In this document: one piece after another, positions 1-64,000 of the stretch
Layout of the letters: each line of letters starts with the position of its first letter
Position numbering within the stretch: position 1 is the first letter of the stretch
From: Psammoneis japonica
Lineage: Eukaryota
Assembly: GCA_008632985.1 (NCBI GenBank)
Contig: QPGO01000248.1
Span: 1-64,000, forward strand
Direction: 5' to 3'
DNA length: 64,000 nucleotides
The notes under the pieces: generated by a model
The model's input: only the letters and a program-made list of their open reading frames with translations
Told to the model about the DNA's origin: nothing
Databases searched by the model: none
Made by a program: the position numbers and the translations under genes

Positions 1-1
1 G

Positions 2-604
2 TGGGTTTACGACAACAGAGATAAGCATCTTACTCTCGCACCAAAAATGCCGTCATCATCAGAACCGTTTGTGTTTGGGGGGTATTCTTCAGGTGGTCAT
101 GTCGCAGCAATGGTGCTACAAAATCCCGAGCTCCTGAAATCTAGAGGACTTCCTCCGCCGGAAAAGTTATGTGATGTCGTGCTTATGATCTCAGCCGTCC
201 TAGCAGTACGTCCAACTATGGAGAAAGATTCAGAAGAGGTACATCCAAGGTGGCTCACTGATATTGTAATCAACACAGTGTTTGGGAAGACCGGGGCGAA
301 AAAATTGCCGTCTCCATTGCATGGTGATTTGCCCGAGCTCCCCCATGTCCTTGTCGGTTGCGAGAAAGAGGTGTTTGGGTTGAATTGGCTGGATCTTTTC
401 TTCTCTTCTCGACAATACGCAGAGAAGCTTCAAAGAAAAAAGGTCGAGGCTAGATATGTTGAGGTGAAATCTGATCATTGGTTTGTTCTGAGTAGCCGCG
501 CGTTGTCTGAAGCTCTCAGGTTTGAGCTGCAGTGGATCCAAAAAATGCCGCGCACCGCCAGTTCACCTTGTGCTGTCTGTAGCAAAAGGTACTGCACTGA
601 ATGA
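2..604 (+). CDS. Alpha/beta-hydrolase (carboxylesterase/HSL-like), 3' part; 5' end lies outside the window
   Basis: Frame is open from position 2 (WVYDNRDKH...). It has a GxSxG elbow (FGGYSSGGHVAAM) and a C-terminal SDHW catalytic-His-like motif. Confidence 0.75.
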   Translation, partial: WVYDNRDKHLTLAPKMPSSSEPFVFGGYSSGGHVAAMVLQNPELLKSRGLPPPEKLCDVVLMISAVLAVRPTMEKDSEEVHPRWLTDIVINTVFGKTGAKKLPSPLHGDLPELPHVLVGCEKEVFGLNWLDLFFSSRQYAEKLQRKKVEARYVEVKSDHWFVLSSRALSEALRFELQWIQKMPRTASSPCAVCSKRYCTE

Positions 605-1220
605 CACGCGGTTCCAAAGCCCAATGCGATTCGACAGAGTTAGTTAATGTTTATAAATATTATAAGGACGAAGCATTTCAGTTGCAACGGTACGTGTAAC
701 AGTTGCGGAAGTTCTCCATCGGTGGCGGATTAGCTGTTGTGCACTCAACGCTGAAAAATGCTGAGCAGATCACGTAAGCTCATTTTTGAAAGAACTGCTG
801 CAAAAGCTTCAGCTCGGTGCAACGACCTGTACGTAGCAGCAGCGATGGATCAAAATGCCGTCGCGCACGCATCCATTCTTCATTTGCTTTTGACCACTGT
901 GAAGGACGCAAAACAACCTCTCTAGCTATGCGAAAGAAGCTCGGTATGGTAAGTCAACAGGACGACCATGCAGCAGCTGTGCGAAACAACAAAAAGTGAC
1001 ACGTGGCGGCAGATTGAGTGAGTGAAAACACGACTGACCTCGCGTTCCCACGACTTGAAACGTGACTGGTTCACGTGGGTTCAGACGTGCAGGAAGAGAG
1101 GAACCGCGCGCGTTGGTTGAACCGAGAAGTGGTTCAACTCTTCATTCTGCTAGGGCCCTACCGGTATTTCGATGGACGTCCTATTCTGAATTTGACTTTT
1201 GTACTTCAGATCCATAATCC

Positions 1221-1955
1221 ATGGCACAACGAAATAACGCTGTCGATGGTGAAGCCGCCAGATTAGCCAAGGCCTACGCAAACAAATACGTTTATGTTGT
1301 GTGCCATCCCGGCCGATTCCTTCACGTGGTACCCGCTGGAGACACGAACGGAGACGAATTGATAGTAAAGACAGTGACAGACCGCCAGCTCGCCACCTGC
1401 GTTGTTGTTGAACGCCTCTCCTCAGAAGAGGAACGGCGCTATGGAAAGTCAGGACTAGTTTCGTTTCGTGCTCTCCCACCTTCGGTGCAATCAAGCTCCT
1501 CCTCCGTACAGACCCCCCATGTTGGGTGCGCGCGATACCTTACTGCTGAATTGTACGGTGACGAAATACGCCAGGTCGCAACAGAAGCGCTTATATCAGC
1601 GTGCGAAACAAATTTGGCACCGCTTTTACCAGAGCACATTCGTGAAATCATTGACTACGCATTTGGGTCAGGGACGAATGATTCGAACTTTGAGGGAAGG
1701 GGTTATTCGTATCGCCCTCTTACTGCTCCTTTCTCAAAACAGCGACCAAACATGATGCAAGTCTTCCAGCTCACATCCGAACCGGAAGGCGGTCGATATT
1801 GTTTCGGTGTTAAATCGTTGTTTAATACATACTGGCGAAGTCAACACTGGGCCGGCGTCGTAAGCCAGAGCCCTCACTGCTTGGCAGACGAGAGGTTTGT
1901 TTTCCGGGATGTTCACTACAAAGACAGCGAAAGGATCACGACGAGGGATTGGTAA
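1221..1955 (+). CDS. Hypothetical protein, possibly with fascin-like beta-trefoil repeats
   Basis: 244-aa ATG ORF with gene-like composition. Segments GLVSFRAL..ARYLTAE and FGVKSLFNTYWRSQ..ADERF resemble fascin repeats; this is a weak, by-eye match. Confidence 0.55.
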   Translation: MAQRNNAVDGEAARLAKAYANKYVYVVCHPGRFLHVVPAGDTNGDELIVKTVTDRQLATCVVVERLSSEEERRYGKSGLVSFRALPPSVQSSSSSVQTPHVGCARYLTAELYGDEIRQVATEALISACETNLAPLLPEHIREIIDYAFGSGTNDSNFEGRGYSYRPLTAPFSKQRPNMMQVFQLTSEPEGGRYCFGVKSLFNTYWRSQHWAGVVSQSPHCLADERFVFRDVHYKDSERITTRDW

Positions 1956-2120
1956 AGCTCCATCAATGGCATCAGTTCATGCAACATGATATGTAAAAAG
2001 TTTGTTACATTAAAATGCTCATCAGTCCGTCGTAATTGCATCCCTTGCCTTCGATCTGCATACTCTACCAACATCTTCGGTGAAGTAGACTGATTTGGCA
2101 ACAAACTACTCAATCGAAGT

Positions 2121-4229
2121 CTACATCATCGACTCTGTCAACTCTCTACCCAGAATTCTCTGGCTCTCCATTTCTTTGGCCGCAATTTTTGCATTCTCTA
2201 TGGTGCGGGAATCCAAGAGCTCGACTGCCTTCTGCAGATTTGCTTTCAGTGTGGCAATTTCTTCATGAAGTTTGGCATTCTCGTCCTTGTCCTCCTCGTT
2301 AGCGTTTCTTTCTGACTGATACTTCTCATTTAATTCGGTAAGTTGTTTGATTCTCTCCTCCGCTTCTTGCCTCGCCACTTGTTCTGTCAACAATTCATTC
2401 TTGACCTTCACAAAAGCGGCGCTCATTTCTTCAAGCCTGGCTTGCGCCTCGGTGTACTTCGCCTCGACTTCTGCCTTTTCCTTTGTGCGTGTGTCCAGCA
2501 ATCGGTTTTTCTCCTCGAACTTTTCTAATAGCAAGTCCTTTTCGCCGTGGAACTTCATCATGTGTTCTTTGGCTGTCTCCAGCACTCTCTTGTCGGATTC
2601 GTATTTTTCATCCAACAGCGCGTATTGGAGGTTTAGCTCATTTATCTCTTCACGTGACTGTTCAAGTTCCGCGTTCGTTTCCTCGAGAGCTTCCCTCAAT
2701 CGTTTCAATTCTTCTGAATCAACACTGCGACTTTGTCGCTGTGTCCCAACCGCACTCTCATCTCTGGGGGTCTTCGTCTCATTCACAAAGCGCCTTATTC
2801 TTGAACACAAAAAGTTTTCTAGGTTCAAAATCTCCTCTCCTTTGTTTTTCTTTTCGACTACCGCACCGTCGCACCACTCCAAAGCTTGCGCCTTACCCTC
2901 CGGAGTAGGTAAGGAATTGAGCAATTCGAGAGCTTTCCCTTCAATCACAATTGAAGAAACGGGGAGACGTACAGGATCGCTCACTCCTTCGGTTTCCCGT
3001 TGCAAATTGCCCGGGAAGAAATCCTGCGAGCTACTGACATCTTCCGAAGCATCCGTTTTGAGCGAGCCAGTGGCATCTGGAGTGTCCCGAAGATTAGATG
3101 CCGTTGCTTCTTTTGCATTGGCATCGCGTGACAGCTGCTGGCGTGACCTAAAATCGGTCACAAACCTGCGCATTCTCATGTACACGAATTGCTTTGGATT
3201 CCGCACTTCATTGCCTTTCTTTCTCAATTCAAGAAACGCATTGTCGCAATATGCCAGAGCTTCGGACTGGTTCTCTTGCGGTAATGAATTCAACCAATCG
3301 AGAGCTTTCCCCTCCACCACAATTGAAGACAAAGGGAGCATGACCGATTCATCCTTTTCGTGATCGTTTTCAGACTGACCCTCAATGTTCTTGCTTCCTG
3401 AATTGTCAGGCCCTATGCTATCTCCACGTCGCAGTCTACGTAAGACCGATTCTGGCTTTGCAGACGCAACACCATCATTATTTGATGCGATTCTGTGGGA
3501 CTGCGCAGCTCCATTTGTCTTGATAAACCAGCGCATTTTGTGGTAAAGAAACCGTTCTGGATTTATCACTTCTTCACCTCTGTTCCTCAATTCAAAGACT
3601 TCACCATCACACCATTCCAAAGCATGGTCACGACTCTCCTGTGTCGGCAAAGAATTCAAAAGTTCCATGGCTTTTCCCGAAACGATAAGTGACGAGACCG
3701 GGAGTCTGATACCGTCGTCATAGTGCGACTGGTCAAGATCTTGAACATCGTCGTCGCCTTCTAAAGACGATTCTTCTTGGAATTCTCCTGTACTGTCTTC
3801 ACTCGATACATCATTCAGAGCATCGTTGTCCTGATTATTACTGGCATTCGAGAGCCGATCTTGCTTTTCGTAAAAATTCATGAGAAACACGTGCAAATGC
3901 GCATACGGGTTACGTATTTCTTCGCCTTTTTGGCGAAGCTTCTCGAGCAGTTTTGTGTACTGTACGAGCGCATCGACTTGCCGTTGATTTTGGGCATCAC
4001 TTTGCCGACTCTGTTTTCTTTGATAGTTCTCCATAAAGCGGAGCGAATGGGCTTCGGGATTGCGGATTTCAACACCCCTTCGCGACAGGTATTCAAGGTA
4101 CCGTCCGTACTTATGGAGCGCCTCCAACTGCTGTTCGGGTGGAAACGACTCAAACAGAGCCAACGCTTTACCATTACCAAGGTCGGGCATATTCCTTGGC
4201 GACGACGAACGACGATGGTGAGACGACAT
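2121..4229 (-). CDS. Protein with about five helical repeats (hnRNP-Q acidic/NURR-domain-like) and a C-terminal coiled coil
   Basis: 702-aa ORF. Three clear copies of LPxSSIxxxGKAxExLNSLP...ALxxCD...GEEIxNPxxFL, two degenerate N-terminal copies, and an E/K-rich heptad tail. Confidence 0.75.
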   Translation of the reverse strand: MSSHHRRSSSPRNMPDLGNGKALALFESFPPEQQLEALHKYGRYLEYLSRRGVEIRNPEAHSLRFMENYQRKQSRQSDAQNQRQVDALVQYTKLLEKLRQKGEEIRNPYAHLHVFLMNFYEKQDRLSNASNNQDNDALNDVSSEDSTGEFQEESSLEGDDDVQDLDQSHYDDGIRLPVSSLIVSGKAMELLNSLPTQESRDHALEWCDGEVFELRNRGEEVINPERFLYHKMRWFIKTNGAAQSHRIASNNDGVASAKPESVLRRLRRGDSIGPDNSGSKNIEGQSENDHEKDESVMLPLSSIVVEGKALDWLNSLPQENQSEALAYCDNAFLELRKKGNEVRNPKQFVYMRMRRFVTDFRSRQQLSRDANAKEATASNLRDTPDATGSLKTDASEDVSSSQDFFPGNLQRETEGVSDPVRLPVSSIVIEGKALELLNSLPTPEGKAQALEWCDGAVVEKKNKGEEILNLENFLCSRIRRFVNETKTPRDESAVGTQRQSRSVDSEELKRLREALEETNAELEQSREEINELNLQYALLDEKYESDKRVLETAKEHMMKFHGEKDLLLEKFEEKNRLLDTRTKEKAEVEAKYTEAQARLEEMSAAFVKVKNELLTEQVARQEAEERIKQLTELNEKYQSERNANEEDKDENAKLHEEIATLKANLQKAVELLDSRTIENAKIAAKEMESQRILGRELTESMM

Positions 4230-4624
4230 GCTGTATTCTTGACACCGATGACTGTGGGATTTGTTCTCGCGTCTTTGCGATTCTGTTTCGAAGACTAGAG
4301 ACGAAAGGTGGCTGCAAGCCTATAATCTAAATTAGGGACTTGATATCGACAGTGTCGTCGACAGCAAATTCAGAGGATGATCGATAACAAGGGGTATCAG
4401 AGAAGGATTCGTGTAAAATGTCTTTCAACGCAATCTGGAATCAACGCCGTTCAATAAAAAAGCAATCGCAACGTGCAAGCAACGTGCAATCAACCAACCT
4501 TCTTTGCGCCTTATTGCGTGCACGACGCACAGGCGGGGGGCGAGCGACGGACGCTGGACGGACGGACGTCACAAACGCATGTCGTCTGTGCGTGCTCCGT
4601 GCCCCACTGCCGACAGCGATTCCA

Positions 4625-7600
4625 GATTTGAGAAGCGGCGTGGGCAATCCACAAGAGGACAGCGACGGGGACCGGTTTGACCCGGTCTGGTGGAGGATCC
4701 TCTTTCTTGTAGAAATGGATGTGGCGGCTGGTGCAGAAATCCATGTTGCCTTGGAGTGTGTGCCGCGGGTCCGGGGACCCCACTGCAGCGAACATTTGGC
4801 CAATCGACCGCAAGGCACCCTCAGCGGTGCGTGCGCGGACGGGATTGCCACGTGGGGCAATGGCGCCTGTACGGAATCGGTGCATGAAAACTTGGAAAAA
4901 GATGACTGGGTCATCGACGTCTTGCAAGAGAGGGTCGAGGGCCAAGTCGTTGCAGAAACTTCGCCAGAGGTCCCAGTGGGTGTTGCTGGAGCTGGCGGAA
5001 GAAGTGGCAACGCCGTGGGCAACGGCATGTTGCACAGCTCCAAGATCACGTAGGAATGCAGCGTGGGTGGCGGGGTCCAAAGGCGCCAAGAGGGAGTCTG
5101 TGGGCAGTGAGTGTCAAAATGTTGCAAGAAGGCACGGTTGGACAATTGTTGCAAGCGAGAGGCATCATCTGCAGCGGTGTTTGACGGTCCCGGCAAGCAG
5201 TCATGGAGCGACAGGTGGTGGTGGAAACGTTGGTGGTGACCTTGGTGTTGAAGGAGGGGTGCTGCGACCTTCGCAGTCGTGGTGGAGCCCTTGCATTGAC
5301 GAAAGAGAGTGCCGGTGTTGTCCGTGCGGTTGAGCACTGTGCGCTCTCGAATGTCGAAACAGTCCGCCGCGACACAGGATTGCACAATGCTGCCGACCAA
5401 CTCCAAGTCGGTGTTGGCAACATGACCGCGGGGATTCTTAAAGGTGGACAGGCGGTCGGTGACTGCTTGAGGGAAACGCACGCGCCACACGATGGGTCCG
5501 GCGTTGTGTTGTGGTCTCCGACGGCAAGCAGTGGAGCAACGCAGCGTGGTGCTGCATGCGACCGCTGACGGCGTGGGGAGAAGGACGCCACCTGCACCAT
5601 GACCGGCTGCATCATGGCAGCCTGTGACAGTGGGCGACAGGGGGACAAGTTCTTGGATGCGGGTGGGGCGGAGATCGAGCCCGCGGTGTGACAACCGAAA
5701 ATCGTCCAAGATGTCATGAAAGTTGCGGGCAAGACGAACTCACCCGTCAGGTTTGGTGTGGAGCGAGGCTTCCTGGAGTTCAGAGAACAGATTGTGAGAC
5801 CCGGGAATGCCGGGCGTGAGGGATCGCAGTTTGCCAAGAAGCTTGTGCAGGTCGGCAAGCGCTGCCCGCTTGCGATGGCGGGGAAACTCTTCGCACAGCG
5901 TGGTGCGGAGGCCCTCGCGGCGTCACGGCGCAAGGCGGATGGTCATGGACAAAGTGTCAATGATCCACCCCAGGACCTCCTTCTGCGTTGACCAAGTGGC
6001 GTCGCCTTTGCGGAGCTTTTTGACTGAGATTGGCTCCTTGCAACTCGTGTGGTCTCGGTTGTCGAGTGGACGAAATGCATCGTCAATGGCGTGCATTGTC
6101 GTGTGATGCACATTGCGCAGCGATTGTTTGGAGCCTTGGGCGGCGCCGACAAAGTCACCAACGCAGATGTCGACATGTTGGAGGCGCTGCCGGTGGTGGT
6201 GCGCGAGGTGTGGATCTGGCGTGTCTGGCACTGGGACAGCGATGGACGGATTCACGTCAGTGGTGATGGCGTGGTGCTTTGGTGGTTGGCTGTCAAGGCA
6301 AGGCTCGAGTGGGTGTTCCGGTGCCCGATGGTTGTGCACAAGCTGGCGATTGGCAACGTCGGCGACCGTCTCGGTCACTGTGCTAAATGCCGGAGGTGAG
6401 TTGGACCATCCCATGGGTGACCGAGTTGGCATGGCTGCCAGGGGAGGTTCCCGGGAAGGCGGGGAAAAACCACACCCAGTGTGGGTGCTTGCTCGGGCGC
6501 CAGCTGCATGCGGTGGAAACCATCAGCTGAGTCAATCTTCGTCAGACAGACGCGGCCCTTGTTTGGATTGGCAAGGAGAGCACGCCGAAGGATGCGGTCC
6601 AGCGTGTGCCCGAACTGCATGGATTCCATTGGCACATTTGGCTGAGCAGAGGGATTGACACCGCAGAACGTGTGGTCCACAATCGGTCGTGGTCTGCATG
6701 CGTGTTGTGGGACAACGCCGACAGGGCTCAGCCGTAGATTGGGTTCATTCTTGACGTTGTCGCATGGAACAACCACCCAGAAACCTTTGTCGACACAGTC
6801 AGACATGTCTTCGCGCAAAAACTCAATGTGTTCGTAGGTGGACTTGTGTGGTCCTCGTGCGATGCTACCTTGGAGCTCAGCGTTGGACCATGGCTCGTCT
6901 GCAACAGTGACCGGTGCCCCTCGACATTTGCAACTGGTGAGCACTCGGTGTGCTGCATGCTGTCGCATTGCCACCAATGGTCCCCAGTCACCTCTGCCAC
7001 TGTGCAGACGCAACAAGCAACTGAGGCCTCTAAGGTGCAACAATTTTGCATCGCGTGCAATTTGCTTGCCCAATTTGTCAGTCAGTGCTGATGCAGCCAC
7101 ATCTTGTCCACGTGTTGTGGGGTGGAAGCACCGTTTTCTAGACTCCACTTGCGGGGGTTGTGGATGCATGGGCTTGTGTGCCCATGCGGGAAGTGGCTCT
7201 TGGTTCCATGTCCCCAAGCAAGAACCATTGCCGATGACCCATTCGGTCTTCCAATGTTGCGTGCCCCACGTGAGAAGGTCAACCTGCTCCTGCTCTGTGT
7301 GGTTGTGATGATGATCGGCACGTGATCCGCAGTTGTTGTTGCACTGTCCAATGAAATGGTGTGGGAGACAACGTGGCGCCCCTTGGGAATCCGTGGGCAA
7401 GGCGACATTGTCACGGGCGCAGCGCTGCTTGACGGTGCGCGAACCCACATTGGGACGCTCCCGCAAGACCGTGAAGCGTTCGTCGTGCTGTTCGTTGCGG
7501 ACGATGGAATTGTCGCCAGGTGCATTTGCGCGGTTTGGTCCTGGCTGTGGCTGCCCAGTGGTCTGCGAACGCGGCATCGTGGGTGGTTGAAGGACAGACG

Positions 7601-9750
7601 TTGGCAGGTCGAGACGCCAATGGCAGGTGCCTTGTGCGGCCTCAGCCACCACTGGGAGCGGTCGAAATGGGACAGGGTTTTGTGAGTGCGTTTGCGCCTG
7701 GAACCAATGGCACATCTTTGCCTGTGCGCAATGTTGTAGGTCCGCTGGCAACGTCGGGTGCAACACCACTTGCGCCGCCAAATCGTTTGCGCAGACGTCC
7801 ATTGACTGGTGCACGTGAGTCAACCACTGCACCAGTGGATGTGCTGCGCCAAAGGCTGCTGAGAGAACGATGCGCAGACCGTCGAAAGACTGTTGAACTG
7901 CCTGGATTGCAGTGGCCACCACAGCATCATCCAGGGCCTCCAACACCCGCGCACCCACCAAGGACGGTGTGCCATCGCCTCCATGAATCTGTTGACACAT
8001 GGAGCTGCGACAGGCGGTCTGCTCGGCTTGCTCCGGTGCAGTGATGCCGAGCAAGAAAGGGGCAATTCCCTGAGTTAACTCGTCCTTGTCATGCCCAGCA
8101 AAGTCGACTTGGGTGAGTTTTGTGACCAGGTTCACGGTCACCGGCACATTGAAGCACACGTGGTGTGCTTGCTGTTGCTCATCGATTGCATTTTGGACGG
8201 CAGCAATTCGGCCGGTTTTGGGAGAGGCCGCCAGCTGCGCCCAGAGTGGTGGCAGGTTGGCTTCATGATGCACCTGGCACAAACGCATGAGTTTGGTGAT
8301 GCCAAACTCTCTGCAGAACTCCATCGGTGTCTTGCCGCGCGATGCCGCCTGTTGGCGCGCTTCCGCGTCTGAACGTTGTTGGCGCTGTTCTGCTGTCAAG
8401 CTCTCAATGGCCGTGACCACTGGTTCGAACTGGCGTGGTTGCGGTGGTTGGCCTGCGTGGTGCGGAAGGTCACGCTGCACCATCATGTCAAAGAAATGAA
8501 TGAGCACTTCGTTGGGTGGCTGCACCATCGTTGGCCATGCTTGCGCTGCTTCGGACACATGTTGGTCCCCCATGCTGTCGCGCAACACGCCACTTTCAAA
8601 AAGTCCAGAAGTGGCCTGCATTCATTGACTGTGTTGGCAGCTGCGACAGCTCCCAGCACCCAGGTGAACGCTTGCTTTGGCATCAACGGCATTGAAAGCA
8701 AGAGATTGACATGCGCGAATGGCACCATCATGGTGTTCCGCGTCCTGACCTCAACCGCGTCTGGGTCGTTCGGCTGCACTTGTGGGTGCAATCCTTCCGG
8801 GGTCATGACAATGTGAGCTTGCAGCGCTGTGTCGGTCTGCACCCATGTGCCGTGTTGGGCCAGCTGAAAGGCATCATTGGCAATGGGTGCAAGTTGGCAT
8901 TGTCCCATCATCAGGTCGCCCACGAGCGCAAAGAATTGTCCGTCCCACGGTTGTGCTGGTCCTGCCACCGTGATCGGGTGCTGGGTTGCACGATGAAACA
9001 CCTGTGTGACTCCCACATTGTTGCCTCCTTGCACCCGGCAGTGCTGCACCTGTGCCACAGGCAAATCGTGCGAAGAAGCTGCTCCAACACGGGTCCTCAG
9101 CACGTTGGGATCATGGCAGGGCTGCCCTTGCAGTGGGACCATGAAGTCCTGCATGATTTCCGCACAGTTGCCGGCGTGCGGATCCTTTGTGGCGTGCAAG
9201 CAGCAATCCCGACAGGTCCGGATTACTGCTGGTGGTGCTGGAACTCCCTGCCCCACGGGACCTGCTGGCGGTGCGGGTGGCACTTGAGGTGCCGGCTGTT
9301 GGGGAGGCCCTCCCGGGGCTTGTCCTCCCTGCGCTGCGGCAGGTTGTGCCGCTGCTCCTGGCACTGCCGGCGCCACTGGATGCACCGGTGCTGGTGGCAC
9401 GTTCTGGGCGTTGTTGGCCGCCGGAATCGGTTGTTGATTTTGTCCGCCCCTGGGTTGTTGTGCCGCCGCAGCAGCATCCGGCGGCGGATCATTTCCGACA
9501 TTTCCGTCTTGGTTCATGACGTGTGACTATCCTGCGAGCTTCATAGATGCAGCGGCAGATGGTATCCTCCGCCGAACACAATAGCGCTTTTAGACTATCT
9601 ATTCGGCTTGCTGCTAAAGCTCTTCGGAAGAATGAGCAACAGCAGCTTGCTTCCAAACGCCAACTTGAATGCGTTCAATGTGGTAGAGCGGGGGGTGATT
9701 TCCCGGTGCGTCATCAACGGGTAATGAGGTCATCTCCCCTTGTCGGTCTT
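4625..9750 (-). mobile_element. Tyrosine-recombinase retrotransposon (DIRS order, Ngaro/PAT-like), copy 1; 3'-truncated and hypermutated
   Basis: Gag-like ORF from ATG 9517 ending in a Cys/His knuckle. RT motifs (LSPVGVVPQ..RPRPIVD, KIDSADGF, PMGWSNSPPAF, ICVGDF = decayed YVDDF), RNase H region (HDAAGHG, DLELVG, ADDASR) and the N-terminal part of the YR ORF. Collinear with copy 2, with several frameshifts. Confidence 0.9.
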
Positions 9751-9891
9751 TACGAGGCCAGATTTTGGAGACGATCATCGATGTTATGGTCAGGTTGGGC
9801 GTTGGACGTTGACCTGAGGAAGGAGAGCAGGGTTGCTTTGATTACTTTACTGCATTTAGCACAATAGCAGCAATTAAAAGCTTCATTGATA

Positions 9892-10968
9892 ATGACGAGA
9901 TCACAAAGCATTACGGTGAGATCGAAATCCAAAGCGATGCTTTCTCGTGAGCAAAAACGAACAAGAAAAGTGGCAAAGGCGGTGGCAACCTTGGCAGCAT
10001 CGACTAGTAGCGTTTCAAAGGCCTCCGCGGCGGCGTTCACCACCACGTCGCCGTACTTTTCTTCAACCCCCAAGAATCATCGTTCTCCATTTTATACAAC
10101 TGCTCTTTCCTCGAAAACACCAGGCAAGAAGAAGAACCCCCCAGGCAAAAAGAAACAGATTGAAAGAACACACTCGTTTGAGCCTGTTTGGGCCGGAACA
10201 CTCCTAGATCTGGTTGACTGCGACATTGAACCGCATACTCTAATCCTTGGAACGCACCCATCGATCAAGTCTCTCGAAGAAGAGCAGTACTACGGACATC
10301 AACAAAACGCTTTTTGGTGGATTGCTGGTGATTGTCTTGGGTTCCGAAGGGCCAGGTACGCACAACTGTACAAATGTGATTTTCAGCAACTGAACCTGTG
10401 GCATATCTCAAGCTTGATCTATACTAATTGTTGTTCTATCTATAGCGCGGTGTCTCCTTCCACAGGGAAGCCATACAAGTTCTCCTCGAGCCTTCGCTAT
10501 GACGAAAGCCACATAGTTCCATACAACGATCAGTTACAGATCATGGTGAAGAATGGCTTTGCTCTCTGGGATGTTATCGGTTCATGTAACCGGGAGGGTT
10601 CTCTGGACTCTGCAATTAAGAATGAAATACCAAATGACATTCGAGGATTTTGTGAGCGCCATGCATCTGTCAAACGGATCGTGCTTTCAAACGGTAGCAC
10701 CGGATCGCAACTCTTTGCGAAATCAAACATGGACTGGTGGCTTTCGGGTGAGCTTAAACCCGGCACCAATGTGCAATCTCAGAATGCTTTTGGTCGGTTC
10801 GCGAAACAAACAAACGACTTCAAGGATGCCAAGATCACATGCATTACCGCTCTTGGCGTAAGTCCTGCCGCAGCAAGGTTTTCGTATGAACAAAAGAGAG
10901 AATTCTGGGAAGAGTACGTGTACAAACCGGGATTACAGGACTTTGAAGCGCAGCAGTCACCACTCTAG
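9892..10968 (+). CDS. Uracil-DNA glycosylase superfamily, family-6-like hypoxanthine (deoxyinosine) DNA glycosylase; probable intron 10356-10445
   Basis: Motifs TLILGTHPSIKSLEEEQYYGHQQNAFWWI, LWDVIGSCNREGSLDSAIKNEIPNDI and LGVSPAAA match the family-6 pattern. Basic N-terminal extension. GTACGC...CTAAT...TAG intron. Confidence 0.85.
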   Translation: MTRSQSITVRSKSKAMLSREQKRTRKVAKAVATLAASTSSVSKASAAAFTTTSPYFSSTPKNHRSPFYTTALSSKTPGKKKNPPGKKKQIERTHSFEPVWAGTLLDLVDCDIEPHTLILGTHPSIKSLEEEQYYGHQQNAFWWIAGDCLGFRRARYAQLYKCDFQQLNLWHISSLIYTNCCSIYSAVSPSTGKPYKFSSSLRYDESHIVPYNDQLQIMVKNGFALWDVIGSCNREGSLDSAIKNEIPNDIRGFCERHASVKRIVLSNGSTGSQLFAKSNMDWWLSGELKPGTNVQSQNAFGRFAKQTNDFKDAKITCITALGVSPAAARFSYEQKREFWEEYVYKPGLQDFEAQQSPL

Positions 10969-10980
10969 CACTGTTTCCGA

Positions 10981-11440
10981 TTAAGCCTTCCCCATGTGAG
11001 CCCCGATAGACATTTTCCGGAGTGATGCTTGTGCTCTATTGTAATGGATTACTCTCTCATTCGTGGACGCTGGAGCTTGCTCCTGTAAGTCTGTAACTCG
11101 AACAGCTTGCTGCAAAAATGCCAGAGCTTTATCTCGGATTGACTCATTCTCATTCTCTTTAGGCTGCTGTAAACCGATCATAACGCAGGCCCGCATTTCC
11201 ACTTTGTGGGGCGCCCGATAGCTACAGACCTAGAACTCTTCGTTTCTGCATGATACACAAGTAGTGTTTCATCTCCAGCTTGGAGCTCACATGGGTGTTT
11301 GGTTGATGGGCCATTATCAAGCAGTAGAATGTAGGAATGAAACATGCCAGTATGGACTCGAAATGGGCGGGAGGGCAAAAAGCTTGACATGGCTGCTTCG
11401 GGAAGAATCAACGCCATCGTTCTTGCAGAGGAACCGTCTC
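10981..11440 (-). pseudogene. Degraded C-terminal fragment of a type II (archaeal/plant-like) 3-dehydroquinate synthase
   Basis: GSSARTMALILPEAAMSSFLPSRPFRVHTGMFHSY..ELQAGDE..SVAIGR followed, after a frameshift, by FLQQAVRV..GAHMGKA*. This matches the DHQS-II SRPFRVNAGPVHSY / LQxAETVRL region. No intact 5' part is visible. Confidence 0.7.
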
Positions 11441-11952
11441 GCTAAACTCTCTAGTACTTTGTGCATCTAAGGCCAGGGCATACTTGAATATTTGATGCAA
11501 TGCCAGAGTGTGATGTACCTAGAAGTATGTAGCAGGGAGATCATCGGATAGAAGACAGAACGTCCCAAACAGCTTCTTGTTGCAAAGCCAGAGTGCAGCC
11601 ATGGTGTACGGGTAGGGAGACCATGGGATACCAACACAGTAGGCCCTTCTATTACTCTCTCTAGCTAGCTATGTTCTCTACTAGTAGACACTCCCAAGTT
11701 GGCGGTCTCTAGAGAGAGGGCCTACCTCTACAGTCCTACATTTTAGAATACAGTTTTCGTTTAGAGAGAGTACATAGGGCCCTTGCAATACAAATCCAAT
11801 CGAGTTGATCATTCTAGGCTCTATCTACTGTACCTGGTACAGTACCGGTAGGTATACACGCGACGCGATGGTTTTATTTTGGCGATGACAAAGCGGAAAA
11901 CGAATGACTTCAAAACAAAAGATACCCTACGATAACTTTCGGGTTTACGACC

Positions 11953-13497
11953 ATGGTCGATGACATTGCCGATGGTTCCCTAGATGGAATAGATAATTCC
12001 TTGAGTCCCCAGCATAATTTTGCAGACGCAGTTCAAGCAGAGGAGCAATCACGTGCTGTTCGCAGCGTCCCGAGTCTCTTTCAGTTCAACCATGCTCCCC
12101 CAGAAGCTACGGGCCTTGGTCTTGATGTCTACGGCCGAGGGGCCGTGGTGATGAGTTCTCTCTTTGTGGGTCCTGTCCTTATTCAGCTCGCTGCCAATGA
12201 GGCAGAGAGTCGGTGTAACAATCAAGAAAATTGCGAGGACGCACGAATATACGGAATGCTTCCGTCGTCCTTGCTCAGTAACATTGCTATCGTCTCGGGA
12301 CTGACTGCGGCCTTTTTGTTGCCACTTTTTGGAGCCATCGTAGATCACACTTGCTACCGCCGACAAGTTGGATCCATTTCTGCAGCCTTAATCGCGGTGA
12401 TTAAGGGTGTCGAGGTGGTTGTGTCTTCCAGAACGTGGGCATTTGTTGCAGTCTGTCAGGTGTTTTCGGGCGTGCTGTACATGATTCATCTTTGCGCTAC
12501 ATTTGCCTACACGTCCGAGTTAAGTTCGTGTCCGGCTGAGCAGACAAAGTACAACACGTACTTCAACATTCTCCTATACATTTCGACGCTTGCGTTTCTT
12601 GCGGAGGTGTTGCTGATTTCAACTACGTTGGGTCTTGCCGATTTGGGGACTGCACGGGTGTCCCAGATAGTTACAACTAGCACAGCAGGACTTTTCTTTG
12701 GATACGCATGGCTATTTCTCTTTCGAAATCGCCCAGCGCTAAGTCGTGTTCCAGAAGGATCAAGTCTCTTGAGATGTGGCTTTCGACAGATCTACGACAC
12801 TACGGTAAAGATTCGATCGGATCTTCCGGCGCTCAAATGGTTCATGGTGGCACTCACTTTTAACGAGTCGGCGAGTGCTACTCTCATCACGATTGCAACA
12901 ACATACATGACACTTTTGCTTGAAATGAACTCTAGCGAGATTGGTGTTGTTTTCCTGGTGGTGTTAATTCTTGGCATCCCGGGAACAAAGCTGGGAGAAA
13001 CCGTAGCCTTGCGATTCGATCCTGTCGTGAGTGCAAGGGCTTGTACCGTTTGCTTCATATTTGTCACAACAGCGGCTTCGTTGTTTTTACGTGGTCCCGA
13101 GGACAAGCAGTTTGTTCATATCTTTGGCGGTCTGTGGGGGTTGTGTTTGGGCTGGTTGCATCCAATGGATTCTACAGTCTTCATTACCATCATTCCGAAA
13201 GGCCAGGAGAGTGAGTTGATGGGAATGTATATTTTCTGTGGCCAAGTCTTATCATGGCTACCGCCTCTAGTGTTTACCGTGTTGAATGAAGCTGGGGTGG
13301 AAATGAGCGTGGGTCTAGCTTCCCTTAATTTGTTCTTTCTCCTGGGTCTCTGTTTTCTATTCCTCATGGGCAATCACAAAACAGCAGTACATGTTGCGAG
13401 ACTGCACAGCAGGCAGGGCTACTCAATGCACAATGACAACGAGAGTAAATTTCACGAGGGTGGCATGGGTGACATTTTTCTGCCGTCAATAACCTAG
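11953..13497 (+). CDS. MFS transporter, Atg22/UMF1-like
   Basis: 514-aa intronless ORF with about 12 hydrophobic segments; LLPLFGAIVDHTCYRRQ and IIPKGQESELMGMYIFCGQVLSWLPPLVF motifs. Confidence 0.8.
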   Translation: MVDDIADGSLDGIDNSLSPQHNFADAVQAEEQSRAVRSVPSLFQFNHAPPEATGLGLDVYGRGAVVMSSLFVGPVLIQLAANEAESRCNNQENCEDARIYGMLPSSLLSNIAIVSGLTAAFLLPLFGAIVDHTCYRRQVGSISAALIAVIKGVEVVVSSRTWAFVAVCQVFSGVLYMIHLCATFAYTSELSSCPAEQTKYNTYFNILLYISTLAFLAEVLLISTTLGLADLGTARVSQIVTTSTAGLFFGYAWLFLFRNRPALSRVPEGSSLLRCGFRQIYDTTVKIRSDLPALKWFMVALTFNESASATLITIATTYMTLLLEMNSSEIGVVFLVVLILGIPGTKLGETVALRFDPVVSARACTVCFIFVTTAASLFLRGPEDKQFVHIFGGLWGLCLGWLHPMDSTVFITIIPKGQESELMGMYIFCGQVLSWLPPLVFTVLNEAGVEMSVGLASLNLFFLLGLCFLFLMGNHKTAVHVARLHSRQGYSMHNDNESKFHEGGMGDIFLPSIT

Positions 13498-13649
13498 AAA
13501 TTCATAGATAGAAATTGCTACTCTGCGCTCGTATGCTAGCCTTTCTACCGGCACTAACTCTAGCTAGCTCTGCTGTACTGTAGGTACTAGCTAGCTACTC
13601 TAGCCACATGCATAGAGCCAGTTAAAGAGATGCTGTTGAGTATGAAGTG

Positions 13650-16330
13650 AAGTGGTCCTCGTTGCCGAAGGATGGACGGTAGAGGGGGCGGTCGTGCATT
13701 TATTTGCTGCCAACTTTATCAGAGAGACATTGCTTGGACAACCTGCTCTGAAGCCTGGAATGGGCATTGGTGCTTTGGTGTGATGGCATCTCACTGATTT
13801 GTTGATTTTTGTGACAAGCGCCATGCTGTTGACCGGCATGTGAGTTGCTCGCGCAACACAGCACACACACATGTGTGAGTGTGTGTGGACATTGGCAAAT
13901 TATGTCTCAGGGCAAGCTGTGTGTCACAATGACACTGCAGTCCTTGGATGATGGCTCACTTGTGGGATGTTGTCAGTGTCACATGTGAGCCAAGAAACAC
14001 AAGCATCTCCATGCATTGACAACTGGAAAGTCACTGGTCACTGCCAGGTGTCTCAGGTCAAGCCATGCTGTGTCATGATGACATGGCGGTCATTGGATGA
14101 TCACTCACTTGTGGGATGTTTTCAGCACCACATGTGAGCCAAAACACACAAGCACCTGTGCATTGAAAATGGAAAATTGCCAGTGACTGACAGTTGCTGC
14201 TGGGTGCAACATGCAACATCATTGCTCAAAAATGCAGCACGTGCCAGCCATCCCCAAGTGTCAAATGTCCCTCAGCATCTCTCACAATTTGTTTCTCTGG
14301 AGACAGGAAAGCACACCACTTTCACCCTGCACTTGTCACTTTGTGACAACACATCACCAATTTCTCAAACTTTGTCACCACAATGGGTGCCAGCACATTG
14401 GGGCTCTTTTGATTCATTGCAGTGGGTGCAGTGGTGTTGTGTGGTGTCGCTGTGTCTTGCCACACAAAGTGTTGCTGCAGTTGCTGGTCTGAGCTGGGAA
14501 CAGATTTCACACTCAAAGAGCCAAATCCAGTGCTCCAGCACCACCCAAAAGACCTGCTTGGTGCAGCTGCAAACCCAGGAGTTGCTTTTCCTGCCTCATT
14601 TTTCACGTTGCAAGCACACAAAAAGACTGTGTGTGGGTGGGTGGGGGTGAACTGCAAAACAAGGGCATGGGGGCAGGAACACCTGCTTCTTCTCAATTTT
14701 TGCTGGCAACAAGATTTCAGCTTGGGTTGAGTGAGTCACAGAGTTGGAGCAGGCAAACTCATGAGCTTGGAAGGTGTCTGCTTCAAGAGACAGCAAAAAG
14801 CCCACACTTTTTCTCACAGGTTTAAGAGTGCCATGCCTTTGAGGAGCTGTTTCACATGTGAAGTTGTTGTTGTGCAATCATCATTGTCCAGGGCAACTGG
14901 GGCATTGCTGCTCACCCACATCCTGTGCAAGCACAAGGAAGTTGCCAACAAAAATTGAGCATGGGGCTGTGCTTCTGTTGAAAAAGATCCCATTGCAACT
15001 CTGCCTCACTTGCTGGAGCTCACATTGAGCAGCTGAGAATTGACAGCCCAGGGCAGACATTCAAGGCTGCTCTCACTTTGAAAACACAGGCAAAGGGTTC
15101 TTTGGGGTGAAAGTGCTGTGTGCTGCAACCTGCAACAACCACGATGCTTGTGCACAGGTTGGTGCTCAGAAATGTGTGCCAGATGTGCTGGTTGCTTTGC
15201 TTTTGCCCAGTGCTGGCAACCAGGAAGCAGCTTGCAAGAAGAAATTGGGCGTGATGGCTTTGCTTTTGCCCAGTGCCAGAAACCAGAAAGCCTGCAAGAA
15301 AGCAGGCACACAGGCTGGTGTGCTCTGAAATGCACTGGACATGGTTGCTTTTTGTTTTTGTCAAGTGCCACCAACCAAAAAGAAGATTGCAGCAAAGTGG
15401 GTGATTTGGGAGAGCACGTGGCTCAGACTCTGTGGCTTGCTCTTAAAAGGCATTGCTGGCCCAAGGCCAGAGCTCAGACCACAAAGTCTGCAGCCACAAG
15501 CTTGCAAAAAAGGGTGAGCACCAGTCAGCTCATGAGGTTTCCAAAATTGCCTTCAAGGGGGAGCAAACTGGGCTTTGTTGGATGGCAAGAAGTTTCCCAG
15601 AATCAGGCCAGCTTTCCTTGTTTGCTTCTTTTGTTTGCAAGAAAGCAATGCATTTTGGAGATCACACAGAGCATGTGTTCATTTGCCCCTTCTGGGATGA
15701 TGTGCACAAACAGGTTGACAGCCCATGATGCTCTGCACCACAGCAAGATTGGTGCTCTCACTTGGTTGCTTGTTTTCCTGACTCAAGAGTTCCAGCCCCC
15801 CTCCCCACTTGGAATGACTGGAGTGACCTTTTCTTGAAACCACCAAGCCCCCACTCTGGTCAATTTTTTGTCAGTTTTTTGTTGGGGCATCCTGTGGTCC
15901 AGCAGCCATTTTTGCTCCAGCGCTGTGCAACAAGAGGGAACAACATTGGTGTGACTGCTGTGTGTGCAGATTTGGGGCCAAGGCAGCCAAGCACCGCACC
16001 TTTGGTGCTTTGTTGCAGCACCACCAGCACTCTGAGCCAACACACAGTGCAAAAAGCAGCCAGTGTCATCATTGTTCTGTCACAGTGGGAAACTTGCCAG
16101 CTGCACTTCTTGGCTTGTTTGTTGCTGAAGCCAACCCAGTGGTTTTTGTTGGTGGGCACACATGCACTGCGGCGTGCCTCTTTTCCTGTTGTCATTTGTG
16201 GCACCTCACCGGTTTGAGGACTTTGAAAGCCAGAGCTGGTTCCTGAAATGATTTGGCAGTGCATGAGTTGAAGCATTCATTTTGCTCGGCAATCGGGCAG
16301 ATTGTCCAACGTGAACAGGGGCAACGATGA
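13650..16330. repeat. Old degenerate repeat/TE block depleted in both TpA and CpG
   Basis: TG/CA-rich, with spurious Cys/His-rich ORFs in all frames. Contains a diverged ~146-bp tandem duplication (13904-14049 / 14050-~14190) and a ~63-bp one (~15194 / ~15257). Confidence 0.75.
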
Positions 16331-16826
16331 GCGGCTCACGCCGCCCGTCTTGTTCCTTCTCCTGCGGCTCTCTAGTGCCATCTAGAGATCTTCCAATGAT
16401 GGACTGGAATGGCTTTGCCAGCGGATGCGCAAGCCTCATTCCCAAAAACCCAAGCTGGAGCGGCAGGGCCAGAGGGCGGGAGAGGTGGGAGTGTTAAAAA
16501 CTGTCTGGCGGCTTCTTGCTCTTTGTTGCTCTTCGGAAGAATGAGTGAAGCAAACGAGAGAAGAGCAGAAAAAACCGTCATTTGCTCGCCAAGTTCGCGC
16601 AAGCACGTTCAAATTTGAGTTCAAACGGTTTGCATGACCCAACGGTCAAATGCGGGTCATTTGCCTTGTCGCACTGCACAAGGTGGGCGGCTCACGCCGC
16701 CCGTCTTGTTCCTTCTCCTGCGGCTCTCTAGTGCTGTCTAGAGATCTTCCAATGATGGACTGGAATGGCTTTGCTGGCAGATGCGCAAGCCTCATTCCCA
16801 AAAACCCAAGCTGGAACGGCAGGGCC
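16331..16826 (-). repeat. 3' terminal B1-A2-B2 split direct repeats of element copy 2
   Basis: 140-bp B repeat at 16331-16470 and 16687-16826. 195-bp A2 at 16493-16687 matches 22508-22702 with 6 differences. Confidence 0.95.
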
Positions 16827-16896
16827 TTCCAGCGCCACCTACAGTGCCGTGCACTTTTGGGAGGGTGGGTGGGTTGAGGCTGGAAGGCTGTGGTGA

Positions 16897-18072
16897 TCAG
16901 GCGTCTTGAGGATTTTGAGGGACGTCAGCATCAGGGTGGAGGACGAAGTCGCCACCGGCGAGCATGTCGCGAGCGAAGTTGCGCATGACTGGTTCTGCTT
17001 GCAAGTGCAGGTGTCGCAACATTTCGTCGGATCGCCAGCGGCCTAAGAGCCGAATGAGATTGGTGTCCACATGGGCACAAAGGAGGGCCATTGCTCCGGC
17101 GGCACGAAGACACCGAGCGGCAACATCTCGGGTGGTGAAGCCGAGATTAGCCGGACCGAGAGCAGTGACAGCATTGCGCAGCATGCTGGTGATGTCGGCC
17201 GGGGACACACGATGCCAGGTGTTGTTTTGAAAGCAAACACCAAGGGGTGTGTCAGGGAGCGCACCGTGGGTGCGCAAGTGTTGGACACGGCGGATGAGGG
17301 CTTGAACCGGGCACAGGTGGGGGTGACCGGAAAGACCAAGCCCCAGAACTTCGCCTCACACTCCATTTTTCTGGGCAGCAAAGGTGAGAGTGGCGAAGTC
17401 TGCTGTGTCAAGGTGTGCAAGTGGAACTTGCATGGTGTCCAGGTGAGCACCACCAGACGCAAGCCGGACATCGGCGAAACGAAAGGGGGTGGTGTCTGAT
17501 GGTGTTGCGGTGCACTCGCCAGGCCGCAACAAGAAGAAAAAGGCAAGTGCAATCATTTCAGCAATGGCTTGTGTGCCCGGGTCATTGCTGAGGGCTGCGG
17601 CAGTCATAATCCATTGCAGCACTGCAATTGGGACCGGTTTTACGCGGTCTGGGGGTGGATCCTGCTTCTTGTAAAAACGGACTTGCCGGGTAAGGCGGAA
17701 ATCCATTGTGCCTTGGGATGTGTGGCGTGGATCCGGGGACCCCATTGCAGCGAACGTTTGGCCAACCGAACGTGCGGCATCTTCAGCGGTTCTTCCACGG
17801 ACGGGATTGCCCATCGGCGCGAGGACTCCTGTGCGGTGTCGGTGCAAGAAGACTTGGAGGAAGACAACAGGGTCGTCAACATCTTCGAGGAGTGGGTCGA
17901 TGGCCAAAGAGGAGCAGAACTCTCGCCATTTGTCCCAATGGGTGTTGGCGGCGGAGGCTCTGGAAGAGGTGACGCCATGCTGGACTGCGTGTTGAGCAGC
18001 ATTGAGATCACATATGAACTCAGTTCTGGTGGAGGCATCCAGAGACGCCAGGAGAGTTTCTGCGGATAGCAC
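16897..18072 (-). pseudogene. Tyrosine recombinase ORF of copy 2, inactivated
   Basis: FFFLLRPGECT, QKNGV*GEVLG (in-frame TGA at 17356-17358, likely from CGA), RCLRAAGAMALL and LLGRWRSDEMLRHLH, with His at the catalytic Tyr position. Confidence 0.9.
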
Positions 18073-21000
18073 AAATTAAAGTGGCACAAAAATTCACGGT
18101 TGGACAAAGACTGTAGTCGTGAGGCATCGTCAGCGGCAGTGTTGAGGCACCCAGGCAGGTGGTCATGCAACCCCAAGCAGCGATGGCAGCGTTGATGGTA
18201 GGATTGGCATTGAAGCAACCGGGAGGCGGGTTTGACGGCAGTGGTGGCACCTTTACGTTGCCAATGCATGGTGCCTGAATTGTCGGTGCGTGAAAGACTA
18301 GTGCGTTCACGGATGTCAAAACAGTTGGCGGCGCCGAAGGACTGAATGACACTGCCGGCAAGTTCCAGGTCTGTGTTGGTGATGAGACCGCGTGGGTTGG
18401 AGAAAGTGGAGAGTTGACTGCTGACACTTTTGGGAAAGGGCAGTCGCCACACTGCAGGACCCGCATCTCTCTGTTGACAGCGTCTGCAATTGCCGAAACG
18501 GAGAGTGGCTGCTCTGGGTGCTGTGGTGCTGGTTGGCAGGAGGACGCCGCCTGCGCCGTGACCTGCAGCATCATGACAGCCGGTGAGTGTTGGTTTGAGT
18601 GGAACCAATTCTTGAATGCAAACGGGTCGGGCGTCTAGGGTAGATTCTAGATCCCGAAAATCATCCAGTGTGCAGTGCGCATTGGCGGAGATCCGGACGC
18701 GTGAGTCCGGAGTGGTGTGTCGGAGATTTTCTTGGAGTGCTGAGAAGAGACCCCGGGAGCCGGGGACAGCAATGCTCAGAGAGCGTAGCTCTCCCAGCAA
18801 TTTCTGACAATCGGAGACGGCAGCACGTTTACGTGTGCGGGGGAAATCCTGGTGCAGCGTTGTGTGAAGTCGGGCACGCCGTCGGGGCGTGAGTCGGATG
18901 GTCACAGCGCGAGCATCTATGAGCCAACCCAGGACTTCTTTCTGCGTGGACCATGTGGCATCACCCTGGCAGAGCTTCTTGATGGAGACGGGCTCTTTGC
19001 GGGTGGCTGGGTCATGTGCATCGAGTGGGCGGAAAATGTCATCGAGAACATGCAGCATCACACGATGAACGTTGCGCCGGGCTTGCTTCGAACCTTGCGC
19101 AGCGCGGAGGAAGTCGTCAACATAGATGTCGATGTGTTGCAAGCGGCGGCGCCGACGCGGACGGAGGTGTGGGTTGGGCGCATCAGGAATGGGCACGGCC
19201 TGGGAAGCTGCGGCAACTTGTGGTGGTTGGTGCTTCGGCGGGCGGCTTTCTAAAAGCGATTCCAGCGGATGTGGCGGTGCTTGGACGTTGCGCACCAAAT
19301 CCAAATTGGCGATGTCAGCGACAGTCTCCGTTGCTGTGCAGAACAATGGCGGGGAGTTGGCCCAGCCCATGGGCAAGCGTGTTGGGATTGCAACCAATGG
19401 TGGTTCGCCCGGTTGGTTCGGGAACACTGCACCAAGTGTGGGAGCCTGTTCTGGCGCAACTTGCGTGCGGCAATGGCCATCAGCCAAGTCGATCTTCATG
19501 AGATAGACCGTGCCTTTTCTGGGATCGGCAAGTGGGACACGGCACAGAAGGCGGTCGAAGGCACATCCAAATTGCATGGCTTCCATTGCAGCATTGGGTT
19601 GCGTGGAAGGATTCAGCCCACAACAGGCACAGTCTACAATGGGGCGGGGGCGTCGACCATGTTGAGGCACCACGCCAATTGGGCTTGGGCGAAGACCGGG
19701 GGTGTGACACACTTCCTCGTAAGGGATGACAACCCAAAAACCCTTCTCGACCATGTCGGCCATGTCTTGGCGCAGAAACTCGATGTGTTCATAGGCGGAT
19801 TTGTGTGGACCCCTGGAGATGCTGGCGTCTGGCTCAGCATGCGTCCATGGTGCATCGGCGGCGGTGATGGGGGCACCTCGGTGCTTGCAAGTGCTCAGCA
19901 GTCGGTGAGCTGGGTGTTGCTTGACTCGGTGGAGTGGACCCCAATCGCCTCTGCCACTGCGATGACGTGACAAGTGACTGAGACCTCTGCGACGCAGCAA
20001 CGCAGCATCAGTTCGCATGTGCTCACCCAGTTTGTCATTGTAGATTGCGGCAGCAACATCCTGTCCACGGGCAGTGGGGCGGGTGCACTGCCTCTTGAAA
20101 TTCTCCACAGTCAGGGGTTGTGGACGTGATGGCGCGTCGACCATCGCGGATGAAGGCTCTTGGCTCCAAGTCCCCGAACTTGGGCCATTGCCGAAGACCT
20201 GTTCGGTCTTCCAGTTCTCCTCACCCCAGGTGAGAAGAGTGGCCTGTTCGGCGTCTGTGTGGTCATTGCGATGATCACAGGACGAGCCACAGTTGGTGTT
20301 ACATTGCCCTTTGTAATGGCAGGGAAAGCAACGAGGACGACCTTGGGCATCTTTGGGAAGTTCGATGTTGTTCCTTGCGCATCGGTTTTTGACATCGCGT
20401 GACCTGACGTTGGGGCGGTCACGAAGCGTGGCGAAGCGGTTGTCATAAGAAGGGTTGTGGACTGCGCTGTTGCTCCCTGCGGCTTGACTGATGGGGGGCG
20501 TGTTGGCAGGCTGGTGTTGAGTTGCCGGGGCCGGTGCGGCTCCCAGTGCAGAACTGGGGCTGGCAGCTTGCATGCTAGCGGGCAAGTGCGGGCGCCAGCA
20601 CATGATTCCTTTAGCCGCTTCAAACACAACGTTCAATGGTGAGAATGGAAGCGGGTGAAGGGAGGCTTCTTGAGCCTTGAACCAATGGCGGACTTCAATC
20701 TGCGCACAGTGTTGAAAATCCACGGGAAGGGTTGGGCACCAAGCAGCCTGTGCTGCCAACTCGTTGGCATGCCGGTCCATGTCTTGACGTTGACGGGTGA
20801 GCCACTGGACAACTGGATGGTTGGCTCCAAGTGAGGCAGAAAGCACCAGGCGGTGTCTGTCGCAGGACTGCTGAGCGGCTTGCATTGTCGTCGCCACAAG
20901 CGCCTTGTCTGGTGCTTCCAGGATCTGCGTGTCTTGGAGGGACGGGGCCGCAGCGCCGCCATGAATGTGCATGCACATGGCCTTGCGACAGGCGATCTGC

Positions 21001-22433
21001 TCGGCACTGTCTGGCGCAGCAATCCCAAACTGGAATGGGGTGATGCCTTGGGTTGGCTCGTCTTGATTGTGACCAGCAAAATCGAGCTGTGCGAGCTTGG
21101 TGACAAGGCCAACCGTGACTGGCACGTCAAAGTGAACGGCCATCGCCTGGCGTTGCTCGTCAATTGCATTTTGGACGACTGCCAGGCGGCCTGTCTCAGG
21201 CGCTGCGGCAAGGGCAGCCCACACAGGCGGTGGTGCTGTCTCGTTGAGGGCATGGCACCAATTTGTGAGCTTGGTGACGCCAAAAGGTCCCCAGAACTCA
21301 TTGGGAACCTTGCCCCGGGCAGCTGCTTGTTGACGTGCGGTGGCGTCAAGTCGAAGTTGTCGTTGTTCCGTGGTGAGCTCTTCAATGGCCTGTGTGACCG
21401 GCTGGAAGTGCTGCGCGGTGGGTGGTGCATGACCCAGTCTTCCAGGGATGTCCCGCTCCACCTTGGCATCAAAAAATTGAATGAGGGCTTCGTCAGGGGG
21501 ACGTGTCATGACAGGCCAAGGTCGCGCCACAACAGATGCCACTTGGTTGTTGGCAGTGGCACAGCAGGCGACGCGCAAGAAGTCGAGCAGTGGTCGGATG
21601 GCAGCCACCTTGTTGGCTGCCGCAGCGGCGCCGTGCACATGCTGGCTGGCTTGTTTGGGATGCAAGGGCTGTGCCAACAAGAGCGGCACAAACTCAAATG
21701 GCACGTGCATTGCATGTCGTGTCCGCATGACCTCCGAGTTTGGTGCATCCTCAGCCAGATGCGGATGCAGGCCTTCCGCATTGTTGGCGACATGCTCCAG
21801 GAGTGCGGTGTGGGTCGGTGCCCCAGTTCCCTGCTGTGCCAAGTTGAATGAGTCGCCCCCGAATTCGACCAGGGTAAACTGTCCACGGGTTGGGTCACCC
21901 GCCATTGCGCATGTCTCACCGTCCCAAGGTTCGGCAGGTCCGACCACGGTCGTCGGACAAGTGGTGACGCGGTGCAGGACTTGGATCTGTCCTTTGTCCG
22001 CTGCGCCGTCCTCTCGGCAGTGTGTGATGACTGCCATCGGCTGATCGTGACTTGACGCCGCTGCAACTCGCCCATGGAGCACGCCGGGGTTGCATCTCGA
22101 AGGTCCCTGAACCGGAACCGCGAAGTCTGGCATCGACTCGTCGTGTGCCCCCCAGTGTGGGTTGTCAGCGGCTGTGAGGCAAAAATCCCGACACATCGCA
22201 ATGACCGGTGGCGCCGCCGGCGCGGCTTGTGCACCCGGTGGCGGTGGCGGCACGACGGCTCCTGCTGCTTGCGGTGCCAACGGAGGCACCGGGACTTGTG
22301 GAGGAGGAGGTGGCGGAGCGTGTTGGGCTGCCGTGATGGCTGCTGCAGCTCCTCTTTGCGGTGGAGCAGGGTCGTTGGCATTCTGGGCGTTCTGGGCCCC
22401 TTGTCCTGCGTTTTGCTGCTGTTGCGCGTCCAC
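17640..22433 (-). CDS. Gag + reverse transcriptase + RNase H reading frame of copy 2 (mutated, now continuous)
   Basis: Pro/Gln-rich N-terminus, Cys/His knuckle CFPCHYKGQCNTNCGSSCDH, RT motifs RLPMGWANSPPLFC and IYVDDF, RNase H motifs. Probable start is GTG at 22433, inferred from tATG. Confidence 0.85.
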   Translation of the reverse strand: MDAQQQQNAGQGAQNAQNANDPAPPQRGAAAAITAAQHAPPPPPPQVPVPPLAPQAAGAVVPPPPPGAQAAPAAPPVIAMCRDFCLTAADNPHWGAHDESMPDFAVPVQGPSRCNPGVLHGRVAAASSHDQPMAVITHCREDGAADKGQIQVLHRVTTCPTTVVGPAEPWDGETCAMAGDPTRGQFTLVEFGGDSFNLAQQGTGAPTHTALLEHVANNAEGLHPHLAEDAPNSEVMRTRHAMHVPFEFVPLLLAQPLHPKQASQHVHGAAAAANKVAAIRPLLDFLRVACCATANNQVASVVARPWPVMTRPPDEALIQFFDAKVERDIPGRLGHAPPTAQHFQPVTQAIEELTTEQRQLRLDATARQQAAARGKVPNEFWGPFGVTKLTNWCHALNETAPPPVWAALAAAPETGRLAVVQNAIDEQRQAMAVHFDVPVTVGLVTKLAQLDFAGHNQDEPTQGITPFQFGIAAPDSAEQIACRKAMCMHIHGGAAAPSLQDTQILEAPDKALVATTMQAAQQSCDRHRLVLSASLGANHPVVQWLTRQRQDMDRHANELAAQAAWCPTLPVDFQHCAQIEVRHWFKAQEASLHPLPFSPLNVVFEAAKGIMCWRPHLPASMQAASPSSALGAAPAPATQHQPANTPPISQAAGSNSAVHNPSYDNRFATLRDRPNVRSRDVKNRCARNNIELPKDAQGRPRCFPCHYKGQCNTNCGSSCDHRNDHTDAEQATLLTWGEENWKTEQVFGNGPSSGTWSQEPSSAMVDAPSRPQPLTVENFKRQCTRPTARGQDVAAAIYNDKLGEHMRTDAALLRRRGLSHLSRHRSGRGDWGPLHRVKQHPAHRLLSTCKHRGAPITAADAPWTHAEPDASISRGPHKSAYEHIEFLRQDMADMVEKGFWVVIPYEEVCHTPGLRPSPIGVVPQHGRRPRPIVDCACCGLNPSTQPNAAMEAMQFGCAFDRLLCRVPLADPRKGTVYLMKIDLADGHCRTQVAPEQAPTLGAVFPNQPGEPPLVAIPTRLPMGWANSPPLFCTATETVADIANLDLVRNVQAPPHPLESLLESRPPKHQPPQVAAASQAVPIPDAPNPHLRPRRRRRLQHIDIYVDDFLRAAQGSKQARRNVHRVMLHVLDDIFRPLDAHDPATRKEPVSIKKLCQGDATWSTQKEVLGWLIDARAVTIRLTPRRRARLHTTLHQDFPRTRKRAAVSDCQKLLGELRSLSIAVPGSRGLFSALQENLRHTTPDSRVRISANAHCTLDDFRDLESTLDARPVCIQELVPLKPTLTGCHDAAGHGAGGVLLPTSTTAPRAATLRFGNCRRCQQRDAGPAVWRLPFPKSVSSQLSTFSNPRGLITNTDLELAGSVIQSFGAANCFDIRERTSLSRTDNSGTMHWQRKGATTAVKPASRLLQCQSYHQRCHRCLGLHDHLPGCLNTAADDASRLQSLSNREFLCHFNLCYPQKLSWRLWMPPPELSSYVISMLLNTQSSMASPLPEPPPPTPIGTNGESSAPLWPSTHSSKMLTTLLSSSKSSCTDTAQESSRRWAIPSVEEPLKMPHVRLAKRSLQWGPRIHATHPKAQWISALPGKSVFTRSRIHPQTA

Positions 22434-22507
22434 AATGGACTCGCCAAAGGTTCTTCCTGCGAACAACAGGGAGCTGTGGCGGAGGCATCCTGCGCCGCGT
22501 CGATGGC

Positions 22508-22702
22508 GTTAAAAACTGTCTAGCGGCTTCTTGCTCTTTGTTGCTCTTCGGAAGAATGAGTGAAGCAAACGAGAGAAGAGCAGAAAAAACCGTTATTTGC
22601 TCGCCAAGTTCGCGCAAGCACGTTCAAATTTGAATTCAAACGGTTTGTATGACCCAACGGTCAAATGCGGGTCATTTGCCTCGTCGCACTACACAAGGTG
22701 GG
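22508..22702 (-). repeat. 5' terminal A1 repeat of element copy 2
   Basis: Direct repeat of 16493-16687. Contains the inverted repeats ATGACCC...GGGTCAT and CAAATG-CGGGT-CATTTG. Confidence 0.95.
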
Positions 22703-22830
22703 TGGAGGAGCACGGCGCATGTGCGGCGATCATGGACACGAGCTATTTGGCAGCTAAAAAAGTGTGTAGGTGATGACCGCCTCATTTATTTTTTGAGGCG
22801 AGCCAATGGAACATTAACAGTGCTCTTCTG

Positions 22831-24162
22831 ATGCTCCGTTCCGCTCAAACCTGTGTCATTGCGAGCATCTGGGCGGCGTCTCGAGCCATGTCTACAAGTA
22901 GCAGCCGCACTCAGAGGGCCGCAATCGCTCAACTGACATCGACCTCGGACAAGTTGAAAAATCTTTTTAATGTGGCTCGTTGTGCTGGAATGGCTCAGAA
23001 AGAGGGTGCATGCATGCTTTTTCTCCCCGAATGTTTTGGTTTCATGGGAACATCATCGAAACAAACTCTCGAACAAGCAGAGCCGCCTTTGGCGCAAGAG
23101 GGAAGGCGCAACGAAAAAGCTGTTTCAGATATGCTCCGGGCGGCAGTCCGAAGTGCACACGGTGATGATCCCGGTGACTCTGATGAGGCGTCGAAAATCC
23201 CAGAAACGCACGACGAGGACGGCCCTAACACTGTTTTGCTATTGGACGGTTTGAAAACAATTGCTAGCGAGAGTGGACTGTGGATATCGGGAGGCGGCAT
23301 GCATGTTTCTGGAGCAAAACCACGGGAGGACGACGAAACGCAAACACCACGAGTTTACAACACGCATGTTGTCCTTGATTGCGATGGAAATGTCAAATGT
23401 TATTACAGAAAAATCCATCTGTTTGATGTTTCAATTCCCAACAAGGTGAATCTTCGCGAGAGCGCAACAACCGCACCCGGTACTGAGCTAGTCGTTTGTG
23501 ACTCCCCAATAGGTACGTATGAATAGGTTGAAATCAACTAAGAGTCCTCACCACTCTTTCGAGACGTGATTTTGTGAATGAGCAATTCGTACAGTATCAC
23601 GTATTCTCAAAAGTCCTCGGGTCCACATCTCGCGTTACAGGTCGTCTAGGTTTGTCTACCTGCTATGATGTTCGATTTCCAGAAATGTACACGGACTTGG
23701 TTCGCAAAGGCAACGCAGAGATATTGCTCGTCCCATCAGCGTTCACTGTCCCGACAGGAAGTGCACACTGGCACACGCTTTTGAAAGGTATGTATCTATG
23801 GATTTTCAAATCTGATCGTTACGTTATCTAGAGATATCTCTAATTTACTTGCTTTCGCTCTCGTTGGATTGAAAGCGCGAGCAATCGAATCGCAGTGCTA
23901 CGTCCTTGCCGCCGCTCAATACGGACAGCACAATGAAAAACGCGAGAGCTACGGACATTCACTAGCAGTCGACCCTTGGGGTGAAATAGTAGCCGATGCT
24001 GGTGGTTGTGATGGTCAAGGAACGTCAGGATCAACTGGAGAGATCACAACGCCATCCATTGTTACGTGTGACATTGAATTGGATCGGATAAACTCCATCA
24101 AGGAACGAATGCCAATTCAGCGACATCGCGACAATAGCACGTACTCCTTTCCTGATATTTAG
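22831..24162 (+). CDS. NIT1: Nitrilase-family Nit1-like deaminated glutathione amidase; introns 23513-23640 and 23788-23875
   Basis: E-K-C triad in LPECF, YRKIHLFDV and TCYDVRFPE; SAFTVPTGSAHW, RAIESQCYVLAAAQYG and SYGHSLAVDPWG. GT-AG introns join the frames. Confidence 0.9.
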
Positions 24163-24512
24163 GTTTGACTGTTGCAAGTTTGCGCCCACCGCCATCAGTC
24201 CATTATTTGGACATGGAACTTGCTAATGTATGTTTGTGACAACATCACAGCACGCCGTGCGACAGAGATCAGAGATGGAAGATACAATCATTACTGTTCG
24301 GCAATAGACCAGTGTACTTGTGTGCTTATCGGTAGCAGCTACAGTAGCTTCTGATTGGCTGAGAGAAAACGAAAATTTCAGACTCGCAGTCAGACTACGT
24401 GTGGTGAAGATCCAGATTTTCGAGGAAACCTTTGTTCTTGCACTCTCAAACATTCTTGTGTCGGAATAATTGAAGGTCTTCTGAAAGATACCTCACCATC
24501 GCCAATGATAGA

Positions 24513-25103
24513 GTGAAGTTTCTTCTCGCTCTTCTTACATACGTTTTTTTCTGCTGTTTCCTGTGGTTACCATGAGCAGTCTTCCCCGAGGACCAACGAT
24601 GTGTCCCTGAACGCAGAGATGTCAAAGTCCATTCCTTTCTTGGTCCGTCCGGAATAGCTTGATGGATCCATGCCCGGAGATATGGGATTTGACCTGTGGT
24701 CAGACTGATCTCGAGTACGCTCGTTGGGCCGAGCTCAACGCATGGACGTATTTCCATGCTTGCAATTGTCGGAAGGCTAGTTCAAGAGGCCGGTGTACAC
24801 TTCCCAGTGGATCAGTTCACCAACACTGACCCCTTTGGAAGCTCAGTTGGCTTTGCAGGCAACATGCAGGTCTTTGCTTTCTCATCGCATGCACTGAGCT
24901 CGTCAACCTTCAACAAGCACTGCGGCGAGGGTGCCCCCGGTGACATCGGCTGGGCTTTCCCAGGCCTCCTGGACAAAAAAATGTCTGATGCTGAGAAAGC
25001 CAAGCGCATGGAACAAGAAATTGTTCACTGCCGCCGCCTTGCAATGATTGCAATTACAGGTGCCGTAATGCATCTCTTTTACCACGAACCACTCCTTGGT
25101 TAA
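24513..25103 (+). pseudogene. Light-harvesting complex (LHCR/FCP-type) pseudogene
   Basis: MSKSIPFLVRPE*LDGSMPGDMGFD, DLEYARWAEL/(frameshift)HGRISMLAIVG, and EIVHCRRLAMIAITG. Has an in-frame stop, frameshifts and apparent deletions. Confidence 0.85.
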
Positions 25104-25449
25104 AGCAAATGGACCCTTGAAATGCAATTTCTCTCTTGTGCCGTTTGAAATTGATGCTGCAGAGAAAAAAGATTCTTGCTTCATCCGTTCTAACGTTTGG
25201 CGATGGAGCTAGCTTGTGGCGTTTTAAGTGGCAAACCTAACTGCCAACCTTGCTGCTCGCAATGGCCCATGGGTCTTGCTTCAGTTCACTTGTGTTGAAC
25301 AGCATGAGAAGAGTCAAAGCGAAGCGTGTCACAACGAGAGCCATAGAGAAAGAAGATGCTGCCATCATTGTCGAGACAGCAATGTAAAAAACATCCTATA
25401 ACGCCACGATTTTAGATGCTGTCAGCTTCCTTTCCTCCACCCTCCACAT

Positions 25450-28400
25450 AACCCATCAACACACATGCGATTAACATCCGTGCTATCACTCACATCCAAT
25501 TTGCACACCACTCACATCCAGCAGGCATGTTGCTTCCTTTTGTCCCAGTCACTTTCATACAGTTGTTCTGCCCCATTGCTCACAAGTGGCCTGGTCATGA
25601 GTGAACGCTCACAGTTGCAGCTTCATTCTGTTAAATTCCCCTCAGGAACACAGAGTAGAGCACTGGCTTCCCCACAGCAGGAGCTGAGCAAAACTCTTCT
25701 TGCATGCTGTGCAGACAGTCCAGTTGCAGTTGCAAACTTCAGACACAACCTTGGGAACCTGTGTGTAAAAGGAATGGTTGGCTGTGTTCCATGGCACAGA
25801 TCAAGACACTGCTGTCTGGATGCAAAACAATGCAAGACACACCAAAACACCAAAATCCCAATTGTGTGCCTGACACCAACTCCACTTTCTTGACATCAAC
25901 TGACAGAAGATCAGAACTCAAGAGGCATGTTTTCAATGAGCCTGAAGCCATTGACAACAAAGGCAACAAAGAAAGTCTCAAGCCCCACCTTGCAACTCTG
26001 TGTCAAGCTTCTCCCCCATTGACTTTGAAAGTTGAAAGACACGTGCTGCACGGGGCACCACAACACAGAGAAATCCACACATTTGGGCTTCTTTTGCATT
26101 GGGCTTTCAACCATCACAACATTGCACACAAGCAAAGTCACTTTCATGCCAATCTTAAGTTGGTTGAGTTCAAGAAGGACAGACTGGGCTGTGTGGACAC
26201 CCGCTCTTGCACAGCCCACAATTCACAGAAGTTTTGTGCACAGCTGCGCATGCAAGGACAAGGGCTGTTTTCATGAGAAGAAGTTTTTCATGCAGTCAAT
26301 CCAGCCTGAACATGTCTGTGGCACACCAAGCTCTTGAATGCCATGGTGATGCAAAGGTTCTTGCACTGACCACAGCCAACCTGACAAATGATGGGCAATG
26401 CACAGACACAGCACTGCTGCAGGAAATGGAAGAAGTGACATTGTGAACAACCACAGACAAGTTGTCAAGGTGGCAAAATTGTGCCCCAACCTTGACAAGC
26501 ACTGACATGAGATCAAGTGAAGCAGGGGGGGGGGGGCAATGATGATGTGCGCTGCACAACAAAGGCACCAGCAGCAGTGGGTCCTTGATGTGCTGAGAGT
26601 GTGGGGGCTGTTCGTCTGCAGGGACCCAAAGCAGGCCTGCTGTGATCTCTCATGTGCCATCACACCCTGTCATTGCTGCCAGCATTTCTTGCACAATTGC
26701 CAAGTGGTGCACAAAGCAAGAAATGGCAAGAAAAACCAGGTTTGCTGGGTTGAAAGCATGGCATCAAGGGCACCAGCAACTCAAGTGGCCCTGCAGCTGA
26801 CAAGGAGTGCACACCCAAAGAGTTTGGAAAAGACTCGCTCCTTGACAAGAGCAACAAATGTTTGGGAGATGACACTTCCACATTTTTGCATCTGTCCACA
26901 AGCAATGCTGACTCAAAAGGAGGCAGCGCTCACAATGAAAATGAGTTAAAAAAAAAAACAATTGGTTTCAAGGCCATGGGGGTCAGTCAGAGAAGCTCTC
27001 ATGTGCTGCTCACACTGGTGGCAAGAACTTTTTTTGCCAAGTTGATGCACAATGAGAAAAAAAAGACAAGAGCTTTGATGGCATTGGTGGTCTTGAAAGC
27101 ACCTGGATGTTGCCACCGTGTGTTTCTGACATCAGCTGCAGTGCTTGAGAAAGCTTTTACAAGGCAATTTCATGGGACCAACAAAACAAAAGACTGGGTT
27201 CCAGGAATGGAAAAGAATGTTCTGAACATTTTCCTCATCGCTGTGGCAATCACTCAGATTGTGCTGACCCAGAGGAGCGCTGTGGCTTGTTTGTGCACCC
27301 AAAGAGAAGGAAAAAAGGGGCTGCATTGGATGCAGAGTCAAGCAAAGATGAGACTGGCTCGCTGCTGGAGGAGAGGCTTGTTGCAAGGGATGTGCTGTCA
27401 TTTTGACTGTGACCTTGTGCTTGACCAGCAAAGACTCATCAGCATCGTGCATGAAAAGAGCAACACCAAGATGCAATGAGAAAAGCACCAGGGGGGCTTT
27501 CAAAAGGCTTGTTGACAAATCAAGTTGAGTCATCATGAAGCAATGTGACAAACTGCTTGCAGGAAAAAATCAGCTGAACCAGAATTGTTCAAAGCTGTGG
27601 GAAATTGGAGTTGGGTCAGTGCTGTGCTTTCAAAAAATCCAACCCAACAGCTGAGTGCATTGGAGCCCTTTGATTGAAACTGGGTGTTTACAAGAATGTG
27701 GAATTCAGACAACATTTTGGGAGCAACATGACCACAAGTGATGGGGAAGCACAGAGCACACAGGCAGTCAGAAACATGCAGAGAAAAAAAGTGGCACCAA
27801 AAAGAAGTGAAAAAGAGCACAGGAAGGAAGCCAACAGAGCAGCACAAGCAAGCATGAACCTGAGAAAGTCACACCATGTGATGATGCTCATGATGTGGTT
27901 TGTGTGAAACCAGCTTGACCACACCAAGTCAGCTTCAAGGTGGGTCATGCAACAAGTGAGTGCAGTTTGCCAAGGAAACAAAAACACAAAATGAGTGTGC
28001 ATGGTGTTGGACTCTGTGTGTTTTGACAAAGACAGTTGGCTTGAATTTTGGGTGCTTTGCTTGCAAATTAATTCTCAGTTTTGCACCATTGACAGCAATG
28101 CTGCAACACACAACATTGTGCTGTTGGCACCTGGCATTGTCTTGGGGGGCTGCAGCATTTTTGCCATTGGCAATGCTGCAACACACAACATTGTGCTGTT
28201 GGCACCTGGCATTGTCTTGGGGGGCTGCAGCATTTTTGCCATTGGCTCTCCCCACATGCCTGCAAGTTGATGTGTGGGGATTGCTCCACCATTTGAAGCA
28301 ATGCTGCAGCAGCATTGGTTTCTGGTTGTCTTGGAACCAAGTCACTTTTGTCATTCTTGGTGCCCCACATTTCCTTGCCAGTGGTCAGTTCCCAGCATCT

Positions 28401-29740
28401 TGGAGCTGCGGCAGCATTGTTGTCAGCAGCACCCCACATTCTCTTGGAACTTGGCACATGGTTTGTCTTGCAGACTGGGCCACAAAATGCAAGCACCATG
28501 AGACAAACAAGACATCCAGGCAACTCCTTTCTGTTGTCAGCCCCCTTTGCAAAGCATGGGTTCATTTCAAACAAACCATTGGTGCAAGAGGCTGTGGTGC
28601 TTGATTTGGTTGTTCATCTTGCTCACTTCTTCATTTGCAAAATTGCAATGCTCTCTGCAAAGGATTCTAGAAATTCAGCCAACTGCACTCTGATGTCATG
28701 CTGCTTGGTTGCACAAAAATGGAGTTGTTGACAGTGTTTCAAACAGAAGCCTGTTGTCTTGATGGCACAAAATGTTGCTGGTGCTCTCCCCTCAAGCAGC
28801 TTCCAGACATTGGTGCGTTTCTGGAAACAAACAACAGCACAATGATGCAATGTGGTCACTGGGTTAGAAAGGGCACAAATTGTGCTGGTGTCCAGCAGCT
28901 CTGCCATCAAGTGGTTTTTGCAGAAGGGCAGTCGTGCTGCAGCTGCAGTCAACAGCACATGAGCTCTGGCGGGCTGCAAATGTCGAGAAGAGGGCGGCAT
29001 GCAGGCTCTCACACTTCACAATTGCAACCCCATTGGATCTTTGCAGGCCATTTGGTGCAAAGTTTTTCAGCCTTCTGGCTGGTTGTCAGCTGAGTGGCAG
29101 TTTGACAGGGTGCGCAGTGAGCTCACAGGCATGCCAACACACACACACATGATGATGATCCATCCCACAGGAGCAGCAGACAAGCCCTCGCACCACAAGA
29201 ACAGGATCTGGCTGCAAAGTTGTTGTTTGCTGGAAGCTCTCCACAGGGCACACCAGTTGGCAACTGAAAAAAAAACCATTTGACCACAACAGCGCTGACC
29301 GCATGTGTTTGGAGAAGGATCCCAAGACGTGGCTGGTGGCGAGTCTGAGTCGTCTGTTGGAAACTTCTCTCCTTGCACCAAGCACCAGACATCCAAAAAT
29401 TGACATCAATTTTGGCCTTGTGTGGGAATGCAGAGAAAGCCTGGCTCTCCTTGGCTTGGGCCTTTTGTTGGCTTGCACTCTGCTTTTCATCTTGGGTCTT
29501 GACCTTCTCATGGCATTTCCTTGGGCAGCAGGAGCTCACAAGGAAGTGCTGTGCCACCACGCCAGTGTCACAAGCAATGTTTTGTGCGCCTGTCGTTCTC
29601 GAAAATGCACTGGCGTGGCCGTGAAGCTGTGCACAAGAAATGATGCGAGGAGAATTGATGGCCTGCCAATCTCCGTTGCATTCGCTTACGACGCCATTGT
29701 GCTCGTGCTTCAAGTGCGGCGAAAAAAAAAAATCTGAGGC
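25450..29740. repeat. Old degenerate repeat/TE block depleted in TpA and CpG
   Basis: Same TG/CA-saturated composition. CpG reappears in the last few hundred bp before the AlkB gene. Confidence 0.75.
28095..28246. repeat. Perfect 75-bp tandem duplication
   Basis: GCAATGCTGCAACACACAACATTG...TTTTGCCATTG starts at 28095 and again at 28170. Confidence 0.9.
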
Positions 29741-29851
29741 GAAATCACGCACGACCGACGACGCACGACGCACAATAAAATCGGCGCTCTGACTCCCAAC
29801 TGATGTAGAGAAGAGCAGAGATAACAGATAAAACAGCGGAAGGAAATTCGA

Positions 29852-30463
29852 ATGCCGCCACCGTTTCAACCAGTGGAATTGACGCCTCTAACAGTGTCAT
29901 CACCAGAAGGGTTTCAGCTTACGCACGATGCGGTATCAGAAGCTGTGTGGGAAAAACTTGCTTGCTGGTTGAGAAGTGATCGACCAGGGGAAGAATCGAG
30001 TGAAATTCCGTGGGAGATCGGAACAGAAAATCGTAGGGTGGCTCAATTTGGATTCAGATACGATTATCAGAATTCAGTCGTCGATACCGAATCCCCAGCA
30101 CCGCCAATTCCTCCAATTCTGAAAACGCTGTTGCTTGATCCAATCCACTCATTCGACATTCAATATGACCAATGCATTATCAACGATTACCACGAAGCAG
30201 ACACATTTATTCCATGGCACCGAGATCACGAAGACTTTGGACCAGTCATTCTAGTGTATACCTTTGGTGACGACCGGCCGCTGAACTTGCGGTGCGCTCC
30301 ATCGAATGATGAAAACTTTGTATACCATACCGCGTACCCTCGCCACCGATCGAGATACGTTTTGTCGGGTGAAGCAAGGGAGGATTGGGAACACAGCGTG
30401 CCAGCGGGAAGAGGGAGGCGTATTTCGTTCACGTTCCGAACGCTTCGATTAAAAGATGAATAA
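29852..30463 (+). CDS. AlkB-family Fe(II)/2-oxoglutarate dioxygenase
   Basis: RRVAQFGFRYDY, DQCIINDY, HxD (WHRD), distal His (WEHSV) and RRISFTFR. Confidence 0.88.
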   Translation: MPPPFQPVELTPLTVSSPEGFQLTHDAVSEAVWEKLACWLRSDRPGEESSEIPWEIGTENRRVAQFGFRYDYQNSVVDTESPAPPIPPILKTLLLDPIHSFDIQYDQCIINDYHEADTFIPWHRDHEDFGPVILVYTFGDDRPLNLRCAPSNDENFVYHTAYPRHRSRYVLSGEAREDWEHSVPAGRGRRISFTFRTLRLKDE

Positions 30464-30799
30464 AAAAAACAATCGTTTCCTTTTTTCTTCTTGTTCTTTC
30501 TCTTCTTGCTCCCATGCAAGCCATTGTCTTTCATTTCGGCTTCAATACGGCGAGCACGGTTAATTCACGGGAAGAATTCTACTGTACAAGATGAGCGGTG
30601 TCTCTGATGCCGTGATTCACTATGTACTGTATGGTGAGGAAGTCAACAGAAGCTACCCAGTCGGTCGTGACCAAATCACCGAATCATAGAATTCGCCAAC
30701 AATTTACTCCTAGAACAGAAAAAAGGCAAATGCATAAAGCAATCCTACTCAAATGCAACCATTCTTTCTTCTAGACTGACTCCTCTAGAGCTGACTTTG

Positions 30800-31960
30800 C
30801 AATGAGTGCGAGGCATGTCAGGTGGAGTCTCACTGGTTCTTGAATCTTGACAGGCAATCTGCAATGGACTCATTTTCTTGTTGCCTCACCTGGAGTGTGT
30901 TTTTCAGGGACTTTGTCAATGCGTCGAACAGATGTCCACCTCAAATTTGTTTCAATGTCTTGGTTGGATCATCCCTGATGCTGTCACAGCTTGGGTTGCC
31001 CAGGACCCTGCTCCTCATGTGGTTCATGCGGGCAGTGGTCATCCACAATCACAGCAAAGAATGCCTTTTGATTTGTTCTCACTGAACTGCTTTTGTGTTC
31101 AGTTTTGCATGGCAATCCTTGTGTTTGGTGTGGCACTTGTGCTCCAACTGCTTGTCCTTGCACTCCTTGGTTTTCATGTCAGCATTGCATGTGGTTGACC
31201 CTTGTGTGGGTGTGGTTGCTTGTGCATCAGTCTCAGTGCAGGCTTCTTGTCCTTTGAGTCAAGGTGCTCCATGTTCTCCAGGGAATCACTTTTCAGGGTT
31301 GAAGGATGAAACTTCATCTCATTTGGAAAAACTTCTTGTTCTTGGTGTGGCTTTCATTGCCTCTTCTGCCGTGACCCCTGTGCTGGCAACAGTCTTTCAC
31401 TTGTTGCCTTCTGCATCCTCTGAAACTCACAGTGCAGGTGTTGATGATCTTGTGATCTTCTGACGAGCTGGCATGCACTCTCAACAAGTGCGTGTGACTG
31501 TTTGGAGCAAGCGACAAACTGGCAAGTCAATGTTGCCAAAAGGGAGTCCTGCTGGGCTTCCTGTGCTCATTGCACTTGCCCTGGTTGCTGTGTTGGTTTT
31601 TGTTTGTGCCCTGCCGTCGAACATCGAACACGCGCCAAACAGATGCTGGTGCGCTTGTTGTTCCCAACAAACTGGATGATTTGCTCCAAAGAGTGAACAT
31701 AAAAAGTTGGTGAGACATTGATTGATGACAGAGAAGACCCTCCAAAGTGCCACGTCAGGGCTCAAAAGACACAGCTTCATTTCTGGGTCACATGTGGTGC
31801 ACCTTGAGCTGGGTGCTCCAACATTTGCGTGCATGGGTGGCTTTGCATGAGTGGCCACAACAAGACAAGCTTCCATTTTCCTTTGTTTTTGTTGCAAATT
31901 CTTTGTGATGCTCGACATGTTGATAAAATGACAGCACTGAAAATGGTTTGCTTCACTCAG
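30800..31960. repeat. Degenerate repeat block depleted in TpA (and largely CpG)
   Basis: Abrupt composition switch between two genes; spurious ORFs in all frames. Confidence 0.7.
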
Positions 31961-32130
31961 CAGACTCATCGTAGCTTTAGCAGCAGACTCATCGTAGCTT
32001 TAGCACGGCGGCAGGCAGGTAAAAAATAAAACATATATCCTGGCAGCGAGTTCTGGCCGCCGTCCGCAGCCCAACCACAACAATAGCAATAACCGGCAAC
32101 CTGGAACCTTCAATCTCTATCCAAAACACC

Positions 32131-33417
32131 ATGGCCGGTTCACGTGGACCTGAGCAATCGTCGGCCAGTCGAGGACAACCCAAAGGCACTCTTCGGTCAA
32201 ACGATCCCGAAAAGGAACAATCAGGAGAAAGCATATATGTATCTCGAAGGCGCAGCTCGAAAAACGAAAAGTGGCCAGGAAAGATTCCGTATGAAGATTT
32301 TGGCTTGTTTGACCTTGCAGCGGCAGCTGCCGCTCCAAAACGATCTTTTTTTTCGTTGCGGAACGCGCTCGGAGCGACTGTGATACTGTATATCCTCAAT
32401 CAAAAGCACTGTTTACCAAGGCCACTCGGATCTATCGTTAGCAAATGTCTGTTTTGGCCGACGCTCCCCATTACGGTTTCTCGACGAATCGGAAAGTGGA
32501 CAACCGAGGTAGATGATACAGTGCTACTGGGAGGGGCACCGTTTGGGTTTGCAAATTTTCCTGAGCGTCTTTATAAGAAAGGCGTAAGTAAATTTCAAGT
32601 TGTTGGAGTTATATAGTCGAAGCATTGACTATGGGACGATTTCGTTGCTCACGGTACATACCTTTTTTTCTTTGCAGGTGAGGGGTGTGGTCAACATGTG
32701 TGATGAATATCGGGGTCCAACAAAAAAATATGAAAAGCTAGGTATGACTCAACTTAGACTTAGAACAGTTGATCATTTCTCTCCTTCTGCGGAAGATCTC
32801 AAGGTAATTTGTCTGTGACATACTGGCTGTTTTGTACCGCTAGTTTTCTCATTTCCTCCTGCTGTGCGTTTATACAGAGCGCCGTTGCGTTCATTAGGGA
32901 ACACGAAGCAAAAGGGAAGCGTGTATATGTACATTGTCGGGCTGGCCATGGTCGCTCGGCAGCAGCAGTCTTTGCTTGGCTTTTGTATAAACACCCTCTT
33001 GCCGACCCGCAAGATCTCAATCGTGAACTCCTTGAACTACGTGATGTGCGCAAGACGTTGTGGAAGCAACCCAGTGTTATTGAGTTTGACAACTGGCTTA
33101 GGACAGGAGGATCGTTTGGTCCGTATCGTAGAAGAAAATATCCGAACGTAAGGAGAATTCTTGGCATGGAGTATGACAGCGACTACGAGAGCGAAGACAC
33201 GTTCAAAGACGAGAGCGAGGAAGCACCTGAGACGCCACTGTCAACACTCGAGCGCAACTATATAGATAGGATGATCGAAGACTTTGAGGTTTTCGATGAT
33301 GATGATGACATTTTGGACATAGAACGAAGAACGAACGGATTTAGCGATATGAGCAGGCCCAGACGCAATGACTACGATGCAGACTTTTGGGACGACAGTT
33401 CCGATGGCGAGTTTTAA
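32131..33417 (+). CDS. PTPMT1: Dual-specificity phosphatase, PTPMT1-like (phosphatidylglycerophosphatase); introns 32584-32677 and 32804-32877
   Basis: LFWPTLP, VDDTVLLGGAPF, VRGVVNMCDEY, TVDHFSP and the P-loop VYVHCRAGHGRSA. GT-AG introns restore the frame. Confidence 0.85.
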
Positions 33418-33917
33418 ACTACATCAAAGGCTCTTTATGGTGCTGTAAGTCTCAAACTCGCTTTGACACTATGTGCCGTCTACCAACGTTTCTGAATAGT
33501 CGTGCCTTTGTCCGTTTTGACGGCCCAACCACCGTAGTGGTGACTACTTTGACGAAGAATGAAAGGCAGAAGTGCACTGGTGGTTGTACTCGCATTACCG
33601 AAGAGCAACTGCGATACGTTTTAAAAAGAAGAACCCGAACATCATGCATTGGAGCATCGGCGACCGTGATACTGAATCATGTTGTGTGGTGCGTGTTCCA
33701 AGACTACCGGTCGCCCGGGACATGCGCTTCGGAGGTTTGAGTCGTGCATTCATTCTGGTCTACGTAGATTATACGCAGTCCCGGTACGGCCAACAGGACT
33801 CAACGGATGGGTGGCGGATCCAAGACCCTAACCACGATCTCTTGACTTTTTGACACGCAGGCAACGCAGCATCGCCTCACAAATCCCTGCGTGTATCCTT
33901 CAACAACAGATGACACC

Positions 33918-36350
33918 ATGGTATCTTTTATAAGGCTGCTATCGCCAAGAGTCTCGTTTCGACCAGTTTTGCTTTCACTGATGGTTGCTGCAGCGAAATG
34001 TGGGACGACAACGTTGGAGAAGAAAGATTGCGAAGCGCATGCGAAAGCGCCAGAAGTATGCGTACTGCCCAAGGAGAAATCTCTCTGTCGTCATGGATTT
34101 GTAGAGTCGTGCACCTCTGCTGTATGTTACGATTCGGGCGCTCTTTGTCAGTCCATGGAACCTGCGGAACTGGGCTTTTTAGCGATCTGCTTGGCATCCG
34201 AAGCACTTTCCATGAATTCAAATTGCGAGTGCCTTTTCTGCAAAGACGCAGAATCCGACCGCCTTGGCGCAACAGAGTGCTATGGAGAAGGCAATGCTAT
34301 CGATGTGGCCGAGCCAGTCAGAGGCAATTGTGAGGCTGGAGGGTGTTGCAACCCAGAGCTTCCGTTGTGTGAATTGGAACGCTACTTCCACTTTATGTCG
34401 CTCGCATATGGTGTTGACCAAGGAAGGAAATCGGAGTGTTCCAGCTCGCTTGACTATTTCGGGCCCAATCACGACTGCACAGTGCTGTCAGATGGAAAGA
34501 ACAATGAAGCAATTGTCTGTTCTAGCGCAAAAGTCACTCAAGATCCCAAGCAAGAGAAAGACTTCTGTGACATCACCTTCTCCGGTACAAACGACGCGGT
34601 GGACGTCTTGCGCGAGCTGTTTCATTTGTTTGCGCCGACAAAGGGTCGTACGGTCACATTTGGTACGGGCGAGAATCAAGTATCCGTCAATGCGTTGGAG
34701 ATGCTTGCGGAGATTGCATTGGGGAGTGAAGAAGATGACATGGACGGAATAATGGAGATTGCGTACTCAGCTGCAAGGGACAAGGGGTGTTTCACTAGAG
34801 ATGGAGCTGCTATTCATTTGATGGCCCATAGCTTGGGTGCGGTTGTGGCGAATTTCTTCGCCCTTCGCGTTAGCGCCGAGTACCCAGAAGTCTTTGTAAA
34901 GATGACCTCCTCGGGCGAACCTGCCGTTTTGCTGGAGCCTCTGCAAGGCAAAGCCGCAACTCTACCGGTTTGGCAGAATAAAGAACGCTACATCAACGGT
35001 CGGGTACTCCCACGAGGACAGATATTCGATGAAATTCTTCTACCCCGTGAATACGGAATATACCAGGACTATTGTTGGGTATCTCAGTCTGTCCCTGGCG
35101 GCTTCGTCATGCAAAACGAAGAAACAGAAGTATTCTTCCTCTGTGAGGCTAAACGAGATCAGTCCATAGAGTACTTCATTGCAGGGCGTGAAGGTTGCGC
35201 AGCTGGACGAGACGATGTCTTGAATGACATGCCAAGCTTCCCGCATAAAGGCGCTATTGAGTTCCTGCCGAATGAAAATGTGGCGCAGAGATTGTTGGAC
35301 ATCCTAAAAGACAGACTGGAATCTCGGGGGATGGATCAGCTTGTTGATGTGGTGGACTTCTTCAATGTTGTCTTGACCGTTGCAGACGAAAACTACAGAG
35401 ACGCATTCTTCCAACTATTGGAGTTGCATTTCATCCGTCGTTCCATGCACACTCTGAACCGAATATCCCAAAATGGTATGGAATGTGATGCAGTCGGCGT
35501 GTCGAACACGCTCCCTGATCCTGTTCGCAGGCCTTGCAGTGGCACGCCTTCGTTCTTTTGCTTTTCTGAAGATGTCACTGTCGAAGAGAAGACCAAAGGA
35601 GCAATACAGATGCGAGACTTGAAAATCGGTGACATGGTAATGAACGCCAATGGTGTATTCGACAAGGTGTACAGCTTCGGCCACTACGACCCCCATGTCA
35701 ACGGAGCTTATCTCCAACTGTACGTGAGCGGTGTCGAGAAGCCCATTGAGCTCTCCAAGGAGCACATGGTTTTTGTTGCAGGGTCTGCTGTTCCCGCATC
35801 GACCATATCAGTCGGTGACAAACTTGACTTGGCAAACGGAGGCACAGGAGAAGTTCGAAAGAAGCGAGAAATTGTTGCCACTGGGGCCTTCGCGCCCTTT
35901 ACAACATCTGGTACAATTTCCATCAACGGCGTTGCCGCTTCTTCCTATGTTTCCCTTCAAGAAGATTCTTCCTTCCTTCGTATCGGTAAATACAATACTT
36001 TTTTGTCGATGCAAATGCTGGCGCACGTGTTTACGTCTCCGAAAAGGCTGGCGTGTCATCTGCTAGAAAACCTTTGCGAGAACGAGTCATACACTGAAGA
36101 AGGTGTCTCTACATGGGTTTCAGGTCTGTATCGACTCGGTAGGTGGATGCTAGAGCAAAAGCCGATCGTTTTCACTACTTGCTTTACCCCCCTTTTCATG
36201 ATTGGTCTTCTGCTGTGCGTCATTAAGTTTCTTGTTTTGCATTGCTGGGTCCTGTTGGCAGGAATTTGCATGTTTTGGTTTACGTCATGCTTGAGCTCAA
36301 AATCCATTTCAAAGCTCACAGGGAGACGGTCTCAGCCTGCAGTACAATAG
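33918..36350 (+). CDS. Secreted/membrane class-3 lipase-like domain fused to a Hedgehog-type Hint (Hog) module
   Basis: Signal peptide, Cys-rich region, ITFSGTND and HLMAHSLGA lipase motifs. The Hint module starts at Cys codon 35559 (CFSEDVTV..MRDLKIGDMV..LSKEHMVFV..GAFAPFTTSGTISINGVAASSY) and is followed by hydrophobic helices. Confidence 0.85.
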   Translation: MVSFIRLLSPRVSFRPVLLSLMVAAAKCGTTTLEKKDCEAHAKAPEVCVLPKEKSLCRHGFVESCTSAVCYDSGALCQSMEPAELGFLAICLASEALSMNSNCECLFCKDAESDRLGATECYGEGNAIDVAEPVRGNCEAGGCCNPELPLCELERYFHFMSLAYGVDQGRKSECSSSLDYFGPNHDCTVLSDGKNNEAIVCSSAKVTQDPKQEKDFCDITFSGTNDAVDVLRELFHLFAPTKGRTVTFGTGENQVSVNALEMLAEIALGSEEDDMDGIMEIAYSAARDKGCFTRDGAAIHLMAHSLGAVVANFFALRVSAEYPEVFVKMTSSGEPAVLLEPLQGKAATLPVWQNKERYINGRVLPRGQIFDEILLPREYGIYQDYCWVSQSVPGGFVMQNEETEVFFLCEAKRDQSIEYFIAGREGCAAGRDDVLNDMPSFPHKGAIEFLPNENVAQRLLDILKDRLESRGMDQLVDVVDFFNVVLTVADENYRDAFFQLLELHFIRRSMHTLNRISQNGMECDAVGVSNTLPDPVRRPCSGTPSFFCFSEDVTVEEKTKGAIQMRDLKIGDMVMNANGVFDKVYSFGHYDPHVNGAYLQLYVSGVEKPIELSKEHMVFVAGSAVPASTISVGDKLDLANGGTGEVRKKREIVATGAFAPFTTSGTISINGVAASSYVSLQEDSSFLRIGKYNTFLSMQMLAHVFTSPKRLACHLLENLCENESYTEEGVSTWVSGLYRLGRWMLEQKPIVFTTCFTPLFMIGLLLCVIKFLVLHCWVLLAGICMFWFTSCLSSKSISKLTGRRSQPAVQ

Positions 36351-36606
36351 AGTAACTTAGTCAACCGTTTCATCTTCGGATGCATAACAGGTTTCAATTT
36401 TCTTGGCTCGTCTACTTTCCAAATTTAATCAACAGTCTGTCTGTGCTCAGCTCACAACTCACAAAAGTTCCCGCCAAGAAAACGTCATCATCCAAAATAT
36501 CCTGCATCCTGCCGACTTCGACGAAAGAGGAAGCCATTGTGTGATGTTCAATTAAGCGTGGTTTAGGAGGCAACGTGACGCTTCGGTTGAGAAAAGAAGC
36601 AGCTTA

Positions 36607-37521
36607 ATGTATCTTGTCATCTCCTGCCTTTTCATAATTGGCTTTTCCCGCCAATGTGAGGCGCTTTTTGGAGGCAGTGCGTTCACCGCAAAGAAAGCTA
36701 CGTCAGAGACGAGATACACTGCATTGAATCTATTCTTTGCGGACGAGTCAACGTCCAGCGATTCTTCTGTCAAAATCATACCTTCTTTGGGAGATGAATC
36801 CTCGATTGAAAAAGCCGCAGCATTCATGGTGGACGCATTCTGGTTGAACTCTCCTCAGAATTTGGTGATGGTGACTGGTGAAGAGAGTAGTTCAGTCGAG
36901 GTTGCTGTTTCCGACGCAACGAGGACCGCGTTGATTGCCACCCAGGCTCAAGATTTGAACGACAAGTATGGCGAACGAATGGGAAAGAGACTTCTAGACT
37001 CGTGCCTTTTGACCGCCTTTTCACAAGACGATACAGAAGAAATTCTCGGCATGGTAGGAATGGAAGTTTGTCTAATTGACAAGCGGGCAGAACAAATAGT
37101 CAATCCGGATGTTGCAGAGACCATGGTCAAGAATGCGGTTGCATCATTAGGGCCAAAGCAGAGGCGTCAGTACAAGGACAGTCCTTTAGAAGAACTCGTT
37201 TTGGAACTTCTCCCGCCTCATGTGCAGGCGGTGTGTTGCCTGTCGAATCTAGGAGTATCTCCAAATGCAAGAAGGAAAGGAATCGCTGTGTTATTATGCA
37301 ATGAAGCCGAACGAATAGCAGCAGTTGAATGGGGCTTCGACAATATGTATCTAAAGGTGGAAAGTGCAAATACGGCCGCTCGATACCTCTATGAGAAAAA
37401 ACTGGGCTACTCGATTGTGTACGAAAACAAAGCAGCCACGGCGATTCGCGTGAACCCAGAACAAGGTGACTTTATCGAGACTCAGGCCGATACATTGATT
37501 CTATCAAAAGATCTTAATTGA
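36607..37521 (+). CDS. GNAT-family acetyltransferase, probably plastid-targeted
   Basis: LSNLGVSPNARRKGIA (acetyl-CoA motif A) and LKVESANTAARYLYEKKLGY. Signal peptide ending CEA-LF followed by a Ser/Thr-rich transit-like stretch. Confidence 0.85.
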   Translation: MYLVISCLFIIGFSRQCEALFGGSAFTAKKATSETRYTALNLFFADESTSSDSSVKIIPSLGDESSIEKAAAFMVDAFWLNSPQNLVMVTGEESSSVEVAVSDATRTALIATQAQDLNDKYGERMGKRLLDSCLLTAFSQDDTEEILGMVGMEVCLIDKRAEQIVNPDVAETMVKNAVASLGPKQRRQYKDSPLEELVLELLPPHVQAVCCLSNLGVSPNARRKGIAVLLCNEAERIAAVEWGFDNMYLKVESANTAARYLYEKKLGYSIVYENKAATAIRVNPEQGDFIETQADTLILSKDLN

Positions 37522-37617
37522 TCTTTGTCACTGCATGTACGAGGTTATGAAATCCTTTCAACTTAACAACTGATTACTATGTATTTTTCTAACTTCTAAA
37601 CGACAAAATGGTGGTTC

Positions 37618-38450
37618 CTAATCGATATCCTTTCGACCCGATCCGGGAACCGCCTTCATGGTGTACATGAGGACATGAGCTACGTTGCCACCTTCCGTTT
37701 CCTCCACCTTGGTGGCTTCAATTTCAAGCGTTCCACCGTTGCCTGTAATCTCGCAAGCATCATACTTGTGAAGCTGCTTCCCATTTACCTTGACCTCTCC
37801 TTCAATACAAAGGAGATACGCTTGCCTATCCTCCGAGATATCCAATGACACTTTAGATCCAAGGTCCAATTCCGTAGCATAGCAGTCCACATCTTGATTG
37901 ATTTCCACAGGTGTAGATGTCGACTCATCCTTGACATTCGAAACTAAATGATGCAGCTTGTTCTTTCTCTCATCGGCGGAGCCAGAACACGAACCATAAT
38001 TGGGCATCAAGCCTCTCGCAGCCGGATTGATCCATGTCTGTATGAATCTGAGAGGCTTATCGCCGTGGTTAAACTCCGAATGACGCACTCCTGTACCGGC
38101 CGTCATGAATTGGATACTTCCGCGACCAAGAGATTCCTTGGTTCCCATGCTGTCTTGATGAGTGAGCTCGCCGTCGACGATATACGTGATGATTTCCATC
38201 TCTTGATGACCATGAGTGCCGAATCCACGATGCGGTTGAACCAAGTCATCATTCATGACACGCAAACTCCAAAGTTGGTGTTGGCGTAACTGTTGTACTC
38301 GGCAAAGGAGAAATGAAACCTGGATTTCAACCAGTTTTCGTTCGTCCAAGCTGGATCGTTTGCTTCATTGGGTCCGTTTCCGAACCAGGAAGGATTAGGC
38401 TCAGATACGTAGAGTTTGCTGGACGGGATAACCTTGATGGATGGCGTCAT
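37618..38450 (-). CDS. Pirin-like (YhhW/quercetinase-like) cupin; apparent 1-bp frameshift at 38264-38266
   Basis: WLKSRFHFSFAEY..NFGV in one frame continues as LRVMNDD..GFGTHGHQEMEIITY..HQDSMG..MTAGTGVRHSE in another. Confidence 0.85.
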
Positions 38451-39006
38451 GCTGCTGCAGGTTGTTGAAAGAGCGGAGGCGTGTTGCGGACTGGTACAGA
38501 AAAGAGCTGCTGTGGTGAATGCGGTTGCAAGCGGACGTCGCTGCAAGTTGAATACTTTCTTTGAGAGAAAAATTGTTGCGGTGATGTGATGTGTCGTCAA
38601 AGACGCAAATCAGAAATTATGAGACTTGTTTCGACTTGCTCCATCGACAAGGGACGCTTCGTTTTCAGCGTTGGCCATCGTGTCTCGGCGTTACGGTGTC
38701 AGTCGCCGACGGAGATGACGTCATCGTCGCGCGTTCTTTTTCGAGCGTGTGCGCGCGTTCCTCGTGCTTTCTCAATCTGAAATCGGCTTTTGCGCTTTGA
38801 AGCTCTCTTTTCGATTTGCTTTTCGCTTTATTTCGATCGACTTCCAAAAACCAATCACAACATGAAGCATTGCGACATTAACCTTGCATGAACCATTAAA
38901 GGCAACAACCTGGTGAAGTTCTTGTCACAAAAACCGAAAACAAAGTGAAACAAAAGGCGAATTGGTCGGTAGATTAAAAAAAATCCCTCTGTACAAACAA
39001 AAAATA

Positions 39007-40517
39007 ATGTCGCAACCGACCTTTGAAGTACAGTTGGCAGTGTACGACTTGTCCCAAGGAATGGCACGAGGTCTATCGGCACAGTTCTTGGGTCCTGACC
39101 ATGCCATTGATATTATCCCACACACTGGAATCGTGGTTTACGGGCTCGAGTACTTTTTTGGTGGCGGTATTCAAGCGGCTGATCCGATGCTCTTCCGTCA
39201 AAGTCGCCAGATGTACCCGATTGAAGTTCAGAATCTGGGCCGCACGACCGTAACAAAAGCTGAATTTGAAGCATGGTGTCAGAATGCAACGAGGACTGGC
39301 GAGTACAATGCCATGGCGTACGATTTGCTATCTAGAAATTGCAACAACTTTTCCCACGACGCTGCCATTAGAGGCCTCAGTTTGTCTCGAGGAGTTCCTG
39401 ATTGGATCCTTCAAGTACCTCAGAGATTTCTGTCGTCTCCCATGGGTCAAATGATCCGCCCAATGTTGGAGCAAATGCAAGTGACTGGCGGTGCGTCAGC
39501 GAATAATGCACCTTTTGCAAACGAAACCACGGCAAGTCCCGTTGTAGCTTCGCCAGTAGTAGTATGTCGTCTGTGTCGGCAGAAAATAATCCTTGGGCCA
39601 ACATGCCTGCAAAGAAGGAGAGCAGTTCCAGCGAGGCTCCCAAACCAAAACCAATTTCAACTCCAGTTTTGGATGCACACAATCGTCCACTTCTCTCCAA
39701 TGATACCAAAGTCGTCAGTGCGTGTGTCTCCAAGCTCACAAAATCGCTAGAGGCTGATAGCGAAGTTAAGGCGCTACAGGACCTTTCGCAGGCTCTAACA
39801 AAAGGAGCCAAGCCATCCGATGAGGTCTTGGAGGACGGTTGTCGAGTTATATTAAAGATGGTAAAGGGTGGCGGTTCAGACGTGGTTTTTGCGCTCATGC
39901 TGTTCCGGTTGGTGGCTCTGTATCCACCTTGTAGTGCAGGCGACATGAAAGATTCGGCGTTTGGAAAATGCATGGAATGGCTTTGTGAAACCATTCGACG
40001 ACAAGGCGATGCCTTGAGTGTTTCGGCAAGAGCAATTTCCTGGTGCACGTTGAGCAATGCGTACACGACGTGTCCGTCATGTGTATCGCCTCTGGACGAT
40101 ATTATTGAAACTGCCATGACGGATCTGAATCCAGAGACTCAATCGAGATCAGAGGTACGTCAATCCGTAGCAGCTTTACTGTACAACATTGCACACGAGC
40201 AGAGTCCTTTGGCGGATCATGCCAGTCAAGAACTACCCGACCTTCTTGTGTCACTGCTTTGTGGATCGCTCGACGGAATTGATGCAGAGACCGATGCCAC
40301 GACGTGTCTTCGTCGGATGCTGGTTGCTGCAAGGATAGTCAAGCCAGGAAAAGATGACGACTCGGTTATCAACGGTGCGGCCAAGTCTCTGATAATTGAC
40401 CTTGGATTTACGGATGCGGTGAAAAGTGTCACGACGCAACATTCGAAGGACAGCACCGACTTTGGAAAGGTGAAGGAGCTCGCGAGGAACTTCAAACGCT
40501 TGTGGAGAACTAGCTAA
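39007..40517 (+). CDS. PPPDE/DeSI-1-like desumoylating isopeptidase with C-terminal PUL-like helical domain; apparent frameshift between 39507 and 39563
   Basis: VYDLSQGMA, HTGIVVYGLEYFFGGG and YDLLSRNCNNFS (His/Cys dyad). The downstream frame (NPWAN..VAALLYNIA) looks like the usual helical continuation. Confidence 0.8.
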
Positions 40518-40543
40518 TGTAGCAGACTAGCTTTCATTAGTTG

Positions 40544-41683
40544 TTAATTATGTCGTTGAAAAAAAGATTGATCATGCGCCCAGACAACAGAGTTGCCGTC
40601 GTAGCTTGCCGTGACAAGCACGGATGAGTGCTGCCTATCAGGATGTGCCGCTACAGAGCATGTCGGACGTTTGTGACCATCTAATGATTGCACCATGTTG
40701 CCCTTGACCAAATCATAAATGACCACATTGCCGTCTTCGGAACCAGAAACGACGTGCGCATCGTCCGCTGTGAAGCAACATTGCAACGAATAATTCCCCG
40801 CAACATGGTGAGACACATACGTGTTGAGGAGTTCCCCAGTATCTTGCTCTAATAAGCGAATTGTCCCGTCCAAGCACGACACTGCCAAACATTGCCCATC
40901 ATGGGTCGGTGCCATGCTGGTAATGGCACTACCCACGTCATCACATTTGACCTGCCCCATTCGCAAGTCGTACGTTCTCACGGTTCCATCCACAGACGCG
41001 GTTCGAATCAGAGCAAGTTCCTCGTTCTGTACGACATGGACATCTGTCACCGAGTCCTTGGCTTCCTTTAGTATCTGAATCGGCTCAAAGCTCCGGCTCC
41101 TACCGTCCCAAACTCGCACGGTTCCGTCGTAGGCGGCAGACAAGTATGTTTCGCATGCCTTGGACACAGCAACCGCATTGATTCGTCCGACATGTCCCTG
41201 GAAGCGTCGTTTTATCTTTTTGCTAATCACATCCGTCACAACTAGAGTTTTATCAGAGGACGATACCAGTGTAGTGGATCCGTCGTCTATGCAAATTGCA
41301 GAAACAGCATGTGTGTGACCATCGGAATAGGTTTGAATGGGAAGGGCTCGTGGAAGAGATTCTACAGGAATATCATCCGTTTTAGAAGGTGGGGCCCCCA
41401 TTGCAGACGAAGAAAACGCAGGGTCTATCCGAGAGGGGTTCCATAATCGTACTGTTCGATCCTGACCTGCGGTGAAGCAGTACTTTCCGTCACCTAAAAA
41501 AAACAAATGATTAGATTGAATATAAGAGCTGCATCAAACAGTAGCAGAGAAGTCTAATGCAAACAATCAGTACGTACTCGTGAATCGAACAGCCTGAACG
41601 GGACCCTCATGCCCAACCAGTCGCGCAACCGGAAGCGATGGGAGAGAGTCGGGAACGTTTTTACGTTGGTGAGAAGCTCTCAT
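40544..41683 (-). CDS. WDR83: WD40-repeat protein WDR83/MORG1-like; intron 41494-41577
   Basis: GHEGPVQAVRFT/SDGKYCFTAGQDRTVRLWNP, WDGRSRSFEPIQIL..AKDSVT, DGTVRTYDLRMG and SGSEDG. Confidence 0.85.
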
Positions 41684-42608
41684 GATGCCGCAAATAACAC
41701 TTTGTTCCGTCGAAACATCTGCCAACCTCTCTTCCCGCCACGCAACTTTTTTACAACTTTGCTTGCAATGTCGTCTCCTCAATCACAGAGTTTGGGATGC
41801 TATTCGTCGCTACCGTATCGGTAGACTATCTCTATCGTCTTGCCAGTTTGGAAATTAATCATATCATCAAGTCTTGCATCAGAGCGTCTGTCATGTGTTC
41901 CAATCGGGAGAGACGACAACACGCAGCAAACTGCGACGAACTTCCTCTATCTACACTCGCTCGTGGCTTTTTATTAACAAATCAACTATTGGCTCTCCAC
42001 ATGAATTTTGCTGTAAGTATCATTTACAGCAAAATGGGTTGTGTATGGAGTATGAATATGGACCAAGTTTTCATGGAGGACGACTGCGTTTTTGCGCGGG
42101 AAAAATGTGAGACGAAACTGGCGAATTCATATCAATGTATATATGTTTTAAGGTTAAATTTTATATTTCTTAAAGCATGTGTTAAGATGAAATTTTTATG
42201 CAGTATTAAAATTTGTATATATGTTGATCTTGGAAACCTCAAATTAGTATACATCCTCTGTTTGTCTATAACATTTATGCTTTTATTGAAGCTTTTTAAG
42301 CAGAATTATCCAGTATGCTTGTACTTTGTCCGTTGGAACGTTTACGGTTGATTGATTGAAAGGCGCTCCTCGCTCAACCCGCTCTTTCTCTTCACACACT
42401 GACGCCAGCGTGGACCATGACGAAGCTGCAAACAAGTGTCGAGTACGGTGTATATTGATTGATAACTGTTTGAATTGCTAGCAAACAATATAGAAAAGAA
42501 GAAGAGGAAGTTTGGATTAAAAAAGTGCAAAGAAAGAGCTTCCGGTAAACCGGAAACAAGTCGCTTCCCTGAGACACGGAATTCACATTTTTGAGTGTCT
42601 ACAACAGC

Positions 42609-45283
42609 ATGTCACACGAAATTACAATGCCATGTAGCGATGAATCCCACGCGTCGTCATCCTTTGGACAAGCACCATCCAGAGCCTCAGTTCATCCGAC
42701 TCCGCTATCAAGGAAATCCGAGCAACCGAGCCTGATTATCGAAGAGACAACAAACGCACAGAAAGACCCTTTCCCGCGACAGCAAACAGGTAGAGCTCCT
42801 AAAGGACCTGAAATCAATAAAAATTCGATCAGTCAACAAGGAGATGGAAGGATCGATGAGAGTAGTCGAGAGGAAGTTCAACAGATTCACAGTGTTGAGG
42901 AGAATGATCATCATTCGTTTTACAAGCGGAGCAGAAGCAGAGGCACGAGCCATGATCACGATGCGTGGTTTTCTAAAAGTTTTAACGAATCCTTGCTCGA
43001 CGCAGAAGTGTCCATGGAAGTCGACGACGGAGACGCTGTAATTCAATCAGATTCCATGGTAAAATCCCCCTTTTGTCGCCCAGACTCGTCGCCGACGCCC
43101 GATGGGGTGGAGAGTACCAGCGAATCCTCTGTATCAAGCAAGGAATCAGAGTCAAAAGCTCAGACTATCTTTCGTAAGGACGGTCACTCGGGATCTCGAA
43201 TTCAGGACCTAGGGACCAACTCCATGGTGTCTGCTACTCCGTCAACACTAGAGGAGACAACCAATCAAGACGACACTGACAATGGTCTGAGCGTTCCTTT
43301 TACTCGTTTGCGCAGAATACCCTATGTGCACGGAAGCTATTCAACCGCGGCACCCATCATGCTGCATGACACCAAATGGATGCGCATCCTTCGTCGTCTC
43401 ATGCCAGAGTCTCATGCGGACGCCGTAACCATACTTTGTCAGGAGCGAAACGCGAGGAGAAGTCAATTTCCGAATGCTGTAAGAATCATGAAGTACGCGG
43501 AGAATAACCCTGTAGTGGCTGCTTATGGGATTTTAGCAGACACAAAAGTCCCAAGGCAAAGACGATCGTCAAGCGTGTCCTCGAGCTCATCCAGATTTAG
43601 CTGGAGAAAGCGAAGGGCATCTAGTGTAAAACCCTCGAATCCATCACACCGCCCACCAGCGTTGGAGTGGGATGTTTTTCTTGACCCGAACCTTGTTCAG
43701 AAAGTTGAAAGGGCTCTCCAAGCGGCGGACGATGTTGACAAAAATGATATAGAAGGACACATTGCTGCCGAGGTGGAAGTTGACCGACAGGTTGGTCGAT
43801 TGATTAGTCGCATGATGCTTGCACATGGCTCCACGTCGCAGCTCGTGGCGGAGGCGGTTGGCTTTACACCGCGGCACAACTTTGCAAGTGTGGTGGAACA
43901 GGGGGAGTCGCAGCGTTTGCATCGACGAAGCGTCAGATTGGAATCCACAGACAATGCTGCGCCCATGAATCGAGGACTTATTGATGTATGGAAATCAGCA
44001 GAAAGCCAGGGGTTCTCGCTGCCGCTGGCGCACGAACTGGTTACACCGATTGCGCCTGGAAAGGGAAGAGCGAAGGCTGCGGGTATCTTTGTAGAACGAT
44101 GGATGGCTGTCTTTGCTGCGGCACTCCAACTTGGTGTTGAAGGTGATGGGATGAAAGCAACCTCTTGTCTTAATGACTATGGAAAGCTGGTGGAAAATCT
44201 TGAAGAGGAAGTGGAGATTCGTCAGGAACAACCTAGAATGTGTGGCATGTTCCTTTGTCTTGGTTACGAAGATCCTAACTCTGCCAAGGCCGACCATAGC
44301 AAGACGTCAATGGCCGAGAGTGCACAGGAGATTGAAAACATTTTGGGCTCGCCACTGCGACTGGTTCTCGATCTTAAGTCACGCAGAGTGCCGCCAAGAG
44401 TGTGGTCGCGTCTAGTAGACACACTACGTTCCCGTGGGATCGAAGTTGATGGTCTCGGATCGTTTGACATTGATGAGCTTCGCTCTATCGAATCGTTTTC
44501 TCGTGCACCAGTGACTGGCTTGATATTCTTTCATTCTGCAGGGGATCTACAACGAGCGTGTCACGCCGGAGAGGTAAGGAAAAGCAAATGAAGCCATTGA
44601 GCTAAGAACCTTGCGGCACGGTAGTCCGACAATCGATCCCTAAACATTTTCATCACTTTTTCACATTTCAGGTAAAGAGAGGCGATACTGTGTATTTCAA
44701 CGCGGGGTCTCTCATCATGCCGAAACCGAGCATTGTGGCGAAGTTGAACTGTTGTCAGTCGGAGCAATATGTCCTTGATGGCTACATTGAACAGGAAGAG
44801 GCTGTCGTCTTTCAGCCATTTGCCTACCCGCGTGGAGAACTGCCGGGGTTCTTTGACGATTTGACGTGCAAATCGACAGTGGAAGACTATCAGCGGAGGT
44901 TCGATTTGCGCATTGGCGTTTACGTCCAAGAGTTTTCAATTTCTGATCGCATTCTTGATGCGATAGCGAGGTTTGTGAATGACCATCAATCGGTTTACAA
45001 CTTGGGTCTCGCATGGGGCGGAATCAACGGTAAGACATCACCACTTGTCCCTGGTGATGGCTACTGGAACCAACGATACATGGGACGATCGTGGGATCCA
45101 AATGCGGCGCCGTCTGCTGACATGCACTTGCTTCACATTGAGGATCACCACCTCGTCAAGAAGGTTATGGGGGCTGGAGCGTGGGGTAACGTTGGTATGG
45201 TCAATCCTGTCAATGACGTTGGTGGAGATGCGACTGGCGAGGGTGCCTCTCTCAACTTCGAAACTTGCAGAGCCGTCGAATGA
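42609..45283 (+). CDS. Hypothetical protein with a disordered N-terminus and a possible PLC/GDPD-like barrel; intron 44574-44671
   Basis: Long ORF joined in frame by a GTAAGG...TTTCAG intron. LRLVLDLKS...GSFDIDEL is weakly reminiscent of GDPD barrels. Confidence 0.7.
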
Positions 45284-45328
45284 TCACATCTACCTAGTTT
45301 CCTTTAAAGTAAGATTGACTATTCAAGT

Positions 45329-48044
45329 TTACTCTTCATTTATGAGCGCGTCTGCCAGCACTTTCAGCCCAAACACACCTCTTGGCTCGGTATCCAAGTA
45401 TGGGACTCGTGTAAGTGTTGGAGAATTTGACATTGTAGATGAAACGGCTTCTAGCTCGTTGATGGATGCTGCTTGTGTTTCGCCGACTCGTGTTAAGAAT
45501 GCGCTTACGTCGCTGCCATCACTTCCCAAAACTTGATTCACCACTACATTTCGAACCTTGATTGGCATATCGGGTGCCTCAAAGGTCAAATCATTAACGA
45601 GCCTTATGCTCTCTCTGACGGCCAGTTCTGTAGCTACAGTCACGATTACAAATTCCGTTAGCTCTGCGTCGGCAAAAAGATCCTCGAGGTCATACATTTG
45701 TAGCTGAAAAGACAGTAGGGCTGACTTAGAAGCCTCCTGTGCTGTATCCAGCTCTGCCGCTCGAGATGAACTTGAGATGAGCATCTACAGAGGATGCGGA
45801 AAGTGTCACGGTGAGGATATAATTCTTGGCCTAACAAAGGTGTGCATAAAAGCAGCGCAACAAGCTTACCTTCACGGCTGCATTCGAATTAACCTTTTCC
45901 GAAATCACCAAAACTCGATCAATCAGCTCAGCCAAAAAGCCAGGGGTACTCAACATTCGGAGGGTATGCCCCGTCGGTGCTGTGTCGAGTACGATCCTAT
46001 CAAAGCCGCCCTTTCTCACTAGCGAGACAACCTTCGCCAAAGCGACTACCTCATCTGTTCCCGCAGGGAGAGTGTCAAAGACCTCTGCAAGCTCACGCAA
46101 TGTGCTTCCCAGACCTGCTTCTGAGGAGTCATCTGCACTACTGCCGATGAGCTGGTCTACCACACCTTTGAATCTTCCGATAGCTTCAGATGGGTCTACT
46201 TCCATTACCTTCAAAGACCCTTCCGACGGCGGGACGCCAATTAGCGGACATTCCGTCAAGGCTCCAGATAGTTGCATATCGATGGCGTCTCCAAGACTAT
46301 GGGCAGGATCCGTGCTAATGAGCGCAACGTTGTGCCCTGCTGCCGCCATTGACACTGCCAATGCAGAGGATGTCGTAGTTTTGCCAACGCCTCCTTTTCC
46401 GCCACATATAACAACCTTTGGGGTATCGCCACCTGCACATACGAATCATGGATGAGCCCGAAGTGGTCTCTTTCATACGCGCTAACAACAAGGGTCGATA
46501 GTGTCACTTACCACTATCATTCATGAGGTGAGAAAAGTTGGGATTATCAATCAGGACTTCTCTGCCCAAGTATGCCAGGGCAGGAACGCCAACTAGCTCA
46601 ACGTCAAAGAATGGGACCTTCGTCAAGGCGATTGGCCCGGTGTTGCCGTTGCTCTGATACTCGTTACTGGCGCTGACTTTGTCAAGAGTCTCCTGCAGTT
46701 CATTAATCCACCGATTCTGTCCTCCTTTTCGACGCTCGTAGTATTTCATCATGGCTTCAGAGGCTTGATCTGAGTCATCGACACGAATGGTTAGTAAGCA
46801 ATTTCAGTCAGCTCAGCTATGAACACACCAACTGCAAGAAACAACTGAAGAACTCACCACCAGTTTCTCCACCGACGCATTGGTTGATGACAATATCGGT
46901 TATCGCTACACCCTGTGAATCCAAGTTGGTCATGAGACGTTTGCTTTCCGCGACAGACAGCTTTGTAGGAATCGTCACAACCATGAAACTTGTCGAAGTT
47001 GAGTCTTTAAGCCGACTTCGCAATCCCGACATTTTCATTCTAAACTTTTCCAGTCGATCTACAGCGTCATCGATAGCTTTTGTTCGCTGCTTCGCTTCGG
47101 CATCACCAAAGAATGCTTGCAAAGTGGAGGCGAGGCCTGTTGGGGAAAAAAGGTTGAAAAAATGTAATTTAGCAATGGAAAACCAGAGGCCAGATATCAG
47201 ACATGACTTCAGTGACTTCAGACGGGTACTCACCAGAGAGCTTTAATCGGACATCAATCAGTTTCCCCAAAAGTCCATCGAGAAACTTTGGAAGTGCAAG
47301 AAGACGCAATGTGTGACCCGTCGGTGCTGTGTCCACGATAACCACGTCGTAGTTTGACGCCATTGAATTTGGGTCGAGCACGTTCGACAGCGCCACCAAT
47401 TCATCGAGACCTGGTGGCGGATTATTCAAAAGACCACTAAACTCACCAAGCCCAAGACTTTCTAAGAACTCTGACGAAACACCCAATGCATTTGAAAGAC
47501 GCTCCACGTCAAAGGCTAGGAGGTTTTCTCGAAACTCATCCAGAGCAGCAGATGCATCAACCTCACATGCATCTAGTCGGCCTCCAGTTACTGGATCTGT
47601 CATTGGAATCGGTCGTCCATTACTGCCCCGCAAATCTTGATCTAACGCATCTCCAAGAGAGTGAGCAGGGTCCGTAGAAACCACCAAGACCCGCAAATCA
47701 TCCTCTATGGACGAAGCCAACTCCACAGCCAGCGCCGACGACACGGTTGTTTTTCCCACTCCACCTTTTCCTCCAACGAAAATCGTTCGCGGATCCTTCC
47801 CAGAATGCGTTCTAATATCCTCAACTAACTTATTGAGAGAAAACAGTCGACTTGGATTCGATAGCTGTCGCGAGATTCCATTTTTCACACGATTAATTGA
47901 TAGTGGCATTCTAACGCGTGATGAAAGTGCATGTTGTGAATTGAGCAAGCCTGACGTTGACCTTGTGCCCGGAAGAGCCACGTTGAACGCATCCGTCATA
48001 CAAAGAAGTGAAAGTAAAGCAAGTCCCAGTCGCATGGTAATCAT
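45329..48044 (-). CDS. Tandem two-domain ArsA/GET3-family ATPase, plastid-targeted, multi-exon
   Basis: Two sets of GGKGGVGKTT, STDPAHSLGD and DTAPTGHTLR motifs. Signal peptide MRLGLALLSLLCMTDA-F. Several GT-AG introns (e.g. 47137-47233). Confidence 0.9.
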
Positions 48045-48259
48045 TTTCTGTTGTAACACAGTCAGGACTCCGGGGTTTATGACACCATCATCGATCATCG
48101 TCCAGTCGTCGAATAGATCTTCGATCTTCGACTTCCGCGACCACGCACGAGTGACACGAGGCAGTCAGTCCGAGGTTTGATGAAGGCCAGACCGTCAAAG
48201 CAAATTTGACAAAATCAGACGCAGAAAAAAGAAAATGGCAAAATTACGTCTGCCTTTGT

Positions 48260-51200
48260 CCGAAACAACTGTCGTCACGGATGACGGAAGGAGGACGGAC
48301 AAGCCGAGCGGATCGGCACCGCGCACCTGCAGTTGTGTTGAAGAGTTGCACAGGAGCCTCTCATTCTTCGTTTTGGTCAAGAGGGGAAGAAGCATCAGGG
48401 GCAAAGTTGGGGCTCAACGTCGGTGGTGGCAGCACCAATGCCATGGGTGCCGATGAGATGCATGGTTGTTGGGTGCTGGTGGGCACCATGCACAGGAATC
48501 ACCAGCATCATTGTGCACAAGCAAGCTGAAAATGAGTGGCTGAAGTTGGCTGGTTTTTTTGTGGAGCACCACTGGATCTTTTTGCAATGCCATTTCATGC
48601 CTTTCCCAATCTTGTTGCCTTTGCTCTGCTCTCATTTCTCCCTTCCATGTTGTCAGGCAGTGATTGACCGCTCTCTCCCTCGCCGTTTTCGGCGCCATGT
48701 CAAACCGAACGGCCCACCTGGCCTGTTCCAGCTCCAGGTGATGCACAGAGGCACAAAATCCATTGGAGGTGTGTCTGTCATGGGGGTCTTTTTCTGTGTC
48801 ACCATGCCGAGAGAAACACGCAGATTCTGCAGAGGCCTCGAGGCGATGCAAAGTGCAGACTCAAGGCAGCCAGGAGAATCGAAGGCAACACACAAAAGAC
48901 TCTCACAATGTTGCTGCACTTTGTTTTTGGAGCATTTGAAACTTGGTTTGGCAAAGTTGAAAGAATTGTGGTGTTGCCGTGTTGTTGCAGGCCAAAACAT
49001 GAAAAATGATTTGCTGTGTGATTTGGGGGTGCACCCATGTTGTGCAGCAACATTCAATCTGCCGCAAGATCAACGTTTGTGCCTTTTTTCAATGGCAGGA
49101 AGCAGATCATTGAGGATGATGGAGAGGGTGAACAATGCAAGGACCATGTCACACTGAATGTGGCACTCACGAAAAAGAGCCAAGATGAAGAGGAGCAGCT
49201 GTGAGGATTTTGAAATGGCCCAAAAGAGATTGGAAAGCAAAGCAGTGGCCACTGGAGTGCACCACTGTCAAAGTGACCAGTGCTTTTGATTGGGATCTTG
49301 TGGCTCTTGGTCTGATTGATTGATTTGCCAAGGGCCCAAAGAACAAACTCACTGCAAGAGAGTGCAAAGACTCTGAAAAGCATGCCACATGCTTTCTTTT
49401 TGAGCGCCGCTTGTCATGAATTTGATGACAAGCCTGACATCTCTGATGGCAAGAACAAACAACACCAGCATTCTCAAATCATTGAATGTTGACAGTCTTG
49501 CATGTTGAAAGCAAAATGGCCAAACAAACCAAGATCTTTCTGGAGAACCATGATGTGCTTCATTGTTTCACAAGGCCTTTCATGCGATGAAGGTCAAAAA
49601 ATCATCAGAAAAAAGAAAAAAATGGCCTCATGAGTCACCAGACACAATGCCCACAATGGCAGCATTGGGTTGGGTGGCAGGAAGCCGGAAAAAGAGAAAC
49701 ACATCACAGTGTGCAGTGCCAGAAGCAGGTGTGATGCATTGCAAGAAGAGAAACAGTTGCTCATTGCCAACAAGGCACAAGGCTCCATCAAGACATTGAT
49801 GTTCATCTTGTCTTGAAGAAACAATCCATCCAAGTGACACTTTTTGTTCTTGAACATCCTCCTCAAATCTTGCTCAAATGACCATTGTTCTCCATGACTT
49901 GAGAGCTGAACAACACTCATTGCTTGCATCTTGTGAAAGATGCAAGCATGAGTGTTTGACAAGAACAAATGCCATTCGCATGATGTGTGTGTGCAGAAAT
50001 CAAAGTGGCTTGCAGATGCACTGCAATGGATTGTCTGGAAAAGGTTGTGGTTTCAAACAGCACAAATCAGAGGAAACCACCAGCACTGCAACGATGCAAC
50101 CAGGATTGAAGAATCTGCCATGGGGATTGCCGGAAAATGATGAGAAGGCCTGGTGCATTTGGTTTGTGTGTTGTGTGCTTGTTGCATCTCTGGCAGAATG
50201 CCACCCATCATTGCCTTGGATGCTTCATCATCAAGGTTGATGTGACCCCAGTGCAGAAGAGCTGTCATGATTGCGATCTGGCGTGTTCATGTGTTTTTCC
50301 AGGCCAAAATGCAAGAAATGGTGCATTCATGCCATGTGTTTGTTGTTTGTGCATTTGTGTGTTCATTGTGGTGCCAGCTGAAACACACTTGCTGTTGATC
50401 TTCCTCAATGCTTTGCAACCAAGGTCAGCTGGGGACAGCACTGTTTGATGTTGACCAACATGCTGCCCGTGTGATGGCTTGACACCATGTGAGCTGCAGA
50501 GTTGAAAAGAAGCACCTCTGCTTTTTGCAATTGCCCAATGTTTCCAGGCCAAAATGTGAGATGCAGCAGGTTCATGCAGCTCTCATGCCATGAATTTGCT
50601 GCCTTGTTTGTGGCAAGCACAGGCTCTGGTGTTGTGTTGTTTGGACAGCACCTCTGACATTTTGCGCAGCACTTGCAGCAGAGGAACAAAGACAGTGGGC
50701 TTTGTGGCAGCAACAGATTTTTTGAAACTGCACTTGAGTGGAGCTGGAGTGGATGCACGTTGTTTAAGGAAACTCACAAAAACTGGTTTGAAGTCTCCTT
50801 TCATCAGGAATTGGGCATGTTTGATTTCTTCCCTTGCTTTGTTGTGCTCCCATTTGGACTTCATCAGTGTCATCACCTTTGGAAATGCAGTGACACCATC
50901 TGACTTTCATTTGTGCTTGATGTTTGAGGCCTCCCAGTTGGTTTGCTTTGGTTTCGAGTTCAAGGATTTTGCCCAACGCTTGAAAAGAGACAATCTTCCT
51001 TGGTGCCACATGGCAAAGGCAGTGTGAGAACACTTTGTTTTGAAGCCATGTGAGTCAACAATTGCATCATGCCCACCTTTGGCACAGTGGAGAAAAGCTC
51101 ACATGCTGTTTCTCTGCAGTGCATTTGCCAATGCAAACCACCCAGTCCCTTTGAGTGGTTTAAACTCAGATGGATTCTTGGACTTGTGGGTGGGTGAGAC

Positions 51201-54200
51201 TGCCACGTCAAAGATGCATTGCACCAACCACTGCAACTGATCAACATGATGAAGGTGAGGGTGCCACACCATGTCTGGCTCACTGCACTGCCACACCCTT
51301 GTGCCAACATTGCACTGGAAGGTTCAAAGCACCATCAGACAACATGTGCTGTCTCAACGCTTGTTGCCTGAGCAACAACAAGGGTTCCTTGGCATTGCAG
51401 CCAGAGTTGCAGGCCCTCTCTGTCCACCCCTCCATTGTCACATGGTGGCACACCATCAACTGGCTTGAGCCATCCTCTCTCAGCCTTGAGAGCAAATGTC
51501 TTGAACCAACTCTTGATGTCTTCATTGCAGCATGGCTTGGGTGCTTCACTCTCATGCAAAAGATTGTGAGCATTGTGGATCCTTGTCTGAAAAGCCAAAG
51601 GGAACCTTCCAAATGGACAAGCACACCTCTTCAATCTCAACTGTAACTTTGCCTTTCTCCACCAGTTTGCTGCCAAACTGTGTCATTTTGCCTGGCCCCT
51701 TGCAGTTGCCCACATGATCCACCATGCTGCGTGCTGCCACTGTGCCTTTTGGACTTCATGACCTCCACATTGCATCCTGGCTTCATGAGCTCTGGTGAAG
51801 GTGGTGCACGCAAACCACCAAGCTTTGCTTGGACCCATTGAAGCAGCTCAATTGCAAGCAATCTGTGAAAACATGCATCCATTGCAGCAGCCCACCGCAG
51901 CAGCTCATCGTCTGTGGCTCCGGATGTGGATGCTCTTCAACAATCTGTGCTCTGACCATGCTCCTTGTCACCCAATGTGATGTTAAAAATGCCACTCTGC
52001 AAGTGCTTTGACACTTGCAGAGCTGTTGTCACATGTTGTTGCTAGATGGCCGGTTTCCAGGTGATGACTGATTGATGTGCTGTGCCCCTTCAGCAGCTGG
52101 CCCAGGTCTCCTCCAACCTGTCAGCCAAAAGGGATCAGCTTCTTACACTCAAGAATCTTTTGAAGCCACTCTGGGACCCCTCCCATGGCATGAATGCCAT
52201 GTGCAACTGGCATGTGAAGCCTTGAAAGGATGTCTGAAGAAGATCCACTCCTTCTTCAACTGTCAGGCCTCTTGTCCATTCTGTGTCTTGCCCATGGCAC
52301 TTCCCATGCTTGTCATCACCAAGCCACATGATGGCTTCCCAGTTTTCTCTGTGACAGGCATTTGCATCATCCTTGCTTCTAAAACAAAGAAATGAATCTC
52401 CAGGCATGCTCTCAGCAGTGGCAGCTGAGTTTTTGGTTGACATTCTTTGATGCCATGTGGAAGCTCTGCCGATGTAAAAATTTGCATTCAGTGGAATGAA
52501 GAGGTTGCTGCAGAACCAAAATGGGACATGTCATAAACTGAACACACCTTTGAATGCTCTCTGAAACATTTTCTCATTGGCCTTTGGGTTGTCAGTGTCA
52601 ACTCGGGCCAATGGAAGCATGCCTCCAGCTGCTCAAGCTTCTTGGATCCACTTTGGACTCTGCTCAAAAGAACACTGCATGTGTTCCTCATGCACCTCTT
52701 CCACAAAGACAGAAAAGCTTTGAGAAACCTTGCCACTTGAAAGCCAAATGCCGTTGCAGTCTCCTGGCTCCCCGAAGGCTGAGCATGGAACAACCGGCTG
52801 GCTGATGCACCCAACAACTTTGCAGGGGTCGTCCCAATCCAATGATGTTTGGCAGCAGCTGACTTGTTGCAATGTGTGGTCCAGGGAGCACAGCTCATTA
52901 ACCACACTCAAAAAAGCACCAGCAAACATTGAATGATTGGCAAGATTGGCACAACAACAAGCCATGGATGTGGCCATGCCAAGACCACAACAACAGGACA
53001 CAAAATCATGCCATTTTTTGCCACTTCTGTTGGCAGCATTGACAAGCATTTTGGATCAACAGCAGCAAAGGATTTTGAACTGTGACCATCATTGTCAACA
53101 CCAGAGCATGTTGAGTTGAGACAATCAATGCAGTGGTGGAGAACCCATGCTGTTCTTTTCTGTTCAAGGTGAGGTCACCAACAAAGCCCTTTGCTCTTGG
53201 TGCTGTCACTGCTGCAACATGGACAAGCAGGCTTTTTTCCAACATGGCCTGGGAACATTGCATGTGGTGTCCAAATGTGCACCCAACAATTCCCCAGATG
53301 CCAGTTGTCAGGTTTTGGGGACACACCAAATCCTTTGCTCAATGGATCACATGGCGGAGGGATCCACTTGCACCCATCTTTCAGCATGGAGACATCATCT
53401 TTCCTTCTTTGGCACTGACTTTCCTCTGGAGTTTTTTCAAGGTGTGTGTGCAACAGAGTGTTGGGTGGAGGCATGCATGAGTCATGATGGCCAGTCACTG
53501 GTGTCACAGATGTCTTGGAAGCAAACCGGCATGTGTCATTGTTGCACTCAGCATCAAAGGGATCATGCTCCCCAGAAAATCCAGAAGCCACACCTGCATG
53601 ACCCAACAAGGATGGACTCTCCTCCTTTGCTCCTGCCATGCCACATCTGTTGGAGGGGTGCTCAAGTGCTGCTTTGATGGCAGGTGTGGTGGCTGCTGGT
53701 GCTTTGGCATGCTTCTCTCAAATTTGCTCCTCAGTGAGAGGCATCTTTCTGGTGCGCCATTGTGCCCTCTCAAACAAATGAGAAAAGCTGCAGATTCTTT
53801 CTTGTTCTTGACATCTGACTTTTGTTGTTGGAAAGACACTGAGTGCCTGTTGCCACCGGCTTTGTTGTTTGCCTTGTTCTTGATGCCTCATGGTTGGCCC
53901 GCTGTCTTCTTTGTGCAGTGTGTGCTGCTTTGGTGTCTTGGGCACATTCCCACCCTGACAATTTTGACTTGGCCACATGAAACAAATGCAATTTGGCCAA
54001 ATTTGTGCATTTATGGGCATCAGGCTGGGAATGAATTTGAACAGGAAAAAAGATCAAAATCCAACATCGAGCTTGGTGGGGACACTGCCACAGAGCTGCT
54101 CTAGAGACGCCATGCTGGACAACACATGTGGTGAGATCACGAACCTTGTTGGCGACAAATGTTGTCCATTTTGTGATGGCTCTACACTCAAGACTCATGA

Positions 54201-57200
54201 TGAAACCAGTGAAGGTCAGAAGAAAAGCATCCAATCCACTGGCAAGAGGTGCAGAGAGAGCAGAAAGATTGACAATCACGCGCAGCACGACTGCAGCATG
54301 CATCAATGCTAAAATGAAATTTCCACAGCATGCAAGGTTCTAAAAAGCACTCTGGACTTAACTGTTGCGGCTCAGCAATGGCCCAAATTCATTTTAAAGA
54401 GCAAAGAAATACAGAGCAAGTGGCAGAGAAGGGCTGCAGACAATGGAGCACAGAGCAAGGCACTGCAAGGCACATTGCCGACACTGTTGTGCAAAACATT
54501 GCATGATGGATTGCGCATCACCTGGGGCTGGAACAGGCCACCCACCCACCCTTCCCAATGGTTCTCATGGCATGTGACTGCAACCATGTCATGGCAGAGG
54601 AGGTGCATGAAGGATTTTGGATTCCTTTCAGATGTCTTGATTGGGCAGCTCTTGTGCCCACTTTGGTGAAAGCAAGCTTGTCGCCAGTGCCACGTGAGTG
54701 ACTGTGCGTGCATGACACCAAGTGAACAGCACCAAAGCGGTGTGAACTGCTGTCATCACAGATGATGGAAAGAGGGTGGACAAGCTGAGTGGGTTGGCAC
54801 CTGCAGTTGTCTGCCACATGGAGCAAATGATGCCTCTCATTCTTCATTTTGGTTGAGAAGGCAAAGAATCAGGGGCAAAGTTGGGGCTCAACATTGGCAG
54901 CAGCACCAATGCCACAGATGCCAATGCATGGCTGGGTGCCATGCACAGGAATCCTCAGCATTGTTGTGCACAAGCACACTAAAAATGACCCGCCCACCCA
55001 TGCCCCAACAAAGGATTCCAGATCCCTCTTGGATGTCTTGATTGGTTGGGCGGTTGTGCCAGCTTTGGCAAGAGCAAGCTTGCTGCCAATGCCATTGAGC
55101 GGCCACACACATGTGACATCAATTGACCAAAGTGGTGCAAACCAGGTGAGTCAGCAGGTCAAGTCAAATGTGCCAACAATGCATTGCCACCCTTGCTCAC
55201 AGTGCTCAACCCCACCACTTCAAACTTTTGTGCTCCCAATGACTTTTTGCTTCTGCAGAGCTGGTGCATTGCTGCGTGGTCTCCTCCTCATCATCATCTT
55301 GCACAGAGCTTTGTTGCAGTGTCATGCTGCAGCTGCTTCTAACATGAAAATGTCAAGACAAGCTGGTGGCTGGCAAAAATGCTGGCTGCACTCCCTTCAG
55401 CTGTGACTGAGCATGCAAGAGCCAGCTCCACTCATCATGCAACACACACCACTTGTCCTGCCTTTTGGCACTGCTGCTCCAGCTCCCCTGCTTGTCAACA
55501 AGCTACCCACATTTCCAGAGACATGCACACTGCTCAAAGAGCTGGCACATGAAAGCAAGCAAGGGCTGCTCCCAGCTTTGACTGGATTGTGTCACATTTC
55601 TGCACTGGCTCTGTGCCCTGTCTCTGCGCCAGAATTTCTTGTTGCTTTTTTGGCTGCCAGCCAGCCAACATAAAAGGCAGCACAAAAAAGCCCATGTGAA
55701 GATGCACACATGACAGAGTGCCAGCATGGTGCATGGAAAGAAAATGGCTGATGCCACCCAGAGAATGAGCTTCTGCAGCAGCTCTGCCACATGATCTCTG
55801 CAACAGAATGTCTGTGATCTTTTTTTTGTGCTGTCAGTCAACACAAGGTGGCACAAAAGCCCATGCTGTGACACACAACACCATGTCACCATGACATGTG
55901 GCAAAGAAATGAAATGGCTGATGTCATCCAGAGAACAAGCTTGGTTGAAAGAGAACACTTTCATCTTTGCAGAACTTGCTGACAACACTGCTGGTGCACC
56001 TCACACCACTCTGCTTCTCTTCCATGAAAAAAAAAACAACTTCTCAAAAGAAGACAACATGTTCTTCTGCTGTGTTGGGAACTGCAGCCAGGCACAACAC
56101 ATGACACAAATGGACACATCCAAGAGCAAAAGCTTCTGTGGCGCCTTTGTGACCAACCCTGCCAATCTGCTCATCTGGCACAAATGGCAAGCTGCCCGGA
56201 GTTGAAGGGAGTGATGACATCTGCAACTTCTTTGCAAAACTGGGCCACCCGTCATGACTTTCCCTCTTGCCATGTCCACAGCATGCTCATGCAGGGAAGT
56301 GGGAGCTGGTGAGACACAACTCAAGAAGTGCTGAAAGGCCAAAAGGTGCAGAGGAAGTGACCAAATCTTTTCCCATTGGGCACACGTGAAAAGTGAACAA
56401 ATGTTTTGCTGTCATGTCACCCTGCCTGATGTTGTGACTCTGCTCATTTCTCTCCTCAAAATGAGGGTGGCTGCAGATTTTAAAGCCAAAGAAGTTCTGA
56501 GCAAGAAGAAGTGGATGAGATCTGAAATCACACCGCTGCGAAGAGTTTGGTTGGTCTTGACAAAGCAGAGAAACTGCCGTGTCCAAACATCTGTTGATCA
56601 GCAAATGCTTTGCAGGTGAGCTGAATGTGGTGTTTTCCAACATGTGTTCTCCTTTGTGCACTTGTTTGTGGAGTTAGGCTCTCCACAAAAATTTCATTTT
56701 CTGCAGCACAGAGTTGGTGTCATTGCCTGAAGGCAGGCCTGCCCATTTGATGGACTTCTCTGCTGGCTTTTCCTGGCCCTCAAGCCAGAAATTTTGCTGC
56801 AATGGCAACCTTTTGCCCACTGGCCTTGAATTTTGAACTTCTCAATCTCTCTCACCAAGTGAGACAGTTCCTCACTCTCCTGGATGTCAAGTTCATTGTC
56901 TCTAGAGAGGATGACTCCCAACCCAAGTTTTAAGAGACAAAATCCACTGGCTGTGCCAACTTAGATGCTGATCTGTGCTCTCTTTTTGAAAGGGAACAAG
57001 AGCTCCCTCTCTCCTGTTCACAATCTGGAGAATGCACTTTGCTGCCACGGGAGCCTCAGTGCAGTGAAATGATGTTCTTCCTGGATTTTGTGACATTTCT
57101 CCCTTTTCTGCATCATGTTGCATGCATGCAGCTGAAGGTGCTGAAAGCAATTTCATCATTTTCCACATGGCAAACAACATCCAGAGACATTGCTTTGGCA

Positions 57201-60200
57201 CAAAGTTTGTTTGCAAGCAGCTCCAAAATGGCTTTGATGTTGTCAATGTGCACAAGTCCCATGGGCTGCATTCAACTTCAAGGGCCAGCAAGAGACACTC
57301 TGAGAGGTGCCAGATGGGTTGCTGTGCTGGGCTTGTTTTGGTGATGTTGTCATTCAATGATGAAACATGCCTTTCTTTTCAGCCACTCACTGAGGTTTCT
57401 TGGTTCCTGATTGGTTGCTTTGTTTGTCAATGCAGCCACTCGAGGATTGCCAAGCAGCAATTTGCTGCTTGCACTGCAGATGTTGTTTGCATTGCATTGA
57501 TTGCAGTTGTCAACACAAGTCAGCACAAATGCCCACATTCAGCCACCACAGCAATCAGCCACAACAACAAAAAGTCAGAGACTTGTGCCACTTAGTGTGA
57601 CAGGATCAGGAGTCACATCCAGGACAAAACTGTCTCCATCAAGTGGTGGAAATGACAGGAAACTGCGTGTCAGAAATGCTCTCTCTTCAGTGTGTGTTGG
57701 CAAAGTCCCATCTTTTGTCATGAGGTTTGGCCTTGCTTGTGCATCTTTGCAAGCAACTTGGCAGCATGGTGTCAGACATGGCCCAGCCAGTGCCAATGAA
57801 GAACCTGTCAGCTCTTGCCATGGGAACAAGCAGGTGCTTGAGGAGTGAGATGCTTGTGTGCAAGATTCAAGCTGCAAGTGCAACACAGAACTCCAGACAC
57901 TGGCCTTTGACATCATGAAGGCATGCACAAATGACAATGGAGTTTCATCACTGAAATGTTCAAAAAATGGTGGACATTGCAGTGCAGAGTTCTTGCAAGC
58001 ACACCAAGGAGCAAGAAAAAGCCATGTGACATGGTGGACAACAACTGAATGACAAAACAAAAAGCCAGTGTGATGGATGCCACCCTTGACCACATTGCCA
58101 CCAAGCAAAGTGAAGAAGTTCTGGAACATCTTGTGCAAAGAAGCAGAACCACACAGTTGTGGAGCAAGATCAACTGATGTTGTCTGCTCCAGAGATGGTT
58201 GCTCTCTGCCAATTTGCAGATCCAGAAATGAGCAACAACGCCATCTTTCAATTGGCAACCTTCTTTTTGAACTTGAACCTGAGTGCCTTTCTGACCTGTT
58301 TCCAAAATGTGCCCACACCATGTTCTAAGATTGCATGCTGAAAAGGGACAACACACCAAGAGAATTTCCAACAATGCCGCTGCACGCTGCAACAAGAACA
58401 AGACAAAGAAGCACCCATGTGAGCTGTGGTGGATGTGCCATCTGTGTTTGGTTGCCAAGAAGTCAACATCCAGAGTGGTGGTTGCCAGTGATTTTGAGCA
58501 ATCCCAGTTGTTCTCCTTGATGAACAATGATGCTGTTCCAGCAGTTGGGACAGACAAGGGGTGGGGGAGATTCGACATCCCCATTTACAAGGACAGCCAG
58601 TTGATGGGAAGAAGGAAATTGCTTGGAGCACTGCTCTGTGTCAGCCACAGTCAAGGAAGCATCTGAATGCTGGGACAACCTCCAAAAAGTCTGTTCCATG
58701 ATGATCTTCCAATGTGCAATTTCCCGCAGAGACACTCCTTGATGACAAAGTGACTGTGCTTCTCATCAAGGTCATGACAAGGATGCCAAGATCATGAGTT
58801 GCACCCCCCCCCCCCCCCCCCCCCTGTGACACTGGGACAGAAGTGGAAGGCATGATCAAGAAGACAATGTCAAAAGGACATTGATTTGTCATGTGACAAG
58901 GCATTTCCAAGGTCCCATTGGAGCACTCACCAAGAGCCAAGCCAACAATGCTGCAGGAGCAAGAAGCCCAGAATGATGTGACTGCAGAACCTGTGTCTCT
59001 TGTGGCAAGACTTGCACTCACACTCAGGGACAAGAAAGTTCTTGATGATGCTGCCACCCATTGCACCAGTGTTGCAGACTGTCAAGGGTCAGAAAAGCTG
59101 GCAGCACTGTGGTGGTCTGGTTCAACCCTTCTTGTTGTGCCTGCAGAGTCCCCTGTGAGGACAAGGAGCAGCAAAGTTGAAGCATGTCAGTCAAATGATG
59201 GAAAGCAGCAGAATGTCATTGACAGGGAGGCTGGCACTTCAATGGTCTCACAATGCTCCTGCTCTGCTTGCACAATGCAGACATCATCCAACTTTTCAAA
59301 ATGTCTTCCATTTGATGAAAACCTGCAAAACAGGTGAAGAGCATGGAATGTGGACTTGCCATGATGCCCCTCCTCTTCAACTTGACAAATGTGATCCAAA
59401 TGCAAGCAGTGTGTGAGAGATGCAGGCATTTTTCAAAAGATGGCAATTTCAAACATTCTTCAGGACAGGACCAAGCAAACAAGTTGAAGTCGGCAAGTCA
59501 AACCAAAGCTCCTTTTCTCATGCAGGGCTCCAACAAAGACACACAATCTGTGGTTCCTTGTGCTTCACAATGGCTGAATTTTCTCAAGTCATTTGTGCCC
59601 TCCACTGTGCAGTTGCCTTGCAAAAATTGAACAAGACAGCTCATGGTGCCGCCATGTTGGAAGCACGAAGGCTGATGCTGAAGAAACAACAACAAAATCC
59701 ATCCAACACTTGTGATTCTCTTCTCAAGGAAAGCAAGCATTGCAACCTGGCAATGGCTCAGTTCATGAGTGGGATTGAGAAAGAGAGAACAAAGGAGTCC
59801 CCAAATGAGGGGACAATTGCCCAATGCCAAGCCATCACAGACATGCAAGTGGATGCAGCAAAAGAAAGTCCACATTCAGAAACCATGGAACTTGGGAGAC
59901 TTGCCAAATTAACCCATGGTGCTGCTTCCTTGCTTGAGGCTGTCAAGGCACGTGAGCAGTCAGACAAGAAATGCAAAGGTCCAGCACATGTCAGATGTCA
60001 GTCAGATTCAGCCCCATGTTTGGGGGATGCAATCTCTCCAACAAAGCTGGCACTCAAGTCATGTGCAAATGGGGCTCCATCTGTGCCACTGTGACAGATG
60101 TGCACCCAGAAGAGGACAAGCTGGGGTTGCACATCACCATTCTGCAGTTGACAGAACAGCCCAAAAGAGCTCTTGGGCCTCTGACAACAATGGCAAAGCA

Positions 60201-63200
60201 CATGAAAACCCAAGATGGAATTGTCGGCATGGATTTGAAGAACAACAACATGACCACAGCTTCTCATTTCAAGGCATGGCAAACAGAGCTTCCAGACAAA
60301 ACCAAGCAAGGCCCTGTCTTCATCAAGCCAGAACACAAGGAAGAATGCCATGCACAAGAGCCAGCAAAAGAGAAATGGTTGAGAGGATGGTGCAGTGAGG
60401 AGGGTTTTGAGAGCTGTCCCTCAATCTTAAATTCTGCCAACAAAGCAACAAGTTCAGCTGTGAGTGCAAACCAAAAAACAGATTGCTTTGCTCATCATGT
60501 GGCAGAGAGAACCTTGCCCAAGGCACAAAGGGTGCTTCAAAAGATCAAGGAAAGTGTGGGGCAATGACCACAGAAAAGAACCCACAAGAGACTGGCTTGC
60601 TGCCGACAACAAGAGCTGGAGGAGGCTGTGACCTTTCTGCCAGAGACTGACTTCATTGGTGAGTGCCAAGTGTCATCTGATGAAGAAATTGTCACAAAAA
60701 GCTGGGCACCATTGCATTTCTTTGCCATGGAGAACAAAGCCCCAGAACCTTGGTGGACCACATCCCTGGAGGACAAAACAACTGGTGAAAAATTGAAAGA
60801 CAAGAACGAGCATTGCAGCACAAACAAGTGCCCATGACAGCACTCAATTTGGACTCTTTCTCAGCTTTCCCATTTTTCTCCTTGCAAATGAGAAAGTGGA
60901 AAGGAGCCCACAAGAGGCTGCCAGTTGCCCACCTCTGACAACAACAAGGGCTGGAGACTGTGACCTTTGTGCTGGAGGCTGACTCTGCTGGTGAGCACTG
61001 CATGCTTTCTGAGGAAAAAATCATCACAATGAGTGGGGCACCATTGCATTGCCTTGCCATGGAGAGCAAAGCCCAAGAATTTTGGTGGGCCACATTTCTG
61101 GAGGACAAAACAATCGAAAGTCAAGAGTCAGCTTTGTGGCACAGGAGCACAAAAATTAGACTCTTCCTCTCTCCGCCACAGCCAATGCACAAGAACACCA
61201 GCAATGAATGGTGGAAAAGAATGCAAACATGCTGCTGACTGTCATTGTCAGATTGAAAGAAGATGAAAGGATCTGTTTTTGCAAGAGATTGTGCAAAAGT
61301 TGAGTCTCACAATTCACAAGAGCATGGCCAACAAAGCTCAATTTGGACCCCCTTTTTGCCTTTCTCATTGTCATCCACACAGCCAACACATGCAGCACAA
61401 AACACCATGAAAAGTGGACACGCAAGAATGCAAACTCACTGTTGACCATTGTCAAGTGTTGAGAAGAAGAGAGTGTTGATGTTGCACTGGTGATGGGAGG
61501 AAATGTGAGATCTGTCTTTGTGGCAGTTTGTGGCATGCACTCACCACAGCACGGATTCTTGAAAAGAACAGCAGACAGCGCAGATTGCTCTGCTGAAGAT
61601 GACAAAAGAGTGACAATGAACAAAGCAATCCAAATCAATGATGAGATTGTGAGTTTTATTTTGGCAGCCGCTGGCTCAGCTTGTGTGTGGAAATGGCGGC
61701 GTGTGTTCTTGTGAGTGCTGGCTGGCACGAATCCAGATGCCTCAGTGGCATTGGGTTCAACATGTGCACATGCTAAAAGCACTTTAGAAACAGTGTTTGT
61801 GTCATTGTGACAGAAGTTGAAGTGGGTTGAATCGCTCACCACTGTCAAATGGATTGTTTGTTCCAGAATTGAAGCCCCACTCTTTGCTGCATCATCTTTG
61901 AACAAAGTTTCGTGTGTGACCTGCTCCAAAAGTTTTGGAATGTAAATGGAATGAAAGATTCAGAGAATGGGAACATTTGCTCCAATGCGGTGTTTTCACA
62001 CAGTGCCGCAGAGTTGCTGCCGCACAGCAGGTGGGTTCCTTGCTTGCTTCATTTGTTTGTTCCTCGGCACAGATGCCCATCTGTCTTTCCCTCGTAATTG
62101 AGCAAGCATGTTTGCGTGTTGCTGTTGCTGTTGTTGTTGTTGTTCATGACATGATGCATTGCTCTTGCTGCCAATCACAAATGGTGCCACCATGGGCCAT
62201 GGGCTTTCAAATCATTTGCAGCGATGGCGGCGAGACAGGACAAGAACACTTTTGGAAATTCTACACCACAGCCTTGATGCCATTTACCTTGGGAGTTCCA
62301 CCAAGCGAAGCAAAGCTGTTTCTCAACGATGCCTTCGTTGGACTTTTGGAGTCCCTCCGGCCAGTCATTGAGAACATTCCTGGTGCTCTGGACCTTCAAT
62401 TGATGCCTCAAGGCTGCAGGGAATGTTTCTGGTCAGCACATGACAATGCCATCAGTGTGAATGAGTGTCTCGACACACACGAACATCGCACTGTGGTCAA
62501 ACTCCCTGTGGACCTAAACTGCAATTTCCTGCATGTGACTGGACATGGGTTCAACAATTTCGAAAATGGTGGACAGCTTCGATTCACGAACATTCCTCTT
62601 TCCTTCAACGACTTTGGTTCGCCTCCAAATTTGCTTGCAATTCTGGACATCTGTGCATCGCCGCAGGCTGTGGCTGTGTTCAGCGGAAAACATCCTGTGA
62701 ATGAACCCTCGAAGTTTAAATGGAAGAAGGCATTCAATGACCCAGCAAGTCCAGTGCCTGTTGTTTGTGACAAGACCAATTCCACTTGGGCATTCCATGC
62801 AGGCTATGAAGGCCAGTCTTCTGATGACCATGATCGATCTCATTTTGCACAAATGACTGTGCCCTTTGGCGACTCGGTCGCTTGTTGCCTTCTTGTGGCC
62901 ATCAAGTCCTTTGCAGAGGACAACTTTGAAGGCATCTCTCTTGACAATTGATTTGCAGCAAACTGCAGGAAGCTGTGCACAGGCTTTCTGAGCAAGTGGA
63001 CAAACTCGCCGAAACCTTGCTCCACCTTGGGCACTTTACAAACAATGATTGCGGAAGGAAGATTGACGGTGAACATGGCAGCTTTTGATTGTCATCTGTT
63101 TCAGCATCCTGACAGGTGGTTCCTGACTGAAGAGAGGCTGTTGTCTTGGCTGAGAAAGATGGTGCATTGGCAGAAAATCCAATGGCTTTTTTGCTGCAAC

Positions 63201-64000
63201 AAGTGAAGACATGGCACGAAGGAAATCCTGACTCCACGCGAGAAAAGGATGGAACACAGGAAGCCTGGAGCATTTTGATCAAGACGTTGGGGCCTTTTGG
63301 TCAAAAGCTGAAGTCGATTGAACTGTCTTTTGTGATGACATGAAGATTTCTGAAGATGAAGATGGCACTCTGTTTGAACTTTGGGCTCTGGCATGCCCAA
63401 TCTTGGATGACACAGTTGAGCAAGTCCAACTGTGGATCAGCACTGGTGGCCCCAGCCCGCAACCCAGTGATGACTCAGACCAGCAAACATGTGTTTTAGC
63501 AAATGCGTGATGAACAAGGTCCACAAAATTGTTTCAAGCCATCTTTCATGCCTCAACCAAGATTTCCCGTTTGCACCTGCCCACCAGTTCACCGCTGTTT
63601 CTAGGCTCTGGATGACATCCACCCGGCATGGCAGGGCAACCGTTTTTTTGGCAGCCAAACCATGGCGGGGAAGTTTTTAACTCAACCACTTTTGGATTAG
63701 AGAACAGCTGAACAGTCACAAGCCTCTTGAACTTTTGCACTGTTTCCATGCCACACAGCCAAAAGGGTTTGTCACACTGTCACAGATCAATTGCAGGAAG
63801 GCTCCTGCCCATTGCTGGAGGACATTCTACCTTTGGCAACAAGATTGTCCGCTTGAAGAAATTCCAGACAGCAAACAAATTAAGTGGCTCAGCATGACAA
63901 GGTGCCACAGTGATGGCAACTTGGTGCAAGTTGTGGCAAACCCACCAGGAGGGTCTGTGTGGTGCAATTTCTGTCCAGCGCCGCAGGCTCAAACTCTTCA
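48260..64000. repeat. Large degenerate repeat/TE block depleted in TpA and CpG
   Basis: About 16 kb of TG/CA-saturated sequence. Internal diverged repeats at 48269-48535 / 54750-54990, ~54610-54700 / ~55010-55100 and ~60575-60780 / ~60900-61112. No recognisable intact gene. Confidence 0.8.

Follow-up and report, generated by a model that had tools for sequence, protein, structure and literature searches.

Near-complete loss of TpA from mobile-element DNA of the diatom Psammoneis japonica points to a host mutational process

DNA of mobile elements in the diatom Psammoneis japonica has lost most of its TpA dinucleotides, a genuine observation confirmed here over a 64-kb stretch of one contig (the window). 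We propose, with a probability of roughly 0.78, that a host process changes TpA to TpG or CpA in integrated mobile or silenced DNA, after integration, on both strands and site by site, while sparing genes. This footprint has been reported once before, in an unrelated alga, the rhizarian Bigelowiella natans; its kind is therefore known.

Segmentation of dinucleotide counts resolves five TA-poor blocks, which occupy 36.7 of the 64 kb and have a TpA observed/expected ratio (o/e) of 0.04-0.12, against 0.56 in the genes between them; their borders are sharp, to about 100-200 bp (Table 1). The o/e values of TG and CA are 1.5-1.9 inside the blocks and 1.15 in the genes. Two of the five segments hold minus-strand retrotransposons of the tyrosine-recombinase (DIRS-like) type, and the others are relics that have lost CpG too. 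An earlier note on this DNA had described about a dozen TA in the body of the first retrotransposon, copy 1, with CpG still abundant, and normal TA in the adjoining genes. The counts agree on each point, with 13 TA in 4700-9527 (4828 bp). That note also extended the loss to copy 2 and to other repeat blocks. The loss is indeed present in all five, but the word repeat is unsupported for the non-DIRS blocks, because they show no repetition within the window and because the block at 13.7-16.3 kb shares a contig of run X1 with unique genes.

Table 1. TpA-poor segments and annotated features of the window (o/e, observed/expected ratio).
Feature	Position	Strand	Content or basis
TpA-poor segment	4401-9500		5100 bp; 16 TA, TpA o/e 0.075; CpG o/e 0.85
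TpA-poor segment	13701-23200		9500 bp; 57 TA, TpA o/e 0.122; CpG o/e 0.68
TpA-poor segment	24801-29800		5000 bp; 29 TA, TpA o/e 0.088; CpG o/e 0.26
TpA-poor segment	30801-32000		1200 bp; 5 TA, TpA o/e 0.064; CpG o/e 0.28
TpA-poor segment	48101-64000		15900 bp; 52 TA, TpA o/e 0.048; CpG o/e 0.19
DIRS-like (tyrosine-recombinase) retrotransposon, copy 1	4662..9687	-	tblastn with copy 2 ORF; X1 contig ends
Copy 1, 5'-terminal segment spared TA loss	9528..9687	-	9 TA/160 bp
Relic block, TpA and CpG both lost	13701..16327		5 TA in 2.6 kb; CpG o/e 0.07-0.08
DIRS-like retrotransposon, copy 2, full length	16328..22705	-	self-BLAST, alignments, ORFs, relatives
Copy 2, repeat B2	16328..16470	-	alignment with B1
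Copy 2, internal repeat A2	16493..16690	-	1 TA kept
Copy 2, repeat B1	16684..16826	-	95% identity with B2
Copy 2, tyrosine-recombinase ORF	16897..18075	-	alignment to relatives; one TGA inside
Copy 2, gag-pol ORF, 1622 codons, still open	17640..22508	-	RT motif YVDD
Copy 2, terminal repeat A1 (outer, 5' end)	22508..22705	-	5 TA kept
TpA- and CpG-depleted block	25300..29800		dinucleotide segmentation, TA positions
Spared host gene, AlkB-like 2OG-Fe(II) oxygenase	29825..30460	+	Pfam PF13532, E 5.8e-12
TpA- and CpG-depleted block	30801..32000		segmentation, TA positions
TpA- and CpG-depleted block, continues past window end	48101..64000		segmentation, TA positions

Contigs of run X1 (Logan contigs built from exact 31-letter words, mean word depth about 59) match the window at 3001-4661, 9732-16359 and 22676-23000 with 0 other letters, although this check is not independent because X1 may be the source data of the window's assembly. 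The contig at 9732-16359 is the one that carries the first relic block together with unique genes, and the ORFs of at least 110 aa in that block match no Pfam family. The AlkB-like gene has normal TA and is flanked by two depleted blocks, and within the last block 2.5 kb (48245-50765) contain no TA at all.

The two retrotransposons had been taken as copies of one repeat; at only 61-66% DNA identity they are instead two related families. Copy 2 has split direct repeats in the order A1 - ORFs - B1 A2 B2. Its gag-pol corresponds to the single ORF of about 1500-1650 aa of its relatives, with a weak match to Pfam RVT_1 (E 0.13 for copy 2, 2.7e-6 for the relative P0097). The TGA in its recombinase ORF (17356-17358) stands where relatives have Arg and is a stop of CGA>TGA type; a relative's recombinase ORF has a Cre/Xer/lambda-integrase fold (Foldseek E 3e-5, prob 1.0). 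In copy 1, the recombinase ORF is interrupted by 3' truncation, and gag-pol is readable across three frames (frames -2, -1 and -3 in tblastn with the copy 2 ORF, 48-60% aa identity). Unique X1 contigs stop at 4661 and resume at 9732, with loose ends at 9687/9688. Copy 1 has a TpA o/e of about 0.07 with CpG kept, and its TA density is 56 per kb in the spared 5'-terminal segment versus 2.7 per kb in the body.

Were these families ever richer in TpA? All 80 related elements from metagenomes have a TpA o/e of 0.44-0.85, so the family is not equally TA-free. None of the 11 conserved Tyr columns (Tyr in at least 60% of the 80 relatives) keeps Tyr in copy 2 (4 Cys, 4 His, 2 Phe, 1 Arg), against 505 of 642 conserved columns kept overall (Fisher p 3e-8); in copy 1 the figures are 0 of 8 (5 His, 2 Cys, 1 Pro) against 311 of 448 (p 7e-5). 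The replacement of conserved Tyr by Cys or His that had been noticed by eye is thus real. The motif changes quoted with it, RPGEC and LRHLH in the catalytic region of the recombinase (RPGEY and LRYLH in relatives) and CVGD in the copy 1 reverse transcriptase, are all present on the minus strand, but the YVDD column is mostly F in the wider family (51 of 80, with Y in 28). The lost Tyr columns and the TA differences between terminal repeats polarise the change as TpA to TpG/CpA, and the loss is mutational, not compositional.

The sister repeats of copy 2 place the change after integration. A1 and A2 are 96.5% identical, and in four of their seven differences A1 has TA and A2 has TG or CA. B1 and B2 also differ at seven positions, two of which are adjacent TG-versus-CA swaps, and all 14 differences in the two pairs are transitions. 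Between copy 1 and copy 2, CA versus TG is the commonest double mismatch, with 86 of 820 against 31 for the next class. Copy 2 has TG at 41 of these and CA at 45, which shows that both DNA strands are hit equally, and the swaps form no strand runs (49 runs, 43.9 +/- 4.6 expected), although some of them could descend from CpG instead of TpA. Among the best-supported 40 of 432 differences between window copies and other X1 copies, two have TA in the other copy and one in the window; CG stands opposite TG/CA in 15, and five are TG/CA swaps. Close relatives in X1 are thus mostly TA-poor too, and some of the missing TA may have been absent already from mutated source copies instead of being lost at this locus.

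The flanks of the dinucleotide matter as well. RTAY makes up 3 of the 113 surviving TA in the blocks but 304 of 993 in genes (p 3e-13), a deficit seen in all four block sets, and its density falls from about 10-12 per kb to 0-0.2 per kb. RTAY is almost completely erased and YTAR survives best. At half-favourable sites, polarisation favours A>G beside a 3' pyrimidine by about 20 events to 10, two or three of them being double-counted.

We therefore favour a host process in the diatom that would act on integrated mobile or silenced sequence by A:T to G:C transitions, turning 5'-TpA-3' into TpG or CpA on both strands and site by site, R-TA-Y fastest and Y-TA-R slowest, and leaving adjoining genes untouched. 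Such a process would destroy every Tyr codon, that of the catalytic Tyr of the recombinase included, while reading frames would stay open, since TpA to TpG/CpA cannot make stop codons. We infer that its targeting follows silenced chromatin or the transcription unit and not duplication. The RIP-like sensing of repeats envisaged in the earlier note finds no backing: nothing in these data points to copy-number dependence, and the main B. natans target is a single-copy viral insert, according to the main text of the preprint (10.64898/2026.01.13.699255).

What chemistry could be at work? The leading candidate, at somewhat short of even odds, is an enzyme of the tRNA-A34-deaminase type (ADAT2/TadA-like) that would deaminate adenine in DNA to inosine. 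The natural substrate of TadA/ADAT2 is U33-A34, and these enzymes and their derivatives used as DNA adenine base editors likewise turn A into I, read as G, with U or T directly 5' of the A. We know of no demonstrated natural DNA adenine deaminase of this kind that is targeted to chromatin. The less favoured chemistry is a 5hmU-type change to the thymine of TpA that leads to T>C; because TpA is palindromic, T>C before A equals A>G after T in these data, and the attacked base could be either.

A fuller form of this second idea is the competing account that survives best, though it is improbable: a thymine dioxygenase of TET/JBP type would mark both strands of silenced DNA at TpA with 5-hydroxymethyluracil or one of its derivatives, mispairing or faulty repair would give T>C, and the footprint would be that of a decaying epigenetic mark, like CpG loss for 5mC. 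The strand-symmetric outcomes and lack of strand runs suit a symmetric mark, and TA and CpG loss co-occur in the same blocks; 5hmU, however, normally pairs with A. In dinoflagellates, another SAR lineage, 5hmU lies mostly in repeats and aids transposon silencing, and older work found T replaced preferentially in TA and TC; the accessible part of that paper (PMC11572971) describes a mark and reports no mutational footprint. TC, which the dinoflagellate preference includes, shows no depletion here (o/e 0.91-0.94).

It is very unlikely that the sequencing platform misread a modified base at TA as TG/CA, a possibility raised in the earlier note, or that the assembly is in error. The possible dependence of X1 on the same data leaves some room for this, but its exact-word contigs reproduce the 13.7-16.3 kb block with its flanks, presumably beyond the reach of error-prone raw long reads. 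Per-strand misreading predicts conflicting calls and some CG, but the consensus is clean and, in the old blocks, the TA plus CG lost (82.9 per kb) agree with the TG plus CA gained (83.9 per kb). Moreover, at one and the same place some copies have TG and others CA, each with good support.

We give equally little weight to A-to-I hyperediting (ADAR-like) of retrotransposon RNA before reverse transcription, by which copies would have arrived already edited. Both identified elements are retroelements, and their TA-poor X1 relatives are what inheritance from edited templates predicts. However, one-strand RNA editing leaves the equal TG and CA on the coding strand unexplained, as the earlier note had argued. 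Nor does it fit the TA differences between A1 and A2 of one insertion, or the same loss in blocks not recognisable as retroelements, with borders at host genes. ADARs favour TAG contexts, yet these are among the survivors, and to our knowledge ADARs are known only from animals. Their preference for a 5' U, which the Discussion of the preprint also mentions, is in favour of editing, but the B. natans targets it describes are integrated DNA viruses mutating in situ (10.64898/2026.01.13.699255).

The mechanism suggested in the earlier note, in which a Y-family polymerase of the Pol eta type resynthesises patches with errors, has a still smaller chance. Errors of Pol eta include A>G at WA, most of all at TA, and at three of the 14 differences between repeats AA or GA in one faces AG or GG in the other; it is disfavoured because AA is undepleted (o/e 1.25-1.32 in the blocks, 1.14 in genes), and its known spectrum does not match a near-complete loss that is confined to TA and follows an R..Y flank rule. 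Least probable is that selection (RNA stability, nuclease) keeps UpA/TpA low in these families, which would then never have been rich in TA: TpA is under-represented in many viruses and elements, and the host genes themselves fall below expectation, but the TpA o/e of the relatives, the loss of conserved and catalytic Tyr, the TA differences between sister terminal repeats and an RTAY density intolerable for coding sequence under selection contradict it.

Our preferred reading, a targeted host process, has a close parallel, contrary to the earlier view that no equivalent had been described. For mutation-accumulation lines of B. natans, Mettrop et al. (bioRxiv 10.64898/2026.01.13.699255) report that 230 of 231 viral-insert mutations lay at TpA, each being A>G or T>C. 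The preprint's main text names an ADAT2 homologue as a candidate and finds low-TpA genes enriched in reverse-transcriptase and DDE domains. Both systems make only TpA>TpG and TpA>CpA changes, on both strands, in foreign or mobile sequence beside normal genes, and in the long term leave low TpA with high CpA+TpG. By analogy, the diatom process may be a defence that is active and targeted, like the one followed live in B. natans; here it is known from its sequence footprint. The hosts differ (a stramenopile and a chlorarachniophyte), as do the targets (tyrosine-recombinase retrotransposons and old relics here, giant-virus or virophage inserts there) and the saturation (nearly reached here, whereas the B. 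natans NCLDV region has a TpA o/e of 0.45, far above the blocks here). Since the words 'context', 'trinucleotide', 'flanking', 'CpG' and 'diatom' are absent from the preprint's main text, neither the R-TA-Y rule nor a comparison with CpG decay nor a diatom case forms part of it; we found no report of a TpA-erasing signature for diatoms.

Fungal RIP is likewise a defence-like hypermutation in which transitions at one dinucleotide disable mobile elements and leave a strong dinucleotide footprint. RIP, however, changes C:G to T:A, chiefly at CpA, so that TpA and stop codons arise, as summarised in the RIPCAL abstract (PMC2621366); the process here runs in the opposite direction, as the earlier note had recognised, destroying TpA, raising G+C and making no stop codon.

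Decay of 5mC similarly turns a symmetric dinucleotide in silenced elements into TpG/CpA, and it presumably acts in the same blocks; Phaeodactylum transposons carry DNMT5a-dependent methylation, according to the accessible part of PMC9998398. Its target is CpG, not TpA, and, judged from the footprint, it is slower here. TpA is removed several times faster than CpG in the same DNA: of the 500-bp windows, 20 have low TA with normal CpG, 38 are low in both and 0 have normal TA with low CpG. In copy 1, 11 of 39 conserved Arg columns have become His or Cys. The CpG loss in the non-DIRS blocks (o/e 0.17) had gone unmentioned in the earlier note.

Five blocks, which by a per-kb table and segmentation make up 36,700 of the 64,000 bases of the window, contain almost no TpA. 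Their observed/expected ratio (o/e) for TA is 0.05-0.12, against 0.56 in the gene segments between them, and that for TG and CA is 1.5-1.9 in the blocks and 1.15 in genes. The TA loss that the earlier note had seen in the sequence is thus confirmed. The block borders are sharp, being resolved to ~100-200 bp; for example, a TA occurs each 5-40 bp until 13717, and beyond that point only at 13901, 14823, and 15444, while the interval 48245-50765 has zero TA. Relative to the gene baseline, the old blocks have lost 82.9 TA plus CG per kb and gained 83.9 TG plus CA per kb. In the window, the depletion is confined to mobile or foreign sequence, and the flanking genes are normal.

TpA-depleted blocks, the two DIRS-like elements (copies 1 and 2), and the parts of copy 2. 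A conserved column has the same residue in at least 60% of 80 related metagenome loci (relatives).
Feature	Coordinates	Strand	Length (bp)	TA	TA o/e	CpG o/e	Remarks
Block	4401-9500		5100	16	0.075	0.85	
Block	13701-23200		9500	57	0.122	0.68	
Block	24801-29800		5000	29	0.088	0.26	
Block	30801-32000		1200	5	0.064	0.28	
Block	48101-64000		15900	52	0.048	0.19	
Copy 1	~4662-9687	-					Conserved columns kept 311/448; Tyr columns 0/8 (5 His, 2 Cys, 1 Pro); Fisher p 7e-5
Copy 2	16328-22705	-					Conserved columns kept 505/642; Tyr columns 0/11 (4 Cys, 4 His, 2 Phe, 1 Arg); Fisher p 3e-8
Copy 2 gag-pol		-					Single open ORF, 1622 codons, YVDD motif
Copy 2 downstream (recombinase) ORF	16897-18075	-					Interrupted by one TGA at an Arg position of the relatives
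Repeat A1	22508-22705						96.5% identical to A2
Repeat A2	16493-16690						
Repeat B1	16684-16826						95% identical to B2
Repeat B2	16328-16470						

Both identified elements are on the minus strand, and we read them as DIRS-order tyrosine-recombinase retrotransposons. Typical of this order are split direct repeats arranged A1 - ORFs - B1 A2 B2, or inverted repeats, which replace LTRs, and the split direct repeats of copy 2 have the former order. Proteins related to its pol region come from diatoms (Cyclostephanos, Pseudo-nitzschia, and Thalassiosira oceanica; E down to 1e-266), and the relatives likewise have a single long gag-pol ORF. Against Pfam RVT_1 (cut-off 29.6 bits), the putative reverse transcriptase scores below the cut-off, at 27.7 bits in the relative P0097 and 12.4 bits in the window. 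The downstream ORF of copy 2 aligns with ~388-aa ORFs of the relatives, and a predicted model of one of these (mean pLDDT 76) has a Cre/Xer/lambda-integrase fold (Foldseek E 3e-5, probability 1.0), the matches being Cre, Xer, Tn1549, and lambda integrases at E 3e-5 to 3e-2. A tyrosine recombinase therefore stands in place of a DDE integrase. By sequence it went unseen, with no Pfam match and 0 matches in a PDB search with the recombinase profile. Copy 1 is a 3′-truncated member of a related family. Compared with copy 2, it is 48-60% identical in amino acids, over three frames, and 61-66% identical in DNA. The plus-strand ORFs of copy 1 have no Pfam match, and the long minus-strand ORFs likewise have none at E 0.001. 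Three metagenome relatives (L004, L007, and L060) have the N-terminal part of gag-pol at the contig end and the remainder at the contig start, and appear to be circularly permuted assemblies. Circular permutation is expected where tyrosine-recombinase retroelements form circular intermediates or lie in tandem.

Four independent lines of evidence agree that the TA loss is mutational. To begin with, the family is not equally TA-free: TA o/e is 0.44-0.85 in 80 of 80 related metagenome loci (G+C 45-63%), which are the best 80 of 308 confirmed relatives, a choice biased towards intact copies, and which show the composition of working members. The proteins, moreover, give the change a polarity. Cys (TGY) or His (CAY) has taken the place of Tyr (TAY) at 8 of the 11 conserved Tyr columns of copy 2 and at 7 of the 8 of copy 1. 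The recombinase motif RPGEY (Tyr in 95%, n = 60 relatives) reads RPGEC in copy 2, and LRYLH (Tyr in 98%, n = 61 relatives) reads LRHLH. Where Tyr persists in copy 2, at 930, 1002, 1129, and 1481, copy 1 has Cys.

The repeats of copy 2 provide the same direction of change. A1 and A2, which from what is known of DIRS-order replication must have been identical at integration, differ at 7 of 198 positions, by transitions only. Four of these seven are TA in A1 and TG or CA in A2, two are CG versus TG, and one is AA versus AG; A1 has kept five TA and A2 one, with 13 CpG kept in each. B1 and B2 also show seven differences, transitions only, two adjacent TG-versus-CA swaps among them. Between copies 1 and 2, CA-versus-TG is the most frequent double mismatch, in 86 of 820 dinucleotide columns, the next class having 31. 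Such an excess is predicted if an ancestral TA (or CG) was resolved independently, to TG in one lineage and to CA in the other. The change in the window is accordingly A:T>G:C at TpA, yielding both TpG and CpA.

Both strands are affected to the same degree, as the discordant sites between the two copies divide into 41 TG and 45 CA (n = 86), and Cys and His are both present at the Tyr columns. Strand-coordinated clusters, as from a processive single-strand deaminase, were not seen at these sites (49 runs; expected 43.9 +/- 4.6). The flanking bases matter. R-TA-Y (ATAT, GTAC, ATAC/GTAT) accounts for 3 of 113 surviving TA versus 304 of 993 in genes (p 3e-13), and Y-TA-R (TTAA, CTAG, CTAA/TTAG) for 37-64% of survivors versus 19-20% in genes and relatives, a pattern repeated in 4 of 4 block sets. 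Per kb, R-TA-Y declines from ~10-12 to 0-0.2, mixed sites from 19 to 0.7-3.7, and Y-TA-R from ~7 to 0.9-2.3. This rule may reflect either a single-strand motif (A then pyrimidine) or recognition of the duplex. When a single-strand TAY motif was tested at half-favourable sites, polarised events stood at only ~20 to 10 for A>G beside a 3′ pyrimidine, with slight double counting; dinucleotide products vary here with the baseline, and the way the discordant sites are defined makes their flank counts balance.

TpA loss outpaces CpG decay. The two elements have a TA o/e of 0.11 and a CpG o/e of 0.82, the relatives 0.64 and 0.85, and among 500-bp windows 20 are low in TA with normal CpG, 38 are low in both, and 0 combine normal TA with low CpG. 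There is nothing unusual in the CpG loss of the older blocks: CpG methylation via DNMT5a is reported for diatom transposons (PMC9998398), and in copy 1 CpG loss has turned Arg into His or Cys at 11 of 39 conserved Arg columns. By enumeration, TA>TG/CA can create zero stop codons, which explains how a dead element can still have an open frame of 1622 codons. Since no stops arise while TAA and TAG vanish (together 1.8-4.1 per 1000 trinucleotides in blocks, 17 in genes), long false ORFs occur in all frames of the blocks. The segments 4400-9800, 13700-22700, and 48100-64000 contain ORFs of 150-750 codons in several frames on both strands, with no family match. The outermost 160-200 bp at the 5′ ends of both elements have escaped and retain a normal TA density, with nine TA in 9528-9687 and the five of A1. 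The internal twin of A1 has not been spared, and therefore exposure is set by position in the element and not by sequence alone. The escaped 5′ ends perhaps lie upstream of the site where transcription of the element begins.

We propose that these observations reflect a region-targeted TpA mutator of the host acting at the DNA level, a reading to which we assign a probability of about 0.78. The enzyme could be of the tRNA-A34-deaminase type and would deaminate adenine to inosine, an assignment that we hold at somewhat less than even odds. The U33-A34 context of the tRNA-A34 deaminase matches the 5′ T. Because TpA is palindromic, A>G and T>C are indistinguishable in the present data, and a route directed at thymine would leave the same products. 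In dinoflagellates, 5hmU is described on repeats, where it aids their silencing, preferentially at TA and TC (PMC11572971). TC, however, is not depleted in the blocks, and we regard this route as unlikely. Error-prone resynthesis of the Pol-eta type, which the earlier note had offered as a possible mechanism, would bring A>G at AA as well as TA; AA is not depleted (o/e 1.25-1.32 in blocks versus 1.14 in genes), and this idea is rejected. The same note had argued from changes on both strands against editing of the RNA intermediate. That argument stands, and ADAR-type RNA hyperediting before integration is rejected, as the outcomes are strand-symmetric and the A1 and A2 of one insertion differ at TA. 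Fungal RIP, a C:G>T:A process (CpA>TpA) that enriches TpA, runs the opposite way, just as the note had held, and is rejected on direction, for in the window TpA is destroyed, none is made, and G+C rises.

The note's belief that no equivalent had been described is contradicted by a 2026 preprint on the chlorarachniophyte Bigelowiella natans (10.64898/2026.01.13.699255). According to that source, 231 of 302 nuclear point mutations in mutation-accumulation lines fell in integrated giant-virus and virophage regions, and 230 of the 231 were A>G or T>C, all 230 at TpA. The ongoing rate, ~6e-7 per site per generation and ~1000-fold over background, was seen in some lines only. It further describes 124 low-TpA/high-CpA+TpG clusters, as well as 324 low-TpA genes among which reverse-transcriptase and DDE domains are over-represented, and its authors propose an ADAT2-like adenine deaminase. 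The likeness to the window is close: TpA>TpG/CpA on both strands, in foreign or mobile sequence, with genes spared. The words diatom, stramenopile, CpG, context, trinucleotide, and flanking are absent from the main text of the preprint, and a literature search of limited coverage found no diatom report of a TpA signature. The kind of footprint is thus already known, having been described once. To this the window adds another host, distant from the first, and retrotransposons as targets, hit almost to saturation. It also adds the R-TA-Y rule, a TpA loss that precedes CpG decay, the absence of new stops, and the 5′-end escape. The footprint is real and striking, and a diatom with retrotransposon targets now joins a kind known only from that preprint.

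What could trigger such a mutator? A trigger based on domains is favoured over one based on homology by the 5′ ends that were spared and by the viral target in B. natans, which is single-copy. As to duplication, both DIRS-like elements have many relatives at 90-99% likeness in the sequencing run X1 (see below); the non-DIRS blocks have no second copy within the window, and one sits in a contig with unique genes. It is tempting, if doubtful, to see in TpA, best as the palindrome R-TA-Y, a second symmetric mark site beside CpG in the silenced DNA of SAR protists, at which a chromatin-guided enzyme would modify or deaminate A or T on both strands; the rhizarian and diatom footprints would then both stem from a single, ancient system of genome defence that erases Tyr and stop codons and leaves frames open. 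RIP and APOBEC have their mirror image in a sequence-specific A:T>G:C mutator that targets invading DNA, and its footprint at saturation in a diatom means that the process is no oddity of a single lineage. A second host allows the enzyme to be searched for through shared gene content, and the recognition rule, R-TA-Y erased and Y-TA-R spared, is now testable. A natural DNA-level A-to-G editor would also be of interest to the base-editing field, and gene predictors will mis-annotate the relics, given their long false ORFs in all six frames.

Assembled Logan contigs of three sequencing runs (X1, X2, and X3) were aligned to the window. Contigs of X1 (labelled 'DNA?', library not on record) match 3001-4661, 9732-16359, and 22676-23000; apart from one 1-base insertion, they have 0 other letters. 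X1 is possibly the assembly's own source, and this check is therefore not independent proof. The contig at 9732-16359 covers the entire depleted block at 13.7-16.3 kb. Logan contigs are built of exact words, and therefore X1 reads contain the letters of these segments. On both DIRS-like elements, many X1 contigs lie at 90-99% likeness (1757 pieces), with 370 transitions and 61 transversions relative to the window. The best-supported 40 of 432 differing places comprise 15 of CG versus TG/CA, 10 that form five TG/CA swaps, 3 of TA versus TG/CA, and 12 others. With so few TA differences, the close relatives must be mostly TA-poor too, and part of the TA loss may have come with source copies that were mutated before. 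The view that all loss arose at this locus has its main caveat here. X2 was placed on gene segments only and X3 had no placement, and the parts of the window that they leave uncovered are not counted as evidence. One X2 contig links 10353 to 10444 within the gene at 9868-10965, omitting 90 bases (10354-10443), which fits a 90-base intron; despite its 'DNA?' label, X2 behaves like an RNA run.

Outside copies 1 and 2, the origin of the TA-poor blocks is less apparent. By Pfam, 88 of their 89 ORFs of at least 110 aa have no credible family, the sole clear match, at the edge, being to a host FCP gene; an AAA-lid match (E 0.0076) lies under its cut-off. None of 139 HSPs from a tblastn search with 35 DIRS-like proteins marked a remnant outside the two copies, and the longest ORF, looked up in the Atlas, scored only 0.82-0.84, which is chance level. 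Within the 48-64 kb block, surviving TA are clustered (8 TA in 400 bp at 54012-54410), and the last 2.5 kb, 61.6-63.9 kb, is richer in CpG (o/e 0.25-0.47). This block is probably a mosaic of pieces differing in age.

The host genes between the blocks encode an alpha/beta hydrolase, an ATG22-like transporter, a CN-hydrolase, a chlorophyll a/c-type antenna protein, an AlkB-like oxygenase, a dual-specificity phosphatase, a Hint-domain protein, a GNAT, a pirin, a PPPDE peptidase, a WD40 protein, and ArsA/Get3 ATPases. Every one of the top named relatives of the ATG22-like ORF is a diatom, at 42-50% identity (Seminavis, Phaeodactylum, Skeletonema, Cyclotella, and Fragilaria), and the best unnamed match is at 66%. 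For the WD40 ORF the top named relatives are raphid pennate diatoms, with Fistulifera at 64%, Seminavis at 59%, and Amphora and Nitzschia at 57%. The host is accordingly a diatom and not Bigelowiella. The AlkB-like 2OG-Fe(II) oxygenase gene (29825-30460, +; PF13532, E 5.8e-12) occupies a 1-kb island of normal TA between two blocks depleted of TA and CpG. Enzymes of the AlkB family act on alkylated bases, by repair or demethylation; nothing observed ties this gene to the hypermutation. Two ArsA/Get3-type ATPase stretches (45332-46445 and 47172-48164, both -; PF02374, E 2e-39 and 6e-39) adjoin the 48.1-kb border of the largest block and are either a tandem duplicate or halves of a single two-domain gene. 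Finally, an 834-codon ORF at 33846-36347 (+), whose N-terminal part is without assignment, carries a C-terminal Hint (hedgehog/intein-type autoprocessing) module (PF01079, E 5e-20).

Follow-up and report, generated by a model that had tools for sequence, protein, structure and literature searches.

The 64,000-nucleotide stretch of Psammoneis japonica DNA analysed here (NCBI GenBank assembly GCA_008632985.1, contig QPGO01000248.1, positions 1 to 64,000 of the forward strand; hereafter the window) reveals a loss of TA dinucleotides that is confined to transposons and repeats, with host genes largely spared. One of the transposons carries two copies of a direct repeat, A1 and A2, that differ at four TA sites. 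These TA differences probably exemplify a host process by which TpA becomes TpG or CpA in transposons and old repeats while genes are largely spared. As judged by comparison, the net direction of change in the elements and repeats is TA loss, which three independent lines show: protein outgroups, family copies and composition.

TA and CG content across the window

The compartments of the window were delimited by eye from a per-kb TA map of this one 64-kb stretch. The TA odds are 0.30 over the whole window. The host-gene parts (26.5 kb) have TA odds of 0.56, CG odds of 0.99 and CA/TG odds of 1.16. The corresponding values are 0.12, 0.83 and approximately 1.5 in two retroelements (10.4 kb; TA odds of 0.16 in the first element), and 0.04, 0.16 and 1.8-1.9 in old repeat blocks (22.3 kb, taken at 14-16.3, 26-29.5, 31-32 and 48.5-64 kb; Table 1). 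CA and TG are about equally numerous, and both strands are thus affected about equally. The edges of the compartments are sharp (<300 bases) and coincide with the ends of elements. TA is dense up to position 4512, sparse until 9224 and dense from 9528; it is also dense from 22744, just beyond A1.

Such depletion would require no targeting if a general bias from TA to CA/TG, arising from Pol eta error or from biased repair, became visible wherever selection is absent. The lowish TA odds (0.56) and the CA/TG odds (1.16) of the host-gene parts agree with a bias of this kind. However, these parts include introns and spacers, and no kb window within them falls below 0.34, whereas the adjoining blocks lie at 0.00-0.14 across edges of less than 300 bases. 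Moreover, the first element is already at 0.16 despite its apparently young age. An untargeted bias is therefore a quite improbable source of the TA loss.

The depletion does not follow the elements into other hosts. A scan of metagenome contigs yielded 444 relatives among at least 601 matched stretches, from which 78 loci were kept (39-51% protein identity). The TA odds of these 78 related loci have a median of 0.63 and a minimum of 0.37. Because the relatives are undepleted, low TA is shown to be a trait of the host and not of the element clade.

Sixteen long open frames from the old blocks were scanned, 13 of them between 48 and 64 kb and three between 26 and 29.5 kb, and none of the 16 has a Pfam match. 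Long open frames are expected by chance in these blocks because TAA and TAG are missing, and open reading frames in the stripped blocks are meaningless for the same reason.

The host nuclear genes in the window encode an ATG22-like protein, a CN-hydrolase, a Hint-module protein, a GNAT acetyltransferase, a WDR83-like WD40 protein and ArsA/GET3. The best named matches of the ArsA/GET3 exon are from diatoms (Fragilariopsis, 70%; Pseudo-nitzschia, 72%; Thalassiosira, lower). Together with the best named relative of the element, this one gene marks the host as diatom-like. A dinoflagellate host and Bigelowiella natans were rejected on these matches, no B. natans protein being among the best 120 listed. 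A Pfam match to an AlkB-like 2OG-Fe(II) oxygenase lies at 29825-30463, outside the old blocks.

Table 1. Positions and properties of the elements, repeats and blocks of the window.
Feature	Positions	Strand	Properties
Second, older related retroelement	4668..9250	minus	frame broken; ~66% DNA and 52-60% protein identity to ORF1
Old block abutting the element, without most TA and CG	13902..16327		1 TA per kb; CG odds 0.07-0.08
B repeat, 3' terminal copy	16328..16470	minus	22-base spacer (16471-16492) before A2
A2, internal A-repeat copy between both B copies	16493..16690	minus	1 TA (TTAA), 13 CG
B repeat, internal copy (first B in element orientation)	16684..16826	minus	
ORF2, tyrosine recombinase (as modelled)	16897..18075	minus	overlaps ORF1 in another frame; one in-frame TGA (17356-17358)
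ORF1, predicted gag-like/reverse transcriptase/RNase H region	17640..22508	minus	1622 codons open; YVDD motif; 3 conserved Tyr are Cys
A1, 5' terminal A-repeat copy	22508..22705	minus	5 TA, 13 CG
Old block stripped of TA and CG	25767..29686		perfect 75-base tandem at 28095-28244
Short TA-stripped block	30787..31923		one TA in 1137 bases
Old repeat-rich block stripped of TA and CG, to window end	48246..64000		2520-base TA-free stretch (48245-50765)

The retrotransposon and the direction of change

The element that carries A1 and A2 is a tyrosine-recombinase retrotransposon of the order DIRS and of the Ngaro/PAT type, which lies on the minus strand with the layout A1 - ORFs - B - A2 - B. This assignment follows from the split repeats, from the reverse transcriptase of the ORF1 homologues and from the recombinase fold of ORF2. 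The reverse-transcriptase family PF00078 is present in homologues of ORF1 (35-58% identity), of which the best named comes from the diatom Pseudo-nitzschia multistriata; ORF1 itself matched no Pfam family of any kind in a Pfam scan. P0002 matched RVT_1 with E=2.7e-6 and 27.7 bits, slightly below the Pfam cut-off of 29.6 bits.

ORF2 aligns over its full length with frames of ~390 residues from 29 related loci. The structure predicted from this alignment (pLDDT 86, pTM 0.77) has Cre recombinase as its best match, followed by Xer and integron integrases (E=2e-6, TM 0.54-0.70); the fold predicted from the single sequence was uninformative (pLDDT 37.5). Residues R184, K236, R321, R324 and W347 are invariant across the 30 ORF2-type sequences, and the Tyr is nearly so. 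Seven of the 30 gave weak matches to Pfam Phage_integrase (best E=0.008). Pieces of ORF2 had no Pfam match, and PDB sequence searches with the single ORF2 and with a profile returned nothing meaningful. As modelled, ORF2 is a tyrosine recombinase instead of a DDE integrase. Its in-frame TGA was created by one CpG change, as base 17358 reads G in other family copies (CGA). Tyr188 is replaced by Cys (TGC) and Tyr355 by His (CAC), and 27 of the 29 relatives keep both tyrosines. Tyr355 is the catalytic tyrosine, given its position in the RW.SD....Y motif.

The layout of A1-coding-B-A2-B split direct repeats, the predicted reverse transcriptase and the tyrosine recombinase 3' of it are common to Ngaro/PAT elements, among which the methyltransferase domain distinguishes PAT from Ngaro (PMC4157794, PMC7192593). 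The present copy departs from those elements in two ways: the recombinase frame is interrupted by a stop codon, and its catalytic Tyr is His. The element is apparently young, in that ORF1 is open and 255 family contigs match it at 99% or more. The second element has a TA-poor zone from ~4513 to 9527, and A or B repeats were not recognisable in it. Its divergence from the first (66% identity) is too great for it to serve as an outgroup.

Protein outgroups were available at conserved-Tyr sites, defined as sites with Tyr in at least 60% of at least five homologues. At five such sites the first element has one Tyr, that of YVDD, along with three Cys and one His; the second has no Tyr and reads Cys or His at all five (two Cys, three His). 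At 23 looser Tyr sites the first element has nine His, six Cys, four Tyr and four other residues, and the second has eight His, eight Cys, four Phe, three others and no Tyr. The replaced Tyr codons read TGT or TGC (Cys) and CAC (His).

Family copies were available as contigs from one public run (share 0.55), aligned on positions 16691-22760; two sister runs are nearly without the element. The 1200 contigs contain 596 variable places, and the data on direction come from the best-supported 40 of these, none of which lies in A1. At these 40 places nearly all other contigs differ from the present copy. They represent 37 events: 15 CpG>TpG/CpA, five TA>CA/TG, three CA>TG doublets, five CA>CG, six other transitions and three transversions. 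The directions presume that the other copies are older, and assembly differences are possible; the five CA>CG changes suggest that some events occurred on the other branch. No TA gain is found among the best 40 of the 596 places. Per base, the changes at these 40 places amount to 6.25% for TA (five on 40 TA sites), 1.8% for CpG and 0.35% for other positions (Fisher test: TA versus other, P=2e-5; TA versus CpG, P=0.03).

These data bear on several claims of an earlier, sequence-only reading of this DNA. Its view that TA is a special mutational target here is upheld by the compartment odds, by the replacement of Tyr with Cys and His, and by five TA losses against no gains. The same reading took the A1/A2 pair as a direct mutation spectrum in which CpG is spared, which does not hold: no class of listed events outnumbers CpG>TpG/CpA (15 of 37), and the CG odds fall to 0.16 in the old blocks. 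Nor did its suggestion of a Pol-eta-type WA>WG motif fare well, as the six listed A:T>G:C changes outside TA at the best 40 of the 596 places comprise five CA>CG and one AA>AG. That only one of six is WA>WG also argues against an untargeted Pol eta bias. A Pol-eta WA>WG origin is unsupported on three counts: CA>CG dominates outside TA among the listed changes, the pattern is confined to repeats, and the rate depends on the base 3' of the A.

A modified base at TA or CG in silenced DNA, misread in sequencing, might mimic such changes. Contigs of the public run do read TA at five and CG at 15 sites where the window reads CA/TG. However, the window is matched elsewhere by 255 contigs at 99% or more, and only five TA are added in 5.8 kb at the best 40 of the 596 places. 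The change from Tyr to Cys or His is, in addition, common to two elements that are only 66% identical, and near-total TA loss exceeds the usual size of errors from misread bases. An artefact of this kind is extremely improbable.

The third line is composition. An excess of CA/TG alongside depleted TA is the reverse of the composition expected from a CA>TA process. Wherever a repeat pair of the window has doublets, CA/TG is also the most frequent of them, with the exception of a 59-base pair (2908/3280) that has only AA/CG. Two element-to-element alignments contain 45 and 14 CA/TG doublets, the next commonest doublet numbering 12, and small pairs contain three to five. These doublets are not specific to TA, because an ancestral TA or CG can each resolve to CA/TG. 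Between the two elements there are 94 single CG differences and 10 single TA differences. Since CG is still mostly present and single TA differences number only 10, near-complete loss of TA in both lineages would account better for most of the inter-element doublets.

Repeat pairs and the sequence context of TA loss

The A copies are direct repeats of 198 bases that align without gaps at an offset of 6015 and 96.5% identity. They differ (A2/A1) at 16507/22522 (G/A), 16579/22594 (C/T), 16619/22634 (G/A), 16633/22648 (C/T), 16667/22682 (T/C) and 16676/22691 (G/A). A seventh difference, 16688/22703 (C/T), lies in the end bases, where A2 and the first bases of the B repeat overlap; each of the seven differences is a transition. 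The B pair, which flanks A2, spans 143 bases with 95.1% identity; its differences are two CA/TG doublets, single CG/CA and AG/AA changes and an edge A/G at 16330/16686. The six A-pair differences and the four internal B-pair differences had been listed from the letters alone, and alignment recovered all of them, adding one edge difference to each pair. The accompanying count, in which four of five TA sites differ against one of 13 CpG sites and the surviving TA is in TTAA, also agrees with the copies (Table 1).

Four of the six A-pair differences fall on the 10 positions, among 195, that lie in a TA of either copy (hypergeometric P=5.1e-5), which confirms that the TA bias of the pair is real and beyond chance. 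Every differing TA is in A1, an asymmetry of 4:0. It seems likely that A2 lost four TA after insertion and that A1 represents the older state. The pair alone can nevertheless be read in either direction, as four of the six differences also fall on the 31 positions of A2 that are the C of CA or the G of TG (P=0.006).

On this opposite reading, A1 gained TA by C-to-T change at CpA/TpG, through a RIP-like process or plain deamination, and A2 is the older state. Aspects of A1 do look young. Its TA density is high for the element (five in 198 bases versus 35 in 5817) and similar to that of the host flank; GTAT, the most erasable context class, accounts for one of its five TA. These features would fit a recent gain in A1 or protection of A1; either A1 has been shielded, or TA has been selected in the family, or some of the TA are young. 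However, TA gain would enrich TA, and the odds in the elements and old blocks are 0.04-0.12 with CA/TG at 1.5-1.9. Conserved Tyr has become Cys or His and not the reverse, there are no TA gains among the best 40 of the 596 places, and the A1 letters appear to be non-private, as suggested by those same 40 places. TA gain in A1 is thus highly improbable, and TA loss in A2 is the preferred direction.

TA loss need not have followed this insertion. The six differences could predate it if A1 and A2 were reverse-transcribed from separate parts of the RNA, in which case the TA bias would stand but the pair could not serve as a clock. In the model of Goodwin and Poulter, the transcribed portion of A1 is reportedly inherited rather than copied from A2. 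The terminal repeats of DIRS-1 are described as non-identical, with an internal template that restores only the ends (PMC7192593). The divergence of the pairs (3.5% for A, or 7 of 198; five events in 143 for B) and the 4:0 asymmetry of TA are in line with older differences. In addition, none of the six sites is among the best 40 of the 596 places, so that, if the places are ranked by share, the A1 letters are not private. Against this stands the description of A2 as 'an identical repeat of A1' in split-repeat elements (PMC4157794). Complete A and B sets are also 100% identical in three relatives (L017, L034 and L076), although metagenome assemblies may hide differences; these sets agree with repeats that are identical at insertion. 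Differences older than the insertion are an unlikely explanation, but one of some weight, and the TA bias itself would be unaffected by it.

Other terminal pairs served as controls. Those that differ in the relatives L002, L008, L030 and L050 have ordinary spectra, with CpG and other changes and none at TA. Because the control pairs have ordinary spectra, TA-centred divergence is not a by-product of repeat copying. In the terminal pair of relative L014, five of approximately nine differences are TA/CA-TG; three of the five lie in GTAC, and the TA may be in either copy. Divergence centred on TA seems to be present in at least one further host. Metagenome contigs scanned for the exact pattern of the A repeat gave no match.

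The loss of TA depends on neighbouring bases. The TA that survive in the elements and old blocks comprise three RTAY, 53 mixed and 61 YTAR sites, compared to 307, 499 and 192 in the host-gene parts (chi2 80, P=4e-18). GTAC has no survivors versus 91 in the host-gene parts, and TTAA has 23 versus 50. The two elements alone have 2, 30 and 21 sites in these classes compared to 4596, 8809 and 3281 in a baseline of the 78 relatives (P=2e-5). Surviving CpG has no such flanking-base effect in the same context test. A per-strand model in which loss of the A is set by its 3' neighbour fits ten context classes (chi2 7.5 on 6 df), and a single common survival rate is rejected (chi2 114.9 on 9 df). The fitted exponents are 0.52, 0.78, 1.75 and 2.34 for a 3' A, G, C and T, respectively. 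The order of TA loss by 3' base is thus shown to be T>C>G>A. An expectation that TTAA and CTAG would be relatively resistant is borne out, as they are among the most resistant contexts, and it generalises to a rule of the 3' neighbour. The bias in strand products predicted by the model is seen in the old blocks (1.46 versus 1.21, P=0.0016) and is absent from the two elements (1.21). Among nine TA changes seen directly, in the pair and at the best 40 of the 596 places, only about half are on the predicted strand.

The 3' rule also bears on editing of RNA. ADAR-like A-to-I editing of the element RNA could be fixed by reverse transcription in each round of copying. Retroelements are the clearest targets, TA is lost before CpG in them, and the U located 5' of the edited A matches the preference of ADAR (PMC10661471, Table 1). 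However, ADAR favours a 3' G (5'UAG, PMC10661471), whereas TAG and TAA are resistant here. Editing of RNA is further at odds with the about equal effect on both strands, in which CA and TG are similar in number and Tyr becomes both Cys and His. The most stripped sequences are, moreover, old blocks without sign of retroelement genes, and the comparable changes in Bigelowiella natans arise in integrated DNA during clonal growth (bioRxiv 10.64898/2026.01.13.699255). RNA editing is accordingly improbable as the cause.

A putative TpA-directed process and known systems

The preferred reading, a host process directed at TpA, probably acts on integrated DNA. It would change A:T to G:C at TpA on either strand, working strand by strand, and would be strongest with a pyrimidine 3' of the A (TAT > TAC >> TAG > TAA). 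RTAY sites would vanish first, and TTAA and CTAG last. In young elements the erasure of TpA would outpace the decay of CpG. Tyr codons would be removed, including that of the catalytic Tyr of the recombinase, and elements would be disabled as a consequence. Silenced DNA would become rich in CA/TG through TpA erasure plus CpG decay. The loss of CpG in the old blocks is consistent with CpG methylation of diatom transposons (PMC9998398), and it appears to be slower than the loss of TA.

By analogy, the enzyme may be an adenine deaminase of the TadA/ADAT2 type. The 3' preference for a pyrimidine argues against an ADAR-like enzyme and is at least compatible with one resembling TadA or ADAT2. In tRNA, anticodon position 34 is preceded by the universal U33, giving the context U-A-pyrimidine. 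The target of ADAR is tabulated as 5'UAG, and that of TadA/ADAT2 as 5'ACG at anticodon position 34, with the substrate entered as 'RNA, DNA?' (PMC10661471, Table 1). The tRNA adenosine deaminases TadA and ADAT2 would thus share with the TAY rule both the A-to-I change and a U-A-pyrimidine context, with the difference that T is preferred over C 3' of the A in the present genome.

It is conceivable, though by no means the safer bet, that this diatom, or diatoms generally, own a DNA adenine-editing genome defence, of a type otherwise known only from a 2026 preprint on a chlorarachniophyte, that erases TpA in transposons and repeats with a T-A-pyrimidine preference and kills the elements through the replacement of Tyr, including the catalytic Tyr of recombinase and reverse transcriptase, by Cys or His. 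Given the signs in the unrelated metagenome contigs L014, L059, L077 and L052, such a defence might be widespread in marine protists. If real, the process described here would represent a second, distantly related algal lineage with TpA-specific A:T>G:C mutation of mobile DNA, and a class of genome defence comparable to fungal RIP but of opposite chemistry. The three-base TAY rule can be compared with candidate deaminases. TA odds below 0.15, CA/TG odds above 1.5 and sharp edges provide a genomic signature for targets elsewhere, and the loss of Tyr codons provides a functional read-out. Insertion dates from repeat pairs would be badly wrong if TA sites were counted.

Fungal RIP is likewise a host process that makes transitions in one dinucleotide context in repeats, disables transposons and skews dinucleotide odds. 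RIP makes TpA, because its C-to-T changes fall mainly on CpA. Here, in contrast, TpA is destroyed and CpA/TpG are made, with no TA gains among the best 40 of the 596 places. RIP of the fungal type was rejected on the grounds that TpA is depleted and CpA/TpG enriched. Neither TpA-directed mutation nor RIP-like decay is reported for diatoms in the papers returned by full-text literature searches.

The closest precedent is the TpA-only hypermutation of B. natans, described in a 2026 preprint. In mutation-accumulation lines of that alga, two integrated viral regions acquired 231 new mutations, of which 230 were A>G/T>C; these all lay at TpA, and only some lines were affected. TpA-poor clusters rich in CpA and TpG were enriched for reverse-transcriptase and DDE domains, and an ADAT2-like DNA adenine deaminase is the enzyme that the authors put forward (Mettrop et al., bioRxiv 10.64898/2026.01.13.699255). 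The two cases have in common the change of TpA to TpG/CpA on either strand, with mobile or foreign DNA hit and adjoining host DNA normal. They differ in several respects. B. natans is a chlorarachniophyte (Rhizaria), whereas the present host is a diatom. The process was seen directly in mutation-accumulation lines there and is deduced from sequence here. Depletion is mild there (odds of 0.45 in the virus region), compared to 0.04-0.12 over tens of kb in the present window. CpG changes are also frequent here, with loss of CpG in the old blocks. The main text of the preprint mentions neither diatoms nor flanking context and has no neighbour rule beyond TpA, whereas the base 3' of the A matters here. 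The present window bears the same signature, in a different branch of the supergroups, on retrotransposons and repeats and at a much more advanced stage.

Terminal repeats and composition of related loci

Among the related metagenome loci, the terminal repeats of L014 differ from one another at about nine sites, five of which set TA against CA/TG, and three of these five lie at GTAC. The TA side is not fixed in this pair, being found in either copy, and the L014 element as a whole still has a TA odds ratio of 0.65. Only one related locus, L052, leans in composition the same way as the two elements of the window, with odds of 0.37 for TA, 0.49 for CG and 1.62 for CA/TG over its full 3927 bases. 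Many related contigs, each of about 6 kb, have ends that overlap exactly by 123 or 127 bases. These overlaps most likely reflect assembly closing on the A repeats, one of the two pairs (A and B) of split direct repeats, or tandem or circular forms.

Stop codon and tyrosine positions of the recombinase

A TGA at window positions 17356-17358 is the sole stop in the recombinase frame, and other contigs of the family have CGA there. The substitution is of CpG type and belongs to this copy only. Tyrosine is kept at both near-invariant positions, Tyr188 and the catalytic Tyr355, in 27/27 relatives other than L059 and L077. As in the window's element, His or Cys stands at conserved tyrosine positions in these two recombinase frames: L059 has H and C, and L077 has C, plus H at a third position.

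Open frames and repeats in the window

Window 48000-64000 and 14000-16300 hold numerous open frames, 130-340 codons long and found on both strands, none with a family match. TAA and TAG are almost missing from the TA-stripped blocks, and these frames are probably a by-product of that. The AlkB-like frame is located within a short normal stretch flanked by two such blocks. The 732-codon frame has no Pfam match; it overlaps diverged repeats (2833-2966, 3280-3338 and 3525-3704) that recur about every 370 bases.

Features of the window and of related metagenome loci
Feature	Location	Strand	Detail
732-codon open frame	window 2121-4319	-	
75-base unit	window 28095-28244		two perfect tandem copies; inside TA- and CG-stripped block
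Open frame with 2OG-Fe(II) oxygenase match	window 29825-30463	+	AlkB-like, PF13532, E=6e-12
834-codon open frame	window 33846-36350	+	Hint (hedgehog/intein-like) module, residues 571-769
Terminal repeat pair	L014:1-346 and L014:5948-6296		metagenome contig, related element
Related recombinase frames	L059:4996-6189; L077:7552-8724		metagenome contigs
~6-kb contigs with overlapping ends	L004, L005, L010, L016, L035, L041, L044, L058 and others
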